From: Candidatus Babeliales bacterium | GTDB taxonomy: Bacteria; Babelota; Babeliae; Babelales; JANWKD01 | NCBI GenBank assembly: GCA_963762115.1 | Contig: CAVXJH010000003.1 | Location: 416,001-480,000, forward strand | Direction: 5' to 3' | Length of the DNA stretch: 64,000 nt | In this document: piece after piece, positions 1 through 64,000 of the stretch | How positions within the stretch are numbered: position 1 is the first letter of the stretch | Layout of the letters: every line of letters starts with the position of its first letter | Position numbers and translations under genes: made by a program | Notes under the pieces: generated by a model | Seen by the model: the letters and a program-made list of their open reading frames with translations, nothing else | Database searches by the model: none | Told to the model about the DNA's origin: nothing

Positions 1-2
1 TT

Positions 3-623
3 ACAAAGGCTATTTTCCCTGAACAATTACCTGCCAATATAAAAATATTTTTGTATCAAAATTTTATTAAGGAACTAATGCCTTTTTATACAAATGATAA
101 GAATAAAATAGACTTAAGAAATAATCCTTTATCTGCCGATGCTCATGAAAACATTAAAAAAGCCTTAATTCCACCGTTTTTTAAAAGAAACCGACATCAT
201 TTATATTTTTTTAAAGAAGCCTCTAAATCATTTTTATTTAATAGTTTAACTGGCGCAGGAATATCTACATGCTTTATTTGGGCACCTATAGGAATTATTC
301 GATCTTACAAATCTGAATATCCGGCCCCAAATACAATTACACAATCTATACTTTTCCATATATTGTTAGGCACAGTAAGCCCATCGTTTTACCTCTTTTT
401 AAAAACAGAACAGCTTTTGGGATTCGGAAATTCACCTTCATCAGCACATAAACATTTTTTACAATTTGTTGATAAATATGCTCTTGCAAGCAGCTTAATT
501 ATAGGAACTACATCTATTGCTTGGAAACTTTATAAAAATGAATTAACTGAATACAAAAAACACAAATACGTTCCAACAGCAAAGATTTTTACTGGTGACT
601 TCGATGAAAGTGCAGGCATATGA
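3..623 (+). CDS. LRR + C-terminal transmembrane protein, 5'-truncated by window; paralog of 620..2059
   Basis: Frame open from position 3; IDLRNNPLSADAHENIKKALIPPFF and AKIFT match the downstream paralog. Confidence 0.8.
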   Translation, partial: TKAIFPEQLPANIKIFLYQNFIKELMPFYTNDKNKIDLRNNPLSADAHENIKKALIPPFFKRNRHHLYFFKEASKSFLFNSLTGAGISTCFIWAPIGIIRSYKSEYPAPNTITQSILFHILLGTVSPSFYLFLKTEQLLGFGNSPSSAHKHFLQFVDKYALASSLIIGTTSIAWKLYKNELTEYKKHKYVPTAKIFTGDFDESAGI

Positions 624-2059
624 ATAAAAAAATTAGAATACTTCATTTTTTGATTCTAGTTTTTGCTTTAGCAAATATTTCGTTCTTACAAAGCATGAGA
701 CATCAAATAGTTCATGCATCTCCTGATGAAAAAATTATCGAAGATTATCATGGCACCATTTTTACCGTGCCTGCTTCAACAATAGAAAAGTGTGGTGGAT
801 TTTTTCAAACCCTTGCTGATTTTGATACCTTTTATTTTGAAACATCAGATATTTGGGATCAATTATTTAGTAGAAGATTTCCTAAAAGCGATATCAGTTT
901 TTTTCAAACGAAGGCAGCAGATACCCCTCTTTCAAAAGAAATTTTAAAAGCTACCTTTGAATGCATCACACCATTTTTTGAAGAAGTTAAATTACCTGAA
1001 GAAAAAAGTGAAAAAATTAAAGCGATAATCGAATCAATTGATAAGGATCACATTCGATCAATTTTTTCTGTAATAAATTATCTTGGCCCCCAAAAAGAAA
1101 AAGTAGCTAAAAAATTAGCTCAACGAATGAAAGCGATAATTCCATACGATGAATTAAAAGAAGATAATGAAATTGATGTTATTGTTTTATCGGGAATATA
1201 TGATAAAACAATACAAAAACTCCTTAAAAGGAAAAATCAATGGGGATTTTATAACCAACGGGTAGCCCAAGCTTTAGAGCTTAAAGGAATGAAGCTTGAC
1301 AACTTGAAAGGAATTGAAAAGATAACAATTGAAAGTGTTAGGCTATTATATCTTAACGATAATGCATTAAGAACACTTGATATTGCGTATCTAAAAAAAA
1401 AATTTCCAAAACTTACTTACATCAATGCAAGCAATAACTGCATTACCACTCTCATTCTTCCCTCTAAATTACAAGAGCGTTTAACCATCGAACTTAAAAA
1501 CAATTTAATTAAAGAACTGCCTACCTTTTCATTAGATGGTGATTGTACAATTAACCTAAAAGGTAATCCTTTATCAGAAGATGCCCATAAAAAAATTAGA
1601 AAAGCATTAACACCACCATTTTTTATAAAAAATAGGCATCATTTAATTTTTTGGGCAAATAACGCAGGATATTTAATACGCGGAGTATTCTTTGGTGGAC
1701 TCATTGGAATGCCATTAGGAACATCACTAGCAACTCTCTATTATTGCCCACGTACAACAATAATAGCAGGTATAGCACTTGGCTTGAGCGCATCCACTTC
1801 ATCAACAATAGCCCAAGCCATTCCTTATTTTATGATTGCTCCTTACCTGGCAATAAGGCTTAATCTTGACCCTGAGTTTTCAAATCATTGTACTGGCTTT
1901 GTACCATTTGTTCATAAATTTACTTTAGGAAGCAGTTTGGCCTTAGGATTTATTTCACTCATAAGTGAAACGAAAAATATTGCACGAGACTATGAACGAA
2001 ATAAATACATTCAACGAGCAAAAATTTTCACTGATGCCGATGATTCTGCAAAAAATTAA
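620..2059 (+). CDS. Secreted Skp1/BTB-like + leucine-rich repeat + transmembrane protein
   Basis: Signal peptide; LRRs (LRLLYLNDN-type: VRLLYLNDNALRTL, LTYINASNNCITTL, IELKNNLIKEL); hydrophobic C-terminus; ATGA overlap with previous gene. Confidence 0.75.
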   Translation: MNKKIRILHFLILVFALANISFLQSMRHQIVHASPDEKIIEDYHGTIFTVPASTIEKCGGFFQTLADFDTFYFETSDIWDQLFSRRFPKSDISFFQTKAADTPLSKEILKATFECITPFFEEVKLPEEKSEKIKAIIESIDKDHIRSIFSVINYLGPQKEKVAKKLAQRMKAIIPYDELKEDNEIDVIVLSGIYDKTIQKLLKRKNQWGFYNQRVAQALELKGMKLDNLKGIEKITIESVRLLYLNDNALRTLDIAYLKKKFPKLTYINASNNCITTLILPSKLQERLTIELKNNLIKELPTFSLDGDCTINLKGNPLSEDAHKKIRKALTPPFFIKNRHHLIFWANNAGYLIRGVFFGGLIGMPLGTSLATLYYCPRTTIIAGIALGLSASTSSTIAQAIPYFMIAPYLAIRLNLDPEFSNHCTGFVPFVHKFTLGSSLALGFISLISETKNIARDYERNKYIQRAKIFTDADDSAKN

Positions 2060-2076
2060 ACAATAAAATTCAGTTA

Positions 2077-3921
2077 TTATTCAACCGTAACCGATTTTGC
2101 TAAATTTCTAGGCTTATCAATAGGACAACCTAACTCTTTTGCAATTTGATAGACAAAGAATTGCATCAACCCCGTCATGGCCAATGGTGCAAGTAATCTG
2201 TGCACACGAGGAATGACAAAAAGCTGATCTGCCAACTGCATTAATTCTTCCTGCCCTTCAAAAGCAAAAATAACCAAATGCCCCTTGCGCGCTTTCACTT
2301 CTTGTGCATTTGAAACTAATTTAGGATACACAAGCGGATCTAAACTGGAAAATAAAAAGATGGGTGTTTCAGCATCAATCAAAGCAATTGGTCCATGTTT
2401 CAGTTCTCCGGCTGGATAACATTGCGCAAACATATACGAAATTTCTTTTAATTTTAACGCTGATTCCATAGCAAAAGGATAGCTAATATGCCGCCCCAAA
2501 AAAATACATTTTTTATACTGCGCATACCGTGCTGCCAAGGTGGAAATAATCTCAGCTTTATAATTTTCAATACTTATTTCTAATATTTGTGCTGCAACTA
2601 AAATATCACGACAGGCTTCATCCATGCTTGATGCTGGCAACAATCCCTTTTCTATGGCAATGCGATGAGCAAGCCAAAATAGGGTAACAATTTGTGTTGA
2701 AAATGCTTTGGTTGAAGCGACAGCGATTTCTTGACCGGCTTGCGTCACCAGGCAACCATGCGCTTCACGCGCAACGGTACTTGAAGCAACATTAGTAATA
2801 CCAATCGTTGGCAAACCATATGAATGCACCATACGTAATGCTTCAAGCGTATCGGCTGTTTCTCCTGATTGTGTAATGGCAATGTAAGCACCTTTATCAT
2901 CAGGAAAAAATGACATTAAACGAAATTCAGATGCTAACGCTACTTTTGCTGGAATTTTAGTAATTTCTTCAAAAAAGAATTGAGCAATACGTGCCGCATG
3001 CCAAGAAGTACCACAACCAATCATAGTGAGCGAGGTAAGATTTTTAACCTGTTCAATCGTAAGGCCCAATTGCGACCAAAGATCATCACCAAGATTTTGC
3101 AGAGAAGCAATTGTTTTTTGAATAACACATTTCTGCTCATAAATTTCTTTAAGCATAAAATGATCAAATTCTTTTTTTCCACTATCAATCCAACTTGTAT
3201 CAACTTCTTGCACAATAACAGGAAGCGATTTACCAGAAAAATCATACAATTCCACTTCATCTTTTTTTAAAACTGCGTAGGATTTGTCAGGTAAAAAAAC
3301 GACTCTATTTGTTTTGTCAGCAAATGCAAGCAAATCAGAAGAAACGAACATTTCATCATTGCCCATGCCAATGCAAAGTGGCGAACCACGACGAGCAATC
3401 AATAATTGGTCGGGAAATTCTTGGGAAATACAGACAAGTGCATAAGCACCTTCAAGGCGATTAACTAAAGCATTTACGGCTTCTTTGAAAGATTTTTTTT
3501 CAACGATAAGAGCTTCAAGGAGATGAGCAACAACTTCAGTATCTGTTTGTGACTCAAAACTATGCCCGCTTGCTAAAAGTTCTTGCTTGAGAGCACGATA
3601 ATTTTCAATGATACCATTATGAGCAATTGAGATTTTTTTGTGACAATCAAATTGAGGATGGGCATTTTCTGTTGAAATGGCACCGTGAGTGGCCCATCGC
3701 GTGTGACCTATACCAAGATGCCCATCAATCGGTTCAGCATCTAAACACTGAATAAGATTAGCTAAATAGCCAGTTGTTTTATGATATAAAATAGTATTAT
3801 CATTACCACTTAAACAAGAAAAACCTGCTGAATCATAACCACGATATTCAAGACGAGATAAGCCTTGAATAACATAGCCTCTGCTCCAACCATTTCCAAT
3901 GTATCCTGCTAAACCACACAT
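2077..3921 (-). CDS. glmS: Glutamine--fructose-6-phosphate aminotransferase
   Basis: MCG N-terminus, LEYRGYDSAG, GHTRWATHG, C-terminal PRNLAKSVTVE. Confidence 0.99.
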   Translation of the reverse strand: MCGLAGYIGNGWSRGYVIQGLSRLEYRGYDSAGFSCLSGNDNTILYHKTTGYLANLIQCLDAEPIDGHLGIGHTRWATHGAISTENAHPQFDCHKKISIAHNGIIENYRALKQELLASGHSFESQTDTEVVAHLLEALIVEKKSFKEAVNALVNRLEGAYALVCISQEFPDQLLIARRGSPLCIGMGNDEMFVSSDLLAFADKTNRVVFLPDKSYAVLKKDEVELYDFSGKSLPVIVQEVDTSWIDSGKKEFDHFMLKEIYEQKCVIQKTIASLQNLGDDLWSQLGLTIEQVKNLTSLTMIGCGTSWHAARIAQFFFEEITKIPAKVALASEFRLMSFFPDDKGAYIAITQSGETADTLEALRMVHSYGLPTIGITNVASSTVAREAHGCLVTQAGQEIAVASTKAFSTQIVTLFWLAHRIAIEKGLLPASSMDEACRDILVAAQILEISIENYKAEIISTLAARYAQYKKCIFLGRHISYPFAMESALKLKEISYMFAQCYPAGELKHGPIALIDAETPIFLFSSLDPLVYPKLVSNAQEVKARKGHLVIFAFEGQEELMQLADQLFVIPRVHRLLAPLAMTGLMQFFVYQIAKELGCPIDKPRNLAKSVTVE

Positions 3922-3982
3922 GACCTACTACTCCCTTTTTTGCTATTTTTAAAAATAGAGGTGAGCAAGAACAATAAAGAAA

Positions 3983-4444
3983 TTATCGCTTAACGAATTG
4001 GAATTTACGACGTGCTGCTTTTTGGCCGAATTTCTTTCGTTCTTTAAGACGAGCATCCACCGTTAAAAGTCCTGCCGCACGCAACGCCGGACGATCAGCT
4101 TCATTAAGCTTTACCAATGCTCGAGCAATGCCCAAACTTGCTGCGCCTGCTTGCGAATTAAGACCACCGCCATCAACATTAACAGAAGCATCATAATGCA
4201 ATGCAGAACTGAGAACAACAAATGGTTTATGAGCATTAATACGAGCAACGTCAGTATCAAAGTAGTGTTCGTAATTTTTGCCATTAACGATAATGTTGCC
4301 AGAACCTCTACGCAAATCAACGCGAGCTACTGAACTTTTGCGTCTTCCAACGCCATGCGCTAGAGGAGTACCTCTTTTAACTTTTTCACGCACTTTACCT
4401 GTTTGAACTTTTTTTACAGGTTTAACTTTTTTTGTTTCTTCCAT
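3983..4444 (-). CDS. rpsI: 30S ribosomal protein S9
   Basis: GRRKSSVARV, DARLKERKKFGQKAARRKFQFVKR; ATG at 4444 preferred over track start 4492. Confidence 0.97.
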   Translation of the reverse strand: MEETKKVKPVKKVQTGKVREKVKRGTPLAHGVGRRKSSVARVDLRRGSGNIIVNGKNYEHYFDTDVARINAHKPFVVLSSALHYDASVNVDGGGLNSQAGAASLGIARALVKLNEADRPALRAAGLLTVDARLKERKKFGQKAARRKFQFVKR

Positions 4445-4549
4445 GAACGGTTTATTAATCCTATTTTGAAAGGTTACTTTTTTAGAGAGCAATATAGCTT
4501 ATAATGCCAAAATCAAGAAAAAAGTCAAAGTAAACCCCTTAAATAATTT

Positions 4550-4625
4550 TGGAGCCGATGATCGGAGTCGAACCGACGACCTATTGATTACGAATCAATT
4601 GCTCTACCAACTGAGCTACATCGGC
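4550..4625 (-). tRNA. tRNA-Thr (CGT)
   Basis: Cloverleaf GCCGATG...CATCGGC, anticodon arm ATTGA-TTCGTAA-TCAAT, GGTTCGA T-loop, encoded CCA. Confidence 0.97.
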
Positions 4626-4687
4626 TTATTTTGTTGTATGGTAACAAAAAATAAGCTTTTTGTATAAATTTTTTTAAGAAAAGTATA

Positions 4688-5062
4688 TTAAGATTCTTTT
4701 TTTTCTTCTAATTGTTCTTGGCATAGTAAACAACGTGTTGCATTGGGATATAATTTAAGACGTTTTTCTGATATTGGTTGACCGCAATCATAACAAGTAC
4801 CATAGGTGCCATCTTCAATCATTTCTATTGCTTTAAGGATACGATTATATTCTTCTAGTTCTGCATCTTGTAAGGAAATTTTCAAGGTTTCCAGCGACGA
4901 TGAAGAAGCTTGATCTCCTATATCCTGCACTTCACCAGTAACTTTTTGAGAATAAAGTTCTGCAAGCTCAGTATCAAGTTCTTTTTTACGTTCAAGCAAA
5001 GCATTTTTTACTTCTTCAAACTGCTTTTTTTTTGATTCAGCTTGGTTTCTTTCATCACTCAC
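4688..5062 (-). CDS. DksA/TraR C4 zinc-finger family protein
   Basis: Coiled coil with DIGDQAS, then GTYGTCYDCGQPISEKRL...CLLCQ. Confidence 0.9.
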   Translation of the reverse strand: MSDERNQAESKKKQFEEVKNALLERKKELDTELAELYSQKVTGEVQDIGDQASSSSLETLKISLQDAELEEYNRILKAIEMIEDGTYGTCYDCGQPISEKRLKLYPNATRCLLCQEQLEEKKES

Positions 5063-5537
5063 TCTTTGATTTCCTTTTTTGTTTAAAAAACTTTTTTAAT
5101 AATGCCGATGCTTCTTGCTCACCAATGCCCCCTATGATGTGCAAAGTGTCTCTTCTATATACCTGAAGGGGACCACTATTGTCAAGATGATACCCAAAAA
5201 TTGGTGATTTCGCCCCAAAGACCAATCCTTGAAATCGGCTCATCAAAATCAGGTTCATGCACATTGAACAAGGCTCCAAAGTCACATATAACCAACATCC
5301 CTCAAGACGCCAATTGCCCATTTTCTTGCAAGCCTTTTCAATTGCCCTGATTTCAGCATGAGCAGTTTGCTGCTGACATTTCTCTACTAGGTTATAGGCA
5401 CGGCCAATGATTTTGCCATCAGATGAAACGATAACTGCCCCTATAGGAACCTCGTTCTTATCATAGGCTTTTTGGGCTTGCTTAAGGGCTTGGTGCATAT
5501 ATTTTGAGTGATTATCGACAGAAATAGTATTCTTCAT
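5055..5537 (-). CDS. tadA: tRNA adenosine(34) deaminase
   Basis: EVPIGAV, AHAEI, NWRL, TLEPCSMC; start uncertain. Confidence 0.9.
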   Translation of the reverse strand: MKNTISVDNHSKYMHQALKQAQKAYDKNEVPIGAVIVSSDGKIIGRAYNLVEKCQQQTAHAEIRAIEKACKKMGNWRLEGCWLYVTLEPCSMCMNLILMSRFQGLVFGAKSPIFGYHLDNSGPLQVYRRDTLHIIGGIGEQEASALLKKFFKQKRKSKSE

Positions 5538-5612
5538 AGAAAAAATTTTCAAAAAAATATTTATTGATATAATAAGAGAAAATCAAGGGATTTTATAACA
5601 AGTATACTCATT

Positions 5613-6054
5613 CTTAACATTTTAAGGAAATACGATGAATATTCAAAAAAACACTTTTATGTGGGCACTATTGATAGCTAACTTACTCTTTAATATGCCA
5701 ACTTTACTTAAAGCAGACATGCAAAACACTGAAGAAGCATTAAATAGCTTTGAAGAAACCTTGAACGCAGGCCACGAACAAACAAAATGCATAATGGAGT
5801 GTTTTTATAAACATCAAAAAGAATCAGATAAAATGGAATGTACAATGTGTTCACAAGAATGTGAAATGGCATATTTAAAAAAAATTATAGCAATTCAGAG
5901 AAAAAAAAATGAAGCTCTTCAGCAAAATAAATCTGATAAATCTAACTAACTTAACGTTTTAAGGAAATACGATGAATATTCAAAAAAACACTTTTATGTG
6001 GGCATTATTGGTAGCTAACTTGCTCTTTAATATGCCAACTTTACTTAAAGCAGA
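5613..6054 (+). repeat. ~105-bp direct repeat (5613..5717 / 5950..6054) covering RBS and signal peptide
   Basis: 4 mismatches counted by eye between the copies. Confidence 0.9.
5635..5949 (+). CDS. Small secreted twin-CX3C protein
   Basis: RBS AAGGA, signal peptide, CIMEC-x15-CSQEC. Confidence 0.75.
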   Translation: MNIQKNTFMWALLIANLLFNMPTLLKADMQNTEEALNSFEETLNAGHEQTKCIMECFYKHQKESDKMECTMCSQECEMAYLKKIIAIQRKKNEALQQNKSDKSN

Positions 6055-6307
6055 AAATAAAGAAACAAAAGAATATGATGAGCTACACAGTTCACTTGAA
6101 GCATTAAAAAATGATATAAAGGCATGTAAAGATGTTTCAGGGGAACTAGAACTTGTACTGAGTGCACACTTAGAAAAAGCATTTTGCAATCTTGAATGCG
6201 CATCTAAAAAACAAGATAAAACAATATGCCAGAACAAATGTGAAGTTGAACATTTAAGAAAAATTGTACATTTTTGGCAAAATAAAGTTAATAATTCTAA
6301 CAAATAA
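5972..6307 (+). CDS. Small secreted twin-CX3C protein, tandem paralog
   Basis: Near-identical leader to 5635; CNLEC-x9-CQNKC. Confidence 0.75.
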   Translation: MNIQKNTFMWALLVANLLFNMPTLLKAENKETKEYDELHSSLEALKNDIKACKDVSGELELVLSAHLEKAFCNLECASKKQDKTICQNKCEVEHLRKIVHFWQNKVNNSNK

Positions 6308-6774
6308 ATGCATTTTTTGTGTTAAGTATTTTACTTCTCTCAAAATATCTTAAAATAGATTCCCATCTTATTATTTTTCGGCCCTATGCGGGCAGCACAA
6401 AGGTATTGTTTGCCCAATACCTTTGATACAAGGGCACATAAGAGAATTCTCTTATGTATCTCTTTGACGCAAAAAAGTCGGACTTGATCATTACGTGCTC
6501 AAAGTCCTCCACCAGTTTTGCTAATGGGGAAATTTTTAATTTTATCCGATGACTTGCAATTGATAATTATCGTAGCATTACAACTGTCACCCTGAGCCAG
6601 TAGCTTAATTCCTACGGCAATAAAATTGTCTCTGAATAACAATCTTTTCTACATGATTTTATAACAATGCCCAAGCTACTGCTTAGCGATAATAGTCATT
6701 AATATTGTTCCGGTAGTGCGTTGTGCACCCGAAAGAATGATGCGCAGCATCATGATGTGTGGTGCATATACGCG

Positions 6775-8236
6775 CTACTCTTTACCCACATTTTTACTAT
6801 AATTAACGAGATACAGAGTTAATATATCAAAAAAAGAAAAGTAAAAAATGATTAAAGAATTGTGGGCAGCAAATGAGACTAATCGTATGTCATTAAAAGA
6901 TAAACGCAGAAATGAAAGAGTTAGAATACTTCTAGAGGCCGTTGCCGATAGCCCATCAGCAAGCATTTTACAAGCTTGCAACGGAGAAAATGCACAAGCA
7001 AAAGGTGCTTATCGTTTTCTTGCCACAACAGAAATTGATGAACAAGATATTCTCGAAGGACATTATCAAGCAACCGTCGAAAGAGCTGAAAATGCTGATG
7101 GAAAAGTCATTATTGTTAGCGATGGCATGGATGCATCTTTTAAAAATCTTAAAAAAACTTCAGGGTTAGGAACTCTATCTAATACAAAAAGTTCACTTGG
7201 AATAAAAGTTCAAAATACGTATGTATTTAGTGAAAATTTTATTCCATTAGGGCTAATAAATCAAAAGTATTGGATACGCAATAAAGAAGATTTTGGCAAA
7301 AAAAAACATAAGCTAAGGTTGCCTACAAAGGAAAAAGAATCTTATAATTGGATTGAATCAATTTATCAAATAGAAAAAAAGCTTCCTATAAATAAAAGCT
7401 ATTTATTTATAGGTGATGGTGGTGCCGATATTTATGATTTATTAACAGCAGAAAGGCGTGTAAATAGCGATTTACTCATTCATCTTGTGCAAAATAGAAA
7501 TATACAGAACGAAGAAGAGCGTCTCTTTGAATTGCTGGAAAAACAATCAGTATTAGGCGTTATAACGAAAGAATTAGAACGTACAAAAACTCATTCTAAG
7601 AGAACTGCAAAGTTAGCGATTAGAGTCAAAGAAGTCGAAATTTGTTCTCCTTTAAATCGAAAAAATGAAAAATTACCAACCATACATTTAACAGCGATTT
7701 ATGTGCAAGAAATAGAATATGACAACTCAGTAAATGATCCAATAGTATGGCGACTTATTACTACGATTAAAGTTCAATCATTGGAAGAAGCTGAAAAGCT
7801 TATTGCCCTTTACTCAAAACGTTGGCTCATTGAACGCTATCATTATATTTTAAAAGAAGGTTGTCGCATAGAAAAATTTCAAATGGAATCGGTTGATAAC
7901 CTAAAAAGAACCTTGGCTGTTTACTCAATTGCTGCCTGGCGTTTAATTTATATCACTTATCTTGCAAGAATTAAACCTGATGCCCCATGTAATTTAATTC
8001 TTACAACCGATGAAGCTGATGCGTTATATTGCACGCATCATAAAACTCTTACATTGCCCCCCAAATCTTTTTCTGTTAAAGAAGCAACTCAAATGATAGC
8101 AAAATTAGGAGGTTTTCTTGGCAGGAAAAACGATAAAGATCCTGGTGCAAAAGTTTTGTGGCAGGGATTATTTCGGCTAGAAGCCATTACACAAGCTTAT
8201 CTTTTATTTAAAGAACTAAATGTGGGTAAAGAGTAG
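6775..8236 (+). mobile_element. IS4-family (IS50/Tn5-like) insertion sequence, 1462 bp
   Basis: Perfect 19-bp TIRs ctactctttacccacattt (6775..6793 / 8218..8236); 10-bp TSD catatacgcg at 6765..6774 and 8237..8246. Confidence 0.97.
6848..8236 (+). CDS. IS4-family DDE transposase
   Basis: AYRFL, KESYNW, GDGGADIY, YREK motif YSKRWLIERYHYILK, LGGFLGRKND.DPG...LW.G; stop codon is the last 3 nt of the right TIR. Confidence 0.96.
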   Translation: MIKELWAANETNRMSLKDKRRNERVRILLEAVADSPSASILQACNGENAQAKGAYRFLATTEIDEQDILEGHYQATVERAENADGKVIIVSDGMDASFKNLKKTSGLGTLSNTKSSLGIKVQNTYVFSENFIPLGLINQKYWIRNKEDFGKKKHKLRLPTKEKESYNWIESIYQIEKKLPINKSYLFIGDGGADIYDLLTAERRVNSDLLIHLVQNRNIQNEEERLFELLEKQSVLGVITKELERTKTHSKRTAKLAIRVKEVEICSPLNRKNEKLPTIHLTAIYVQEIEYDNSVNDPIVWRLITTIKVQSLEEAEKLIALYSKRWLIERYHYILKEGCRIEKFQMESVDNLKRTLAVYSIAAWRLIYITYLARIKPDAPCNLILTTDEADALYCTHHKTLTLPPKSFSVKEATQMIAKLGGFLGRKNDKDPGAKVLWQGLFRLEAITQAYLLFKELNVGKE

Positions 8237-8382
8237 CATATACGCGCGGGAAAAATGATCCAACGGAACGTTGGTGCACTTGTATCCAATGTATTGTGCA
8301 AGCAATACATTGGTGCTGCCCGCATAGGGCCGATAGATAATAAAGATTTTGATTTTTAATTCTAAGGAACTAATTTTATTAT

Positions 8383-8411
8383 CTGGATCCCCACGCTACG
8401 CTCGGGAAGAC
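8383..8411. repeat. Single REP/RPE-like palindromic unit
   Basis: ctggatccccacgctacgctcgggaagac: GC-rich hairpin in AT-rich DNA resembling CTGGATCCCC...GGGATGAC-type palindromic repeats. Confidence 0.45.
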
Positions 8412-8590
8412 AATTCTGCACATTAAGCTCTCATTAAATTAATAAAATTCGATGGAAAGCCGCAAAAATACAAAAAATATTTTTCACAATTTCATTTCAT
8501 AGTAATACCTTGTAAAAAAATAGAAAAATAATCTAAATTCTTTTATACTAAGCGTAATTGAATTTATAGTTTTTATACCAACTTCGTTAA

Positions 8591-11607
<3,017 letters not shown>

Positions 11608-11663
11608 ATTCCCCCTTTAAACCAGTAAATAAATGCCATTAATCAAAAATATACATAATACAA

Positions 11664-11691
11664 TTGACTTTTATCAATAATATTTTATAAT
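11664..11691 (+). promoter_or_regulatory. sigma70-like promoter for the 11.7-16.5 kb array
   Basis: TTGACT-16-TATAAT. Confidence 0.5.
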
Positions 11692-11740
11692 TGAATATAA
11701 TTACAATGATTTATCTTATTTTAATAAAAGGGACAAAGAT

Positions 11741-12700
11741 ATGAAATCACTATTTCTTAAAGGTTTAAACCTGTTATTTGCAGTTGCACTCTTTGCAACA
11801 ATAAATACATATGCAATGGAACAACAAGAAGAAGTTGCAGAGCCTATTTCTGCTCAAGCGCAAACTGATAATGTTATTGAACGTATGTATAATGCTTTTA
11901 GCAAACAACTTGATGAAAGATTTCCAGAAGCACCTACAAATTTTTATGAAGCAATTGTACGCCTTCAAAGCATTGCAAAATTACTTGAAAAATCTGAGAT
12001 TGAACTCTGTGAAAATTTCAACGCTACACAAGAAAGTTGTATAATAAATGGCATTGAACAACCATATCATATGCTTCATCCAATTTTTAAACATTGGTTT
12101 CAAAGCGCTTGCAACAAAACTCTTCTTGAACATACAAAATCTATTGAAGCAATTGATCTAATATTTGATTTATTAAGTAAAATAACAACAGAGAACAATA
12201 TCGAAAATTACAAAAAAGCAATTGAATCTTTGCCCCATGTTATTGCTGAATATATCAAAGAAGAATTTATTGAAATGCATGGCTGGAAATATAAAAATAA
12301 AGGCTGGCTGACTGACTTTAAACCTCAAATGACTTTTGATGATAATGAAAACATGATAAATGTCGAATTTATTAAAGATAATTATCATGTTCGTGGATAT
12401 TATTTGAAAGCAATCGATCAACCAATAATCGTTGTAATTAATTTAAATAATGGAACATATCCCTATATGGCGTTTAACGCTCATGCAACATTACCACCAA
12501 TGCTTTCAGACCTTTTGAACAATTTTTTTCATATTCCATTACCAGAAAGCGGTGTTTACCCTCCACTTTGGGAAAAACCAACATTTGAACAATCATTAAA
12601 AAATTGTATCCAAGAAAACGCTAAAACATTAATAGGAAAAATAAAAAGACAAATCCAATCAACATTTTATTCTTTTAGCGAATTTATGGATCGATTTTAA
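11741..12700 (+). CDS. Secreted putative effector, domain-B family
   Basis: A|MEQ leader; PTNFYEAIVRLQ...QPYHMLHPIFKHWF...PPLWEKPTF shared with next gene. Confidence 0.8.
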   Translation: MKSLFLKGLNLLFAVALFATINTYAMEQQEEVAEPISAQAQTDNVIERMYNAFSKQLDERFPEAPTNFYEAIVRLQSIAKLLEKSEIELCENFNATQESCIINGIEQPYHMLHPIFKHWFQSACNKTLLEHTKSIEAIDLIFDLLSKITTENNIENYKKAIESLPHVIAEYIKEEFIEMHGWKYKNKGWLTDFKPQMTFDDNENMINVEFIKDNYHVRGYYLKAIDQPIIVVINLNNGTYPYMAFNAHATLPPMLSDLLNNFFHIPLPESGVYPPLWEKPTFEQSLKNCIQENAKTLIGKIKRQIQSTFYSFSEFMDRF

Positions 12701-12749
12701 TGAAACATAATAAAAAAACTCTTATTTTTTAATTAGAACGTAGAGGAAT

Positions 12750-13712
12750 ATGTATATGAAATCACTATTTTTTAAAAGGTTAACACCTTTATTACTCACC
12801 GTTACACTCTTTGCAGCAATAAATATACAAGCAATGGAACAAGAAGAAGGACAAGAACCTTTTTCTGCTCAAGAACAAAGCGCCAATGCCGATAATGTTG
12901 TTGAACGTATATATAATGCTTTTAGCAAACAACTTGACGAAAGATTCACAGAATCACCTACAAATTTTCGCGAAGCAATTGCACAACTCAGATGTATTGC
13001 ACGATTACTTGAAGAATCTGAAGTTGAACTTCTTGAAGATTTCAACGTTACACAAGAAAACTGCACAATACATGGTATTAAACAACCATATCATATGCTT
13101 CATCCAATTTTTAAACATTGGTTCAAAAATGCTTACGAAAAAATCCTTCTTGAACATCCAAAAGTTATTGAAGCTGCTGATGTAATTCTTGAAAGATTAA
13201 GTGAAAATGTTTCTCATGAAAATATGAATAATTATGATAAAGCAATTACAAATCTGCCAAAAATTGTTACTGAATGCATCCAAGATCAATTCATTGATAT
13301 ACATGGTTGGCCACACAATATAAAACCCTCAATCACATTCAATGATTCGGGAGTAAAGCACATTTCATTTCTTCAAGATAATTATGTTTTTGAAGGATTT
13401 GGAACTGGTTGGATACATAAAACACGGTCACAACAAAGTCATTTAGAAAATATCAATAATAATCCTTCAGCATGGCTTAGCCGCAGCTCTACATTGGTTG
13501 ATGGAAAATTAGCAACAGGAATTGCATACGAATTAGGATTAGCTGAAGAAATAAACGGAGATATTAAACCATTAAAAGCCTCTAATGATAAAGAAGAACC
13601 AAGTGGTGTATTACCACCTCTTTGGGAAAAACCAACATTTAAAGAAGCTCTTAAAAAACGAGCTGAAGAAAATAAATTAAAGAAAAATAGAAATAGATGT
13701 ATTATAAGTTAA
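12750..13712 (+). CDS. Secreted putative effector, domain-B family, C-terminal CaaX (CIIS)
   Basis: Paralog of 11741; ends KLKKNRNRCIIS*. Confidence 0.8.
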   Translation: MYMKSLFFKRLTPLLLTVTLFAAINIQAMEQEEGQEPFSAQEQSANADNVVERIYNAFSKQLDERFTESPTNFREAIAQLRCIARLLEESEVELLEDFNVTQENCTIHGIKQPYHMLHPIFKHWFKNAYEKILLEHPKVIEAADVILERLSENVSHENMNNYDKAITNLPKIVTECIQDQFIDIHGWPHNIKPSITFNDSGVKHISFLQDNYVFEGFGTGWIHKTRSQQSHLENINNNPSAWLSRSSTLVDGKLATGIAYELGLAEEINGDIKPLKASNDKEEPSGVLPPLWEKPTFKEALKKRAEENKLKKNRNRCIIS

Positions 13713-13755
13713 AATCCATCTAGCATTTTTTAATCATATAGAAGGGACAATTTTT

Positions 13756-15624
13756 ATGAAATTATATATTAAACAGGGCAAAAAGGCCTTATTACTTTCT
13801 CTCGTATTATTTACCGGAATCACACTCAATGCAATGGAACAACAAGATAAGCCTGAATATAGTTCTTTCGTTGATAATCTAGAGATAGTACTAAAAAGAA
13901 ATAACAAACAACTCTGCGCAAAGCTTCTTCATCATTTCAATGAAGAAATTGAACAAAAAGAAGTAATTGAACAAGTTTCTATAGTTGCAAATTTAATACC
14001 ATATGCTGCACAAAAAAGTAATCAAGTAACCTCTGTACTTTGCAATGCACTGGTAAAAATTGTCCAGGCTAACGACTCATTAGCCTCAATAATTAAAGAA
14101 AAGATAAATCCTGTTATTCACACTTTAGTAGCACACCAAAGAAAAAAGGCTTTAAAAAAACTTCTTTGTATATTTGCTGATAACACTGAATCGGAAGAAT
14201 ATACAAGGATTAATCAAATTATACAAAGTAAGTTACAAAAAGGATTAACCGTATTTAATCCAGAAGAAAATTCTACCACAAAAGAAGCACTAAAATATAT
14301 TTATTCTACTATTGATTTGATACAAGAATCGATATCAAACCCACAACGCACAGTAATATTCTGCAATATGTTGCTAGGTCATTTTATTAGCCAAGAAAAA
14401 AATTTCAGAACAGACATGCAAAAAATTATTTCTCCAATCATTCATCCTCTAATTCAAGCTAATAACATTGAAGCATTAAAACAAATTCGATATATTTTCT
14501 CTGATTTTAAAGATAAAGATACACAAGAATACAAAATCATACATAAAGCAATTAAAAAATATAATTCAGTAATAAAATCCAAGCAAAATGAACAGCTTGC
14601 AAAATTATCAGAAAAAAGTCCTCATGAAAAAGTTGCAACTGAAGATAACGATCAAGAATTAAACTTTGCTCGCACTGTTAGTACAAGGGAAACTACCAAT
14701 CCAAGTGCGACTACTTTTGAAAATCCAATTGATTTTATGAGATTACAAAAGGAATCTGCTGAACTTACTGGTGTTCCGCTCTCAGATGAAGAAGCTGATG
14801 CATTTTTGATTAGAATTTTAGAAGAACACATCGACAATCACCCTTCTTGCAAGAAAATACCAAAAACATTTTATGAAGCTTTAGTGCGTCTTCAATGCAT
14901 TGCTCGTTTGTTTGATAAAACTCGCTTTTATATAGGTGATATGGAAATTACAGAGAATGATTGTGTGATTAATAACTTAGTTCTTCCTCATCATATGACA
15001 AATAAAAGATTTAAACAGTGTTTTGATATTGTCAAAAATCGAACCGTACTTCTTTCCCATGAAAAATCTGTTGAAGCAATAAATATCATTCTTGAAAGCA
15101 TCAGTAAAAAAGTAAAACCAGAAACGGCAGCCGAATATATAAAAGCAATTAATTGTTTACCCTCTTTTTTTTCTCATAACATTAAAAAGCAATTTAATAG
15201 AATGATGTATCAAGAATTATATAATATTCCTTTGATAACAACGGGTTTAAATTTTATTGGTTCGTTTGTTAATTATGACATAGTAAAAACCAAAATTAAA
15301 CCTTATGAAGTTATCTTCGATGAAGAAGACAGGATAACATCATTCAAATTTAAAAAATCTGGAATTAACGTTGAAATATCTAACATACATTGGATAGGAC
15401 AGGATCCTTGGGGTAAAGCAGTTATGGGAAGTGAAACATGTTATGGTACTGATCTAAACAATTTACACACTCTTCTAAATAGAAAATTTGAGGGACGAGC
15501 AACATATTTTGATGAAAACGACTTTATTTGGCGACTAAATTTTGAAGAAATGTTACAAAAACGTGCTCATGAAAATGAAAACAAGACACAAGAAAAGCAA
15601 CAATCAAAATGCATTATAAGTTAG
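13756..15624 (+). CDS. Secreted mosaic putative effector (2x domain A + domain B), C-terminal CaaX (CIIS)
   Basis: Internal repeat (CNAL/CNML...INPVIH/ISPIIH...EEY/QEY); PKTFYEALVRLQCIARL; ends QQSKCIIS*. Confidence 0.8.
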   Translation: MKLYIKQGKKALLLSLVLFTGITLNAMEQQDKPEYSSFVDNLEIVLKRNNKQLCAKLLHHFNEEIEQKEVIEQVSIVANLIPYAAQKSNQVTSVLCNALVKIVQANDSLASIIKEKINPVIHTLVAHQRKKALKKLLCIFADNTESEEYTRINQIIQSKLQKGLTVFNPEENSTTKEALKYIYSTIDLIQESISNPQRTVIFCNMLLGHFISQEKNFRTDMQKIISPIIHPLIQANNIEALKQIRYIFSDFKDKDTQEYKIIHKAIKKYNSVIKSKQNEQLAKLSEKSPHEKVATEDNDQELNFARTVSTRETTNPSATTFENPIDFMRLQKESAELTGVPLSDEEADAFLIRILEEHIDNHPSCKKIPKTFYEALVRLQCIARLFDKTRFYIGDMEITENDCVINNLVLPHHMTNKRFKQCFDIVKNRTVLLSHEKSVEAINIILESISKKVKPETAAEYIKAINCLPSFFSHNIKKQFNRMMYQELYNIPLITTGLNFIGSFVNYDIVKTKIKPYEVIFDEEDRITSFKFKKSGINVEISNIHWIGQDPWGKAVMGSETCYGTDLNNLHTLLNRKFEGRATYFDENDFIWRLNFEEMLQKRAHENENKTQEKQQSKCIIS

Positions 15625-15662
15625 AATATATATTTTTTAAACCATATAGAAGGGACAATTCT

Positions 15663-16499
15663 ATGAAATTATTTATAAAACAAGGTAAAAACACCTTATT
15701 ACTTTCTCTCGTATTATTTACCGGAATCACGCTTCAGGCAATGGAACAACAAGGGAGCGAATACGGCTATTTAGTTGATACTCTTGATGCAGCAATGAAA
15801 TCATCAAATCCCACTGCTTGCAAAGATCTTTTCGAAAGCTTTAGTAATGATCTTAACCAAAAAGATCCAATCGAACGAGCTGCTATTGTTGTTGGCTTAA
15901 CACAAGAAGCAGCAGCGAAAAAAAATGAACAATTAACAGGGGTATTTTGCAATGCACTCGTTAGTATTTATAACACTAGCCCCGGAATAACAGAAGCAAT
16001 GCAAGAAATAATAAGCCCTGTCATTCGTCCTTTGGCAGAGCACAAACAAATATCAGCATTGGGAAAAATTCACTGTATTTTTTCTAACAATATTGAAAGC
16101 GAAGAATATAGACAAATTGATGAAGCAATTAAAAATAAATTGCACGGTAATACAACAGTAAATACTGATGAAGATGAAGCAATTGCAAGATTATTACAAG
16201 AAGAAGTTCAAAGTCCTGATGACAATTTTGCACCTAAAGATAACGATCTCAACAGGGCACTAGCATTAAGTTTACAAACAGGCAGACAAGATGACGAACA
16301 AGCAGAATTAGAAAAAGCACTGCGTGCAAGCAGATTTACCAACCCTAGCGCACCCGTACTAACAGACATCGAAGAAGATGATGCAGTATTACGTATTGCA
16401 CTCGCAGAAAGCTTACAAGTAAACACACCAAATACCAACTCAAATCCAAGCATCTGGAACAATCTCCGCAACATATTTTTAGACGGCTTTGGTAGTTAA
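15663..16499 (+). CDS. Secreted putative effector, domain A + tandem ubiquitin-interacting motifs
   Basis: ATG 15663 after AGAAGGGA; DNDLNRALALSLQ, DEQAELEKALRASR, EEDDAVLRIALAESLQ. Confidence 0.8.
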   Translation: MKLFIKQGKNTLLLSLVLFTGITLQAMEQQGSEYGYLVDTLDAAMKSSNPTACKDLFESFSNDLNQKDPIERAAIVVGLTQEAAAKKNEQLTGVFCNALVSIYNTSPGITEAMQEIISPVIRPLAEHKQISALGKIHCIFSNNIESEEYRQIDEAIKNKLHGNTTVNTDEDEAIARLLQEEVQSPDDNFAPKDNDLNRALALSLQTGRQDDEQAELEKALRASRFTNPSAPVLTDIEEDDAVLRIALAESLQVNTPNTNSNPSIWNNLRNIFLDGFGS

Positions 16500-16509
16500 T
16501 ACTATTTCA

Positions 16510-16545
16510 ATGAACTGGTCATGCACCAATGTATGACCAGTTCAT
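16510..16545. terminator. Stem-loop ending the array
   Basis: atgaactggtcatgca-ccaa-tgtatgaccagttcat, 16-bp stem with one G:U. Confidence 0.6.
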
Positions 16546-16591
16546 GAACAAGAATCGTACAATACCAAAAAATATGATAGGCTAACCCATT

Positions 16592-17599
16592 ATGTTACGA
16601 CAAGAAATTAATACCTATATTGAGAAACATTCATTAATGCCCCCAGGTAGCCGCATTATTGTCGGCTTATCAGGTGGCCCTGATTCTGTTTTTTTGTTGC
16701 ACCTTCTCTATGGTTTACAAAAAACGTTGAATCTTACTATCATAGCAGCACATCTTGACCATCAATGGCGCATAGATTCTGCTTATGATGTATTTTTTTG
16801 CCAAAATTTAGCTCAATCATTGGGCATTCAATTTATCAGCGCAAAAGCATCCGAATTACAAACATCAATAAAATTTAATGGCTCACAAGAAGAAGTGGGT
16901 AGAAAATTACGTCGTCATTTTTTAGAACAGGTGCGCAGTGAACATAATGCCCATTTCATTGCACTTGGTCATCATGCACAAGATCAACAAGAAACATTCT
17001 TTTTACGCCTTGTGCGGGGAACAACTTTATCAGGACTCGTAAGTATGCGCCCTAAAAGTGGCTTTTATATCCGTCCCTTGCTAGTTACTAATAAAACTGA
17101 AATTATTACTTATTTAAAACAAAAGAACATTGCCTTTCTTCATGATTCAACAAATGACTCAGATTTATACTTACGCAATCGAATACGATCGAAAGTTTTA
17201 CCGGCACTTGAAATGTGCGACGCACGATTTAATGGCAATTTCGAACGAACGATGAAATCACTCCATGAAATGGAAGACTTTTTAATCAGACTCACTACAC
17301 AAACTTTCAACACCATAACAAAATTTGATGGTGCAAGTTATCACCTTGATATTTCTGCGTTTTTTGCTCTTGATCCAGTATTACAAAATCGCCTTCTCAT
17401 GCAATGGCTTATTGCTGAACAAGTACCTTATACGCCATCAGAAACATTTTTACATGAGATTAGACGTTTTTTAAGTAATAAAAAACATAAAGAACATTCT
17501 ATGCATCATCTCTGGTCTTTATATAAAGATTCAGGAGTGGCAACTATCATCAAGCATCAACCATATCATCTTGAAACGAATGAATTATCTTTACAATAA
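16592..17599 (+). CDS. tilS: tRNA(Ile)-lysidine synthetase (short form)
   Basis: SGGPDS, HLDHQWR, GHHAQDQQETF, IRPLL, DSTN...LRNRIR. Confidence 0.95.
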   Translation: MLRQEINTYIEKHSLMPPGSRIIVGLSGGPDSVFLLHLLYGLQKTLNLTIIAAHLDHQWRIDSAYDVFFCQNLAQSLGIQFISAKASELQTSIKFNGSQEEVGRKLRRHFLEQVRSEHNAHFIALGHHAQDQQETFFLRLVRGTTLSGLVSMRPKSGFYIRPLLVTNKTEIITYLKQKNIAFLHDSTNDSDLYLRNRIRSKVLPALEMCDARFNGNFERTMKSLHEMEDFLIRLTTQTFNTITKFDGASYHLDISAFFALDPVLQNRLLMQWLIAEQVPYTPSETFLHEIRRFLSNKKHKEHSMHHLWSLYKDSGVATIIKHQPYHLETNELSLQ

Positions 17600-18147
17600 A
17601 ATCGCCACGCCCGATCTTGTTCTTTTCCAATGCCTATGCGTTTATCCTCAATAATATTTTTTTGCGCTATTTCAATACCTTCAGTAATATACAAAGGTCC
17701 TTTTTTAGTAACATCAATACCATATAATTTTTTAGTAATATGCAAGGCTTGTGTTAATTTGCCTGGACCACTGGTAAGTTGATTGAGCTTTGTCGTTTTT
17801 CTATATTTCTCCATACTATCAATACCGGCAATTGGCTCCAAAGCTCGTATCAAAACTCCACCAGCGAGAACTGATTGTTTTTTTGCAACAACATTAAAGC
17901 AATAATAAAGGCCATAAATAAAATAAATATAAGCATGCCCTACAGGACCAAAAAGTGCTTCATTTGATTTTGTTTTCCCTCGAAATGCATGGCATGCAGC
18001 TTCGGTGCATTCATATGCTTCTGTTTCAACAATCATACCAGTACAATATTTTTCATCATCCTGACGAACAACGATCTTACCTAATAAATCACGCGCAACG
18101 GTAACGGTATCACGTTTATAAAATGCTCTCGGCAATACTTTTTTCAT
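17566..18147 (-). CDS. mpg: DNA-3-methyladenine glycosylase (AAG/MPG type)
   Basis: VARDLLGK, IVETEAY, YIYFIYG, VLIRALEP, GPGKL, RIGI, WRF. Confidence 0.93.
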   Translation of the reverse strand: MKKVLPRAFYKRDTVTVARDLLGKIVVRQDDEKYCTGMIVETEAYECTEAACHAFRGKTKSNEALFGPVGHAYIYFIYGLYYCFNVVAKKQSVLAGGVLIRALEPIAGIDSMEKYRKTTKLNQLTSGPGKLTQALHITKKLYGIDVTKKGPLYITEGIEIAQKNIIEDKRIGIGKEQDRAWRFYCKDNSFVSR

Positions 18148-18251
18148 AAAATTTCTTCCCTTGTAATAAATAACTTCTTTATTTACTCCTTTTGCAATTC
18201 TAGAGTATCTTGTAAAAAAGGCAGCAAAAAAAACGGCGTGAGGAAAAAGTA

Positions 18252-19292
18252 ATGAAGAATAAAAAACCTTATGAAAAAAACTTTCGCTGGCTCTTATTGC
18301 TTGCGATCCTCATCAATCTCCTTTTTCTCCTCTTTCTCTTTTTTATGAACTTTGATACTAACGATTTCTTTTTTAGTAAAAAAGATCCTGACCTCGTTGA
18401 ACATGATGCCCCTGTTGTTTTTGATTCTATGCCCGAAGAACCACAACCAGAACCGCCACAATCTCAAGAAATTGCTGCTCTAAAGCCACGTGCCTCACAA
18501 TTTGGCGCAACTGAAATGGTGCAAGAAGAACCTGAATTTAGCCCTGGCGTTTATGATCAAATAATCCCAGAATTTGTAGGTAAAGATCAACAAGATAATG
18601 AACAGGCAGAAGAACAAGAAGAAACAGTCGAAACTGAAAAAAACATTGAGCAAAAAGAAATCAAAGAAGAAAAAGAATCAGTTAAAAGTGAACACGATGA
18701 TGTGCAAGAAGTGCTTTTTAAACCAGAAATAAAACCTATTGAAGCCAAAGAATTAAAAAAAGCGCCACCAAAAATGCAAGGACAACAACAAAAAGCAAGT
18801 CAACGCACCAACACTGGCAATCAAGCAAAAATTGCATCGCCTATTGAAAAAAAATTAACGTTTAATGATTTAGCATCAGGATTTTTGGCCTCATGGCAAA
18901 ATGACGGCAATGATTGGCTTGAACGGGAGGGAAATGAAAATATTCGACCTGATTTTGAAGAAATGCGTTATCTCAGTTATCTGCAAAAAATTGCCTGGTA
19001 TATGCAAAATGCATGGCAACGGCAAGATCGTGTAATCTTACAAAAAGGACCTTCAGAAATTGTGGTAACCGGAGTTCGCGTTATCATTGATAAAAATGGT
19101 AATCTCAAAAATGCGCTCATGATGAAAACATGTGGCTTTCATGAACTTGATGATATGGTTATGAACGGGATTAGAGAAGCAAGCCCCTATCCTCCCCTAC
19201 CAGAACACTTCAAAAAAGAGGTTATGTCTTTTGATTTCGGCGTTAAACATTGGGCCTCAAACAGTCCCTTAAACTTTAATTTTAGGCGCTAA
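18252..19292 (+). CDS. TonB/TolA-like energy transducer (N-terminal anchor, acidic linker, TonB C-terminal domain)
   Basis: TM helix; IDKNGNL...GFHELDDMVMNGIREASPYPPLP. Confidence 0.7.
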   Translation: MKNKKPYEKNFRWLLLLAILINLLFLLFLFFMNFDTNDFFFSKKDPDLVEHDAPVVFDSMPEEPQPEPPQSQEIAALKPRASQFGATEMVQEEPEFSPGVYDQIIPEFVGKDQQDNEQAEEQEETVETEKNIEQKEIKEEKESVKSEHDDVQEVLFKPEIKPIEAKELKKAPPKMQGQQQKASQRTNTGNQAKIASPIEKKLTFNDLASGFLASWQNDGNDWLEREGNENIRPDFEEMRYLSYLQKIAWYMQNAWQRQDRVILQKGPSEIVVTGVRVIIDKNGNLKNALMMKTCGFHELDDMVMNGIREASPYPPLPEHFKKEVMSFDFGVKHWASNSPLNFNFRR

Positions 19293-19372
19293 ACGACAAA
19301 CTAGACTTTTTAATGCTTTCGTTTTATAACTAGAGCCAAATCTCATATAGATGAAGCATTAGAGAGGAGTCA

Positions 19373-20683
19373 ATGGCAAAAGTAATAATAATTGGAGCTG
19401 GGCTTACCGGGATTTCAACGGCCTATCATTTAGAAAAAAATAATTTTTTTGACTACCTTATGGTTGAGAAAGATGCAACAATAGGCGGTCTTTGTCGTTC
19501 AATTTGTGAAGATGGATTCACTTTTGATTATACCGGCCATTTACTGCATGCAAGCGATCAAGGATTTCAAAAATTAATTTATGATGTTGTTGGTATTGAC
19601 ACCTTAAATAGTATTTTCCGACGCTCATTTATTTATTCTCAAGATACTTTCACCAAATACCCCTATCAAATAAATTTATATGGATTGCCACCAAAAACTA
19701 TCGCTGAATGCATTGAAGGCTTTGCAACACGCAAAAAAAGTAAAAAACAATCACACGCTTTTTACGATTATGTCTTAGAAAATTTTGGAAAAGGAATTGC
19801 AAAAAACTTCTTTTTCCCCTTTCAAAAGAAAATATTTGCTTATAATTTAAAAAAAATCACCTCAACATGGATGGGGCGATTTGTACCTTCAACGTCATTA
19901 GAGCAAATGGTAAAAGGAGCATTAGTTGATGCAACACTCGAAAATAAGGTTGGCTACAATGCCCATTTTTATTATCCAAAACAAGGTGGCATACAATCAT
20001 GGATCACCAAATTAGCACAACAATTAAAAAATCCAATTCAAACTGAATGCGGCGTAACAAACATTGATCTTCGCACTAAGCAAGTTACCTTTTCAAATAA
20101 TCAGCATGAATCATTTGATATACTCATCAACACAATGCCACTTGATCAGTTATTGCAACGCTTGGAAGAAAAAACAAATAGCAGCTTAAAACAGGCTGCC
20201 AAAAATTTAATCTGTAATTCTGTTGTCAACTTTAATCTTGGCATTGCTCGCCCAGACATTTCTGATAAACATTGGATCTATTTTCCTGAATCAACCTATC
20301 CCTTTTATCGGCTTGGCTTTCCTCATAATTTTGCTCAAAGCATGGCGCCTGAAGGATTTAGTTCTTTATATGGAGAATTTTCGTTTATCAACAAGTCTCC
20401 ACGCTATGTAAAAGAGAAACTACATGCATCATTAACAGCAACAAAAAAGTTGTTTAACCTTAATCAAAAAGAAATAGTTACCGAAAAAATTATTCCCATT
20501 TCTCATGCCTATGTTATTTATGATTTTTGGCGAGAAAAAAATCTTCCTAAAATTCATCAACATTTACAAACGCAGAATATTCACTCAGTTGGTCGTTATG
20601 GAGAATGGAAATATTCAAGTATGCAAGAAGCAGTGCTCGATGGAAAAAAGATCGCAGAACAACTCATTGCAACGATACGGTAA
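19373..20683 (+). CDS. FAD-dependent oxidoreductase (HemY-like / UDP-galactopyranose mutase-like)
   Basis: IIGAGLTG, GGLCRS...GFTFDYTGH, YPKQGG, GRYGEWKY. Confidence 0.8.
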   Translation: MAKVIIIGAGLTGISTAYHLEKNNFFDYLMVEKDATIGGLCRSICEDGFTFDYTGHLLHASDQGFQKLIYDVVGIDTLNSIFRRSFIYSQDTFTKYPYQINLYGLPPKTIAECIEGFATRKKSKKQSHAFYDYVLENFGKGIAKNFFFPFQKKIFAYNLKKITSTWMGRFVPSTSLEQMVKGALVDATLENKVGYNAHFYYPKQGGIQSWITKLAQQLKNPIQTECGVTNIDLRTKQVTFSNNQHESFDILINTMPLDQLLQRLEEKTNSSLKQAAKNLICNSVVNFNLGIARPDISDKHWIYFPESTYPFYRLGFPHNFAQSMAPEGFSSLYGEFSFINKSPRYVKEKLHASLTATKKLFNLNQKEIVTEKIIPISHAYVIYDFWREKNLPKIHQHLQTQNIHSVGRYGEWKYSSMQEAVLDGKKIAEQLIATIR

Positions 20684-20709
20684 TATATAAAAAAGAGTAG
20701 GATTTTCGT

Positions 20710-21678
20710 ATGAAAGCATTTTATAATCAATGCAATGTGTTAGTCACTGGCGGCGCAGGATTTATCGGTTCACATATTGCGCAAACACTTGTTCAGTATG
20801 GTGCTTATGTTACCATTTTAGATAATTTCAAAACAGGAAAAATAGAAAATATTGCCAACATCAAACAATCTATTGCCCTCATCGAAGGTGATATTACGCA
20901 CTACGAAACATGCATAAAAGCAACGACATATCAGCAACTCATATTTCATTGTGCTGCAGAAACATCCGTTCCTGGTTCTATGCAAGATCCCCTCACCTGC
21001 CATACCGTCAATGTTACTGGTACTGCACATATGCTTGAAGCAGCGCGACACAATAAGGTAAAACGATTTGTCTTTTCTTCATCTTCAGCAGTATATGGCC
21101 AACAACCTGGCCTATGCACCGAAACAGCACTTTGCAATCCAACGTCTCCCTATGGCCTTTCAAAACTTATCGGTGAACTGCTTTGCAAACAATATACAAG
21201 CAATTTTGATCTAGAAACAATCAGTTTACGTTATTTTAATGTTTTTGGACCTCGTCAAGACCCTTTTGCCCCCTATGCTTCAGTAATTGCTCATTTTAAA
21301 GCAACAATGGCAGCAAATAAACCTATCGCCATCTTTGGGGATGGCCTGCAAACACGCGATTTTGTTCCCGTGAGTCAAATTGTAGAGACAAATCTTAAGG
21401 TAGGAATGCTCCCCGCTCAAGCCATTTCTGGCAGCGTTCTCAATTGCGCAACGGGTACAAGCATAACGCTACTGCAATTGATACAAAAATTAAAACATGA
21501 ATTCCCAAATTTTACCGAATCAATAACGTTCGCTCCTGCACGACCAGGTGATATAAAGCACACCAGTGCTGACTGTTCACGATATAAAAAATTAATGGAA
21601 CAGTATCAAGAACAATTTGGTATGCCAGCTTATCAAACAGAAAGCATATCAACTCCGATAAATCTCGAAATTTGCTAA
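20710..21678 (+). CDS. NDP-sugar epimerase/dehydratase (GalE/WbpP-like)
   Basis: VTGGAGFIGS, SSSSAVYG, YGLSK, RYFNVFGPRQDP, GDGLQTRDF. Confidence 0.93.
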   Translation: MKAFYNQCNVLVTGGAGFIGSHIAQTLVQYGAYVTILDNFKTGKIENIANIKQSIALIEGDITHYETCIKATTYQQLIFHCAAETSVPGSMQDPLTCHTVNVTGTAHMLEAARHNKVKRFVFSSSSAVYGQQPGLCTETALCNPTSPYGLSKLIGELLCKQYTSNFDLETISLRYFNVFGPRQDPFAPYASVIAHFKATMAANKPIAIFGDGLQTRDFVPVSQIVETNLKVGMLPAQAISGSVLNCATGTSITLLQLIQKLKHEFPNFTESITFAPARPGDIKHTSADCSRYKKLMEQYQEQFGMPAYQTESISTPINLEIC

Positions 21679-21907
21679 TGCTACCATCATTTTTATTGAA
21701 AATATGCTGACTCAGCCAGCAATTTTCACCTTTTTCGGGAAAATGACTTTATTTTTTTGTATGATTTTACCGTTTTTATAATTTTCCCACACATAAAAAA
21801 ACATTCAAACAAGATTAAAAACAGGGCTTTTCGCTTGCCTTTTTTGTCAATCATGATAATATTATAGCATAACTGTAATTTTTCTACTTAAAACAAAGGA
21901 GTTGCTC

Positions 21908-23425
21908 ATGAAAAAAATAATAATAACTTTTTTTATAATGCTTTTTACCCTGCCAAGTATCTTCGGCATGGAAGAAGATCAATCAAATAAGCGACAAGAA
22001 ATAGGATATTTAGAAGCCGCAACTCAAGCAGCGGCTACTCCTAAATTACGCCTTAAACAGCATTTTAAGAGCCTAAAACATCGCTGCTTAGATCAGGTTG
22101 CTTCAACTACTACTCAAAACATTGATACCAACAGCCCTCTTGAAAGTAAGCCAATGCTTGAAGAGCTACAAAATAGTATGCCCGAAGAGCTTTATAGTGA
22201 ATTACTCATTCACTTAGAAAAAGGCACACAACCAATATGGACACAAGCTGCTTTCGTACGAGGTAAGCTTAAAGCCCATAAAACTATTAATAACGGCAGC
22301 AATGTTGCCTTTCTTGATACTTATTTTAAGATTGATCCTGCTCAATGCCATTACATACCTCTTAAACATTCCCGAATGACTCTTTCTAAAGATTTTACTT
22401 TTATCAATAAAGTTAGATTTTTAGCCTCCGCACAAACAAGCAATTATATTGCTTTAGCTAATGAAGGCGAGCTTACTTTGTGGAACACAGAAAATGGCAC
22501 AGAAAGTTTTATACCGATCTGCAATACCCCTATGAAGCATTCGCAAAAGATACTTTCACTCCTTGAAGATGAAGAATTAACAACATTAACTTTTTCTGCC
22601 GATGGAACATCATTAATCCTTGGAACTGATAAAGGTCGATGCATTTTCATTAATAACATCACACAAAATCTAGATTTTGATACTCCTGAATATCGCCCTT
22701 ATTTTTCTTCAGCGATTACCGCATTAACCTGTTCTCGCGATGGAGAATATCTTCTAGCGGCAAATGATGAAGGAACCATAGTACTCTCTGAAAAAGAAAA
22801 TAACTATGCTACTGCGCAACAAGTCCCTATAAATGTGCCAAAAAACAAATTCATTCGCGGTATCATCATATCACCTGATAACAGTATTATTGCCTGTAAT
22901 GCAGATGAACAAGAATGTTATTTTTATCATACAACCTTAGAAAAAACCGTTTGTTATCCAAGATCACATTTTTTTGATATTGATAACGATAATTTAGCTC
23001 TCACCCGCGTTTTTGATAACAATCACAACTTTCTTGCGTATCTAGAAATAAATTTCACCACTGAAATTGCTGACATTAAAAAGGCATTTATTTTACCAAA
23101 AAACACTCAATTATGCCCAACCAATAAACACATGCCCTCATCATCAGCTCCTTGCCTTCTTGATATTGACCCAGATGAAGAAGAAACAACATGCATTCTT
23201 AAACCAAAAAGACCTGATATTGATGAACTGCTGTTCAAATTGGCTGTGCAAAAATGTAATAACTCACCAAATAAAGCTGATCTTTTAGCAGAATTAGTAA
23301 AAAATAATTTGAACCATGTTGCAACATTTGAAGGAATTCATGGGTCAACACAATCAAATTTATTAGAAGAATATATTAAATACTTACAACAACCTGCACA
23401 AGAACAACAACCCGCACAAGAATAA
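21908..23425 (+). CDS. Secreted BC-box + WD40-like beta-propeller protein
   Basis: G|MEE leader; SLKHRCLDQV; LTFSADGTSLILGTDKG, ITALTCSRDGEYLLAANDEGTI, IIISPDNSII. Confidence 0.75.
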   Translation: MKKIIITFFIMLFTLPSIFGMEEDQSNKRQEIGYLEAATQAAATPKLRLKQHFKSLKHRCLDQVASTTTQNIDTNSPLESKPMLEELQNSMPEELYSELLIHLEKGTQPIWTQAAFVRGKLKAHKTINNGSNVAFLDTYFKIDPAQCHYIPLKHSRMTLSKDFTFINKVRFLASAQTSNYIALANEGELTLWNTENGTESFIPICNTPMKHSQKILSLLEDEELTTLTFSADGTSLILGTDKGRCIFINNITQNLDFDTPEYRPYFSSAITALTCSRDGEYLLAANDEGTIVLSEKENNYATAQQVPINVPKNKFIRGIIISPDNSIIACNADEQECYFYHTTLEKTVCYPRSHFFDIDNDNLALTRVFDNNHNFLAYLEINFTTEIADIKKAFILPKNTQLCPTNKHMPSSSAPCLLDIDPDEEETTCILKPKRPDIDELLFKLAVQKCNNSPNKADLLAELVKNNLNHVATFEGIHGSTQSNLLEEYIKYLQQPAQEQQPAQE

Positions 23426-23433
23426 CTCATTAT

Positions 23434-23470
23434 TGATAGAGGTCGCCGCAAGATGTGCGACCTCCTATCA
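23434..23470 (+). terminator. Rho-independent terminator
   Basis: tgatagaggtcgc...gcgacctcctatca followed by T-rich tract. Confidence 0.65.
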
Positions 23471-23565
23471 TTTGATTTTTGCCGTTTTTTTTATTTATTG
23501 TTATACTTTTTTATACATTAAAAATTCTTTTAACAACCATTTTTCATTAACGTTAGCTTACCTTT

Positions 23566-24696
23566 ATGAAACAAGATTATTATGAAATATTAGGCGTTTC
23601 CAAAACGGCATCACAAGATGAGATAAAAAGCGCCTATAGAAAATTAGCCCTCAAATATCATCCTGATCGAAATCCAGGAAATACTGAAGCGGAAGAAAAA
23701 TTTAAAGCTGCTGCTGAAGCATACCAAGTTTTATCTGATCAAGAAAAACGCAAACATTATGATCAGTTTGGCACTGCCGATATGAACAACATGGGCGGTT
23801 ATGGCCAAGACATGAATATGGAAGACATATTCGAAAATTTCGGTGATATTTTCGAAACCCTCTTTGGTGGTGCTGGTGGCGGCCGCAAAAAAAGTAGTAA
23901 AGCGAGTGGTCCAACACCAAGGCGCGGTCATGATCTCAACAAGGAAATAACTCTCTCCCTAAAAGAATCTTATTTGGGAGCCAAAAAAGATATCAGTTAT
24001 TACCGTTTTGTCACCTGTGAAACATGCTCTGGCAAAGGTGCAAAGCCGGGAACTTCAGCACAAATGTGTACAACATGTCATGGCTCTGGCCAACAACAAT
24101 ACCGTCAAGGTTTTTTTGCTTTTAGTCAGCCATGTTCAACATGTGCGGGTCAAGGATTCATTATTCCTTCACCATGTACTGCATGCAAAGGACAAAGCCG
24201 CGTGCAAAAACTTGATAAATTCTCTATCACCATTCCTCAAGGCATCTACAATAATGCTGAATTACGAGTACAAGGAAAAGGCGATGAAGGCGTTTTCGGT
24301 GGTGGCGCGGGCGATCTATTTGTTCGTATTATTGTTACTGAAGATAAAAAATTTAAACGTATTGATGATGATCTAACCTGTTCATTAATGCTTACCTACC
24401 CTGAATTAGTACTCGGTTGTCAAATAGAAATGGAAAATATTAACGGCACTAAAGAATCGATCAAAGTTCCCAAAGGATCTCCCGTACATCATAAAATTAT
24501 AATTCCGGGCAAAGGATTCGCTCATTTGCGCGGCAAAGGTGCAGGAAACTTAGTCGTTACCTTAAATTGTCATATACCAACCAAACTTTCAAAAGAAGCA
24601 AAAGAATCGCTCAACGCCTACTCAGAAATTATCGGCACTGATGTTAGCGATACTGATACGAGCATTGTAGGATTTTTTAAAAAATTTTTAGGATAA
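23566..24696 (+). CDS. dnaJ: Chaperone DnaJ
   Basis: HPD J-domain, G/F region, four CxxCxG zinc motifs. Confidence 0.98.
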
Positions 24697-24723
24697 TCAA
24701 CCCAAAACAAAAAAGGAGTAATC

Positions 24724-25305
24724 GTGGTTATACGTTCTTTACAAAATGGTTTTGCCTTAAGCTTTGTTCTCTCAAGTTTGCTTTTAGCAACTGGCTGCAC
24801 ATCGCAAAAAGAGCAATGTTCAATCGAAGGTTCCGAAGCAAATAAAATCACAACACGAGCAGCTGATGCACAAACAGCTCAAAAAACATTAGAGAACAAT
24901 CAAATTGATAAACAAACAGAAAGTGATAAATCAATGACAAAAATAAAAACCGCTTCAGGATTAGAATACGAAATCTTAGAAAAAGGCGATGAAACATCAA
25001 CAACACCCGCCAAAGGAGCTAATGTCGTTGTGCATTATACCGGTTGGCTAGCTGATGCACAAGGAAACCCACGCTTAGATAAAAAATTCGATAGCAGCGT
25101 TGATAGAGGACAACCATTTCAATTTAAAATCGGCATAGGCATGGTTATAAAAGGTTGGGATGAAGGAGTGCTTTCTATGCACAAAGGCGAAAAACGTCGC
25201 TTATTCATACCAGCAAAACTTGGCTATGGTGCATCTGGTGCTGGGGCAGTTATTCCACCTAATGCTAACCTTATTTTTGACGTGGAATTAATTAATTTTA
25301 ATTAA
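24724..25305 (+). CDS. FKBP-type peptidyl-prolyl isomerase, probable lipoprotein (Mip/FkpA-like)
   Basis: LATGC lipobox; VHYTGWL, KFDSS, VIKGWDEG, IPPNANLIFDVEL. Confidence 0.93.
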   Translation: MVIRSLQNGFALSFVLSSLLLATGCTSQKEQCSIEGSEANKITTRAADAQTAQKTLENNQIDKQTESDKSMTKIKTASGLEYEILEKGDETSTTPAKGANVVVHYTGWLADAQGNPRLDKKFDSSVDRGQPFQFKIGIGMVIKGWDEGVLSMHKGEKRRLFIPAKLGYGASGAGAVIPPNANLIFDVELINFN

Positions 25306-25318
25306 TCACCATTTTTTC

Positions 25319-25374
25319 AAAAAAAGTAATAAAAAAAGCCTCCAAGACTGGGGGCTTTTTTTATTACTTTTTTT
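25319..25374. terminator. Long bidirectional terminator
   Basis: ~26-bp stem aaaaaaagtaataaaaaaagcctcca-agac-tgggggctttttttattacttttttt. Confidence 0.85.
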
Positions 25375-25541
25375 CACTTGAAAAAGGCCCAAAAACCGTT
25401 TAGAACCCTTGCTTTTTTTAAGCTGCCTTTGTTATGCTTATAGATGAAAGATATGATAAAGCTACCTTACAGGTTAGCTCAATAATCATACATACAACTC
25501 ACTTGAGCTGTATACTATTTTATTTTTAGAAGGAGAAACTC

Positions 25542-26084
25542 ATGAAAAAATTTATTATTTCAACATTTGCCCTCTTGTTAACTCTTGCAGCTATAGTTCC
25601 TGCCAATGCTGCTAAACTTGGCTATCCAACCTATACTGCTAAACTTGGCTATCCAACCTATACTGCTAAACTTGGCTATCAAGGAGAAAATCCAAAAACA
25701 GCAATAATACCAGCAACGTCAAATGCTGATGCATATTGTATAATTTTAAAAGAAGTACATGAAGCATTTGATGATAAAAAAGCAGGAGAATATATAAATA
25801 AACTTGCTAAAGAACAAAAAGAGAATGAAGCTAAAGCAAAAAACGCAAAAACAAAAAAAGAAAAAGAAGAAGCCGCAAAAGAAGCTCTTGATCTCGAAGT
25901 AAAAGCGCAATTGATTAATGTAATTGCGAAAAATGTTTCTGATCAAGTAGCCCTTGATGTAATTGGCCGCAAAAAAACCCAAGCAGAACAAGCAACAGCA
26001 GAAAAAGAACATAATGAAGCACAAGATGTTGCTGATGCTGCAAAAGTTACCGCTAAAACTGCCATAAAAGCTGTGACTAAATAA
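25542..26084 (+). CDS. Secreted Ala/Lys/Glu-rich helical protein with AKLGYPTYT repeats
   Basis: AAGGAG RBS, ANA signal cleavage site, own terminator. Confidence 0.8.
   Translation: MKKFIISTFALLLTLAAIVPANAAKLGYPTYTAKLGYPTYTAKLGYQGENPKTAIIPATSNADAYCIILKEVHEAFDDKKAGEYINKLAKEQKENEAKAKNAKTKKEKEEAAKEALDLEVKAQLINVIAKNVSDQVALDVIGRKKTQAEQATAEKEHNEAQDVADAAKVTAKTAIKAVTK
25609..25680 (+). repeat. Perfect 27-bp in-frame tandem repeat, ~2.7 copies
   Basis: ctgctaaacttggctatccaacctata x2 + 18 nt. Confidence 0.97.
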
Positions 26085-26100
26085 CATCGTATTAAATACT

Positions 26101-26131
26101 ATCGGGGCTCTTTTTTTACATGAGCCCCGAT
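26101..26131 (+). terminator. Stem-loop terminator
   Basis: atcggggctc...gagccccgat. Confidence 0.7.
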
Positions 26132-26174
26132 GCTTTGAAAAAGAAAAACGATGATTTACAAATGAGAGAGAATC

Positions 26175-26390
26175 ATGAAAAAGTTTATTATTGTAACAAT
26201 ACTATTATCAATAAGCGGAACATTAATAAATAATATTAATGCGCGAGGCAATATATTACCTCCGGGTAGTATATCAGGTGAAACTGTAGAACGAGAAAAA
26301 AAATATCAAGAGAGAATAAGAAAACAGCAACAAGAATCAGAAGCAAGAAGAAAAAAAATAAGAGAAGGATATGCTCATGGAAAAAAATAA
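26175..26390 (+). CDS. Small secreted basic protein
   Basis: MKKF signal peptide, RBS GAGAG. Confidence 0.65.
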   Translation: MKKFIIVTILLSISGTLINNINARGNILPPGSISGETVEREKKYQERIRKQQQESEARRKKIREGYAHGKK

Positions 26391-26502
26391 GATTTTTACA
26401 ATGACACTTTTATGCACAATGCTAACCTTTAATGCTTTGCGTAGTGCACCAAGAACCTCTGCCAAAACTCATCATCCTTATCAGTTATTTACTAATGCAT
26501 AA
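26377..26502 (+). CDS. 41-aa signal-peptide micro-protein (absent from ORF track)
   Basis: MEKNKIFTMTLLCTMLTFNALRSAPRTSAKTHHPYQLFTNA*, AGAAGGA upstream, hairpin downstream (aagggtg...caccctt). Confidence 0.5.
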   Translation: MEKNKIFTMTLLCTMLTFNALRSAPRTSAKTHHPYQLFTNA

Positions 26503-26589
26503 AATAAATCAAGGGTGCGAATATTACACCCTTATTTGTAATAAAAAATAAGAATAAACTATAATAATTTTAAATAGAGGAAAAATTAC

Positions 26590-27051
26590 ATGAAAAAAAT
26601 TAATAAAATAATAATCATCTTATACGGCTTATTTATAATGAATGGTCTACATGCAGAAACAAAGAATGCATTAGCAGTACAAATTGATAACAAAATTCTT
26701 ACAGAAGATATTTCAACGCTCATAAAAGATTTACAATGGGCCATTACTAATAAACAAAGCGGCGCTTATTTTAAAAAAATTGCCGATAACGCGCAAGCCC
26801 TTGTGGTAAAAATAAAAAATGCCCCAACAATCACCGAAAAAACAATGCTTATTGCAGAATTAGCAAATGAAGCTTTTAAATCTGGTGTATTACAATCATA
26901 CGTCAAAAATGCCTTGTTGCTTCTTAGTATCGACCCCAATAAAAAAGGTGAATCATATGAACTAGCACAAAAAGAATTAAGTACTGCAAACTCATATGCT
27001 GATATAGTTCGTTTAGCAGCAGAGGAAGGCGCAATTGCATTTGTTCAATAA
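26590..27051 (+). CDS. Secreted hypothetical protein
   Basis: GAGG RBS; MKKINK...NGLHA leader. Confidence 0.75.
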   Translation: MKKINKIIIILYGLFIMNGLHAETKNALAVQIDNKILTEDISTLIKDLQWAITNKQSGAYFKKIADNAQALVVKIKNAPTITEKTMLIAELANEAFKSGVLQSYVKNALLLLSIDPNKKGESYELAQKELSTANSYADIVRLAAEEGAIAFVQ

Positions 27052-27092
27052 TTCAATATACCTCTTTAGTTGCCAGTGATGAAAGGAATCAC

Positions 27093-27335
27093 ATGAAAAA
27101 ATTAAATTTGATATTATTATTTATAGGTAATCTGCTAATACTAAACACAATGAACGGAAAAGAAGAGGCAATCAAAAAACCTGTATTCCATAAACCCTTA
27201 GTGCAAAGCAAAAAAAATGGTCAATTTATGACTATTAAACCTCTTGCCAAAAATAATACAGCTGAAAAATCAGTACATGAAAGAACAATGAAACCAGTTA
27301 AATCAAAAGAAATAGAAACAATTAACTTTATGTAA
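27093..27335 (+). CDS. Small secreted Lys-rich protein
   Basis: AAGGA RBS; signal peptide; repeated (T/I/M)KP motifs. Confidence 0.65.
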   Translation: MKKLNLILLFIGNLLILNTMNGKEEAIKKPVFHKPLVQSKKNGQFMTIKPLAKNNTAEKSVHERTMKPVKSKEIETINFM

Positions 27336-27390
27336 AAAACAGTAGCTTTTCCTTCATGAAATCAACCACATCTAAAATTTGTTACAAATA

Positions 27391-27419
27391 TTGATTTTTA
27401 TTGAGTTTTTTGCTATAAT
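27391..27419 (+). promoter_or_regulatory. sigma70 promoter with extended -10
   Basis: TTGATT-17-TATAAT preceded by TGc. Confidence 0.55.
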
Positions 27420-27498
27420 TAAAGTAAATGATTAAATTAATATTATTGCTTTTTTTTAGTTATTCAATTATAAATACCCTATTTTGAAGGAATATTAT

Positions 27499-27984
27499 AT
27501 GAAAAAAATTATGTATATACTTTTACTTGGATTCACCTTCAATGGTCTTTTTGCCATGGAAAATACAGCTGAAGATGCAGCTATTGCAGACCTTATTGAA
27601 AAAATATCAAAAAATGAACCCCAAAAAGATTTTAACAATGATATTCAAACAGATTTAAACAAACTTGAAGATGATATCAAACGCGCAGAAGAATATCATG
27701 CACAAGAAAAAGCATTCCAGGCAAAAGAAGAAGAAAAAGCCAAAGAAGCTGCTGCGTTATTAGAATTAATCGCACAGGAATCTGCTGAACAAAAAAATCT
27801 TGAAACTGCTCCAATTACATCAAAGGAAACTGAAGCGCAAGTTGCTCAAGACATCAAACAAGATGAAACGCTAGAAGAATTAGAAGCGCTCAATAAAACT
27901 GAACAAGAAATTCTCCAAGAACCAGCGTTGCAAAACGATGTTCAAGAGGCTTTAGAAAAAACTGAAGATATTGAATTATCTTAA
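27499..27984 (+). CDS. Secreted acidic coiled-coil protein (A|MEN leader)
   Basis: ATG 27499 after AAGGA; E/Q/K-rich. Confidence 0.75.
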   Translation: MKKIMYILLLGFTFNGLFAMENTAEDAAIADLIEKISKNEPQKDFNNDIQTDLNKLEDDIKRAEEYHAQEKAFQAKEEEKAKEAAALLELIAQESAEQKNLETAPITSKETEAQVAQDIKQDETLEELEALNKTEQEILQEPALQNDVQEALEKTEDIELS

Positions 27985-28008
27985 TTTTATTTAATCAAAA
28001 TTTTAAAA

Positions 28009-28040
28009 TAAAAAAGGCACCTTAATTGGTGCCTTTTTTA
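28009..28040. terminator. Bidirectional terminator between convergent genes
   Basis: taaaaaaggcacc-ttaatt-ggtgcctttttta. Confidence 0.85.
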
Positions 28041-28063
28041 TTATGTTTTTATGTAAAAATTAT

Positions 28064-28687
28064 TTATGCGTTATTTGTAACCACAGATGCATTAGACATG
28101 CCTGCAATAACCGCTGCACTTATATCAGAAACTAATTTTTTTTCTAATTCTGCACTATCTGCTTTCCAACCTGCAATCGTTTCTTGCCATGATGCATTCG
28201 TATATTGAGAATGCAAAACAGTAGAAGCAACAAGCGCAAAAAACATCAAAGCTACCCCACCAAATGCAAAAGTAGCAGCGCTATGATCTAAACCATTAAT
28301 TCTATTAAGTAATCTCACAAAACCACTTCTCCAAGGTTTAACATCTTCGTCAATGAATTTAGCTTTAATATATTCAATACGAGATTGCCCATCTAAAGGT
28401 CCAGTAACGTCATCTTGATAAACAGTATCTTTTGGTTCACCAAACTGATTCAAATCATTCTTTGCAATCCAAGCTTCAATTGCTTTTTCTTCAAGAAGAT
28501 TATACAAATTTGCTGGATTCAATAGAGTTCCTGCAATAAAAGCCGCAACACCTGCTCCACCCAAAACAAAGAATGGCATCAGATTTGGCTTTTCAACAAC
28601 AGCATATGATGAAGCATTATGCATTGCAAAGATAATCAAAATAGCCGCTAAAAAGTTCTTTTTAAACTTTTGTTGTACATTTACCAT
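28064..28687 (-). CDS. Signal peptide + two-TM membrane protein
   Basis: ATG 28687 after AGGGGA; soluble loop IEAWIAKNDLNQFGEPKDTVY...RIEYI...PW between TM helices. Confidence 0.7.
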   Translation of the reverse strand: MVNVQQKFKKNFLAAILIIFAMHNASSYAVVEKPNLMPFFVLGGAGVAAFIAGTLLNPANLYNLLEEKAIEAWIAKNDLNQFGEPKDTVYQDDVTGPLDGQSRIEYIKAKFIDEDVKPWRSGFVRLLNRINGLDHSAATFAFGGVALMFFALVASTVLHSQYTNASWQETIAGWKADSAELEKKLVSDISAAVIAGMSNASVVTNNA

Positions 28688-28879
28688 AAAAAAATCCCCT
28701 ATAAAAATCAAAGAAATGATACTATAAAACATTTCAATTATAGGGCAAACCGAGATTTTTTCAATTCTTTTATTTTCTTTAAGAAATGGCCATAGTAATC
28801 ATTCCAAGTATTCAGTGATTATTCTTAACAGAAAATCAACATAAAAAATAACCTAATGATCAAATATAACGACCAATGA

Positions 28880-29105
28880 GCCGAAAATGTCATTACGAGG
28901 CAACATTGTTGCCGTGGTAACCCAGATTATTATGTTCTATAAATAAAATCCTAAAGAAATTACATGTTATATAAAACTATGCCAAATAAGTCGTTACTTC
29001 TATAACAATAACTTCCAATGTATTACAAATTAATAAGGGAAAAAGAAATAGAATTTTATATACTGGGTTACGGCAACAATGTTGCCTCGTAATGACATTT
29101 GCGGC
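28880..29105. repeat. Inverted doublet of REP/RPE-like palindromic units (28880..28925, 29063..29105)
   Basis: gccg(a/c)aaatgtcattacgaggcaacattgttgccgt(ggt)aacccag; 1 mismatch + 3-nt indel; internal hairpin ggcaaca-t-tgttgcc. Confidence 0.9.
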
Positions 29106-29163
29106 GTATATTATTTATGATAAAAATTGTTTATCACGAATATAAAATTTTCATTAGCAAATA

Positions 29164-30105
29164 TTAAGAAAAAAGTTTCTTTAATTTTTTTTGTATTGCA
29201 TCCTGTAAAAACTCATTAGAATCAGAAAAAAATGCCTCAACCAACGTTTTTTGTGCTTCATATTCATTAAGCCCACGCGATTGCAAATAAAATAATTGCT
29301 GTTCATCAAGATAGCCAATTGCACTGCCGTGCTGACAGCGAACATCATGAGCTTTGATTTCTAAGCTTGGCACAGATTTTGCTTGTGCATGCATACTTCC
29401 CAGTAATGTTTTGTTATATTGAGAAGCTTTTGTTTGTTGTGCCTGCCCATCAATAGTGATTATTCCTTGGTGTATACTTTTTGCATCATCAGTAACAAAC
29501 CCGCGCAATGAAAGATCACTTTGTGTATGCGGCACATGATGATGTTGTTCAGTAAACAAAGTCATTGCTTGTGATTTATTCAACACATATACTCCCTGTA
29601 ATACTGCCAAAGCATTTGCACCGAGCACGTGACAAACAACTTTTATAGTACACGGTTGAACATCAACAACTGCCAGAAAAAAATAGAGCTTTGCAGAAAA
29701 TCCTAAAAAAAATCGATAATTACTTTTTGCATTGTGCTGATTAACAAAAAAATTTACTTGTACTTCGTCAAGCAAGATAATATCAACATTCACCTCTTGT
29801 TCAACATCGTTAGCATCTTCAATTGTTATCTGAATATTCGAAGAAACAATAATAATTGATTCAGCATTGGTCGGCGAAAATCTATATGTTTGAGCACATT
29901 CATCATTAATAAAAACTATTTGAACATTTTCTAAGTTGCGATCTTGAAAATATGTCGCAGAAGGTGCCAACTTTTGCTGATCAGAAAAAGAATATTTTTG
30001 AATGAAAGAAAGCCAATTTTTGTACAAAAATAATAACCTTTTTTTATATTGAAATGTATCTTTTATACTCTTGAGTATAAAGGGTTTTTTTATTTTACAA
30101 AACAT
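29164..30105 (-). CDS. sufD: Fe-S cluster assembly protein SufD (divergent)
   Basis: SVPSLEIKAHDVRCQHGSAIGYLDEQQLFYLQSRG; start uncertain. Confidence 0.85.
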   Translation of the reverse strand: MFCKIKKPFILKSIKDTFQYKKRLLFLYKNWLSFIQKYSFSDQQKLAPSATYFQDRNLENVQIVFINDECAQTYRFSPTNAESIIIVSSNIQITIEDANDVEQEVNVDIILLDEVQVNFFVNQHNAKSNYRFFLGFSAKLYFFLAVVDVQPCTIKVVCHVLGANALAVLQGVYVLNKSQAMTLFTEQHHHVPHTQSDLSLRGFVTDDAKSIHQGIITIDGQAQQTKASQYNKTLLGSMHAQAKSVPSLEIKAHDVRCQHGSAIGYLDEQQLFYLQSRGLNEYEAQKTLVEAFFSDSNEFLQDAIQKKLKKLFS

Positions 30106-30179
30106 TAATTATCTATACAATTAGAAAACATGTATTTTAAACTAATCTATTTTTATAATAAAAATAATTACAGGATTTT

Positions 30180-31958
30180 ATGAACAAACTACTATGCATC
30201 GCGTTACTTTTTGCATTAACAAATTCTACTCATACAATGGAACTAACACCTGAAATACAATCAGCAACGGCATTATCAAAATCATCAAAAAAAATCAGGA
30301 ATCCTCGCAAGCTCAGCTTCATCGCTGCTAAAGCAATGAAAAAGCAACTTTTGCCAGAAAAGTTTGATGAAACAAATCTTGACGCTACTGCTGCAACAAT
30401 TCATGATTTATATGCCCAAATTGGAGGCGATCATGCAGAACATATCACGCAACAAATTACCTATGAACAACCATTGCCCTATTATGATCAATTACCAAAA
30501 AACGTATTTGATTTTTCCGGGAATGAACATTTCTTTAGCTTTTCTCCGTCACTACAACACCGCATACTTTTTGACAGTAAACAAAAAAAATTTTCAGTGG
30601 TAGACCATGAAAAAAAAGAAGTTGCATCATTTAAATCAACATCTCCGTATAATGCCATTGAAAGTGTTAAATTTTTAGGAGACAATTATCTTTCATATTT
30701 AAAAGGTACTCATCAAAATGACTGTGGGGAATGTGTCTTAAATATCTTTGAAGATGCGACATGGAAAGAAATTCTTACCGTTAATCCTTCAGATTCTATC
30801 ATCGATGTTTCTTTATCATCTAATCAAAAGATTCTTGCCCTTGGACTTTTAAATAAAAAAGTTGTTTTTTGGCAACAAACAGAACATTCTGATCAATGGG
30901 AAAAATTTGATGAAGAAATTAATTTAGAAAATTTTTCCGATCAATTACAAGCAGTTGTTTATACATCACGTCCAAATCGATCTCAAACACACAATCCCAA
31001 TCGTTTTTTTCATCATAAAGTTACTAATACTGTTCACTATCAAGAAATTTGCACTGCAATTTCCTCAATCTCATTTTTGCCCAATAAAACATCTGAAAAT
31101 CCTCTTTTATTATTAGGCCTAACCGGTTATTGCCATAAACACCCCTGTGACGGCATATTAACTTTATGGAATTACACCAACAAAACCTGGAACTTACAAC
31201 AAATATTACGCGATAAACATGATTGGCCGATAATCACTATTCAACCTTCCGTCGATGGCACCATGTTTTTAACTACTGCATATTCCCATATAGGCGGGAC
31301 ATCTTATACTACCTGTTGGCAAAAAAAGGATAACGACGAGTGGGGAATTTTAAAAAGAACACAACAACAAAATCCCACAAAAATTTCTGCATCATTTAAC
31401 CCTTCAAATAATTCTTTTGTGCAATACCATACCCGCCAAGGAAATTGGTATATTAAACTTTTTTCTCTCGATGAAACATCAAGTAAAAAAGTAAAAAAAT
31501 TGTCCGCAATGCGAATGCACTTTGATATTAATCCTCGTTTTCCTTTTGAATATGAATGGAAGGCAAACACAGCGCCAATTATGTGGCTCAACGATAATGA
31601 AATTGCTATCGGCAAGACTATTTTATCATTAAATACAGGAGTCAATTATGCTCTCTGCCAAAAAGCATTACTTGCAATTATCACAAAAAAGAGAATGCCA
31701 TTACAAAATCAAAATAACGATATTCCTTTAGATCCCACGGTAAAATCAGGCCAAGACAATAAATTTTATGAACGATTGAAAAAATTCGTTAACTCAAAAA
31801 CATTTTCTCAATTATCCCCCCAAGAAAAAATATGCCTTGTACATTACACCATGAGCTCTTTAAAATATCTCAAAAAAACAGGAAACAATCCTCAAATATT
31901 TCAAAAGATTCTTGATCCTTATTTAAATAATTCTTATTCTATGCATAGCACTTATTAA
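30180..31958 (+). CDS. Secreted WD40-like beta-propeller protein (T|MEL leader)
   Basis: IIDVSLSSNQKILALGLLNKKVVFW, DGILTLWN, IITIQPSVDGTMFLTT, SASFNPSNN. Confidence 0.75.
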   Translation: MNKLLCIALLFALTNSTHTMELTPEIQSATALSKSSKKIRNPRKLSFIAAKAMKKQLLPEKFDETNLDATAATIHDLYAQIGGDHAEHITQQITYEQPLPYYDQLPKNVFDFSGNEHFFSFSPSLQHRILFDSKQKKFSVVDHEKKEVASFKSTSPYNAIESVKFLGDNYLSYLKGTHQNDCGECVLNIFEDATWKEILTVNPSDSIIDVSLSSNQKILALGLLNKKVVFWQQTEHSDQWEKFDEEINLENFSDQLQAVVYTSRPNRSQTHNPNRFFHHKVTNTVHYQEICTAISSISFLPNKTSENPLLLLGLTGYCHKHPCDGILTLWNYTNKTWNLQQILRDKHDWPIITIQPSVDGTMFLTTAYSHIGGTSYTTCWQKKDNDEWGILKRTQQQNPTKISASFNPSNNSFVQYHTRQGNWYIKLFSLDETSSKKVKKLSAMRMHFDINPRFPFEYEWKANTAPIMWLNDNEIAIGKTILSLNTGVNYALCQKALLAIITKKRMPLQNQNNDIPLDPTVKSGQDNKFYERLKKFVNSKTFSQLSPQEKICLVHYTMSSLKYLKKTGNNPQIFQKILDPYLNNSYSMHSTY

Positions 31959-31991
31959 AACAAATTCGCACTAAAAAAAGTAGAGAAAATA

Positions 31992-32867
31992 ATGAAAAAA
32001 ATACTCAGTAGTATTCTTTTCTTGTATGCTTATTCATCACTCGGCATGGAACAAGAACAACAATGGAATCCTCGTGAATATGAAAAAAATGCTTTGCATC
32101 AAAATGAGGCTGCCAAAAAATTATTTTCATCAATCGAAACTGAATTAACTGGCAGTGAATCAATTGTTGATTTGGGATGCGGCCCAGGAATCATCACCGC
32201 TTATATGGCGCAAAAAACTCATGGGCATGTTACAGGTATTGATATATCCTCCGACATGATCGATTATGCTCAAAAAAATTATCAAGAAATAAGAAATCTT
32301 ACCTTTTCTAAACAAAATGCCAAAACCATTAGCAAAAAAAATATTGATATCATTACCGCCTTCTCTTGCTTACATTGGATAAAAAAACAACGAAAAATGT
32401 TTCAATCAATCTCATCGTGCCTAAAAAACAATGGGCTTTTTCTTGCCACCATTGCCTACAAAAGTTCTCATCAAAACACCTTATTTGATGCTTTTCAAAA
32501 AGCAATTCTTTCTGAGCGATGGAAATCTTATCTTAAGGATGAATATCTCCTTGATGAATATTTATTCCCACAAAACGAAAATACCATTCTACCTCTACTA
32601 TTTCAGGTAAAATTACAGAATAGAAAAATGACAGTTCACTCTACAACATTACAATTCAAAAACAAACAAGAATATACCGATTGGCTTAACAGTTGGATTT
32701 GGGCTTTTCCCTTTTTATGCACAATTCCCTATAGGGAAAAAGACAATTTTTTAGAAGATGTCATTGAGCGTTATTGTTTTAATCAACAAATTTCTGGCAA
32801 GAACCCCTTAGAATATGAATATTCAACCTTGCATATTATTGCACAAAAAATATGCAGACACTATTAA
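31992..32867 (+). CDS. Class I SAM-dependent methyltransferase (Tam-like) with signal peptide
   Basis: IVDLGCGPG, GIDISSDMI, FSCLHWI; G|MEQ leader. Confidence 0.88.
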   Translation: MKKILSSILFLYAYSSLGMEQEQQWNPREYEKNALHQNEAAKKLFSSIETELTGSESIVDLGCGPGIITAYMAQKTHGHVTGIDISSDMIDYAQKNYQEIRNLTFSKQNAKTISKKNIDIITAFSCLHWIKKQRKMFQSISSCLKNNGLFLATIAYKSSHQNTLFDAFQKAILSERWKSYLKDEYLLDEYLFPQNENTILPLLFQVKLQNRKMTVHSTTLQFKNKQEYTDWLNSWIWAFPFLCTIPYREKDNFLEDVIERYCFNQQISGKNPLEYEYSTLHIIAQKICRHY

Positions 32868-32983
32868 TTATTCCTAATTGAAACTTTTTAAATAATATAT
32901 AAATGTATTATTGTAAAAAAATGGTTTTGAGCTATACTTTATACTAAATGCGTAGGTTAACCTTTCAATAAAAGAATATTAGT

Positions 32984-34513
32984 ATGAAAAAAATAATTTC
33001 CCTTGGTTTTCTCTTAATCGTCCCCTGTATTACCCAAAGCACAACGCTGAAATCTTTCAATAAACTTCCTGCAATTGGGCTTAGCACCCTAGAAAAAAAC
33101 CCTTATACCATTGCCGCATTAGCTTCATCAATTGTAGCTGGTACTTCTTGGTATTATCTCAATGATTATGAAGAACGCTGGGACTGGGAAAAAATTACTA
33201 TTGGCGACCTCATATTTCCTTCTGAATTTAAATGGGGATCTGCATCATCTGATTTACAAATTTCTGGCGTCCAAACAGCCCACAACCAAAAAATTCAAAA
33301 TAATTGGACTAACTATGAAGATAAAAAGAATATTCCTGAAGAAAAAAGAATGGGAATTGCCTGCGGCCACTGGGATCGTTATAAAAATGATTTTGCTTTA
33401 GCAAAAGATTTTGGCTTACAAGTATTCCGTTACTCTATTGAATGGAGTAAAATTCAGCCTCATAAAAATGATGAATTTGATGAAGATGCCATGCAACATT
33501 ATATTGACTATACAAAGGCGTTAATTGATGCTGGCCTTGAACCAATGCCTACCCTTTTTCATCATGCTTGGCCACTTTGGTTTGATGAACTTGGTGCATT
33601 TGAGAAAGCAGAAAATATTGAATATTTTGTACAATTTGCACTCTATGTTTTTGAAGCATTTAAAAAAGCAGGATTACTTGAACACACAAAGTTATGGCTC
33701 ACCTTCAATGAACCTGCTGGTTATGCTGCCGGTGCCTATATTGACGGCAGATATCCACCAAATAAAAAATATGCTGTACTGCAATGTGGCACTGTTCTGA
33801 AAAATATGCTCGATGCCCATTGTGAAATTTATAAAAAATTTAAAGAAATTGATCAAACAGTTCAAATCAGTCTTGCGCATGCCGCAGTACCCGTGCAACC
33901 GTATAATCCTTGGAATCCTCTTGATCATACTGCTAAAATATTCAATTATCTGGTTAATACTGTCACCCTTGAATATCTCTCATCAGGAAACTTTGTTTGG
34001 CTTTGTAGTTTTACTAAAACAAATCCCAATGCCAAAAATACACTCGATTTCATTGGCGTCAATTATTATAGTCACACGCTCATCAGTTGGTTTAAAGAAA
34101 AAAACCGACCTTTTGAGATCAGTGCGGATTTAGTAGAAGGCAAACGAGGAAAAACGCTCTACGCAGAAGGTTTCTATTATGCATTGAAAAATGTTGCACA
34201 CTATTTCCCTAATTTGCCTATTTTTATCACAGAAAGTGGCTTTGCAACTGATAATGTTGAAAATAGAAAATTATATATTGATCGTCATCTTTATGTTCTT
34301 AAAAAATTAATCGATGAAGGCATGCATATCATGGGATATTTATGGTGGACCTTTTTAGATTGTTATAGTTGGAACAAAGGAAATGGGAGTAAACACGGCA
34401 TTTTCCACGTTGATTTTACTGATGCGAACTTACCAAGAACACTCAAAGAAAGTTCAATACATCTTAAAGACGTTATTGCACATAATAAAGAATGGCATGC
34501 GCATAATTGCTAA
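32984..34513 (+). CDS. Glycoside hydrolase family 1 with signal peptide and membrane segment
   Basis: FPSEFKWGSASS, RYSIEWSKI, TFNEP (acid/base), GVNYYS, ITESG (nucleophile). Confidence 0.93.
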   Translation: MKKIISLGFLLIVPCITQSTTLKSFNKLPAIGLSTLEKNPYTIAALASSIVAGTSWYYLNDYEERWDWEKITIGDLIFPSEFKWGSASSDLQISGVQTAHNQKIQNNWTNYEDKKNIPEEKRMGIACGHWDRYKNDFALAKDFGLQVFRYSIEWSKIQPHKNDEFDEDAMQHYIDYTKALIDAGLEPMPTLFHHAWPLWFDELGAFEKAENIEYFVQFALYVFEAFKKAGLLEHTKLWLTFNEPAGYAAGAYIDGRYPPNKKYAVLQCGTVLKNMLDAHCEIYKKFKEIDQTVQISLAHAAVPVQPYNPWNPLDHTAKIFNYLVNTVTLEYLSSGNFVWLCSFTKTNPNAKNTLDFIGVNYYSHTLISWFKEKNRPFEISADLVEGKRGKTLYAEGFYYALKNVAHYFPNLPIFITESGFATDNVENRKLYIDRHLYVLKKLIDEGMHIMGYLWWTFLDCYSWNKGNGSKHGIFHVDFTDANLPRTLKESSIHLKDVIAHNKEWHAHNC

Positions 34514-35871
34514 CCAATTGAATTTTCCATTTCTAGTGCAATAAGACGATTAATTTCAACCGCATATTCCATTGGCAACAACTTCACAAAAGCATCGATA
34601 AAACCATTAACCAGCATTGCTTGTGCTTGTGCTTGCGTAAAACCACGACTCATGAGATAAAATAGCTGTTCTTCGCTTATTTTATTCACCGATGCTTCAT
34701 GACACATTTCAACACCTTGTGATTTCACGTCAATTGTTGGATAAGTATCAGTACGTGATTGCGCATCAAGCAATAAAGCATCACATTGCACTTTTGATTT
34801 TACTGCTTTTAAATGTGGCAAAATCTTAAGCAAACCTCGATAACTTGAACGACCACCTTCTTTACTTATTGATTTTGCAACAATCGTTGAACGCGTATTT
34901 GAGGCACAATGAATTATTTTGCCGCCAGAATCTTGATGCTGTCCTCGCCCAGCAACGGCAATCGAAATAATCTCACCTTGCGCACCTTCTTCCTTTAAAA
35001 TAATCGCCGGATATTTCATGGTCACCTTACTACCAAAGTTACCATCGATCCAACTCACTCGTGCATTTTTATAAGCAACAGCACGCTTGGTAACTAAGTT
35101 ATATACATCAGATGACCAATTTTGAATAGTTGTATAGGTTACTTTCGCTCCTTCATGCGCAATAATTTCCACAACGGCACTATGCAATGCATTGCGGGAA
35201 TAGATAGGTGCACTACAACCTTCTACATACTGCACAGAACTACCAGGTTCAGCTATAATAAGCGTTCGCTCAAATTGCCCCATACTTTCAGAATTAATAC
35301 GAAAATAAGCTTGTAACGGCATCGTTACCTGCACACCGGCAGGAATATATACAAAACTACCGCCGCTCCACACGGCAGAATTTAATGCAGCAAATTTATT
35401 ATCATGAGCAGGAATTATGGTTGCAAAATATTTTTTAAAAAGTTCTGGGTGATTTTTTAATCCTTGTGACATATCACAAAAAATCACGCCCTGATTTGCC
35501 CATTCTTCTTTTAAACTTTTATAAATGACCTCTGAATCAAATTGTGCACCAACACCAGCCAAAAATTCTTGTTCAGCTTGCGGAATACCAAGAGCATTAA
35601 AAGTGTTTTTTATATTTTCGGGAATTGATTGCCAAGTAGTATGTTGTTTTTCAAGGGGCTTAACATAATAATGAATATCATGTGCTTCTAAAGCTGAAAG
35701 ATCTGCGCCCCATGTTGGCATTGGCTTTTGCTCAAAAATTTCTAATGCTTTTAAGCGAAATTCGAGCATCCACGCAGGTTCATTTTTTTGTGCAGAAATA
35801 TTTTTAACCATTTCTGCATTTAGTCCCTTGGGTGATTTATAATAATTATTTTGAAATTCTGATTCATTCAT
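34510..35871 (-). CDS. sufB: Fe-S cluster assembly protein SufB
   Basis: AALNSAVWSGGSF, GQFERTLII, YVEGCSAP, LHSAVVE, LPMEYAVE. Confidence 0.98.
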   Translation of the reverse strand: MNESEFQNNYYKSPKGLNAEMVKNISAQKNEPAWMLEFRLKALEIFEQKPMPTWGADLSALEAHDIHYYVKPLEKQHTTWQSIPENIKNTFNALGIPQAEQEFLAGVGAQFDSEVIYKSLKEEWANQGVIFCDMSQGLKNHPELFKKYFATIIPAHDNKFAALNSAVWSGGSFVYIPAGVQVTMPLQAYFRINSESMGQFERTLIIAEPGSSVQYVEGCSAPIYSRNALHSAVVEIIAHEGAKVTYTTIQNWSSDVYNLVTKRAVAYKNARVSWIDGNFGSKVTMKYPAIILKEEGAQGEIISIAVAGRGQHQDSGGKIIHCASNTRSTIVAKSISKEGGRSSYRGLLKILPHLKAVKSKVQCDALLLDAQSRTDTYPTIDVKSQGVEMCHEASVNKISEEQLFYLMSRGFTQAQAQAMLVNGFIDAFVKLLPMEYAVEINRLIALEMENSIG

Positions 35872-35888
35872 GCGATAACTATTAAATC

Positions 35889-36317
35889 CTAATTATCAGA
35901 TTCTGATTCGGATACAGGTTCAATATATACAAACTTATCATCGAAATATACTCTTGAATTTCCAGGGGCAGTGAATGTAGCAGGTTTCATCATGTAACGC
36001 CATATCCCATAACCCAAAGCAGTAACACCAGCCAAAAGACTCGAATCACGGATCATTGGTCCCCATATTTCAGGATCTTCATGAAATTTATTGGCAATAT
36101 GATATATAACACCGCCGATTGTTGCGCAAATCATACCGGTTTTAAACACCGAAGCAACCGCTTCTTGCGTATTCATGTTATTTTTTTGTTTAATTTTTTT
36201 TTCTATAAAACTTGAAGATTTCTTTTTTTGGCCTGCTTCATCCATTGAAAAACTTTCAGAAGCAACAAACAAAATAACAAAACACATTATAATACTGTAA
36301 TACAAATTTTTAATCAT
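35889..36317 (-). CDS. Secreted/two-TM hypothetical protein (S|MDE leader) between sufC and sufB
   Basis: ATG 36317 after GGAG, 1 nt past sufC stop. Confidence 0.7.
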   Translation of the reverse strand: MIKNLYYSIIMCFVILFVASESFSMDEAGQKKKSSSFIEKKIKQKNNMNTQEAVASVFKTGMICATIGGVIYHIANKFHEDPEIWGPMIRDSSLLAGVTALGYGIWRYMMKPATFTAPGNSRVYFDDKFVYIEPVSESESDN

Positions 36318-36318
36318 T

Positions 36319-37047
36319 TTATAACTCCGTATAACCTTGTTGATCAATTTTAAAGGCAAGATTTTTATCACCACTTTCAATAATTTTACCATTTCGCATG
36401 CTGTGCACAACATCAGGAACAATATAATTGAGTAATCGTTGATAATGAGTGATTATCAACAGTATTAATTCTGGGTTTTGCTCACGCGCAACGATAATGC
36501 CATGTGCCACTTGCGCAAGTGCATCAACATCAAGCCCAGAATCAATTTCATCAAGAATGGCCACTTTTGGTTTTAGCAAGAGCATTTGCAATAATTCAAA
36601 CCGCTTCTTTTCACCACCCGAAAAACCTTCATTGAAATTGCGTTGCGCAAATGCACGATCAATGTGCAACAAATCCATTGCATCAAAAAGTATTTTCTGA
36701 AATTCAGAAACTGAAATATGTTGCTTTGCTATAATTGAATACGCTTCTTTCAAGCAGGTAAAAACTGAAACGCCGGGTAATTCATAAGGATATTGAAAAG
36801 CCAAAAACAAACCTGCTTGCGCACGCTTATCTGGCGATAGCGTTGTTAATTCTTGATCATCCAAAAAGATACTGCCACTCGTGATTGCATACCGCGGATC
36901 ACCCATAAGCGCATGAGCTAAAGAACTTTTTCCTGAACCATTGGGCCCCATGAGAACGTGAATTGATCCAGATTTTAATGTCAGGTTTAAATCTGAAACA
37001 ACTTGAATGTTTTCTATTGAAACTGAAATATTAGAAATTTTGAACAT
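36319..37047 (-). CDS. sufC: Fe-S cluster assembly ATPase SufC
   Basis: GPNGSGKS, FLAFQYP, NEGFSGGEKKR, LDEIDSGLDVDAL, ITHYQRLL. Confidence 0.98.
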   Translation of the reverse strand: MFKISNISVSIENIQVVSDLNLTLKSGSIHVLMGPNGSGKSSLAHALMGDPRYAITSGSIFLDDQELTTLSPDKRAQAGLFLAFQYPYELPGVSVFTCLKEAYSIIAKQHISVSEFQKILFDAMDLLHIDRAFAQRNFNEGFSGGEKKRFELLQMLLLKPKVAILDEIDSGLDVDALAQVAHGIIVAREQNPELILLIITHYQRLLNYIVPDVVHSMRNGKIIESGDKNLAFKIDQQGYTEL

Positions 37048-37052
37048 GAATG

Positions 37053-37580
37053 TTATTCATGACCATTTTGTGAGGCTGGTTGCTGGGGTATTAATAATCT
37101 TAAAGTTGCAATAAGCTCTTGATTATTGCCCATAGGCTTTTGAAAAAGATAAAATAAAGCAATTGCAACCGCCATTGAACCAGCGCTCGCCGCAGCTGTA
37201 CTTACAATGTGCCATGTATGCGTATTACATTTTTTTTTCTCATGAAATTCAATTGCTTTTGTCGCATTAATTTTATCACGTGTCGCACTTTTGGCGCCCG
37301 GCAAATCGTCGATTTCAATTAATCTATCAACTTCCTGTTGATAAAGTTTAATTATGTCAGGATTTTTCTCTAAATCTTTTTCTAAAGCATCTGGATTCAA
37401 ATATTTATATTTTTCAAATATAATTGATGCCTCTTGTGATTTAGGCGATTCACTATTTTTTTCTTCAGTAGTAAATATACCTGATTGATTTGAAGCTTCA
37501 TCATTGGGTGATTGTGCAAAAATGCTAACACCTTGCAACAAAATCATTAAACCAACTACCAATTCATATAATTTTTTCAT
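37053..37580 (-). CDS. Secreted protein with C-terminal TM helix
   Basis: Signal peptide IFA|QS; hydrophobic C-terminal helix. Confidence 0.7.
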   Translation of the reverse strand: MKKLYELVVGLMILLQGVSIFAQSPNDEASNQSGIFTTEEKNSESPKSQEASIIFEKYKYLNPDALEKDLEKNPDIIKLYQQEVDRLIEIDDLPGAKSATRDKINATKAIEFHEKKKCNTHTWHIVSTAAASAGSMAVAIALFYLFQKPMGNNQELIATLRLLIPQQPASQNGHE

Positions 37581-37700
37581 ACTGAATACCTTTTGTTATC
37601 AACACATCTGCAAATTAAGAAAAATACAGAACAATTAATACGAATCGTATTAACAAAACAGTAATAAGTATAAAGAGTTTGAAATATGTTTGCAAAAATA

Positions 37701-38882
37701 TTAACAGATAACACGAACAACTTCTTCCAAGCTAATTATGCCGGCTTGTAGTTTTTCTCGTGCATCATGCAATAAAGGCTGCAAACCATCAGCAAGTGCC
37801 TGTTCTTGAATCGCCTCAAAAAGAGGATTGCGCACAATAAGTGTACGTAACGCGTTACTCATAATTAACAATTCAAAAATACCAATGCGCCCTTTATACC
37901 CAAGATTAAAACAGTGTGAACAGCCAAGACCTTTATAGAGTTTTTGCATATTCACCGCCAATCGTTCTAGTATTTTTAATTCTTGCTCATTTGGTTCTTG
38001 TTCAACACGACAATGTGTACAAATCTTGCGCACTAAACGTTGGGCAAGAACACCTGTCAATGAACTATTAATCAAGAATGGTTCAATGGCCATATCCATT
38101 AAGCGCATAATGGTAGATGATGCATCATTGGTATGCAATGTGCTTAACACCAAGTGACCAGTTAGCGATGCTTCAATAGCAATACGCGCTGTTTGCTTAT
38201 CACGAATTTCACCAATCATGGCAATATCAGGATCTTGTCGCAATAATGCGCGAATACCTCGTTCAAAAGTAAATCCTGCTTCAGGATGAATTTGGCCCTG
38301 CGTTATACCATCAATGTTATATTCAACAGGATCTTCTAGCGTGATAATATTTTTTTCAGCAGAATGTAATGCTGATAGCGTTGCATATAAGGTAGTCGTT
38401 TTTCCTGAACCGGTTGGCCCCGTTACTAAAAAAAATCCCTGCGCGCGAGCAATAAGATTTTTAAATTGTTCTAATATTTTTGGTTGTAACCCTAATTTTT
38501 CTAAAACAATAGTGTGATTTGTGCGATCCAAAATTCTAATAACTATTTTTTCGCCATAAATTGCAGGAAAGGTGGAAACGCGCAAATCAACCGATTTATC
38601 AGCAAGTTGTATGCGAAATTTTCCATCCTGAGGAATTCTTTTTTCTGCAATGTTGTTGTGAGCAAGAATCTTAATGCGCGAAATCACTTGTGCCGCACTC
38701 ATTGCTTCTATCATGGGCTGATCATAAAGAGTACCATCAATGCGATAGCGAACCCTCAATCCCTTTTGCGTTGATTCTAAATGAATATCAGATGCATCAC
38801 GTTCAATTGCTAACGCAATAATATCATTAACACGATCAATAATTGATAAGGCAATAAAAGCTTGATTTTCGCGCTCCAACAT
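37701..38882 (-). CDS. GspE/PilB-family secretion/pilus ATPase lacking the N-terminal domain
   Basis: ASDIHLE, EKRIPQDG, GPTGSGKTTT, LEDPVE, LRQDPD, STLHTND, CTHC/CSHC zinc motif. Confidence 0.95.
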   Translation of the reverse strand: MLERENQAFIALSIIDRVNDIIALAIERDASDIHLESTQKGLRVRYRIDGTLYDQPMIEAMSAAQVISRIKILAHNNIAEKRIPQDGKFRIQLADKSVDLRVSTFPAIYGEKIVIRILDRTNHTIVLEKLGLQPKILEQFKNLIARAQGFFLVTGPTGSGKTTTLYATLSALHSAEKNIITLEDPVEYNIDGITQGQIHPEAGFTFERGIRALLRQDPDIAMIGEIRDKQTARIAIEASLTGHLVLSTLHTNDASSTIMRLMDMAIEPFLINSSLTGVLAQRLVRKICTHCRVEQEPNEQELKILERLAVNMQKLYKGLGCSHCFNLGYKGRIGIFELLIMSNALRTLIVRNPLFEAIQEQALADGLQPLLHDAREKLQAGIISLEEVVRVIC

Positions 38883-38890
38883 ACTCTTTT

Positions 38891-39442
38891 TTACTCTTCT
38901 TCTTTATCAAGCTCTATTTCTTCTTGCGCCAGAGCTCGTGCTTCATCGCGCTCTTCTGCTTCAATATAATCAAAATCATCAGTCACTTGTAAAGAAGGAT
39001 CATAAAATTCTTCTACCGTTTCTATAATATCTTCACCAATACCAACCATAAATTGAATATCGGACGACATATAATTACCAATATTAGGCAACAATGAATC
39101 ATCTTGCGGATCGGCAGCAACAACGACAAGCATGTTGTCATTCAATTCTTGCAAAGGAATAATTTCATTGCGAAGCAAAAAATCGCGAGGAAATTTAATA
39201 ACCAATGAATGATCAAAAAAATGACCTATCACATCAAATGATGGCACATTATAATAGGCACTTAATGCTTTTAATAAATCTTCTTTTTCAACAAGTTCTT
39301 CCTGCAATAAAAAATTATCAAATTCATCTTCCGATTCTGCTTTAAATAATCTTTTTGCATCCTTTGATTCTTGAGGAGTAAAAACCTTATTTTTTTCTAA
39401 GATTGTACAAAGTCCGTCGACAAATTTATCGCCTTTTCTCAT
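38891..39442 (-). CDS. Stand-alone GspE/PilB N-terminal (MshEN/T2SSE_N-like) domain protein
   Basis: LLQEELVEKEDLLKALSAYYNVP...FPRDFLLRNEIIPL...LVVVAADPQD; 8 bp upstream of the ATPase. Confidence 0.75.
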   Translation of the reverse strand: MRKGDKFVDGLCTILEKNKVFTPQESKDAKRLFKAESEDEFDNFLLQEELVEKEDLLKALSAYYNVPSFDVIGHFFDHSLVIKFPRDFLLRNEIIPLQELNDNMLVVVAADPQDDSLLPNIGNYMSSDIQFMVGIGEDIIETVEEFYDPSLQVTDDFDYIEAEERDEARALAQEEIELDKEEE

Positions 39443-39451
39443 GCTATTTTC

Positions 39452-39844
39452 CTATCCAACTTTATAACCAATCAAGAAACCTACACTCGCGCTCAAAACA
39501 ATCGGAATATTATTTTTCATCCAATCTAAATAGGCATTACCAACTGTTTGAAAAGTATCCGACTGCTGTATTCCTACCATTGTTTTCAATTTTATCATAT
39601 CTATCGTTATTATTTGAAACGTATTAAGAGCATAAAGCGCTATACAAGAAATCACTATACTCAAAAATAAATAACGCATACACTTTTTGAAAAAAAAGCC
39701 AAAGAAAAAACCCGCACAAAGATATACCATTAAATTCATGACGCCGTTAAATGATAAATCAAATGATTTGATGAATTTTTCCAAATCAAAGGTAGATTTT
39801 ATATGTTCAACCCAGCTTGTTTGCGCTTGTGTTTTGCTTAACAT
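39452..39844 (-). CDS. FUN14-family-like membrane protein
   Basis: AGFFFGFFFKK...ALYALNTFQIITID...GFLIGYKVG pattern. Confidence 0.6.
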   Translation of the reverse strand: MLSKTQAQTSWVEHIKSTFDLEKFIKSFDLSFNGVMNLMVYLCAGFFFGFFFKKCMRYLFLSIVISCIALYALNTFQIITIDMIKLKTMVGIQQSDTFQTVGNAYLDWMKNNIPIVLSASVGFLIGYKVG

Positions 39845-39935
39845 CTGATGAAACCTTTATTGTTAAATAGGTATATTAATAATTCATTGTAATGAGTATA
39901 GCCAGAGGGATACCAAAACGGCAAGAAATTTGCAC

Positions 39936-39978
39936 AAAAAAAAAGAGAAATATTTTTTTAGGATATTTCTCTTTTTTT
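39936..39978. terminator. Terminator downstream of HU gene
   Basis: aaaaaaagagaaatat...atatttctcttttttt. Confidence 0.65.
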
Positions 39979-39996
39979 ATTTTTTTAAATTACTAA

Positions 39997-40272
39997 TTAC
40001 TTAGCAACCAAACCTTTTAAGGCCTTGCCTGGCTTAAATTTTGGAACTTTTTTAGCAGCAATTTGCATTTTTTTCCCGGTAGCAGGATTAACGCCAACTC
40101 TTGCTTTTCTTTTCATAACAGAGAAGGTACCAAAACCAGTAAGAGCAACTTGTCTATTCTTTTTTAATTCTTCGCCAACAACATCGATAAAAGCTTCTAA
40201 ACAGCGTTTTGTTACTGCTTTTGATTCTTTTGACATTTTTGCCATGCGCTCAACTAACATTGCTTTATTCAT
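39997..40272 (-). CDS. hup: DNA-binding protein HU
   Basis: MNKAML...GFGTF...RVGVNPATG...PKFKPGKALK. Confidence 0.96.
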   Translation of the reverse strand: MNKAMLVERMAKMSKESKAVTKRCLEAFIDVVGEELKKNRQVALTGFGTFSVMKRKARVGVNPATGKKMQIAAKKVPKFKPGKALKGLVAK

Positions 40273-40388
40273 AAATCTTCCTTTATCTGATCAGCTATTA
40301 TTACATCAAGTAAACAAGACTAAATTACCTACAAGTACATTAGTATAGGAGAAATATGTTTGTCAAGTTTTACTTGATACAAAAGACT

Positions 40389-40474
40389 TGGTGCCGAGAG
40401 CCGGACTCGAACCGACACGGAGAAACCTCCGAAGGATTTTAAGTCCTTTGCGTCTACCATTCCGCCACCTCGGC
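40389..40474 (-). tRNA. tRNA-Leu (TAA)
   Basis: AAGGA-CTTAAAA-TCCTT anticodon arm, long variable arm, CCA. Confidence 0.97.
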
Positions 40475-40509
40475 AAGCAATTTTTTCAATTTTTTAAATT
40501 TTCAATTTC

Positions 40510-40583
40510 TGGAGGCGGCACCCGGATTTGAACCGGGGATCAGGGTTTTGCAGACCCTTGCCTTACCCCTTGGCTATGCCGCC
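40510..40583 (-). tRNA. tRNA-Cys (GCA)
   Basis: AGGGT-CTGCAAA-ACCCT anticodon arm, CCA. Confidence 0.97.
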
Positions 40584-40611
40584 CTCTTTTTTTATTGATA
40601 ATATAACAGTT

Positions 40612-41133
40612 TTATCCTTTAACCGCAAATTCTTCTAACTTTTTCTTTAATTCTTCTACAGAAATAGTTACTACGGCAGGTTCTCCATCATTTTTTTGTT
40701 CTGTCATACCAGGTGATTTTTCAAAATCTTTTAAATAAATTTCTTTGCAAGGACCTTCAACGGCAATACCCACGTGCATCGCTTCTGCCGTACCACCTTC
40801 ATAAGCAAATACATTTTTGAAGCCTAATGTATGCAACATCTGCCATCCTGCAGCGCTTGCGGTACATTTATAATTTGTACAATGTATTACAATTTCAGTT
40901 GCATCTTTATCCCAATGAGATTGCGCATATGATTCAAGATTCTCAAATGGTATGTTGATTGAACCTTTTATATGACAATCATCATAAAATTCTTTATCTA
41001 ATACGTTCACAAGAACGAATGCTGGCTTAACAGCTTCTTGAGTTTCTTTTTGTTCAAATAAGCGGCATGATGACACTAATGCAAGAGTACCACAAACAAT
41101 GCTCAATATTTGTATGTTTTTTATAAAATTCAT
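40612..41133 (-). CDS. Rhodanese-domain lipoprotein
   Basis: LVSSC lipobox; HIKGSINIP, IVIHCTNYKC, GFKNVFAYEGG. Confidence 0.85.
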   Translation of the reverse strand: MNFIKNIQILSIVCGTLALVSSCRLFEQKETQEAVKPAFVLVNVLDKEFYDDCHIKGSINIPFENLESYAQSHWDKDATEIVIHCTNYKCTASAAGWQMLHTLGFKNVFAYEGGTAEAMHVGIAVEGPCKEIYLKDFEKSPGMTEQKNDGEPAVVTISVEELKKKLEEFAVKG

Positions 41134-41226
41134 TTTTTCCTTTCATTGTAGTTGTAACAATTTTTTATATTTCGATCTTCTAGATAAACGTTATTTTTTC
41201 GTCTTAACCTCCATTTTTACTATTAT

Positions 41227-41700
41227 CTACTGTTTCGGATTACTCTTTTCTAAAATTTGATTAATAAATAGAAAATAAGTATGAACTTCGCCTATTATAA
41301 TTTGAGCAATTTCTTCTCGATAAATATGTGATGTCAAATTTCTTTGCTCAATCATTTCTTGCGCTAGGTCACTTTCTTTTTCATTCAATAAACCTATTTT
41401 AGCACACATTCTCATAATATTTTTAGGGCTACTAACATCAATACTTACACCTTGTATTTCTTCAAGATATACTTTGAGATATTTCCAAAGCAAATCAACA
41501 GAATATTCAAATCGTTGAATGACTGAATCTCGCAACCCTAAAACTACCTTATGCATATTAAGCTCAAGAAAATTACTTCCCGATAATTCCTGTTCTTTTT
41601 GAAGCAACAATATTTTATCAAATAAATCTATAGCTTCTTTAAAACTATTCACCGCTTGCATCAAGGTTTCATACTTTAATATTACTTTTTCTCGCTCCAT
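41227..41700 (-). CDS. HEPN toxin / nucleotidyltransferase substrate-binding protein (HI0074 family)
   Basis: RDSVIQRFEY, SPK, RNLTSHIY (RX4H). Confidence 0.9.
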   Translation of the reverse strand: MEREKVILKYETLMQAVNSFKEAIDLFDKILLLQKEQELSGSNFLELNMHKVVLGLRDSVIQRFEYSVDLLWKYLKVYLEEIQGVSIDVSSPKNIMRMCAKIGLLNEKESDLAQEMIEQRNLTSHIYREEIAQIIIGEVHTYFLFINQILEKSNPKQ

Positions 41701-41969
41701 ATTATTCCATCTTTCTTTATCTGAATCTTCATTTTTTCTGATACCGCATGCAAATCAACAACATCAACAAATACTGGCAATAAAGAATCTTCCAAATCAC
41801 TCATAATCAATAATATTTTCTTATGATCAATTTTGACAAGATCATCAAGAGCAATATCAAAATCAGCACCCTCTCGATTAGTTTTTCGAGCACGAGAACC
41901 AAATAAATAAATTTTACATGTTGGAATATGCTTATGAACAATATCAATTATTATTTTTTTATAATCCAT
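41682..41969 (-). CDS. Minimal nucleotidyltransferase (MNT) antitoxin
   Basis: YLFGSRAR...ADFDIA, VDVVD; overlaps HEPN gene. Confidence 0.9.
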   Translation of the reverse strand: MDYKKIIIDIVHKHIPTCKIYLFGSRARKTNREGADFDIALDDLVKIDHKKILLIMSDLEDSLLPVFVDVVDLHAVSEKMKIQIKKDGIIWSEKK

Positions 41970-41975
41970 ACTAAT

Positions 41976-42848
41976 TTAATAAACCCATTGAAAAAACCTA
42001 CTCCAACGAACACGTTGCCAAAAATCAATTGGATGTTTGATTAAATCAAGAATCCACCATGATTCATGGCTATCAATTGACCACAAGCGCACAATAATTT
42101 TGCCATGAATCAATTTACCGTCAAGTGGTCCCCAAAAACGCGAATCATAGCTTCCCAACCGATTATCACCCATCGCCCAATATTGATTTGAATCCAACGT
42201 GATATCAAAAATATCAACATTCCTACCATATTGATCAAAGGAGGGAGTTTGAGGTAACCGTAACCAATCTTGATCATATGTCTTTGACCAACGCTTCCCA
42301 AGCTCAACGTCATACTCATCCATTCGATAAAAAGGCTGATCATTAAATGAAAAATTTTCATCGTAGGAAGAATGCAATAGGCATTTATTATTATAAACAG
42401 CAATAAGAGGATATTTATTTAAATAAGGTTCATCTAATTTTTCCCCATTACGATAAATAACCGGCTTTCCATCTTCAATTACTCCTTTAATATGATCACC
42501 AGGAAGACCAATCACTCGTTTAGTCCAATTAGAAGGTCCCCAAACATAACGTTGAAAAACGTCCGTAAAATAGTTATGAGAATAATTAAAATTGGGATCA
42601 TTAAAAGTAATAATATCGCCATACTTGATTGGTCGAAATAAATATGAAAATTTATCAGCAAAAAAACGTTCACCAACTAACATGGTTGTTTCCATTGAAC
42701 CCGTTGGCACTTGATACAGACCATAAAAATAAGTGCGAATAAAAAAGGCAATTGGCACAATAATAAGAAAAGATTCTATATATTGAGCAATTTTTGATTT
42801 ATGAGGACGTTTAAGCCAAACACGAAACTTATTAATAAATTCTAACAT
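41976..42848 (-). CDS. lepB: Signal peptidase I, copy 2
   Basis: VPTGSMETT, WTKRVIGLPGD, MGDNRLGSYDSRFWG. Confidence 0.96.
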   Translation of the reverse strand: MLEFINKFRVWLKRPHKSKIAQYIESFLIIVPIAFFIRTYFYGLYQVPTGSMETTMLVGERFFADKFSYLFRPIKYGDIITFNDPNFNYSHNYFTDVFQRYVWGPSNWTKRVIGLPGDHIKGVIEDGKPVIYRNGEKLDEPYLNKYPLIAVYNNKCLLHSSYDENFSFNDQPFYRMDEYDVELGKRWSKTYDQDWLRLPQTPSFDQYGRNVDIFDITLDSNQYWAMGDNRLGSYDSRFWGPLDGKLIHGKIIVRLWSIDSHESWWILDLIKHPIDFWQRVRWSRFFQWVY

Positions 42849-42871
42849 TGTTTTCTTTCGTTATATATGAT

Positions 42872-43744
42872 TCAAGATACTCTTTGAAGAAACCGATTCC
42901 ATCGAATACGTTTCCAAAAATCAAGGGGATGTTTGATCAAATCAAAAATAAGCCATGATTCATTGCTATCAATTGACCATATTCTAAAGACAATCTTTCC
43001 ATGTATCAATTTACCATCAAATGGACCAAGAAATCGTGAATCTTTGCTTCCCAGTCGATTATCACCCATACACCAATATTGATTTGGCGCCAAGTGAACA
43101 TCAAAAATATCAACATTTCTTCCATAGTGATCAAACGAAGGCGTTCCCGGCATTAATAACCATTCTTGGCCATACATATCTGACCAACGTTTTCCTAATT
43201 CCGCCTCATAGTCATTAAAACTATAAAATGGTTGATCACTATATGAATAAGCTGGGTCATAAGAACGTGGCGCTTGGATGCGATTATTTTTATATAACGT
43301 AATAAGAGGAAATTTGTTTAAATATGGTTCATCTAATTTTACATCATTGCGATATACAACCGGTTTTCCATCTTCAATAACGCCTCTAATATGATCACCT
43401 GGAATACCAATAACACGCTTTGTCCAATTAGTAGGACCCCATACATAGCGCTGAAACAAATCAACCCAATAATTATCAGAATATATAAAAGTAGGATCAT
43501 TAAGAGCAATAATATCGCCATGCTTTATTGGTATAAATAAGGGCGTAAATTTATCTGAAAAAAAACCCTCCCCAACCAATATCGTTGTTTCCATTGAACC
43601 CGTCGGTACTTTATAAAGTCCATAACCAACCGTTCTAATAAGAAATGCAATCGGCAAAATAATAATGAAGGTTTCAAGATATTCTGCAACGATAGATTTA
43701 TTCGGTCGTTTTCGCCATTGATGAAATTTTTGAACGAGTGTCAT
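42872..43744 (-). CDS. lepB: Signal peptidase I, copy 1
   Basis: VPTGSMETT, WTKRVIGIPGD, MGDNRLGSKDSRFLG. Confidence 0.96.
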   Translation of the reverse strand: MTLVQKFHQWRKRPNKSIVAEYLETFIIILPIAFLIRTVGYGLYKVPTGSMETTILVGEGFFSDKFTPLFIPIKHGDIIALNDPTFIYSDNYWVDLFQRYVWGPTNWTKRVIGIPGDHIRGVIEDGKPVVYRNDVKLDEPYLNKFPLITLYKNNRIQAPRSYDPAYSYSDQPFYSFNDYEAELGKRWSDMYGQEWLLMPGTPSFDHYGRNVDIFDVHLAPNQYWCMGDNRLGSKDSRFLGPFDGKLIHGKIVFRIWSIDSNESWLIFDLIKHPLDFWKRIRWNRFLQRVS

Positions 43745-43794
43745 TATCGCTGATCTTTCGATTTAAATGTTATTTCAAAAAATAATCTGTTATT

Positions 43795-44726
43795 TTATCT
43801 ACTTAAATTTCGTAAAGGATTAATACGCTTACCATCTTCAATTACTTCAAAATGTAAATGCCATGCTTTTTTACCATGCACATACCCCGTGTCTCCAACA
43901 TGACCAATTAATTGACCAGCATTAACATAATGCCCTTTGCTGACTAACATGGAATCCAAATGCGCATAACGCGTTCTAAAATGTTCATTGTGGGCAATCA
44001 CGAGCGAATTCCCATAACCTTTTGGTGTATAAGAAGACTCAATAACAATTCCTTTTGCTGCCGCATAGACCGCCGTACCTTTTAATGCTGCCATATCAAT
44101 ACCATGATGAAATCCCCATGCTTTATCATTCTTTTTCTTTCGAGGACCAAATTTTGAGCTTAACCAAAACTGTGATCTATCAATCGGCCATTGTAAAGTA
44201 AAATTTCGATATTGCGTTAAACTATAATGCTGTTGCGTTGTATGATTACGCGAACGCACACGTCGATTTTTATTGTGCCCTTGCTTAATCGAACGAGCAA
44301 ATGATACTTGTGAAGCTATTGCTTGCCCATCGTAACTATCATATACATCAGACAATAGAGATTCAAGATTATTTGCTTTACCAAATGACAAAGCTGAATC
44401 GCGTAAATACAAAGTATCACGATTCACCACATTAAATTGAGTCTTCAACGATTCATCATTATCGAGTATATCAACAGAAGAAGAAATATTATCTAATAAT
44501 TTTTTTTTTTATGTATACTGCAAGCCTCTTTATATGCTTGAATATACATTTGATATTCATCTTGCAAAATCACCATTCGCCGAGATTGCTCTCTAAAAAA
44601 CTGATATTCTGCAATCAACAAACCGGTTGTAATAAGCATTAAGACACATAATAGAGTAAAAAATAATGTACCTAATGCACTAAAAGTATGCTTAATCGTT
44701 TTATTCCTATTGTTAACAACTAACAT
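43795..44726 (-). CDS. Membrane-anchored M23 peptidase, split by a -1 frameshift in an A11 run (44500..44510)
   Basis: HHGID, YGN, YAHL, HLHFEV in 3' part; its frame stays open back to the A run; 5' ORF 44493..44726 supplies the TM anchor. Confidence 0.8.
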
Positions 44727-45426
44727 ATTCTAAAGCGTCAGTCTTAAGCCAGCCTGATTGATGATCACGGCTTACTTTGCACCATGCACCTCGCTTTTCA
44801 TGTATTACGACTTCTTGTCCTCTTGCTATCTTTCCTCGTTTACTAAATTGCTCATCAGTACCAACAAACAATAACGCTTCTTCATTTTTTATGATTCCAC
44901 GCTCCTTAGAAAGCAAAAAAACTTTTAAGGTGAGCCCAGAACTTATAACGCCCTGAGGCAGCAAGAGAAATAAGAGCCAAATTTTTTTACGCAAAGATCT
45001 AACCCAACATAATCCAAATAAAAGTATATACCAAGATAACAAAAACAAAAACTGCCATAATCCAATTGAATATGACTGTACCCAATTTTCACACGCGTTT
45101 AAAATTTTATTTTTATGTGTTGCTTCGATCCGTAATTTCTCGGCTGCTTTTTGGCAATTGTGCTCAATGGGTAATCCTACACAGCCCCTATTCTCAGCTT
45201 TTCGCCAATAAATAAGCGCTGAAACATAATCTCCTATACGATACCAACAATTACCCATATTATATAAAACAATACCACTTTTCGGTTCAATTTTTTCATA
45301 TAAATGTAATGCTTGTTTATATTCTTTTTGCTGATATGCAGCATTTGCTTGCAAAAAGAATTCTTCATAATTAGCAGAACAAAAAAAAGGAATCAAAACA
45401 AAAAAAATTATATTCAACATCATCAT
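44713..45426 (-). CDS. batE: BatE-like TPR + TM + SH3 protein
   Basis: ANAAYQQKEY, YNMGNCWYR, C-terminal WCKV...GWL; operon position. Confidence 0.8.
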   Translation of the reverse strand: MMMLNIIFFVLIPFFCSANYEEFFLQANAAYQQKEYKQALHLYEKIEPKSGIVLYNMGNCWYRIGDYVSALIYWRKAENRGCVGLPIEHNCQKAAEKLRIEATHKNKILNACENWVQSYSIGLWQFLFLLSWYILLFGLCWVRSLRKKIWLLFLLLPQGVISSGLTLKVFLLSKERGIIKNEEALLFVGTDEQFSKRGKIARGQEVVIHEKRGAWCKVSRDHQSGWLKTDALEYVSC

Positions 45427-47135
45427 AATTTTTCTTCCAGTTGCTTAAGCCAAATTTCAGCTCGTTTAACTAATTCTGCATCTATTTTTGTTTTATTTTT
45501 TGGCATAAAAGCAGCCTCTTCAAGCTTATGAAAAAAGCGACGCCATTGTTCAATTACATCATGAGAAAATCCTACGTGGTTCAATTTCGCTTCGATAACC
45601 TCGGCAGTAAGATCTGATAAAGATAGTTGCAACCGGTCAGCAAATAAATTCATAAAAATGTCATAGAGCGAAAACGATATCATAGTTGTTTTGTTATTAT
45701 TTTTGAGCTGCTTTTTGGCATGCTTAAAGGCATATTTTTTCGTTAAATACTGTTTATGAATGTTTCTGTATTCAGAGATATACATTCCTGCAAAATAATA
45801 GCAACAATACAAAAGTGGTAACAACGTTGCTAGTAAAAACCAAAACCATGATAACGATCGTTCTTTTTTTAATAACCAAGATCCAGTTACCTGTAAAGGA
45901 AAAATATCATCCTCATCAAAATCAATTACAACAGGTCCATCTGGTTTTATTATTTGCTCATTTTTAATCAATTGATTAGGCGTAATGATAATTGGTAAGG
46001 GCTTCGTTTTTAACATCTCAAATACTTTTGTTTCTGTATTAAAAAAAGTAAATACCTGCTCAGGAATCTCATAAGAACCCGGTTTCATCCCCTGCACAAT
46101 ATATTCAAAAGATTTTTTATAATGAGCCACACCATTTTGATGATTAATCATTTTTGACTCATAATATTTTAAACCATCTTGAATAACTAAATGGGGTGCT
46201 TTAATTTCATCTAAATTAGTTTTACCTTCCAGCATTAATGTCAACACCATTCCTTCACCCACATGAGCTTTTTGTTGATTAAGAGTTGCACTAAAATGGG
46301 AAAAAACACCAATGGCATCAAGAATGCCAGCATGATAGGGCAAAGGATCAATAACGAGAGAGAGATCATTAGAAAAATAATTTTGTGGCGGTGAACCAGC
46401 ACCCAATCGATGCAGCATCGCGCTAAAAAAGTCTTGCGATCGTTCTTGCTTATTAAGCAATTTACACTGCGCCCTGAATGGTGGAATGATAAGCGTACCT
46501 ACTTTATTCAATGTTAACTCCGCATGCCACTCTGCATATTCATACATAACGTTGTCAATGGTGACCGTTCCCCGGTCAATCTGCTTTAATTCACTTAAAC
46601 TACCCATTGATGGATCTAATTTAGGTTGTTCGATAGACATAAGTTCAGTTGGCACGCGCGTATTTAACCGAACACGCACAACGATTTTTTCACCAATAAC
46701 CGCTCGATCAACACTAGTCGATAACTGCACAATAACATCCTGCTGTTGTTCTTGCACAACCGAAAAGGAAAGAACATTTGACTTACGAGTAGTTCTTCTT
46801 TCACCAATCATATGCGCTGGCCCAATAACATAGGTACCTATCGTATCAGCTCTAATTACATACGTATGTTGTGTCGTAACTTTCGACATCATAGTAAGGC
46901 GACTTGCTCCGCGAAATTCATGATGCAACGCATTAAGACCTGGTATAACAAGCTTGTGCAAATCCTGATTACCATCAGCTTTTATTTCTAGCAAATAAGA
47001 AACACCGCGCATTAACTCTTGCACCGAATGTCCGTTCATATCCGTAACATTCAGCGTTAATACATCGGTGCGAGCAAATACATTTGCAAAAAAAACCGTT
47101 ATTAAAAAAAATATTTTACCAATTTTTTTGACCAT
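45423..47135 (-). CDS. batD: BatD-like protein
   Basis: Signal peptide from ATG 47135; GTYVIGP, DPLP...AIGVF, FEYIV...PGSYEIP...FFN; TM. Confidence 0.85.
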   Translation of the reverse strand: MVKKIGKIFFLITVFFANVFARTDVLTLNVTDMNGHSVQELMRGVSYLLEIKADGNQDLHKLVIPGLNALHHEFRGASRLTMMSKVTTQHTYVIRADTIGTYVIGPAHMIGERRTTRKSNVLSFSVVQEQQQDVIVQLSTSVDRAVIGEKIVVRVRLNTRVPTELMSIEQPKLDPSMGSLSELKQIDRGTVTIDNVMYEYAEWHAELTLNKVGTLIIPPFRAQCKLLNKQERSQDFFSAMLHRLGAGSPPQNYFSNDLSLVIDPLPYHAGILDAIGVFSHFSATLNQQKAHVGEGMVLTLMLEGKTNLDEIKAPHLVIQDGLKYYESKMINHQNGVAHYKKSFEYIVQGMKPGSYEIPEQVFTFFNTETKVFEMLKTKPLPIIITPNQLIKNEQIIKPDGPVVIDFDEDDIFPLQVTGSWLLKKERSLSWFWFLLATLLPLLYCCYYFAGMYISEYRNIHKQYLTKKYAFKHAKKQLKNNNKTTMISFSLYDIFMNLFADRLQLSLSDLTAEVIEAKLNHVGFSHDVIEQWRRFFHKLEEAAFMPKNKTKIDAELVKRAEIWLKQLEEKL

Positions 47136-48137
47136 GGCGACTCGGCATCTGTTGTTGAATTTGTCTTTTAAACAATGCTTTCGACATCTGTGCATCATGC
47201 TGCTCAACTAATTGTAGTAACATTGTTTCTTTATCAGTAGGTTCTTGTGAAACCTGTTTATCATTTGTACCATCATTTTTTGCCTCTTGCAATGCTTCTT
47301 GCGCGTGGTTTTGAGATGCTTGATTTTGACATGCAGCTTGCTCGTCTTGTTTTTCTTGAGCCGATTGTTGATCTTGCGATTGCGCTGATGATCGATCATC
47401 AGAAGCATTTTTTTGATTTTCAAAATTATTTTTTTTGTTTTGAGCATCATTACTTGCATCAGATTTCTCTTCTTTATCTTGCTCATCACGCTGCTTAGGA
47501 TCTTGATTTTGCTTATTGCGCTCATTCTCTTTTTTTCTTGTTCGGATGAAGAATCTTGTTTTTGTTCTTGAGATTGTTCATCATCATTTTGATTATCTTG
47601 TTGCTTATCTTGCTTATTTTTATCGGTATCTTTTTTATCAGAATGATCATCATTATCGCTCTTTTGATCTTTTTTATTCTCATCAGATTCTTTTTTTTGC
47701 TGATCTTCTTGTTGCTTTTTTTCTTCAAGAATTTTTTTTATCTGATCAATCATCTTTTGAGCATATTCATTATCCGCATTTATTTTTAACACTTCTTCAT
47801 AACTTGCTAAAGCATCTTCCCACTGCTGCATATGTACTTGGCTCAAACCACGATCATACCATGCTTGCTCTCGTAATGACGCTGACGCTGTTTTTGTTTG
47901 CGTTACAAGATTAAAATATGCAACAGCTTTAACAAACTCTTTTTGTTTTAAGGCAACTTTACCAAGATTATAAGCAACTTCGGCATTATCTGGTTCCTGT
48001 GTAAGCATTTCATCAAGTAAATACTGCGCTTGCTGCATATCACCTTGTTTATACGCATTTTGCACACGATATTTTTCAAAATAACATTGCATCGTGCCAG
48101 TCATTGTTATAAATAACAACACAATCATTTTTTTCAT
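47116..48137 (-). CDS. batC: BatC-like TPR protein with -1 frameshift at A7 (47530..47536)
   Basis: TPRs then Q/D/K linker; shifted frame continues the linker and ends HGQKNW*, overlapping batD start. Confidence 0.8.
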
Positions 48138-49144
48138 AATAACCACGCAATAAAAAAGCATATAAAACTAATTGCTACAAAATAATTATAATGATCTTGC
48201 AATGCAGAGATCTTTTTATCATCAAATTCAGCCTTTTCAATCGTCTCAATCGAACGAATTATTTTTTTTATATCACTCATATCATTATCATGAGCAAGAA
48301 CATACACACCGCCAACTCCTTCAGCCAAGCTCATTAAAATTCCTTCATTCAGCTGAGAAATCACCACAGAACCTTGCTCATCGCGTTGATAATCAATTTG
48401 TTTTCCTTGATCATCAATAATAGGAATAGGCGCACCTTCGGGAGTTCCAACGCCAACAGTAATAATAGGTAATCCTATGCTATGCGCTTCTTGTTTGACG
48501 GTTGCTAAATTACTAGAAAAATCCTCACCATCAGTAAAAACAACAAGTGCTTTATTTTTTGTATTCAACTGATTTTTATAAAGCATAATTACTTTTTGTA
48601 AGACGCGATCCAATGCTGTTGTGCCAGAAGAAATTGTTTCAGAATCAATTTGATCCAAAAAAAGCATAAACGCTGCATAGTCTGTTGTAAGCGGACATTG
48701 TACAACGGGTTCTCCAGAAAATAAAACCAAACTAATTCGTTCTGATGCGAGCGAATTAACTAATACTTTAATTTTTTCTTTCGCAAACGCCAAACGATTG
48801 GGCTTGATATCTTGTGCAAGCATGCTTCTAGAAACATCGAGAGCAATAATAAGATCTCGACCTTGTTGTTTGATTTGTTCTTCTTTTTTATCCCATTGCG
48901 GTTGCAATAACGCAAAAAATAATAAAATCATCGCACAAGAAATCAAGAAAGCTTTATACCAATTTTTCTTTGCTGAATAATGGCTAATTAATGCCGAACG
49001 CCATTGCGGCGCGCTTAGTAACTCAATAGCATGATGTTTTTTTTTGTAATACCAAATCACTAACACAATCATAGCAATCACGAATGGTAGATAAATGCTA
49101 TAATGAGCACTAGCCCATGTAATGCCAAACAAACTCATTTTCAT
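48134..49144 (-). CDS. batB: BatB-like vWA protein
   Basis: LDVSRSMLAQDIKPNRL, PLTTDY, TDGED, GVGTPEGAPIP. Confidence 0.9.
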   Translation of the reverse strand: MKMSLFGITWASAHYSIYLPFVIAMIVLVIWYYKKKHHAIELLSAPQWRSALISHYSAKKNWYKAFLISCAMILLFFALLQPQWDKKEEQIKQQGRDLIIALDVSRSMLAQDIKPNRLAFAKEKIKVLVNSLASERISLVLFSGEPVVQCPLTTDYAAFMLFLDQIDSETISSGTTALDRVLQKVIMLYKNQLNTKNKALVVFTDGEDFSSNLATVKQEAHSIGLPIITVGVGTPEGAPIPIIDDQGKQIDYQRDEQGSVVISQLNEGILMSLAEGVGGVYVLAHDNDMSDIKKIIRSIETIEKAEFDDKKISALQDHYNYFVAISFICFFIAWLL

Positions 49145-50130
49145 ATAATAAACCAAATAAAAGATACCAGTAATTCTATTAATAAAACTATAAATGCACC
49201 AAAAACAAAGTAGTGATAAAGATCATAATACTGAGTGAAAATATCAGTTTCATATTCTGTTTTTTCTAACCTATCAATTGTTTCATAAATTGTTTTCATA
49301 TCATTCGGTTTTTTTGCTTCAAAATAACGACCACCAGTTTGTTGCGCAATGTAATGCAATAATTCTTTATTAACACCAGGAATTGCTTGAACGCCCCTAA
49401 AAGGATCGTTAAAATAACGCACTCCATCATACCCAATGCCAACAGTATAAATTTTTATGCCTAATTTTTTTGCAACAGCAACTGCCTGTTCCACCGGCAC
49501 ATCTTCAGCACTTGGCGTTCCATCCGTTAACACAATCATTATTTTATTAGCTGCTTTAGAATTTTTCAATCGATTAGCAGCCATAATAATACCAAGACTC
49601 AACACCGTTCCAGAAGGATCAATAATACCAATTTGCGTATCATGCATAATTTCTTTTAAAATCTTTTTATCCAATGTTAAAGGGCAACGAGAAACCGCAT
49701 CATGCGCAAAAATAACCAAACCCAAAGGATCATTTTCTCGCTTATCTATGAATTTTATAGCTTCTTGTTTTGCAACGTGTAATCGTGAACGTTGATCATT
49801 TGGATCATCACAAATTTGCATGCTCCCTGAAACATCAAGCACCAACATCATATCAATGCCTTCAACGTTAATTTTTGATTTTACATCAACAATACGTGGT
49901 TGCGATAACACTATTGCCAAAAGCATCAAGACCAATGATTGTAACAATGGCGACACATAAAACACCCAAGTCTTCTCAACACCTTGACCATTTTTCTTCA
50001 AATACGATGTTAGAGGAAAATGGTACGATACTTGTTTTTGACGAGTAATTTTATACCACAAGAAAATGAGAATAAGCGGCACCAAACTATACAAAATCCA
50101 AGGATGCACACAATGCATAGTAAATATCAT
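49141..50130 (-). CDS. batA: BatA-like vWA protein
   Basis: EGIDMMLVLDVSGSM, CPLTLD, LTDG, IYTVGIG, TGGRYF, IDRLEKT; ATG 50130. Confidence 0.9.
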   Translation of the reverse strand: MIFTMHCVHPWILYSLVPLILIFLWYKITRQKQVSYHFPLTSYLKKNGQGVEKTWVFYVSPLLQSLVLMLLAIVLSQPRIVDVKSKINVEGIDMMLVLDVSGSMQICDDPNDQRSRLHVAKQEAIKFIDKRENDPLGLVIFAHDAVSRCPLTLDKKILKEIMHDTQIGIIDPSGTVLSLGIIMAANRLKNSKAANKIMIVLTDGTPSAEDVPVEQAVAVAKKLGIKIYTVGIGYDGVRYFNDPFRGVQAIPGVNKELLHYIAQQTGGRYFEAKKPNDMKTIYETIDRLEKTEYETDIFTQYYDLYHYFVFGAFIVLLIELLVSFIWFII

Positions 50131-50137
50131 ATGATTA

Positions 50138-50860
50138 TCACTGCTCCGTTGTAGTATGACTGATAAACCAAGCACGAACTCGTCGCGTAAAATCTGCATC
50201 TGATTCATGAGGTTCAATAATAAATGGCTTTCCAATAATTATGGTAATAGGAGAATAATTAATATAAAAGCTTCCCGGAGGGTATACTTTATTCACCTTC
50301 TCAATAAAGATGGGGACAAGAGGACATTTAGCTTTTTTTGCTAATAAAGAAAAACCTTTTAAAAATTCATGAATTTTGCCATCAGTATAACGGCCTGCTT
50401 CAGGAAAAATTATAAGGTCACGTTTTTTCTTGCCATCAAATATTTTCAATGCTTTTCTCAAACTTGCTAGCGCTTTTTGAGGCGTTGATGGGTCAACAGA
50501 AATTCCCATTCGCTTACCAAGAAAACCTAAGAATGGCACTGCAAGCAGTTCGTGTTTAAAAAACCAAATATTAGGATAACAATGCAACACATTACCAACA
50601 AGAGGAATATCCAATGCTGATTGATGATTTGCAGCAATAATCGCAGGTTCATGAGGTATATTTTCTTGACCAATAATTTTTATCGGCAAACATAACGCAC
50701 GCACAGTGACTTTATAAAAAATACACATACACCAATAATACAAAGGATTATCATAACGAATTTTTTCTGGTAACAAAGCAAACACAATACAAGGGAGAAT
50801 TGTTACTATTCCTATCAAAATAACAACCGTATAAAAAAATAATGTTCGTATTATTTTCAT
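50138..50860 (-). CDS. plsC: 1-acyl-sn-glycerol-3-phosphate acyltransferase
   Basis: NHQSALD, FPEAGR. Confidence 0.9.
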   Translation of the reverse strand: MKIIRTLFFYTVVILIGIVTILPCIVFALLPEKIRYDNPLYYWCMCIFYKVTVRALCLPIKIIGQENIPHEPAIIAANHQSALDIPLVGNVLHCYPNIWFFKHELLAVPFLGFLGKRMGISVDPSTPQKALASLRKALKIFDGKKKRDLIIFPEAGRYTDGKIHEFLKGFSLLAKKAKCPLVPIFIEKVNKVYPPGSFYINYSPITIIIGKPFIIEPHESDADFTRRVRAWFISHTTTEQ

Positions 50861-50869
50861 AAAAACAAC

Positions 50870-51706
50870 CTATTTTGCATCAAAATAACGTTTAAATTGC
50901 TCATGAACCTGTTTAATATAAAAATTCGATACAAAGCAAAAAAAGATCGGCAATATCAATTTCGCCAAATCATTTGAAACAATATATAAAATATTTGCAT
51001 CAATACTAAATAACAATGCATATTTTAAACTACTAAAAAGCATATTTCTCATTAATAACCAACTTGCTGTCGATACCATACCTATAATAATAAAAAATGG
51101 ATAATTATAAAACACCATCTTAATAGACCTATATACAATTTGAAGTTGCGCAAAAAAATTAAGAGATATATCAAGAGAGAAAAAAATAAGCACCATTAAA
51201 AATGGTGAAGCATAAATAGTAGGTATAAGAGAAAATGGCGCAACAAGAAATGGCAAAGCAAAAAATTTTATGATAATACTCCCAATAAGACTCCACTCAA
51301 AAACAGGCTTTAACATTAAAACAATAACAGGCCAAGCAAAACGCGATATCATAGTAAAAAGTACAAAATAACCGTAATACATGCCATGATCACCATAATA
51401 TTGATAGTTTTTTAAGCTAATTGACGGTCGTATGGTTAAAAAGGTAACAAAACCAAGTAAACACCATGCCAAAAACCAAATAATGCCGATTGCCTGATAT
51501 AAAGTAGGTGTAAAGGCATACGTTTTATAAACAATATCAGTCCCTACACATAACAAAAATAACCACCAGAATTTTTTAATCAAAATCCCATATGTTTCAA
51601 TAATGGTCTTAAGAGTTACTAAAAAAAACAGCTTTCCATGAGCTGGTGCAAAGATTCTTAACGATTGAAGCCAAGAAGCAAAAAATTCTTTTATAGATTG
51701 AAGCAT
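50870..51706 (-). CDS. Polytopic membrane protein of unknown function
   Basis: Long ORF with about 6 hydrophobic segments. Confidence 0.7.
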   Translation of the reverse strand: MLQSIKEFFASWLQSLRIFAPAHGKLFFLVTLKTIIETYGILIKKFWWLFLLCVGTDIVYKTYAFTPTLYQAIGIIWFLAWCLLGFVTFLTIRPSISLKNYQYYGDHGMYYGYFVLFTMISRFAWPVIVLMLKPVFEWSLIGSIIIKFFALPFLVAPFSLIPTIYASPFLMVLIFFSLDISLNFFAQLQIVYRSIKMVFYNYPFFIIIGMVSTASWLLMRNMLFSSLKYALLFSIDANILYIVSNDLAKLILPIFFCFVSNFYIKQVHEQFKRYFDAK

Positions 51707-51828
51707 CGGAAACCCCTTATATTTATTTTCTTATCAATAATTATAAAATAATTATTTTATCTTACTCTTACAGTCAATAAAAAACTGACTTATGGAACCC
51801 TAGTTTTTAGAGTAATATATAAAAATAT

Positions 51829-51858
51829 TTGACATTTTGAAAATATTTATTTTACTAT
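51829..51858 (+). promoter_or_regulatory. sigma70-like promoter of topA
   Basis: TTGACA-18-TACTAT. Confidence 0.5.
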
Positions 51859-51979
51859 TAAAGAGTAAATGATAGTACCTAAGGCCATAAACACGTACTT
51901 TACCAAACTGTTTATTAGGTTCAAACTATAGCGAAAAAAAATTATAGCAAGTGTTTAAAAACGAATTATGTAAGATAGT

Positions 51980-54217
51980 ATGAAAAAATTATTAATTGTT
52001 GAATCACCCGCAAAAATAAAAACAATCTCGAAGTTCCTTGGTAAGGATTTCAAGATTATGTCAACGATTGGCCATATCAAAGATTTACCGCCAAAAGAAA
52101 TTGGTGTTTCTATCGGCGATGGCATTGATATTCATTATGTGGTGTTAGATAAAAAACAAAAAGTAATAAATGATATCTGCAAAGAAGCAAAAACTTGCGA
52201 TGAAATCTTTTTAGCTCCTGATCCTGACAGAGAAGGTGAAATTATTGCTTGGCATATTAGTAATGAAATTGAAAAAGTAGTTAAAGATCCCTCCATAATT
52301 CATCGCATTACTTTTAATGAAATTACTAAAACAGCAATAACTGAAGCCATTGCACATCCTTCAACCATTGATATGGAAAAAGTTGCCGCACAACAAGCAC
52401 GACGAGTACTTGATCGATGGGTAGGCTATGAAGTTTCTCCTATATTATGGCGCAAAATAGCAAAAGGTCTTTCTGCCGGCCGTGTTCAATCGGTAGCACT
52501 CAAGCTCATTTGTGATCGCGAAGAATCAATTCGACAATTTAAACCAGAAGAATATTGGTCTATTCACGCATTATTTGTTGATGAAGTTGCAAAACTTAAT
52601 GCTCCGCTCACTCATATTAAGAAGAAGAAAGCTGAAATTCACACAGAAGCTGAAGCAAAAAAAATTACTGATGATTTAAAAAAATCTTCATACGTTATTG
52701 AATCCATAGAAGATAAACAACGCACCAAAAATCCGCTTCCCCCCTTCATGACAAGTAGTTTGCAACAAGCGGCGTTTAATCGGCTTGGATTTTCAGTAAA
52801 AAAAACAATGCAGGTTGCCCAAAATTTATATGAAGGTATTCCGTTAGAAGATGCGTCAACACCAGTTGCTCTTATAACCTATATGCGAACCGATTCGCTA
52901 CGGTTATCTGATACAGCGCTCAAACAAGCTCGCACTTTTATTACTCAGGAATATGGCAAAGATTATCTCCCTTCAAAAGAAAATATCTATGCAAAAGGCG
53001 GCAAAGCACAAGATGCTCACGAAGCAATTAGACCAATTGATAGTGCAATTACTCCGCACTATGCAAAAAAATATTTACCACCTGATGCGGCTAAACTGTA
53101 TGAATTAATTTGGCAACGTTTTATTGCATCTCAAATGAAATCAGCACTTTATGCACAACGACAAGTAACCATCCAAGGTGGGATTTACACCTTTAAAGTT
53201 ACCGGGTCAACACTCTTATTTGATGGATTTTTACGCGTATACGGCATTGATGAAGATGATGAAAAAGAAGAAAAAGTTGTCATTCCGCCATCGCTCAAAG
53301 CAAAAGAAGCTTTGGATATTACTAAAATTACGCCAAAACAACATTTCACTCAGCCTCCAGCTCGATTTACTGAAGCATCATTAGTAAAAGAATTAGAAAA
53401 AGAAGGTATTGGAAGACCAAGTACCTATGCAACAATTCTTTCAGTAATTCGAGCACGTGATTATACAACATTAGATACAAAGAAACGCTTTTTGCCAACA
53501 GAACTTGGGATGACCGTTACCAAAATGCTCACGGATAACTTACCAAAAATTATGAATCAAAAATTCACGGCAGAAATGGAAGAAGATCTTGATAAAATTG
53601 CCCAAGGTACTTTAAAGCGTGATACGTTATTAAAAGAATTTTATAAAAATTTTGAAGTAGACTTAAACACCTTTCGTGGCGAAGCAAAACGCCCTAGTGA
53701 ACCTATCGGCATGAAATGCCCTAAGTGTAATGAACATGAACTTGCTGTTCGCATAGGAAAAACTGGTCACTTTGTCGGTTGTTTGGGCTACCCAGAATGC
53801 ACCTTCACCAGTAATTTTAAACGTAAAGAAGATGGCACCATTGAGTTAGTTGAAACAGAACAAGCAAAAATATTAGATGAAAAATGCCCAACATGCGGAA
53901 GCCCGCTTCGTCAAGTTATTGGTAAATACGGCCCCTTTGTTGCCTGCTCAAGTTATCCAAAATGCAAATACATCAAACAAGTAATAGCAAATTTTCCATG
54001 CCCGCTTGATGGTGGCGATGTTATTCGTCGTCAATGGCGTGGCAGTGTTTTCTGGGGCTGCAGTAATTATCCAAAATGTAAGTTTACCATTTCAGGCGAT
54101 ATTGAAGAAAAACCTTGCCCAAAATGCAAAACGCCTTACTTACTCAAAAAAATGGATAAAGATGGCAACGTCACCTTAACATGTGCCAACAAAGAATGCG
54201 GTTATAAAAGTAATTAA
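51980..54217 (+). CDS. topA: DNA topoisomerase I with C-terminal zinc ribbons
   Basis: IVESPAK, DPDREGE, SAGRVQS, ITYMRTDS, GIGRPST. Confidence 0.99.
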   Translation: MKKLLIVESPAKIKTISKFLGKDFKIMSTIGHIKDLPPKEIGVSIGDGIDIHYVVLDKKQKVINDICKEAKTCDEIFLAPDPDREGEIIAWHISNEIEKVVKDPSIIHRITFNEITKTAITEAIAHPSTIDMEKVAAQQARRVLDRWVGYEVSPILWRKIAKGLSAGRVQSVALKLICDREESIRQFKPEEYWSIHALFVDEVAKLNAPLTHIKKKKAEIHTEAEAKKITDDLKKSSYVIESIEDKQRTKNPLPPFMTSSLQQAAFNRLGFSVKKTMQVAQNLYEGIPLEDASTPVALITYMRTDSLRLSDTALKQARTFITQEYGKDYLPSKENIYAKGGKAQDAHEAIRPIDSAITPHYAKKYLPPDAAKLYELIWQRFIASQMKSALYAQRQVTIQGGIYTFKVTGSTLLFDGFLRVYGIDEDDEKEEKVVIPPSLKAKEALDITKITPKQHFTQPPARFTEASLVKELEKEGIGRPSTYATILSVIRARDYTTLDTKKRFLPTELGMTVTKMLTDNLPKIMNQKFTAEMEEDLDKIAQGTLKRDTLLKEFYKNFEVDLNTFRGEAKRPSEPIGMKCPKCNEHELAVRIGKTGHFVGCLGYPECTFTSNFKRKEDGTIELVETEQAKILDEKCPTCGSPLRQVIGKYGPFVACSSYPKCKYIKQVIANFPCPLDGGDVIRRQWRGSVFWGCSNYPKCKFTISGDIEEKPCPKCKTPYLLKKMDKDGNVTLTCANKECGYKSN

Positions 54218-54777
54218 TTTTTGCTTATTCGGTCGGGATTTTTTAAAGCTTTATGCAACGTCATTTCACGCTTCAGTTGATCAGTAATTATACTTTTAAA
54301 AAATATTGATTTGTATAATTTTTTAACACCTGAATACATGTATGATGATCCAAAAAAAATACTTCCCCAAGAAAGACCTTGGCCCACCAACAACAAATAA
54401 TTACTCTGTGGTTTATTTCTCATATCTAACACGTTATGTAATCCCAAACCAAAAAGAACTGTTCCAAGACATAGATGCTTTAAACCTTGTCCCCCTTTTT
54501 TTAGTGCATCACCGCAATCTCGTTTTAATTCTAAATTCTGCTCTCGAGCTGACACGTCGGTTACTAAATCATTAACAAATGCCGTTCCTTGCTGAACTAA
54601 TTCGTCATACCCACTTTTAAATAATGAACTATCAACAGAATATCTTTCGTTGCCTTTATTTGATCGTTCTTTGTGCACAAAAGCTTGGAATTGTCTATGC
54701 CGTTTTGAACATTTTTTAGCATCAACAGTATTCATGAGACAACATAAACTTATCATTAAAAAAAATATTCGATTCAT
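54214..54777 (-). CDS. Secreted/two-TM hypothetical protein
   Basis: Signal peptide from ATG 54777 (MNRIFF...VDA). Confidence 0.65.
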   Translation of the reverse strand: MNRIFFLMISLCCLMNTVDAKKCSKRHRQFQAFVHKERSNKGNERYSVDSSLFKSGYDELVQQGTAFVNDLVTDVSAREQNLELKRDCGDALKKGGQGLKHLCLGTVLFGLGLHNVLDMRNKPQSNYLLLVGQGLSWGSIFFGSSYMYSGVKKLYKSIFFKSIITDQLKREMTLHKALKNPDRISKN

Positions 54778-54857
54778 AAAAAACCTTGTTATTATACCAT
54801 TAAAATATACATTATAATTATAGTAAAAAATAAAAAAATATAATACGTTATTGAACC

Positions 54858-55484
54858 ATGAATGAAAATATTTCAAAAGAATACATTGCACAATTTTTAC
54901 CACCCAACCCCATTATTATTGAAGCTGGTGCACACATCGGCCGCGACACAAAAAAAATGGCACGGCAATGGCCCAATGCTCATATTCATGCTTTTGAACC
55001 AGTTCCTGCATTATTTGAAATACTAAAAAAAAATACTGCTTCATATCCTAATGTTATTTGTTATCCCTATGCATTGAGCAGTAACAATGGCACATCTCAG
55101 TTTTATGTCAGCAGCGGTCGATCAACGGCAACAAGTTCACTATTAGCGCCAAAAGAATATCTTAAAGAACACCCTACAACATTTTTTGAAAAAGTCAGCG
55201 TCCAAACCATAACTCTTGATACATGGGCAGAAAAATATGCCATTCCTCATATTGATTTTATGTGGCTCGACATGCAAGGCGGTGAACTTGCAGCACTACA
55301 AGCAGGAACAAATCTCTTAAAAAAAGTACGTGTTATTTATACTGAAGTTAGTTTTATTGAGCGCTATGAACATAACCCTCTTTATCCGCTCGTTAAAAAT
55401 TGGTTAGAACAACAAGGTTTTTCAATACAAAAAAAAGAATTTAGAACGCCTGCATGGGGCAATGTTCTTTTTATCAAACAATAA
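54858..55484 (+). CDS. FkbM-family methyltransferase
   Basis: IEAGAHIG, FEPVP, TLD, IDFMWLDMQGGE, YTEV. Confidence 0.92.
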   Translation: MNENISKEYIAQFLPPNPIIIEAGAHIGRDTKKMARQWPNAHIHAFEPVPALFEILKKNTASYPNVICYPYALSSNNGTSQFYVSSGRSTATSSLLAPKEYLKEHPTTFFEKVSVQTITLDTWAEKYAIPHIDFMWLDMQGGELAALQAGTNLLKKVRVIYTEVSFIERYEHNPLYPLVKNWLEQQGFSIQKKEFRTPAWGNVLFIKQ

Positions 55485-55559
55485 AAATAAAATTGCAAAA
55501 ATATCCGGATTGTTTTATTTTTACAGCAATTACCACAATACAATAACATAGGAACGCAT

Positions 55560-55808
55560 ATGAATCTGAAAAAAATATTGTATCTTCCCTTATACGGATT
55601 CATTTTTATGTTTTCTTTGGATGCTATGCATCAACGAAAAATAACTAATACTATAACAAAAAAAACAAAAGAATTAGCCGATTTAAACAAAAAAACCGAC
55701 TCAGAATGTTTGCAATTTCTAGGACAACTAAATTGTCTCAATTGTTGCTGCAATGGTACATTTTATGGTATTATTTCATTATTAAAAATCCCATCACAAC
55801 TTCAGTAA
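55560..55808 (+). CDS. Small secreted Cys-cluster protein (A|MHQ leader)
   Basis: AGGA RBS; basic stretch then CLNCCCNG and hydrophobic tail. Confidence 0.6.
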   Translation: MNLKKILYLPLYGFIFMFSLDAMHQRKITNTITKKTKELADLNKKTDSECLQFLGQLNCLNCCCNGTFYGIISLLKIPSQLQ

Positions 55809-55823
55809 CAAGCGAAAGATAGT

Positions 55824-56159
55824 ATGAAAACAAAAAAAATTATTTTATTATTATCAATCATGATTCTTCAGTTTTTTTCTCACATTGATTGCATGCAACA
55901 ACGAAAAAAATCTCCAAAAGACAATCAATTAACAGCAAGACAAATAAATAATAAAGAAAAAAGAAAACACAGACGTCAACAAGAAAAAGACTACTTAAAA
56001 CAAGTAGAAAAAAATGAAACTGCATGTGACCCTCTCTGTTGTCTTATATGCCCTATAGCTAATTGTGGAGTCTTTGTTGTAATGGGCTTACTAGGTTGTG
56101 CAGAATATTTACAAACAAATGATATAACAAATAATCTATTTAATGGAACACAATCATAA
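55824..56159 (+). CDS. Small secreted Cys-cluster protein (C|MQQ leader)
   Basis: Polybasic stretch then CDPLCCLICPIANC and hydrophobic helix. Confidence 0.65.
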   Translation: MKTKKIILLLSIMILQFFSHIDCMQQRKKSPKDNQLTARQINNKEKRKHRRQQEKDYLKQVEKNETACDPLCCLICPIANCGVFVVMGLLGCAEYLQTNDITNNLFNGTQS

Positions 56160-56222
56160 CAGCAAGTAATATCAATAACAAAACACAAAATAATATTTTT
56201 ACTCTGTTTACTATTACCAAAT

Positions 56223-58142
56223 TCATATGTCCATTCCGTGAGATTCTAATTTTGTTTTAATACGTTCTTGGGCAACAAGTTTTTTTGTTGTCCTTAATTT
56301 TTTACTTGCACGTTTATTACCATACCCATCTGCGATAAAACAATCTTCAATGACAAATTCTAAATCTGATACCACCGTAAATAACGGTTGATGTTCATAA
56401 TAAAGAATTATATTCCCTCCTGCGTGCATTGGTTGCAAAGCAGCATCTACCATAAAATTCCAACACCACATTTCTTCTTTTTGTGGAGTATCAGTTTCAT
56501 ACCAATCTTCAATAATAATTGATGTATCCTGAGAAGAAATAGTAATAGTACGAAATGCTGTTATTCCAAGCGTTTCATACAACGTATGATGTGTGTATAT
56601 ACTCATATCAGTCGCATTCTTTTCCCAATCATCGCAAAATTGTTGTTCTTTCATTGATAAGGCAAAAAGACGATCATCAACGGGAATTAAATCTTGATCT
56701 TTTAAATACCATGTTGAATGCGATTCTACACCTCTAAAGTAATTACGCCATAGTGTTGATGGTGTATAAAGATAACTACCCGAATCAACAAAAATTGGTA
56801 TTCCTTGATATGATAAGGTAATACTCCCAACATCTGCATGAAAATGACCCGAAGGCTGTCTAGCAGCATACACATGATGTCGCAAAGTGCTATGCCATTT
56901 TTCTGTTTTTAAAATAGAAAGTCCAAACTCTTTATAATGCATCACTGGTGCAAAAGTATATTGTTTAGAACGATCATCAATAAGTTCTTTTGTAATACCA
57001 TAAAAAAGAATTTTCCCTGAATCATCATCACCAATATGCACGAGACTACCATGCTGTGGCGTACAATTTTTAATAAAACCAAACATTTTATCCAAAATTG
57101 CTTGAAAAGATGATGGTAAAAAAAATCCCATTTTTTTTGCTAAATATTCAAAATGAAAAAAAATCTCTGTAACAAGTTTATGATAATATGTTGAACCTTC
57201 ATAATCAGTTCCCTCAAAAAAAACTTGCTTTTCAAATTCTTGTAATAGTTCTTGATAACACCAAGCTGCTTTTTTTTGTATGATTTCTTGATCATAAAAA
57301 ATAAAACAAAGATAAAAATAACCAATTAAATCTGAAAGATAATGATTCGATGTACGAAAATCATACACTTCCCAATTATGCTCAAGATAAAAAAGATGAT
57401 CATATAAAACACAACTATAGTTTTGCCAAAAATCATCTGATAATGCCTGTTTAAAAAAAGTATATGCCCACACTAAATTCACCGCGCGAATACCAACATC
57501 CATGGGGCAAGCCCAATGAGCCCCCAACAAAAAAGGATTATTGCGATGCCAATCTAAAAATTGTTGCTCAAATGCCGTCACATACTGTTGATCATTCGTC
57601 ATTTGATAGGCATACCCGAGCACAAAAAAATGCTGTAAACGAGAAAGTTCCCACGGAACTTTTATATCTTTTATGGGTTGTGCGGTTGTTCCCGCTTTGA
57701 TAATAAAATCTTTATAATAAAGGTTAGGATCGAAAAAAACATCCGCATCTTGCTTGTCTTGTTGCAATCTAAAATCACTATGCCACGGTATTGCATCAAA
57801 AGTAATTTTACCTGAGCCAAGAAGATCAAAAGAACATGCCACAAATTCATCAGCTTGTTTGCATACAATTTCTTTTGAAGGCATAGTATGCATATCATGA
57901 ACGGCAAAATCTAGTCGTTTTTGACTATTCTTTTGCCATTCATAAAAATTTTCTTGTATATTTAAATGTTGTATAACAGCTGCCCACGTATGATGCGCAT
58001 TTTTTTGTGCCGCCTTGGTTCGCCAATAACGATCAAATTGTTTGTCTTTATATCGATTATGCGCAATCTTAATCGTTTGCAATAACCCCAATTGATAAGC
58101 ACGCTGAGCATAATGTTTAATTTTTTTAAGCTCCACTACCAT
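56223..58142 (-). CDS. Heparinase II/III-like protein
   Basis: DIKVPWELSRLQH, SNHYLSD, EGSTYYH, IGDDDSG, GHFHAD, DSGSYLY. Confidence 0.9.
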   Translation of the reverse strand: MVVELKKIKHYAQRAYQLGLLQTIKIAHNRYKDKQFDRYWRTKAAQKNAHHTWAAVIQHLNIQENFYEWQKNSQKRLDFAVHDMHTMPSKEIVCKQADEFVACSFDLLGSGKITFDAIPWHSDFRLQQDKQDADVFFDPNLYYKDFIIKAGTTAQPIKDIKVPWELSRLQHFFVLGYAYQMTNDQQYVTAFEQQFLDWHRNNPFLLGAHWACPMDVGIRAVNLVWAYTFFKQALSDDFWQNYSCVLYDHLFYLEHNWEVYDFRTSNHYLSDLIGYFYLCFIFYDQEIIQKKAAWCYQELLQEFEKQVFFEGTDYEGSTYYHKLVTEIFFHFEYLAKKMGFFLPSSFQAILDKMFGFIKNCTPQHGSLVHIGDDDSGKILFYGITKELIDDRSKQYTFAPVMHYKEFGLSILKTEKWHSTLRHHVYAARQPSGHFHADVGSITLSYQGIPIFVDSGSYLYTPSTLWRNYFRGVESHSTWYLKDQDLIPVDDRLFALSMKEQQFCDDWEKNATDMSIYTHHTLYETLGITAFRTITISSQDTSIIIEDWYETDTPQKEEMWCWNFMVDAALQPMHAGGNIILYYEHQPLFTVVSDLEFVIEDCFIADGYGNKRASKKLRTTKKLVAQERIKTKLESHGMDI

Positions 58143-58162
58143 TTCCCTTTTTTTTTAGTTCT

Positions 58163-60100
58163 TTATTTCAATCGTGTGCCGTTAGGAACAACATTTTGAA
58201 CACAAACTAATTGTAAGGCACCTTGCGCATCAGTTGCTGTTAAAATCATACCCTGTGATTCAAAACCCATCATGGCTCGTGGTTTCAAATTAAAAACAAA
58301 GACGTGCTGTTTTCCTACTAATTGCTCAGGGGTGAAAGACTGTTTTATACCGCTTAAAATTTGTCGCACACCGTGCTCGCCAAAATTAACCTGTAACTTA
58401 TACAGCTTTTCTGATTTAGGAATTGGTTCACACTGCTCAATTGTGCCAATACGCAGTTCAACACGAGACAAATGTTCAATATCAATAGCATCTTGATCAA
58501 TCACGTTATTTTCCTTATTTTCTTGTTGTTCATCTTTTTTTGGTTCTGGTTTAATAAAAAGTGTTGGAATTTTTTTCAATACAAATGATCTTTGCCAAGA
58601 AGTGTTTTCAAGCTCTATAATATAATTTGTTGTATCAATTGAAATGTTTGTTCCTAAACTTGATAAAAGACGTTCCATGCTTTGCGGCATAACTGGCCAC
58701 ACCAATAATGCAATACCATATAAACTATGACATGTTGCCGCCACCACTTCCTTAAATTTTTGCTCATCTGATTTTGCTAATTTCCATGGTTCATGAGCAT
58801 GAAAAAAAGCATTTGTTTGCGCTACATATTTCCAAATAGAGGCGAGCGCCATATGCAAAGCATACTCGTGCATATATGATTTCATCTCACTCAACATAGC
58901 TTGAAATGCTTTTTGTAACGCTATAGCATCAGCTGACCAATGCTCAGAAACATTAACAACCGTGAGATTATTTTTTTCTGCCAATGCTGTCATACGATTA
59001 AGTAAATTTCCTAAGTCGTTTGCTAAATCTGCGGTAATACGTTGCTCAAGATCATGAATTGAAAAATTAGTATCTTGATTGATCGACATTTGACGCATCA
59101 AATAATACCGTACTGCATCAGCACCATAGGCAGTATATAAATCTTCCGGATCAACAACATTGCCTAACGATTTCGACATCTTTTGTTCATCTATTTTAAT
59201 CCATCCGTGCACCAAAAGTTGTTTTGGTAAGGCCAATCCTGATGCCATCAAAAATGCTGGCCAATACACGGCATGAAAACGAATAATATCTTTACCCAAA
59301 ATATGCAAATCAGCGGGCCACCAATAGTTAAATTCTTTTTCCTTTCCTGGTTGTGCATAGCCAACAGCAGTAATATAATTATTCAATGCATCAGCCCATA
59401 CATACGTAACATGCTTACTATCACCAGGAAAAGGAATGCCCCATGAAATGGTTGTTCTTGAAATACTTAAATCGCGAAGACCGTCTTTCACAAAATTAAT
59501 TACTTCATGAGCACGTTCTTTAGGCACAATAAAATGTGGGTTATCACGATAAAGTTGTAATAATTTTTCTTGATAGGCGGATAATTTAAAAAAATATGAT
59601 TCTTCTGAAAGATAAACGGTATCACGTGAACACGTCGGACACAAGGGACCTTTTTGCTCTAATGCAACTGTTTCATCCGATTTTTCAGTGACAAATGATT
59701 CACAAGGAGTGCAATACCATCCTTGATAGAATGCTTTATAAATATCACCCTTATCTAACAACTTTTGCAGCCACATTTGTACCGCTTTTATATGACTTTC
59801 GTCAGTAGTACGAATAAAATGAGTATAGGCTAATTCATAGTCATGCCATACCCTTTTATATGCATCAATAAAACCATCGACAAAATCTTTTGGGGTTTTA
59901 CCAACTGCAGCTGCTACTTGCGCAATTTTTTGACCATGCTCATCAGTACCCGTCAAAAAAAAGACATTATTATTTTGCAAGCGATGCCATCGTGCAATAA
60001 CATCAGCAAGTAAAGTGGAATATAAAGACCCAAGATGTGGTTTTGCTGTAACATAATAAATGGGAGTGGTAACATAAAATTTATTTTTTGGACTATTCAT
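58163..60100 (-). CDS. metG: Methionine--tRNA ligase with C-terminal tRNA-binding domain
   Basis: HLGS (HIGH), GTDEHG, YVWADAL, KMSKS, C-terminal SQGMIL. Confidence 0.99.
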   Translation of the reverse strand: MNSPKNKFYVTTPIYYVTAKPHLGSLYSTLLADVIARWHRLQNNNVFFLTGTDEHGQKIAQVAAAVGKTPKDFVDGFIDAYKRVWHDYELAYTHFIRTTDESHIKAVQMWLQKLLDKGDIYKAFYQGWYCTPCESFVTEKSDETVALEQKGPLCPTCSRDTVYLSEESYFFKLSAYQEKLLQLYRDNPHFIVPKERAHEVINFVKDGLRDLSISRTTISWGIPFPGDSKHVTYVWADALNNYITAVGYAQPGKEKEFNYWWPADLHILGKDIIRFHAVYWPAFLMASGLALPKQLLVHGWIKIDEQKMSKSLGNVVDPEDLYTAYGADAVRYYLMRQMSINQDTNFSIHDLEQRITADLANDLGNLLNRMTALAEKNNLTVVNVSEHWSADAIALQKAFQAMLSEMKSYMHEYALHMALASIWKYVAQTNAFFHAHEPWKLAKSDEQKFKEVVAATCHSLYGIALLVWPVMPQSMERLLSSLGTNISIDTTNYIIELENTSWQRSFVLKKIPTLFIKPEPKKDEQQENKENNVIDQDAIDIEHLSRVELRIGTIEQCEPIPKSEKLYKLQVNFGEHGVRQILSGIKQSFTPEQLVGKQHVFVFNLKPRAMMGFESQGMILTATDAQGALQLVCVQNVVPNGTRLK

Positions 60101-60203
60101 TGATCTTCTTTAAGAGTAAAAATGTCTTTTTTAATACTTCTCCTTAAGAATAAAACAAAAGTCATATTCATGCAAAAAGCATGCAAATAAGAATTTTATT
60201 TAT

Positions 60204-60240
60204 AAAGCAACAGGCCCCTATTTCTAGGAGCCTGTTGCTT
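60204..60240 (-). terminator. Terminator of beta-barrel gene
   Basis: aagcaacaggc...gcctgttgctt. Confidence 0.75.
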
Positions 60241-60296
60241 AGGTATTGTCTATTTTTGATGTAAAAATAGTGTTTTTTTATCTTAGAGTAAACTCA

Positions 60297-62129
60297 TTAA
60301 AAATACACTTCTGCGCCCAAGTACCATGCTGATAGTTTAGGTGCATTTTTACCTGCTACAGCATGGTTAAAGCCACCGAAGAGCTGCCATGAACATGCTT
60401 GATAGAACAATTCACCTTTGATGGTGTGAGCAACTTGCTTGGTGCGAGTTTCAAGCACACTTGCATCTAAAGTATTGGTGTTACCAAGTAAATCAACCGC
60501 GGTTGTTTGTGCAAATTTAATTTTATCACTGCGTTTAACATATGGTTGATAACCAACATCAACTCCCAATTCTGGACAAATACAAGGAACCATGAAGGTT
60601 ATGTCAACATCACCGACAAAATATTGCCATGAAACTTTAGCATCGATTGTAGGTCCGATATTCTTAACCGTTGCACCCATGAATGAAGCTGCAACTCTTT
60701 CTTTTCTGTTGAGTGCCCAATTATAGAATCCATCGATTTTGATTGCCATCCAATCAAATGGTTTCCAACCAAGGAATCCACCGATTTTAACTTCAAAGTG
60801 TCTGTTGTTACCACGTGAGACCAACAAGAGCAAGTTAGGTGAGTTATCGCGTTTTGCTGTTGGGAATGTTGCACCGACGATACCTTCAGCAAACCAGTCG
60901 CCCCAACATCCGCAGAAATCACGATGAACATAAGTTTCTAAGAAGAAATCACCAGGACCTGATGTACGTTGTGTGTCGAAGCTAATGCCTGTTGATGTTA
61001 GCAAGTTCACCGCTGATCCATTAGCGAGAATGCCTTCAATAATCGCATTAAATTTCGATTGAATTGCTCCTGCAGGAGGAACAATAGCAAAACCAGTTCC
61101 AGGATTATGTGCCGTTGGAACTACCCACAATGTCGCTTGTTGTGCAGGATTTGCTCCTAAAGGTGTATAAAGGCTTGCTGTTGAATCAAATCTTGCGCGA
61201 CCGCCAGTTGAAAGATTCGTACCAGTAGCATTCAATAATGGTAATCCATCAACATAGGTATTAAATTGATCTAACGTTGCCCCTCCTTCTGTACAATTAG
61301 CAGTTGTAATTGCATTGTCCTCTCGTAACGTAAATGGAGCTGCAGGTTTTTGACCAACAGGAACAGAAACAACTTGAATAGGAGCATCATTAGCTTCTGT
61401 AACGTCAATGCCAGCCATAGTTATTCTATCAGAATTAGCTACATCGGCATAAATAACGAATTTAGTTGGACCATTTACTGCTAATGGTAATGCTGATAGG
61501 AAATCTAAACGATAAGCAAATGCAGCATTAATCAAGGTACGATCAGCAGGAGCAGCAGCACCACTTTCATTACATACCAATTCATTTTCCGAAGCAACAA
61601 ACAAATTATTAACATTTGTTTCTAAATTACAGCATGAATCCAATGCTGTTTTAACATCACGAAATGGAATACGAAGACGTAATCCAACATGCCATTCATC
61701 TTCACAACCAAAACGCTTTTCAAGATTTAACCCAAACCACGCAGTATTTTCTGTATAATCAAAATTAGGGGTAATTTGAATTATACTAGCCAATGGAAAT
61801 AAGGGGCTTACGCTTCCTGGTGAAACAATATTAGCAATAGTGAAAGTATCTTGATCAAAGAAGAGTCCTGATAATGAATCAGTTCTTGTTGTATCTTTGT
61901 TTAAGAATGCTCTATTTGCATGACGGAATTCCCCTGCCATCCAAGGGTTGATCATATCAAACCACCAACACTTGTTACATTCGTTTTCATCAATTGGCGG
62001 TAAAAAAGGGAAATGGCTATAGGCATAACCATATGAAAGCGGACTTGGCTGCAACCATTGTCGTGCCTCTAACTGGCTCAATCCAAGAGCACTTAGTAGT
62101 GTTAAAAATAATAGATTTTGTTTATTCAT
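60297..62129 (-). CDS. Cys-rich putative outer-membrane beta-barrel protein
   Basis: AAGGAG RBS, signal peptide, amphipathic beta-strands, C-terminal WYLGAEVYF. Confidence 0.75.
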   Translation of the reverse strand: MNKQNLLFLTLLSALGLSQLEARQWLQPSPLSYGYAYSHFPFLPPIDENECNKCWWFDMINPWMAGEFRHANRAFLNKDTTRTDSLSGLFFDQDTFTIANIVSPGSVSPLFPLASIIQITPNFDYTENTAWFGLNLEKRFGCEDEWHVGLRLRIPFRDVKTALDSCCNLETNVNNLFVASENELVCNESGAAAPADRTLINAAFAYRLDFLSALPLAVNGPTKFVIYADVANSDRITMAGIDVTEANDAPIQVVSVPVGQKPAAPFTLREDNAITTANCTEGGATLDQFNTYVDGLPLLNATGTNLSTGGRARFDSTASLYTPLGANPAQQATLWVVPTAHNPGTGFAIVPPAGAIQSKFNAIIEGILANGSAVNLLTSTGISFDTQRTSGPGDFFLETYVHRDFCGCWGDWFAEGIVGATFPTAKRDNSPNLLLLVSRGNNRHFEVKIGGFLGWKPFDWMAIKIDGFYNWALNRKERVAASFMGATVKNIGPTIDAKVSWQYFVGDVDITFMVPCICPELGVDVGYQPYVKRSDKIKFAQTTAVDLLGNTNTLDASVLETRTKQVAHTIKGELFYQACSWQLFGGFNHAVAGKNAPKLSAWYLGAEVYF

Positions 62130-62342
62130 AGTTCTCCTTTATGAATAGTGATACATGTACTCTCAAAAAGCATGGTCCATCCATACTCTCTACTTTTCTC
62201 TTTTTGTAATCTAAATAATAAGGCCCCTAAAAAGGAGCCTTGTTGCCGGCATTATCTATTTTTAAGGTAAGAAATAATATTTTTTTATCTAAAAATAACA
62301 TTATTTTCCAATGCATTTTTTGATATATACATAATCTGTTCT

Positions 62343-62702
62343 TCAGTATGATGATAACATACGTTCCATCATTTCCGGCATAACAGCAATAAAAATTATC
62401 GGCAAAGCTTGCATTAAATCTGCATATTGAATAACAGACGAACCGCACGCTAAAGCTTCATAAAAAGCAATAAAGCCCAAAGGCAATTGAGCAAAGGTGT
62501 TTTTTTCTAATGCATCATCAATAATTGCTTTCATAACTGCTTTCAAATCAAATGGTTGCGTCACTTCTGATGCAACCATTTCTTCACAATCATAAGAATC
62601 GAGCGCAAAACAACCGTTCATTACATGAAGCAATATTGCCATGCAAAAAAATGCATTACGTTTTATTACTTTCACTAATGTTATCTGTTGTTTTATCATC
62701 AT
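62343..62702 (-). CDS. Small hypothetical exported protein
   Basis: AAGGA RBS; hydrophobic leader ending CFA. Confidence 0.55.
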   Translation of the reverse strand: MMIKQQITLVKVIKRNAFFCMAILLHVMNGCFALDSYDCEEMVASEVTQPFDLKAVMKAIIDDALEKNTFAQLPLGFIAFYEALACGSSVIQYADLMQALPIIFIAVMPEMMERMLSSY

Positions 62703-62724
62703 CGTTTCCTTATTTAGCAGTTAC

Positions 62725-64000
62725 TTAAAAATACACTTCTGCGCCTAAATACCATGCTGATTGATTTGGAGCATTAGTTCCTGCTATAGCATGATTAAAG
62801 CCGCCAAAAAAGCTGCCATGAACATGCTTGATAGAACAATTCACCTTTGATAGTATGCGCAATTTGCTTGGTGTTTGCTTGCAACACTGATGCATCCAAT
62901 GCCACACCGGTATTACCCAATACATCAACGCCTGTTGTTTGTGCTAAGCTGATTTTATCATGACGTTTATAATATGGTTGGTAACCAACATCAACTCCTA
63001 ATTCAGGACAAATGCAAGGAACCATGAAGGTTATATCAACATCACCGACAAAATATTGCCATGAAACTTTAGCATCAATAATGCGTCCAATATTCTTAAC
63101 GGTTGCTCCTGAAACTGGTGTTGCAACTTTTTCTTTTCTGTTAAGCGCCCAATTATAGAATCCGTCGATTTTGATTGCCATCCAATCAAATGGTTTCCAA
63201 CCAAGGAATCCACCGATTTTAACTTCAAAGTGCTTATTATTGCCTCTATTTGCTAACAAGAGTAAATTTGGCTCTGTTGTACGTTTTGCAGTTGGGAATG
63301 ATGCGCCAATGATACCTTCAGCAAACCAGTCGCCCCAACATCCACAGAAGTCACGATGAACATATGTTTCTAACAAGAAATCACCAGGACCTGAGGTACG
63401 TTGTGTTTGAAAGCTGATTCCTGAAACTGTTGAAAGTAAATTTACTGCTGAAGTATTTATTCCTGCAATAAGTGAATTAAATTGTGCCTGAATAGTACGC
63501 GCAGGAGCTAAAATATCTGCCGCACCATCATTACCACCAACAGTTGGCACAACCCACAATGTTGCTTGTGTCGCAGGGCTTGTTGCTAAACCACCTGTTT
63601 GATAATTAACACCAGATTGAAATACGGCTCTGTTATCAGCAGCAAATCCAGTCGTTCCATTTGTAGATAAAAAATTAAGATCTTGCACTAAAGCTGGTGG
63701 CGTTGTTCCAGTAACTGATGTATTATCGTTTCCAGTCGTACAAACAGGAGTAGGACCAGCTGGCAATATACCTTGACGTAAACTAAATGGTGAAGATGGT
63801 ATTGATCCAACAGGAACTTTTATTACGTTTACTGGAGGAGGTCTAAGTGTGGAGCCCTGATTAGTTGCATCTACAGTACCAATTGTAATGTCACCAGGAA
63901 TTGGCGCCGCAGGATTAGCATAATTAACAAAAGGCAAACTAGAATTAGTTGCAAGTGGCAATGCTGACAAAAAGTCTAAGCGATACGCAAATGCATTCAA
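62725..64000 (-). CDS. Paralogous beta-barrel protein, 5' end outside window, one extra base in T6 run (62806..62811)
   Basis: Near-identical C-terminal half to 60297..62129; shifted frame gives GGFNHAIAGTNAPNQSAWYLGAEVYF*. Confidence 0.8.

Follow-up and report, generated by a model that had tools for sequence, protein, structure and literature searches.

Predicted signal peptidase I cleavage before Met-Glu in a large class of effector-like proteins from a Dependentiae bacterium

The Dependentiae (TM6/Babelota) are parasites of protists that occur widely and have hardly ever been cultured. A 64-kb stretch of DNA from one of them (64,000 nucleotides, referred to below as the window) raises the question of why so many of its putatively secreted proteins should begin, after removal of the signal peptide, with the same two residues. 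A sequence-only reading of this locus had picked out 13 genes in which the predicted signal peptidase I (SPase I) site is followed directly by Met, most often by Met-Glu, and had proposed that they define a class of effectors. Such a pair might be a start codon in disguise, a relic of gene history, a preference of the protease, a feature that acts inside the host, or a mark that is read on the way out of the cell. The reading favored here, from comparison of sequences across the genome and its relatives, is that it would be a post-cleavage sorting or maturation mark.

Genome and site assignment

The window belongs to a 1.53-Mb genome of ~1,400 genes from a protist-parasitic bacterium, for which the gene calls are crude. 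Signal-like N-termini were collected by requiring K/R in the n-region and, over a stretch of nine residues, a mean Kyte-Doolittle hydropathy of 2.0 or more, and cleavage sites were placed by a hydrophobicity rule together with a weight matrix over positions −7 to −1 that was trained on the Met set itself. The division into Met-class and non-Met proteins is heuristic and is estimated, from mixed clusters that were inspected, to be wrong in ~5–10% of cases, in both directions. The size of the Met class differs by step: 148 proteins in the strict scan, 189 with scored sites, 213 clustered, 221 checked for membrane segments, and 150 scanned with Pfam, the last set being compared with 140 other signal-peptide proteins. 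Sampled relatives include genomes G002, G013, and G020, and the outgroup control consists of 79 loci from other phyla (1.4 Mb) pooled with 50 kb of E. coli.

Met-class genes in the window

All 13 N-termini are confirmed by translation as they had originally been written (Table 1). The predicted SPase I site before the Met is strong in nine of the 13 (scores of 2.7–5.6) and weaker in the genes at 31992, 55560, 55824, and 36317. As judged from the translations, the products of three of these four are small and have another hydrophobic segment farther along; the site at 31992 scores 1.7 and has a rival, LYA↓YSS. The claim that the cargoes are unrelated stands in part, as the 13 proteins represent 10 families, with those at 11741, 12750, 13756, and 15663 being paralogous (BLASTP E≤1e-3). 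A class size of 13, by contrast, has to be given up in favor of ~200 proteins per genome, and the window itself holds two extra cases (3–623 and 28064–28732). The reported lack of the motif holds for BatD, and the FKBP, rhodanese, and GH1 proteins of the window have no such Met either.

Table 1. Met-class genes, candidates, and comparison genes in the window. Arrows mark the predicted cut.
Feature	Position	Strand	Signal peptide	Residues +1/+2	Site	Site score or match
Met-class gene, 479 aa, LRR_4 weak match (E=2.7e-4)	620..2059	+	620-694	Met-Arg 695-700	LQS↓MRH	4.7
Met-class gene, 197 aa, no Pfam family	11014..11607	-	11551-11607	Met-Glu 11545-11550	LIC↓MEE	5.3
Met-class gene, 319 aa, paralogue of 12750/13756/15663	11741..12700	+	11741-11815	Met-Glu 11816-11821	TYA↓MEQ	4.2
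Met-class gene, 320 aa	12750..13712	+	12750-12833	Met-Glu 12834-12839	IQA↓MEQ	2.7
Met-class gene, 622 aa	13756..15624	+	13756-13833	Met-Glu 13834-13839	LNA↓MEQ	4.4
Met-class gene, 278 aa, weak UIM match	15663..16499	+	15663-15740	Met-Glu 15741-15746	LQA↓MEQ	4.1
Met-class gene, 505 aa, WD40/beta-propeller (Beta-prop_EML_2 E=2e-8)	21908..23425	+	21908-21967	Met-Glu 21968-21973	IFG↓MEE	4.0
Met-class gene, 161 aa, no family	27499..27984	+	27499-27555	Met-Glu 27556-27561	LFA↓MEN	5.6
Met-class gene, 592 aa, no family	30180..31958	+	30180-30236	Met-Glu 30237-30242	THT↓MEL	2.8
Met-class gene, 291 aa, class I methyltransferase (Methyltransf_31 E=2e-19)	31992..32867	+	31992-32045	Met-Glu 32046-32051	SLG↓MEQ	
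Small Met-class candidate, 142 aa, later hydrophobic segment	35889..36317	-		Met-Asp 36240-36245	SFS↓MDE	1.35 (weak)
Small Met-class candidate, 82 aa	55560..55808	+		Met-His 55626-55631	LDA↓MHQ	2.9
Small Met-class candidate, 111 aa, C-terminal hydrophobic segment	55824..56159	+		Met-Gln 55893-55898	IDC↓MQQ	1.45 (weak)
Further Met-class gene, 3' part, start upstream of window, paralogue of 620	3..623	+			THG↓MEEL	
Further Met candidate, two later hydrophobic segments	28064..28732	-			IFA↓MHN	
Signal peptidase I (LepB) copy 1, predicted cutter before Met	41976..42848	-				Peptidase_S26 E=2e-36
Signal peptidase I (LepB) copy 2, tandem with copy 1	42872..43744	-				Peptidase_S26 E=2.5e-29
BatD, signal peptide without Met, in-window contrast	45423..47207	-			VFA↓RTD	

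Anatomy of the marked N-termini

Genome-wide, ~190–220 proteins carry a Sec-type signal peptide that has small residues at both −1 and −3 and leads straight into Met. Among the 148 of the strict scan, the Met lies at position 16–30 of the precursor, residue −1 is A, G, S, C, or T in 144, and residue −3 is L, S, I, A, V, or T in 129. The n/h/c anatomy, the small residues at −1 and −3, and the presence of signal peptidase I genes in the genome are those of the Sec/SPase I type, and we infer that cleavage falls exactly before the Met. No lipobox-type Cys is found at +1 of Met-class sites, the 13 lipobox candidates of the genome having been classed apart. Gln, the hallmark of the Q-rule, occupies +1 in nine of the 145 non-Met sites, as against 189 proteins with Met at that position. 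A type IV prepilin-like (class III) signal does not match either, for the hydrophobic stretch precedes the cut, the mature start is polar, and Glu sits at +2 rather than +5 (where it occurs in 27/189). The marked class makes up about half of the clear signal peptides.

The residue at +2 is Glu, Gln, Asp, or Asn in 151 of the 189 proteins (80%) and falls outside this set in 38. Glu follows the class Met in 55–82% of cases; His, Ser, Lys, or Thr is found in 25 of 189, and hydrophobic residues are scarce (four Phe, four Val, and one Leu). The 151 agree, as a match in sequence alone, with the Met-Glu/Asp/Asn/Gln set of the NatB-type consensus at mature residues 1 and 2, as had been noticed within the window. 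Only +1 and +2 carry sequence information (1.59 bits), which has faded away by +6. At the level of codons, GAA and GAG encode the +2 Glu in a ratio of 102:20, the same as in the genome at large, and a nucleotide-level element at the junction was rejected for this reason. A GGC bias for Gly at −1 is the sole nucleotide oddity there.

Composition of the marked class

The 213 clustered Met-class proteins form 159 mature-region clusters, 130 of which are singletons, so that a few expanded paralogue families were rejected as the source of the class. Ankyrin or WD40/β-propeller domains are found in 27 of 150 Met-class proteins versus 3 of 140 other signal-peptide proteins (p=4e-6), and classical envelope or periplasm families in 0 of 150 versus 11 of 140 (p=3e-4), with paralogy inflating both comparisons. 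The Pfam comparison bears out the association with eukaryotic-like domains as opposed to envelope proteins on which the sequence-only reading had built its effector class, and the Met mark does define such a class: unrelated, fast-evolving, eukaryote-like or orphan proteins, from which envelope housekeeping proteins are excluded. Orphans are enriched, and J-domain, Skp1/POZ, and weak UIM matches are also present; J-domain and Skp1-type proteins are not known to have partners outside the eukaryotic host. Many orphan and a few ankyrin or WD40 proteins are without the mark, and 88 of the 140 non-Met signal-peptide proteins have no Pfam family. Homologues in sampled relatives are found for 14 of 213 Met-class proteins versus 39 of 190 non-Met proteins, the few of the former being mainly non-orthologous ankyrin matches.

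Conservation and lineage distribution

In one Met-class family, the junction Met is present in 13 of 15 homologues (12 Met-Glu and one Met-Asp), and the linker that follows it varies in sequence and length; two homologues at 35–36% identity have signal peptides without Met. The Met of the 30180 family is kept in all five homologues for which the N-terminus was read, down to 29% identity, and the sole homologue found for the 31992 methyltransferase keeps G↓ME. Overall, three families retain the Met to 29–33% identity with changes in flanks and linker length, and it is read as kept in seven of eight orthologue pairs between G001 and G003. Retention of the Met while its flanks and linker vary argues for purifying selection on this residue. 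Tandem paralogues sometimes carry Ser-Asp or Gly-Val in place of Met-Glu, which means that the mark is not obligatory.

The Met is the final uncharged residue ahead of the first charged one in 148 of the 605 signal-like N-termini of the genome, whereas Met accounts for 2.2% of all residues, ten low-Met relatives pooled and run with the same script give 12 of 410, and the 1.4 Mb from other phyla together with E. coli give 0 of 51 (including four signal-like proteins, none with Met, from the 50 kb of E. coli). Met at +1 is strongly enriched over background, and the pattern goes far beyond chance. Within the order, only certain lineages follow the rule: it is strong in families f1 and f2 (3/3 genomes) and in most of f3, with a level of ~3% elsewhere. 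Signal-peptide proteins of the low-Met relatives have A, S, or Q at +1. An RpoB-fragment tree, which bears on whether the rule had a single origin, leaves 11 of 21 inner branches open, and its backbone is not settled.

Alternative explanations

Two accounts would place the origin of the Met in translation or in gene history. There is next to no chance that it is a true or alternative start, with the leader untranslated or limited to a second isoform, although either route would probably give the same N-terminus where the residue after the ATG prevents removal of the Met, and a database homologue, P0021, is annotated with its start at the Met. In 111 of 189 Met-class genes a Shine-Dalgarno (SD)-like motif is found ahead of the leader, but in just one of 189 ahead of the +1 Met, a rate below the 7% seen at internal ATGs (p=4e-5); n-, h-, and c-regions are all present in the leaders, which begin with ATG in 124 of 148 cases; and the second residue of the class is Glu, not the Lys that is commonest at this position in non-signal proteins, of which 26 of 795 (3.3%) start with Met-Glu. 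Because SD-like motifs precede the leader and not the Met, and because native Met-Glu starts are rare, the Met is not the real start. Gene callers may nevertheless misplace the start at an internal Met, as for P0021. It is also very unlikely that the Met is a historical residue, either the fossil start of genes fused to a signal-peptide module or a trace of a few leaders spread by duplication or recombination. Leaders are indeed shared within paralogous families, and in one tandem array (contig C6, 349–361 kb) promoter-plus-leader DNA is 74–94% identical over 43–137 nt to that of two neighbors whose mature parts belong to another cluster. The other matches in leader DNA between clusters, however, are short and T-rich among those inspected (40 of 73 listed), and cross-cluster matches are as frequent with non-Met genes (36 Met-Met and 26 Met-nonMet pairs), so that general shuffling of leader modules, clear in that one array among the matches inspected, was rejected. 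The 3.3% of native starts with Met-Glu likewise contrasts with the frequency of Glu after the class Met, the Met persists to 29–33% identity while neighboring residues change, and the distant homologues that have signal peptides without Met imply that the signal peptide came first or independently.

Two further accounts would accept the cut before Met but dispense with an export mark. The sequence-only reading had suggested that the exposed N-terminus mimics a eukaryotic start, escaping methionine aminopeptidase and the Met-hydrophobic degron and open to acetylation by NatB, and that it would set stability or interactions within the host. This is rather unlikely, even though E, Q, D, or N at +2 in 151 of 189 proteins, the rarity of hydrophobic residues there, the effector-like nature of a class that excludes envelope proteins, and its J-domain and Skp1-like members are all consistent with it. 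NatB, whose consensus is Met-Glu/Asp/Asn/Gln, acts mainly on nascent chains, and the His, Ser, Lys, and Thr residues at +2 lie outside its set. Under the N-degron rules, Ala, Ser, Thr, and Gly at +1 are as stabilizing as Met, which leaves the choice of Met unexplained, and the low-Met relatives use A, S, or Q. Sec export favors an acidic residue at +2, and so Glu or Asp at this position needs no host explanation. A search judged by titles and the opening of abstracts found no paper on host NatB and Sec-cleaved bacterial proteins. Alternatively, signal peptidase might cut best, or at one position only, before a bulky Met plus an acidic residue, with young, fast-evolving, high-flux proteins having drifted toward this optimum and old envelope proteins not, in which case neither a reader nor sorting would be involved. 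Such an account, like the host-side one, is rather unlikely. In its favor, the constraint is limited to P1′ and P2′, like a protease subsite preference, the rule is lineage-specific, the Met class is the younger by its 14 of 213 versus 39 of 190 proteins with homologues in sampled relatives, and, since Met and Glu cannot occupy −1 or −3, the pair would block slipped cleavage. Yet envelope proteins of the same cell are processed without Met, orphan signal-peptide proteins often do without it as well, LepB copy number does not track with the rule, and the first residues of mature envelope proteins, which are usually free to drift, include Met in 0 of 11.

Comparison with known systems

In Plasmodium, cleavage of the PEXEL motif leaves an N-terminus with E, Q, or D as its second residue, which is acetylated and needed for host-cell export. 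The Met class resembles it in having a cleavage-made N-terminus with such a second residue, but PEXEL is found farther along the protein than the signal sequence, the protease that cuts it is of the aspartic type, and the organism is a eukaryote. The SVM leaders of phytoplasmas are common to many otherwise unrelated effector candidates and are homologous in sequence. Many unrelated secreted candidates with a common N-terminal feature are likewise seen here, but with unrelated leaders that share only the two residues after the cut, homologous leaders across unrelated cargoes occurring in a single tandem array among the matches inspected (40 of 73 listed). The +1 Phe rule of complex plastids has the motif 'ASAFAP'. 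In algae with such plastids, the residue exposed at +1 of bipartite plastid-targeting signals upon signal-peptide cleavage decides the next transport step (PMC3774753), a likeness that extends to the exposed +1 residue; the plastid case involves a eukaryotic ER-to-plastid route and an aromatic residue plus transit peptide, whereas here there are a bacterial envelope, Met plus an acidic residue, and ~2–6 informative positions.

Besides this plastid rule, the closest parallels are two from Bacteroidetes. One is the Q-rule, in which Gln stands at +1 of most SPase I substrates and is cyclized to pyroglutamate (PMC5837995, PMC10653852). Both it and the Met rule are lineage-restricted, and in both a large fraction of the exported proteins have a near-invariant residue immediately behind the SPase I site, but the present residue is Met with an acidic or amide neighbor, and it marks about half of the clear signal peptides to the exclusion of envelope housekeeping proteins; by term search, the words methionine, TM6, and Dependentiae are absent from PMC5837995. 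The other, the lipoprotein export signal (LES), is described as a negatively charged motif just behind the +1 Cys that leads to surface exposure and vesicle loading (PMC5080379, PMC6222051, PMC10319031). As a short acidic motif at the mature start that decides a post-Sec step, it provides a model for the favored reading, although LES proteins are lipoproteins with a lipobox Cys processed by signal peptidase II, and here there is no Cys or lipobox, the −1/−3 residues are of SPase I type, and Met is key. For the Dependentiae themselves, passages on this phylum that share the idea describe ankyrin, WD40, and orphan proteins that bear Sec signal peptides and are presumed to reach the host by secretion, type II being the only system detected, and they give no residue rule for the cleavage site (PMC4378268, PMC6561590). 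No published description of the Met rule was found in the literature searched, passages of Dependentiae papers included.

Export machinery and proposed role of the mark

The genome carries two LepB, two secretin, and two GspF-type genes. One LepB match is found in each of G001 and G003, where the rule is present, and two in each of G041 and G048, where it is absent, and a dedicated second signal peptidase was rejected because the number of LepB matches does not follow the rule. An exported GNAT acetyltransferase was rejected as a co-varying factor since it also occurs in low-Met lineages. Type II secretion is reported as the only system detected in Babela, in which 79 of 126 ankyrin proteins have signal peptides (PMC4378268), and type II secretion genes are described across the phylum (PMC4776705). 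By the latter account, low-Met lineages secrete without the mark. The 32 of 221 Met-class proteins with later membrane segments are poor type II substrates, and this counts against an export mark.

In the mechanism proposed, signal peptidase I would cut directly before the conserved Met-Glu (less often Met-Gln, Met-Asp, or Met-Asn), and host-directed proteins would thereby bear a short functional mark, the new Met-acidic N-terminus, which is most probably read once they have passed through Sec so that they are released from the periplasm. The full chain, from Sec signal peptide through predicted cut and likely mark to post-Sec release, is put forward tentatively, at somewhat less than an even chance. 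We infer that some component recognizes the Met-acidic N-terminus and that this recognition forms part of an export step. A more specific version is more doubtful still: a code in which signal peptidase I exposes Met and then an acidic or amide residue might route about one in seven proteins from the periplasm into the host via a receptor, as a bacterial equivalent to PEXEL and the +1 Phe of plastids, and might serve as a one-line effector predictor in several Dependentiae families.

Implications

It is likely that the Met-Glu mark labels ~200 mostly unrelated, effector-like proteins that are meant to leave the cell. If true, the mark would be a direct predictor of effectors for part of the phylum, separating host-directed from envelope proteins, and would offer a handle on the export or recognition step through receptor searches, co-variation across genomes, and +1/+2 swaps. 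It would also be the second case, after the Q-rule of Bacteroidetes, of a lineage that has rewritten the residue after the signal-peptidase cut.

Signal-Peptide Junctions in the Babeliales Genome

Translation reproduces the N-termini of all 13 window proteins in which the sequence-only reading saw a predicted signal peptidase I site followed directly by Met. Its description of them as mostly unrelated holds for 10 families (BLASTP E<=1e-3) rather than 13, because 11741, 12750, 13756 and 15663 are mutual paralogues. Two further Met cases lie in the window. BatD, which that reading named as an envelope protein lacking the motif, does not carry the Met; FKBP, GH1 and rhodanese in the window are likewise Met-free. 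A pair of small tandem paralogues with near-identical leaders (MNIQKNTFMWALL[IV]ANLLFNMPTLLKA, then DMQ or ENK) falls outside the class.

Across the genome (G000; 1.53 Mb, 34% G+C, seven contigs), 605 N-termini from 1,405 crude in-house gene calls pass an over-inclusive filter: K/R first, next nine residues averaging at least 2.0 in hydropathy, next 12-32 residues without a charge. The anticipated enrichment of +1 Met is evident: Met closes the uncharged stretch, immediately before the first charge, in 148/605, against 2.2% of all residues, with Glu next in 122 and Asp in 16. The preceding residue is A (65), G (38), S (24), C (13) or T (4) in 144/148, position -3 is mostly L50, S24, I18, A15, V11 or T11, and the Met lies at positions 16-30, the classic layout, as far as sequence can tell, of a signal peptidase I site. 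Scoring with a weight matrix for -7..-1, itself built from these Met-set sites within a heuristic calling scheme, picks out 251 other good sites; in 45 of them Met precedes an uncharged residue (Gln 21, Asn 12, Ser 4, His 4, Thr 3). In the final classification, where mixed paralogue clusters reveal errors in both directions (estimated at roughly 5-10%), the Met class numbers 189 proteins, with a further 32 that have membrane segments downstream; the corresponding non-Met figures, for proteins with a good site, are 145 and 47. There are also 13 lipobox candidates and 179 weak cases. Position +2 of the 189 is E104, Q24, D12, N11, H9 or S8, and another residue in 21. The information content of that position, 1.59 bits, drops to 0.2-0.3 bits over +3 to +6 and to background further on. 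At the codon level, Gly at -1 is GGC in 23/38 (26% of Gly codons genome-wide) and almost never GGA or GGG (1 each), and Ala at -1 is GCT in 9/65 (33% genome-wide).

Features discussed in the text (bare positions, window; C and L numbers, G000 contigs and fetched loci)
Feature	Location	Strand	Remark
Extra Met case	3-623		5'-cut gene
Extra Met case	28064-28732	(-)	
Small tandem paralogues	5635-5949, 5972-6307	(+)	non-Met
LepB pair (Peptidase_S26)	41976-42848, 42872-43744	(-)	tandem, adjoin Bat operon
Conserved Met-Glu protein	C3:571077-571655		192 residues
GNAT acetyltransferase	C7:49313-49849		signal-like N-terminus
Paralogue array	C6, about 349,000-361,500		at least 11 copies
J-domain protein	L078:12249-13109	(+)	Met mark
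J-domain protein	L082:104-1540	(-)	Met mark
Skp1/POZ-like protein	L065:5260-5832	(-)	Met mark
DNA polymerase I	L070:15867-18674		signal-like N-terminus
ATP-dependent DNA ligase	L077:134-2008		signal-like N-terminus
MutS-like	L074:101-2308		signal-like N-terminus
Transketolase	L081:17587-19566		signal-like N-terminus
DeoC aldolase	L064:104-1123		signal-like N-terminus
Histone-deacetylase-family	L094:3634-4722		signal-like N-terminus

Cargo of the Met Class

Of the Met class, 213 proteins have a single later membrane segment or none. They form 159 mature-region similarity clusters, 130 of them singletons, and matches in other sampled genomes are rarer than for non-Met proteins (14/213 vs 39/190). 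Pfam was run on 150/162 Met-class, 132 non-Met and 8 lipobox proteins from fetched loci, which cover 302/403 target genes. A family was assigned to 49/150 Met-class proteins, including ankyrin (15), WD40/beta-propeller (12), weak C2H2 fingers (5), M48 peptidase (3) and DnaJ (2), with weak LRR and UIM matches and single matches to Skp1_POZ, PvcA, CPT-like kinase, HAD, GT10 and fasciclin, the last of which looked like a false Met call when inspected. Among the other 140, 52 have a family, including many enzymes but just two ankyrin and one WD40 protein. The proposed tie to eukaryotic-like domains is thus borne out by ankyrin/WD40 enrichment (Fisher p=4e-6, a figure inflated by paralogy). Envelope or periplasm families are absent from the class (0/150 vs 11/140, p=3e-4); the 11 are ABC_sub_bind, OmpH, S49, PAP2, Amidase_3, FKBP, PBP1-type transglycosylase, SBP_bac_3, thioredoxin, M23 and OmpA.

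The J-domain and Skp1/POZ-like proteins would have Hsp70 and cullin-type ligases as partners, which we take to be host proteins. Six normally cytoplasmic enzymes, as called here, have signal-like N-termini; these could reflect genuine export, anchoring in the membrane or wrongly placed start codons. The contig C6 array shares the leader MKKI[FV]I[IV]LAFIFVGMANA followed by MQ, ME or MH, some members having weak C2H2 zinc-finger matches; its promoter-plus-leader DNA recurs at 74-94% identity on two neighbours from a different mature-part BLASTP cluster.

Conservation and Lineage Range

Three families were traced outside G000. The C3:571077 protein has 15 homologues (the P0002-P0017 family), and all 12 at 47-78% identity have A/G|Met-Glu at the junction. 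A single homologue, at 33%, has A|Met-Asp, and two at 35-36% carry signal peptides without Met (A|Ser-Asn, A|Val-Asp). Met-Glu is fixed in the alignment while the residues after it vary, with gaps of 1-5 residues. The family is limited to uncultured relatives. A conserved domain of about 90 residues (...DPLLR.LKHKQLKKFQK.GYI.VKK...) is followed by an invariant GGG motif and then by a hydrophobic tail, rich in Gly, Ala and Val, whose length varies greatly. Window protein 30180 has seven relatives among 1.84 billion representatives; Met stands in 5/5 N-termini read (Met-Glu 4, Met-Gln 1), down to 29% identity, and downstream residues are unrelated. The annotated start of one relative, P0021, is the Met itself. 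The 31992 methyltransferase has a single homologue, 58% identical, which retains G|Met-Glu. Two close genomes keep Met in 7/8 orthologue pairs, with one swap from Met-Asp to Asn-Glu, and G000 tandem paralogues may differ at the junction (HS|MEAPPSKK vs YA|SDNAKPKK). Such swaps indicate that the signal peptide occurs with or without Met, which appears to be held by selection where present, yet not absolutely.

The 60 sampled genomes of the phylum all belong to the same order (families f2-f13; f1 is G000 alone), a partial sampling of genomes that are not mutually independent. The same script was applied to samples of 58-200 kb.

Met at the junction in G000 and sampled relatives
Genome (family)	Last uncharged residue	Best matrix site	Remark
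G000 (f1)	25%	37%	
G001 (f2)	11/63	6/32	
G003 (f2)	11/40	9/23	
G002 (f2)	5/21	5/13	
G005 (f3)	13/73	9/38	Met-Asp predominates
G013 (f3)	4/32	7/22	
G049 (f3)	5/43	6/31	
G020 (f3)	1/40	4/21	
G018 (f3)	0/26	3/11	
G027 (f3)	0/48	1/26	

Families f4-f9 and f11-f13 give 0-11%, and ten low-Met genomes pooled give 12/410 (2.9%); such relatives have A/S/Q then D/E/K at equivalent sites. An outgroup of 79 rpoB neighbourhoods from other phyla, combined with 50 kb from E. coli, gives 0/51, and 1/19 at the best matrix site. An RpoB-fragment tree sets f7, f11, f12 and f13 apart and leaves the branching of f1-f6, f8 and f9 unresolved, so one origin and several are not distinguished. One contig of 6.5 kb (L171, CAYSAX010000067.1) bears the label 'uncultured Pseudomonadota bacterium'. 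It encodes an RpoB fragment that matches the G005 one at 71% identity, and the next-best hits, from real Proteobacteria and Acidobacteria, reach 51-52%; the label looks wrong.

The window's LepB pair is G000's only two signal peptidase I genes; several relatives have tandem pairs, others one copy. Outside the window, the genome also carries two secretins and two GspF-type genes. Across the sampled genomes, neither LepB match number nor an exported GNAT tracks the Met rule. The GNAT query has matches in 49/61 genomes (all sampled f2, f4-f6, f8 and f9, 23/25 in f3) and none found in f7 or f10-f13, a distribution that agrees with the RpoB-fragment tree at its deepest split.

Possible Roles of the Junction

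That the Met is a true or alternative start is hardly tenable: an SD-like motif (GGAG, GAGG, AGGA or AAGG at -18..-4) precedes it in 1/189 genes vs 111/189 for the leader start, below even the 7% of internal in-frame ATGs (p=4e-5), with 40% for non-signal genes. Leader starts are ATG in 124/148. A historical residue of leader fusion would account for a Met at this place, but is very improbable, since neither a real nor a fossil start predicts Glu after it; native proteins begin Met-Lys in 145/795 and Met-Glu in 26/795. Junction Glu codons (GAA:GAG 102:20) match the genome ratio, indicating constraint at the protein level. These are ordinary predicted Sec leaders, at which translation starts, and the Met-acidic junction is, in sequence terms, class-specific, conserved and lineage-restricted.

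A predicted signal peptidase I cut directly before Met would bare a Met-acidic N-terminus, which may function at a step after Sec export, because the mark is absent from envelope-retained proteins and present on domains sensible only in a eukaryote. A signal-peptidase optimum or fidelity device, involving no reader of the N-terminus, seems an unlikely explanation; a role inside the host, as the NatB-type, degron-proof N-terminus first suggested, is likewise doubtful. The most probable role, put forward tentatively, is that of a short mark which sorts proteins for release from the periplasm, modelled on the acidic export signal of Bacteroidetes lipoproteins.

In its small genome, two secretins and many signal-peptide ankyrin and WD40 proteins, G000 resembles Dependentiae as described in the covered portions of PMC4378268 and PMC4776705. 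That ankyrin proteins and further eukaryote-like proteins of the phylum carry signal peptides has likewise been published (PMC4378268, PMC6561590). The covered portions of PMC4378268, PMC6561590 and PMC4776705 make no mention of a residue rule at the cut, a term search of PMC5837995 returned none, and the listings of literature searches show no published Met rule. In kind, the Met rule is closest to the known residue rules and short sorting marks that lie directly after a signal-peptide cut.

Follow-up and report, generated by a model that had tools for sequence, protein, structure and literature searches.

Farnesyltransferase-type CaaX ends on leader-bearing proteins of a Babelota-like bacterium and their predicted modification by a protist host

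Host prenylation of bacterial effectors is already known from AnkB and the Pels of Legionella, and so far it has been shown for needle-injected effectors. Substrates of the Dot/Icm system are not known to have a cleavable N-terminal signal peptide, whereas the proteins described here carry leaders. In Legionella pneumophila, the box of AnkB is farnesylated by the host and required for membrane anchoring, and seven Pels occur in one strain and at least 11 over four, of ~368 effectors (PMC2916131, PMC13081727). The bacterium studied here resembles Legionella in being a likely protist parasite with terminal CaaX boxes and ankyrin cargo in the set; it differs in that AnkB and the Pels are injected by Dot/Icm from a vacuole, whereas here the proteins have N-terminal leaders and no type IV marker was found, and its 1.5-Mb genome holds 16-23 CaaX ORFs. 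Among eukaryotic proteins, yeast Ras2 ends in CIIS, a documented farnesyltransferase-only substrate (PMC11152559), yeast Ras1 ends in CIIC, and the prenyltransferases reside in the cytosol (PMC9141697). In our literature search, host prenylation was not found reported for Babelota or for Sec-leader proteins, no report joined Babela with CaaX, and the term 'prenyl' is absent from the main texts of PMC6561590 and PMC4776705.

The locus lies in a 64,000-nucleotide stretch of DNA (the window), where a sequence-only reading had pointed to two adjoining ORFs with hydrophobic leaders, 12750..13712 and 13756..15624 (both + strand), that each close with CIIS and a stop; both were confirmed. They belong to a four-gene array preceded by a candidate sigma-70-like promoter (11664..11691, + strand; 11/12 consensus), the best of 29 sites, a count not raised over the 25.5 sites given by shuffles; it is likely the start of a single transcript over the array. 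The first gene (11741..12700, +; 319 aa) encodes a leader (11741-11815), helical domain A and a Cys-free tail ending ...SEFMDRF, which bears out the earlier remark that this paralog lacks CIIS; the same tail type is present in a same-genus genome (G001). CaaX protein 1 (12750..13712, +; 320 aa, or 318 from the second Met) joins a predicted Sec-type leader (12750..12833, +; a rule-based call, ending INIQA|MEQ) to domain A, a small beta region and a polybasic stretch running into CIIS-stop (13653..13712, +; 8 K/R per 15 residues), so that its C-terminus reads ...KLKKNRNRCIIS-stop. CaaX protein 2 (13756..15624, +; 622 aa) consists of a leader (13756-13833), two copies of helical domain B, a domain A from ~14752 and a C-terminus reading ...QQSKCIIS-stop, its box lacking a polybasic patch (15610..15624, +; codons TGC ATT ATA AGT TAG). 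The fourth gene (15663..16499, +; 278 aa) shares domain B with 13756 and adds a leader and UIM-like repeats (UIM match E 3e-4, around the Pfam cut-off), without CaaX.

The leaders of 11741, 12750 and 13756 have a basic start, a hydrophobic core and an A|ME junction with a small residue at -1, and no lipobox was found within the first 45 residues of these three products; leader calls throughout come from a hydropathy-and-pattern rule. Two Peptidase_S26 genes lie inside the window. The structural models of domains A and B, as predictions, name no function and show no new fold: for domain A (mean pLDDT 79) no Foldseek match reached E 0.001, its best structural match having Z 6.2 and rmsd 4.5 over 99 aligned residues, and domain B, modeled from a single sequence at pLDDT 68, resembled helical repeats of a generic kind (best match Z 10.7 and rmsd 7.2 over 207 aligned residues). 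An ESM Atlas search returned nothing usable, and a metagenome scan for the protein family found no loci. AnkB has an F-box, whereas none was detected in the two CIIS proteins; an F-box suggested by an 'LP' helix motif was set aside, with no Pfam support and no clear fold match, and when 25 family members were compared with Pfam at E up to 1, 58 families matched, with F-box absent among the 25 of these that were listed.

The two tails are both present, but they are not independent. A DNA alignment places them in one duplicated cassette of CIIS-stop, spacer and next leader (13698..13833, +; copy 2 at ~15610-15740), whose spacer contains the ribosome-binding-site-like AGAAGGGA; since this is duplicated DNA, and the proteins also have a domain in common, we regard the tails as homologous and therefore count them once rather than as two inventions. 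In the 12750 gene the box is spelled TGT ATT ATA AGT TAA (13698-13712). The earlier comparison with the polybasic-plus-CaaX design of K-Ras4B holds for 12750, which has 8 K/R and 2 E among the 15 residues preceding Cys, directly upstream of the box, but not for 13756, with 3 K and 3 E. Unlike Ras proteins, neither has a GTPase domain or, as in Ras2, a neighboring palmitoylated Cys. Judged from the array and its relatives, the CIIS tail is a swappable address module, with paralogs bearing CaaX or a different tail. The effector family of AnkB-Paris (PMC5506055) likewise has alleles with or without a CaaX tail; there, a frameshift made a di-lysine motif that was shown to be functional, whereas the alternative tails here are longer and more aromatic, with a hydrophobic moment within background. 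We make no claim that these non-CaaX tails are amphipathic membrane helices, as the moments for family members (0.47-0.62) fall inside the genome background (75th percentile 0.58).

The genome-wide count of CaaX ends that the sequence-only reading had proposed extends the observation well beyond this locus. Strict CaaX ends close 16 of 245 leader ORFs, in 13 families, against an expectation of 0.99, obtained by shortening these proteins by 1-60 residues (a ~16-fold excess), and 7 of the 1053 other ORFs; all 23 fall into 18 BLAST families, mostly unrelated to one another. The p-value of the strict motif is inflated because the motif was fixed after the list of ends had been seen, and the excess survives four motif definitions. 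Position -4 itself stands out: of 1298 ORFs, 44 have Cys there, compared with 12-31 for the remaining positions from -1 to -20, and it does so unevenly: 20/245 leader ORFs against 24/1053 others (Fisher p 4e-5), a test on unselected Cys that is weaker than the strict-motif one. The cargo is varied, 22 scanned members of the CaaX set including five ankyrin proteins, three WD40 proteins and one Skp1/POZ protein.

These numbers bear directly on a neutral reading, in which the tails arose by chance in an AT-rich genome and gene duplication raised their number. Duplication is real: the window tails derive from one event, the three ankyrin CIIS genes are paralogs, and the box is easily lost. Against this, 13 separate families are represented among the 16 leader ORFs where about one CaaX end would be expected, unrelated CaaX genes spell their boxes with different codons, homologs at 26-58% identity retain the Cys, with all variation staying inside the rules of the enzyme, and leader-ORF ends show no comparable excess at other positions. 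The neutral reading is largely refuted, and we consider it highly improbable.

The composition of the boxes points to farnesyltransferase, since X in the 23 strict boxes is S (12), Q (8), N (2) or T (1) and never L. GGTase-type C-x-[ILV]-L and Rab-type CC/CxC ends were found in 0/245 leader ORFs, and X is S or Q in 14 of the 20 leader ORFs that have Cys at -4, compared with 34 of the 225 that do not. Both window proteins place Cys fourth from a free C-terminus, with an aliphatic a2 and X in the S/Q/M/A/C class. The sequence-only reading took CIIS for a farnesyltransferase substrate, and this is upheld by the Ras2 precedent and by a published screen covering all 8000 CXXX sequences (PMC10320760), whose scores are independent of the motif chosen here: CIIS scores 4.07 (cut-off 3) and 19.6. 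Eighteen of the 20 leader Cys-4 tails pass the cut-off, as do 15 of the 24 non-leader Cys-4 ends, yeast farnesyltransferase being broad; the Ras-reporter median is 12.2 for leader tails and 3.1 for the 24 other ends (p 0.01).

Two other explanations of the terminal Cys can be weighed against this enzyme-like pattern. The box could be a bacterial sorting signal of the MYXO-CTERM kind, processed by an Rce1-like protease of the bacterium itself without any encounter with a host enzyme. Cys-containing C-terminal signals with such proteases have been described (bioRxiv 10.1101/2023.06.07.544157), they too sit on many unrelated exported proteins, and a single Rce1-like membrane protein (PF02517) occurs in the genome, its gene lying ~600 bp from one that ends in CIVQ. 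Those signals, however, have a transmembrane helix and a basic cluster after the Cys, whereas here the stop follows three residues on; PF02517 was also detected in 11 of 14 control genomes, one neighbor among 23 CaaX genes is unremarkable, and the a2 and X preferences are those of eukaryotic farnesyltransferase. The searches turned up no bacterial prenyltransferase subunit: the alpha repeat was not found in this genome and none is credible in 150 relatives (the sole match above cut-off sits on a 1,014-bp contig of eukaryotic look and was discarded); searches for the beta subunit, in which no control matched, were uninformative. A sorting signal is accordingly very unlikely. Alternatively, the Cys might serve periplasmic disulfide formation, metal binding or palmitoylation only; passage through the periplasm is expected, the two proteins hold 4 and 11 other Cys residues, and two homologs end in CLGK, keeping the Cys while failing the farnesylation score. 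Such chemistry would neither fix Cys at exactly -4 nor select an aliphatic a2 and S/Q at X, and we give it hardly any credence.

Conservation, which the earlier reading made a test of its idea, is partial. Six of 14 outside homologs, over several branches, keep a passing box that varies inside farnesyltransferase rules (CGIS, CIVS and, in three homologs, CIIC, the Ras1 box), but the box is absent in six and degraded to CLGK in the other two; CaaX thus behaves as a dispensable module. None of the three paralogs in G001 has a usable box, and distant outside relatives, most of them WD40-fused, have Cys at -4 in 0/8. Elsewhere in the genome, two other CaaX genes have G001 relatives that are boxed too (CSFQ/CSLQ and CLIS/CIIS), the NADAR protein and C5:50552 have G001 relatives with no box, and one CaaX singleton has no relative across four other family genomes. 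In the family tree, CaaX members are scattered, and as deep nodes are unsupported and change counts unlisted, gains and losses of CaaX cannot be ordered.

In other genomes, G001 has CaaX on 5 of 350 signal-bearing ORFs (0.87 expected) and on 0 of 367 others, and G035 on 3 of 117 signal-bearing ORFs (0.30 expected), whereas a negative control of 80 GyrB-matched loci from other phyla (48-60% identity) gave 2 of 990 against 1.75 expected. No such ends were found in 200-kb samples of G003, G020 and G078. These counts indicate, at the level of ORF ends, that the trait recurs patchily in other Babelota families and is not phylum-wide. Bulk DNA-level searches did not help: a loose C-a-a-X-stop pattern over 151 genomes returned mostly chance matches and was discarded, and a tighter one over 121 genomes gave 224 matches against 207 scrambled, a bulk difference of no use. 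Inspection of single loci was informative and speaks against a phylum-wide trait, CII[SCT]-stop in 30 loci closing a long ORF in 1 of 31 matches (scrambled control 1/30).

By gene content, compared with PMC4776705, the genome (1.53 Mb, 95% complete) looks like a member of the Babelota (Dependentiae, TM6), and the source bacterium is likely a protist parasite. Its ATP/ADP translocases, two GspD secretins, ankyrin and WD40 proteins and many signal peptides match what is described for the secreted proteins of this group (PMC6561590, PMC4776705), where up to 44% of proteins carry signal peptides (PMC6561590). Two GspE/PilB-type ATPases accompany the two secretins. Markers of type III/flagellar, VirB4, type VI and TolC systems were not found in the genome, while controls were detected; DotI/IcmL was not found either, though no control matched. 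The earlier statement that the motif here sits on Sec-signal proteins agrees with the rule-visible leaders.

Since some 20 mostly unrelated proteins share the same kind of end, the host likely attaches a farnesyl lipid for the parasite. We interpret 12750 and 13756 as predicted Sec-exported effectors that probably reach the protist cytosol through a type II-like secretin or vesicles and are farnesylated there by the host. Starting from the combination of leader and terminal box seen across the genome, the proteins would be exported by Sec and lose the leader at A|ME to one of two signal peptidase I paralogs, and the outer membrane would then be crossed by the secretin or in vesicles. That crossing would suffice if the bacterium is free in the host cytoplasm, as reported for Chromulinavorax (C. 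destructans multiplies there; PMC6561590); were it to reside in a vacuole, export by Sec would leave the proteins out of reach of the cytosolic enzyme. Farnesylation of the Cys by the host, followed by aaX trimming and methylation, would likely anchor both proteins to host membranes, with 12750 predicted to go to acidic membranes by its basic patch and 13756, which has no second signal, more weakly to endomembranes. Most tentatively, the helical domains may be protein-binding adaptors, relatives fusing the same domain to WD40 propellers.

Alternatively, farnesylation or binding by the host enzyme might chiefly make the tails decoys against host Ras/Rho or handles for prenyl-binding proteins. 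Several CaaX ORFs are just 121-137 aa without a Pfam domain, a second membrane signal is absent in 13756 and several others, and CIIS is over-used (7 signal-bearing ORFs). Yet K/R are enriched ahead of the box in leader CaaX ORFs (mean 3.06 against 1.50, p 2e-4), C5:51022 terminates in a Cys run (CCCILN) of the kind typical of palmitoylation plus prenylation, and many cargoes are large repeat proteins suited to localization, as with Legionella AnkB and the Pels, making the decoy or handle role unlikely.

Returning to membrane anchoring, we envision a needle-free farnesylated repertoire, in which the leader would take some 20 unrelated proteins via Sec and a type II-like secretin into the cytosol, cleavage would leave a eukaryote-like Met-Glu start, and a Ras-type CaaX cassette would address host membranes; on this wider scheme we see the chances as even. 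If true, host-prenylated bacterial proteins would for the first time be known as a set that travels by Sec, and there would be sequence evidence, likewise a first, that Babelota's hundreds of leader proteins reach the host cytosol. Cultured Babelota isolates are few (four reported; PMC12172432) and our literature search found no genetics for the group; farnesyltransferase inhibitors and clickable isoprenoids, which act on the host side and leave the bacterium unaltered, would offer a cheap handle. The uneven CaaX spread across families may track lineages living free in the cytoplasm. The tails bear on the question of where Babelota signal-peptide proteins finally reside: a eukaryote-only signal under selection on leader proteins would be evidence that at least some of them reach the host cytosol, and would imply that they leave by Sec and the two secretins.

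Four genes lie between gyrB and tilS on the forward strand of the window (11741–12700, 12750–13712, 13756–15624 and 15663–16499, each named here by its start), and on inspection the N-terminus of each product is a basic-hydrophobic leader that closes with A|ME. Both 12750 and 13756 end in CIIS followed immediately by a stop, as the sequence-only reading had claimed, and their paralog 11741, said to lack this tail, indeed ends in SEFMDRF. A DNA alignment shows that the CIIS box, the spacer and the leader of the downstream gene form a single duplicated cassette, so the two tails are not independent. The 13756 protein is chimeric: it combines a helical domain that also occurs in 15663 and is present here twice (domain B) with a second domain found in 11741 and 12750 as well (domain A). 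The polybasic-plus-CaaX design likened to K-Ras4B holds for 12750, with eight K/R and two E in the 15 residues before the box, but not for 13756, which is neutral there. The 15663 leader protein carries UIM-like repeats and shares its N-terminal domain with 13756; its counterpart in G001, a same-genus genome, has more such repeats. Right after gyrB in G001, a family paralog (L010:11512–12411) has a copy of the GyrB C-terminus as its last 12 residues, which we read as another sign of tail swapping by recombination in the array. A Tn5/IS4-type transposase lies directly ahead of gyrB in the window (6848–8236) and is missing from the same place in G001.

The feature is larger in extent than the pair of genes first noticed. 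Among 1298 ORFs of at least 100 aa, called by a simple longest-ORF rule in the genome carrying the window (G000), Cys stands at position −4 in 44, with 12–31 for each of the other 19 positions. A leader rule (hydrophobic stretch, small residue, Met, then E/D/Q/N/H/K) selects 245 ORFs, of which 20 have Cys at −4 versus 24 of the 1053 others (p = 4e-5). The genome-wide count among Met-leader proteins that the sequence-only reading had proposed returned an excess: a strict CaaX box ends 16 of the 245, where truncation of these proteins by 1–60 residues predicts 0.99, and 7 of the 1053. The p-value for this motif (1e-14) is optimistic because the motif was picked with the list already seen; alternative definitions gave 11 leader ORFs against 0.44 expected and 13 against 0.79. 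The 23 strict-box ORFs form 18 BLAST families, and the 16 with leaders form 13. At least two of the seven assigned to the non-leader class are misses of the leader rule or of gene calling: C3:380015 does carry a leader, and for C3:333365–334725 (L177), ending in CLIS, the leader is encoded upstream in an overlapping frame of its own. The G001 relative of L177 is a single ORF that ends in CIIS. One of the seven has no leader visible at all, and one is possibly no gene. We conclude that the CaaX box is a real, selected feature, and quite likely an address of the farnesylation type carried by some twenty probably exported proteins, most of them unrelated to one another.

The X residue of the 23 strict boxes is S in 12, Q in eight, N in two, T in one and L in none, and geranylgeranyl-type and Rab-type ends were found in none of the 245 leader ORFs. 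CIIS is the yeast Ras2 box, dependent on farnesyltransferase alone (PMC11152559), and CIIC is the Ras1 box (PMC6517510). We scored all 44 Cys−4 ends by File S4 of a screen covering all 8000 CXXX sequences (PMC10320760). The authors' cut-off of 3 is reached by 18 of 20 leader ends and 15 of 24 others, the latter often passing too because farnesyltransferase is broad; the Ras-reporter score splits the classes better (median 12.2 versus 3.1, p = 0.01). Basic residues ahead of the box are enriched in leader ORFs, at 3.06 versus 1.50 per ten residues. The prenyltransferase alpha repeat was not found in G000, and 150 relatives yielded one above-cut-off alpha-subunit-like gene, L318 (G072:C42, 1–1014), which fills a 1,014-bp contig opening with short tandem CCCCAAA repeats. 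This contig looks like eukaryotic contamination of the bin, resembling the gene-sized chromosomes of ciliates, and is possibly derived from a host. An Rce1-like domain occurs in a 1128-aa membrane protein of G000 (C7:138571–141957, L192); some 600 bp from its gene, in divergent orientation, is a leader gene whose product ends in CIVQ.

The window family is narrow, with profile matches in 6 of 201 genomes, weak in three (G109, G119, G193). Excluding fragments and near-copies (P0007, P0014, P0015, P0017, P0019–P0021, P0023), 14 outside members have a seemingly complete end. Conservation in homologs, on which the sequence-only reading had partly staked the idea, is partial: six carry a passing box (CGIS, CIVS, CIIS and three CIIC), but two end in CLGK, which fails the CXXX screen, and six, including all three from G001, have other tails. 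None of the eight distant outside members, the majority of which have a WD40-like C-terminal region, has Cys at −4, and a WD40-fused paralog of G000 itself ends in CTIG. CaaX members are scattered over a tree of 17 rows whose deep support is weak. Together, these ends and this scatter indicate a box that is kept where present, varied within enzyme rules, yet dispensable. A known case of tail loss is described for AnkB-Paris (PMC5506055).

Counts across related genomes are non-independent samples. The strict box ends 5 of 350 signal-bearing ORFs in G001 (828 kb; 0.87 expected; 0 of 367 others), one match being known in advance, and 3 of 117 in G035 (0.30 expected) and 0 of 65 in G078, two 200-kb samples selected on earlier pattern matches. 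In initial samples from seven genomes, 10 of 1325 ORFs carried the box against 3.2 expected, one of the ten being a likely spurious ORF and G003 and G020 having none; the figure for 80 loci from other phyla was 2 of 990 against 1.75. Exact CII[SCT]-stop matches end a long ORF in 6 of 9 cases in G000, 8 of 23 in 20 regions picked from high-count genomes, and 1 of 31 in 30 loci drawn from four other families, which is no different from the scrambled control. Fifteen CII[SCT]-ending proteins from relatives include three with WD40, four with ankyrin (one plus a RING finger) and eight with no Pfam match. The trait is found in several families and is strong only in some lineages. Cys at −3, possibly a shortened Cxx box, occurs in 7 of 117 signal-bearing ORFs of G035 (L297–L306) and, for G105, in 6 of the 58 ORFs classed as "other hydrophobic".

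Neither 12750 nor 13756 has an above-cut-off Pfam match, an Atlas match or a clear fold match. Since relatives fuse domain A to WD40 propellers and the neighbouring 15663 combines domain B with UIM-like repeats, our weak guess is that the window proteins could be membrane-tethered adaptors, perhaps near ubiquitin traffic. Among G000 leader proteins, the residue after the leader-junction Met is E in 133, Q in 27, N in 21 and D in 17 of 290, in contrast to Leu/Ile inside proteins. Cleavage at this junction would give Met-Glu/Gln/Asn/Asp starts, which are substrates of the eukaryotic N-acetyltransferase NatB and may represent mimicry at the opposite protein end from the CaaX box.

G000 (1.53 Mb, 34% GC) encodes ATP/ADP translocases, two secretins and many ankyrin and WD40 proteins, and is in this like TM6/Dependentiae, whose described features include ATP/ADP translocases, two gspD copies and ankyrin/WD40 proteins (PMC4776705); judged by these features it is probably a member of that phylum, the Babelota. 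Both secretins (918 and 939 aa) belong to a single cluster (C6:205033–213982), its PilM/GspL-like neighbours being named by appearance only. There are two GspE/PilB-type ATPases, with one such gene in the window (37701–38882, reverse strand), and two signal peptidase I (Peptidase_S26) genes, tandem paralogs on the window's reverse strand (41976–42848 and 42872–43744), one of which might serve the Met-leader class. Searches of this 95% complete genome found no type III/flagellar export gate, VirB4, type VI sheath or TolC, each control matching, and no Dot/Icm marker, in a search without any matching control.

Host farnesylation is established for the Legionella effectors AnkB (PMC2916131) and Pels (PMC13081727), and CaaX proteins are also described from 20 pathogens equipped with type III–VII systems (PMC2916131). 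The G000 set is predicted to work in the manner of the prenylated Legionella effectors, but we would class it apart because the delivery route probably differs. In the literature covered, which included few subscription papers or bioRxiv supplements, we found no report linking Babelota with CaaX boxes or describing Sec-dependent prenylated effectors, and "prenyl" and "farnesyl" did not occur in the Babelota papers searched. Prenyltransferases are cytosolic (PMC9141697), and C. destructans is described as exiting the food vacuole, shedding vesicles and growing in the host cytoplasm (PMC6561590). For a bacterium living in this way, Sec export followed by passage through a secretin or by vesicles would be a sufficient route.
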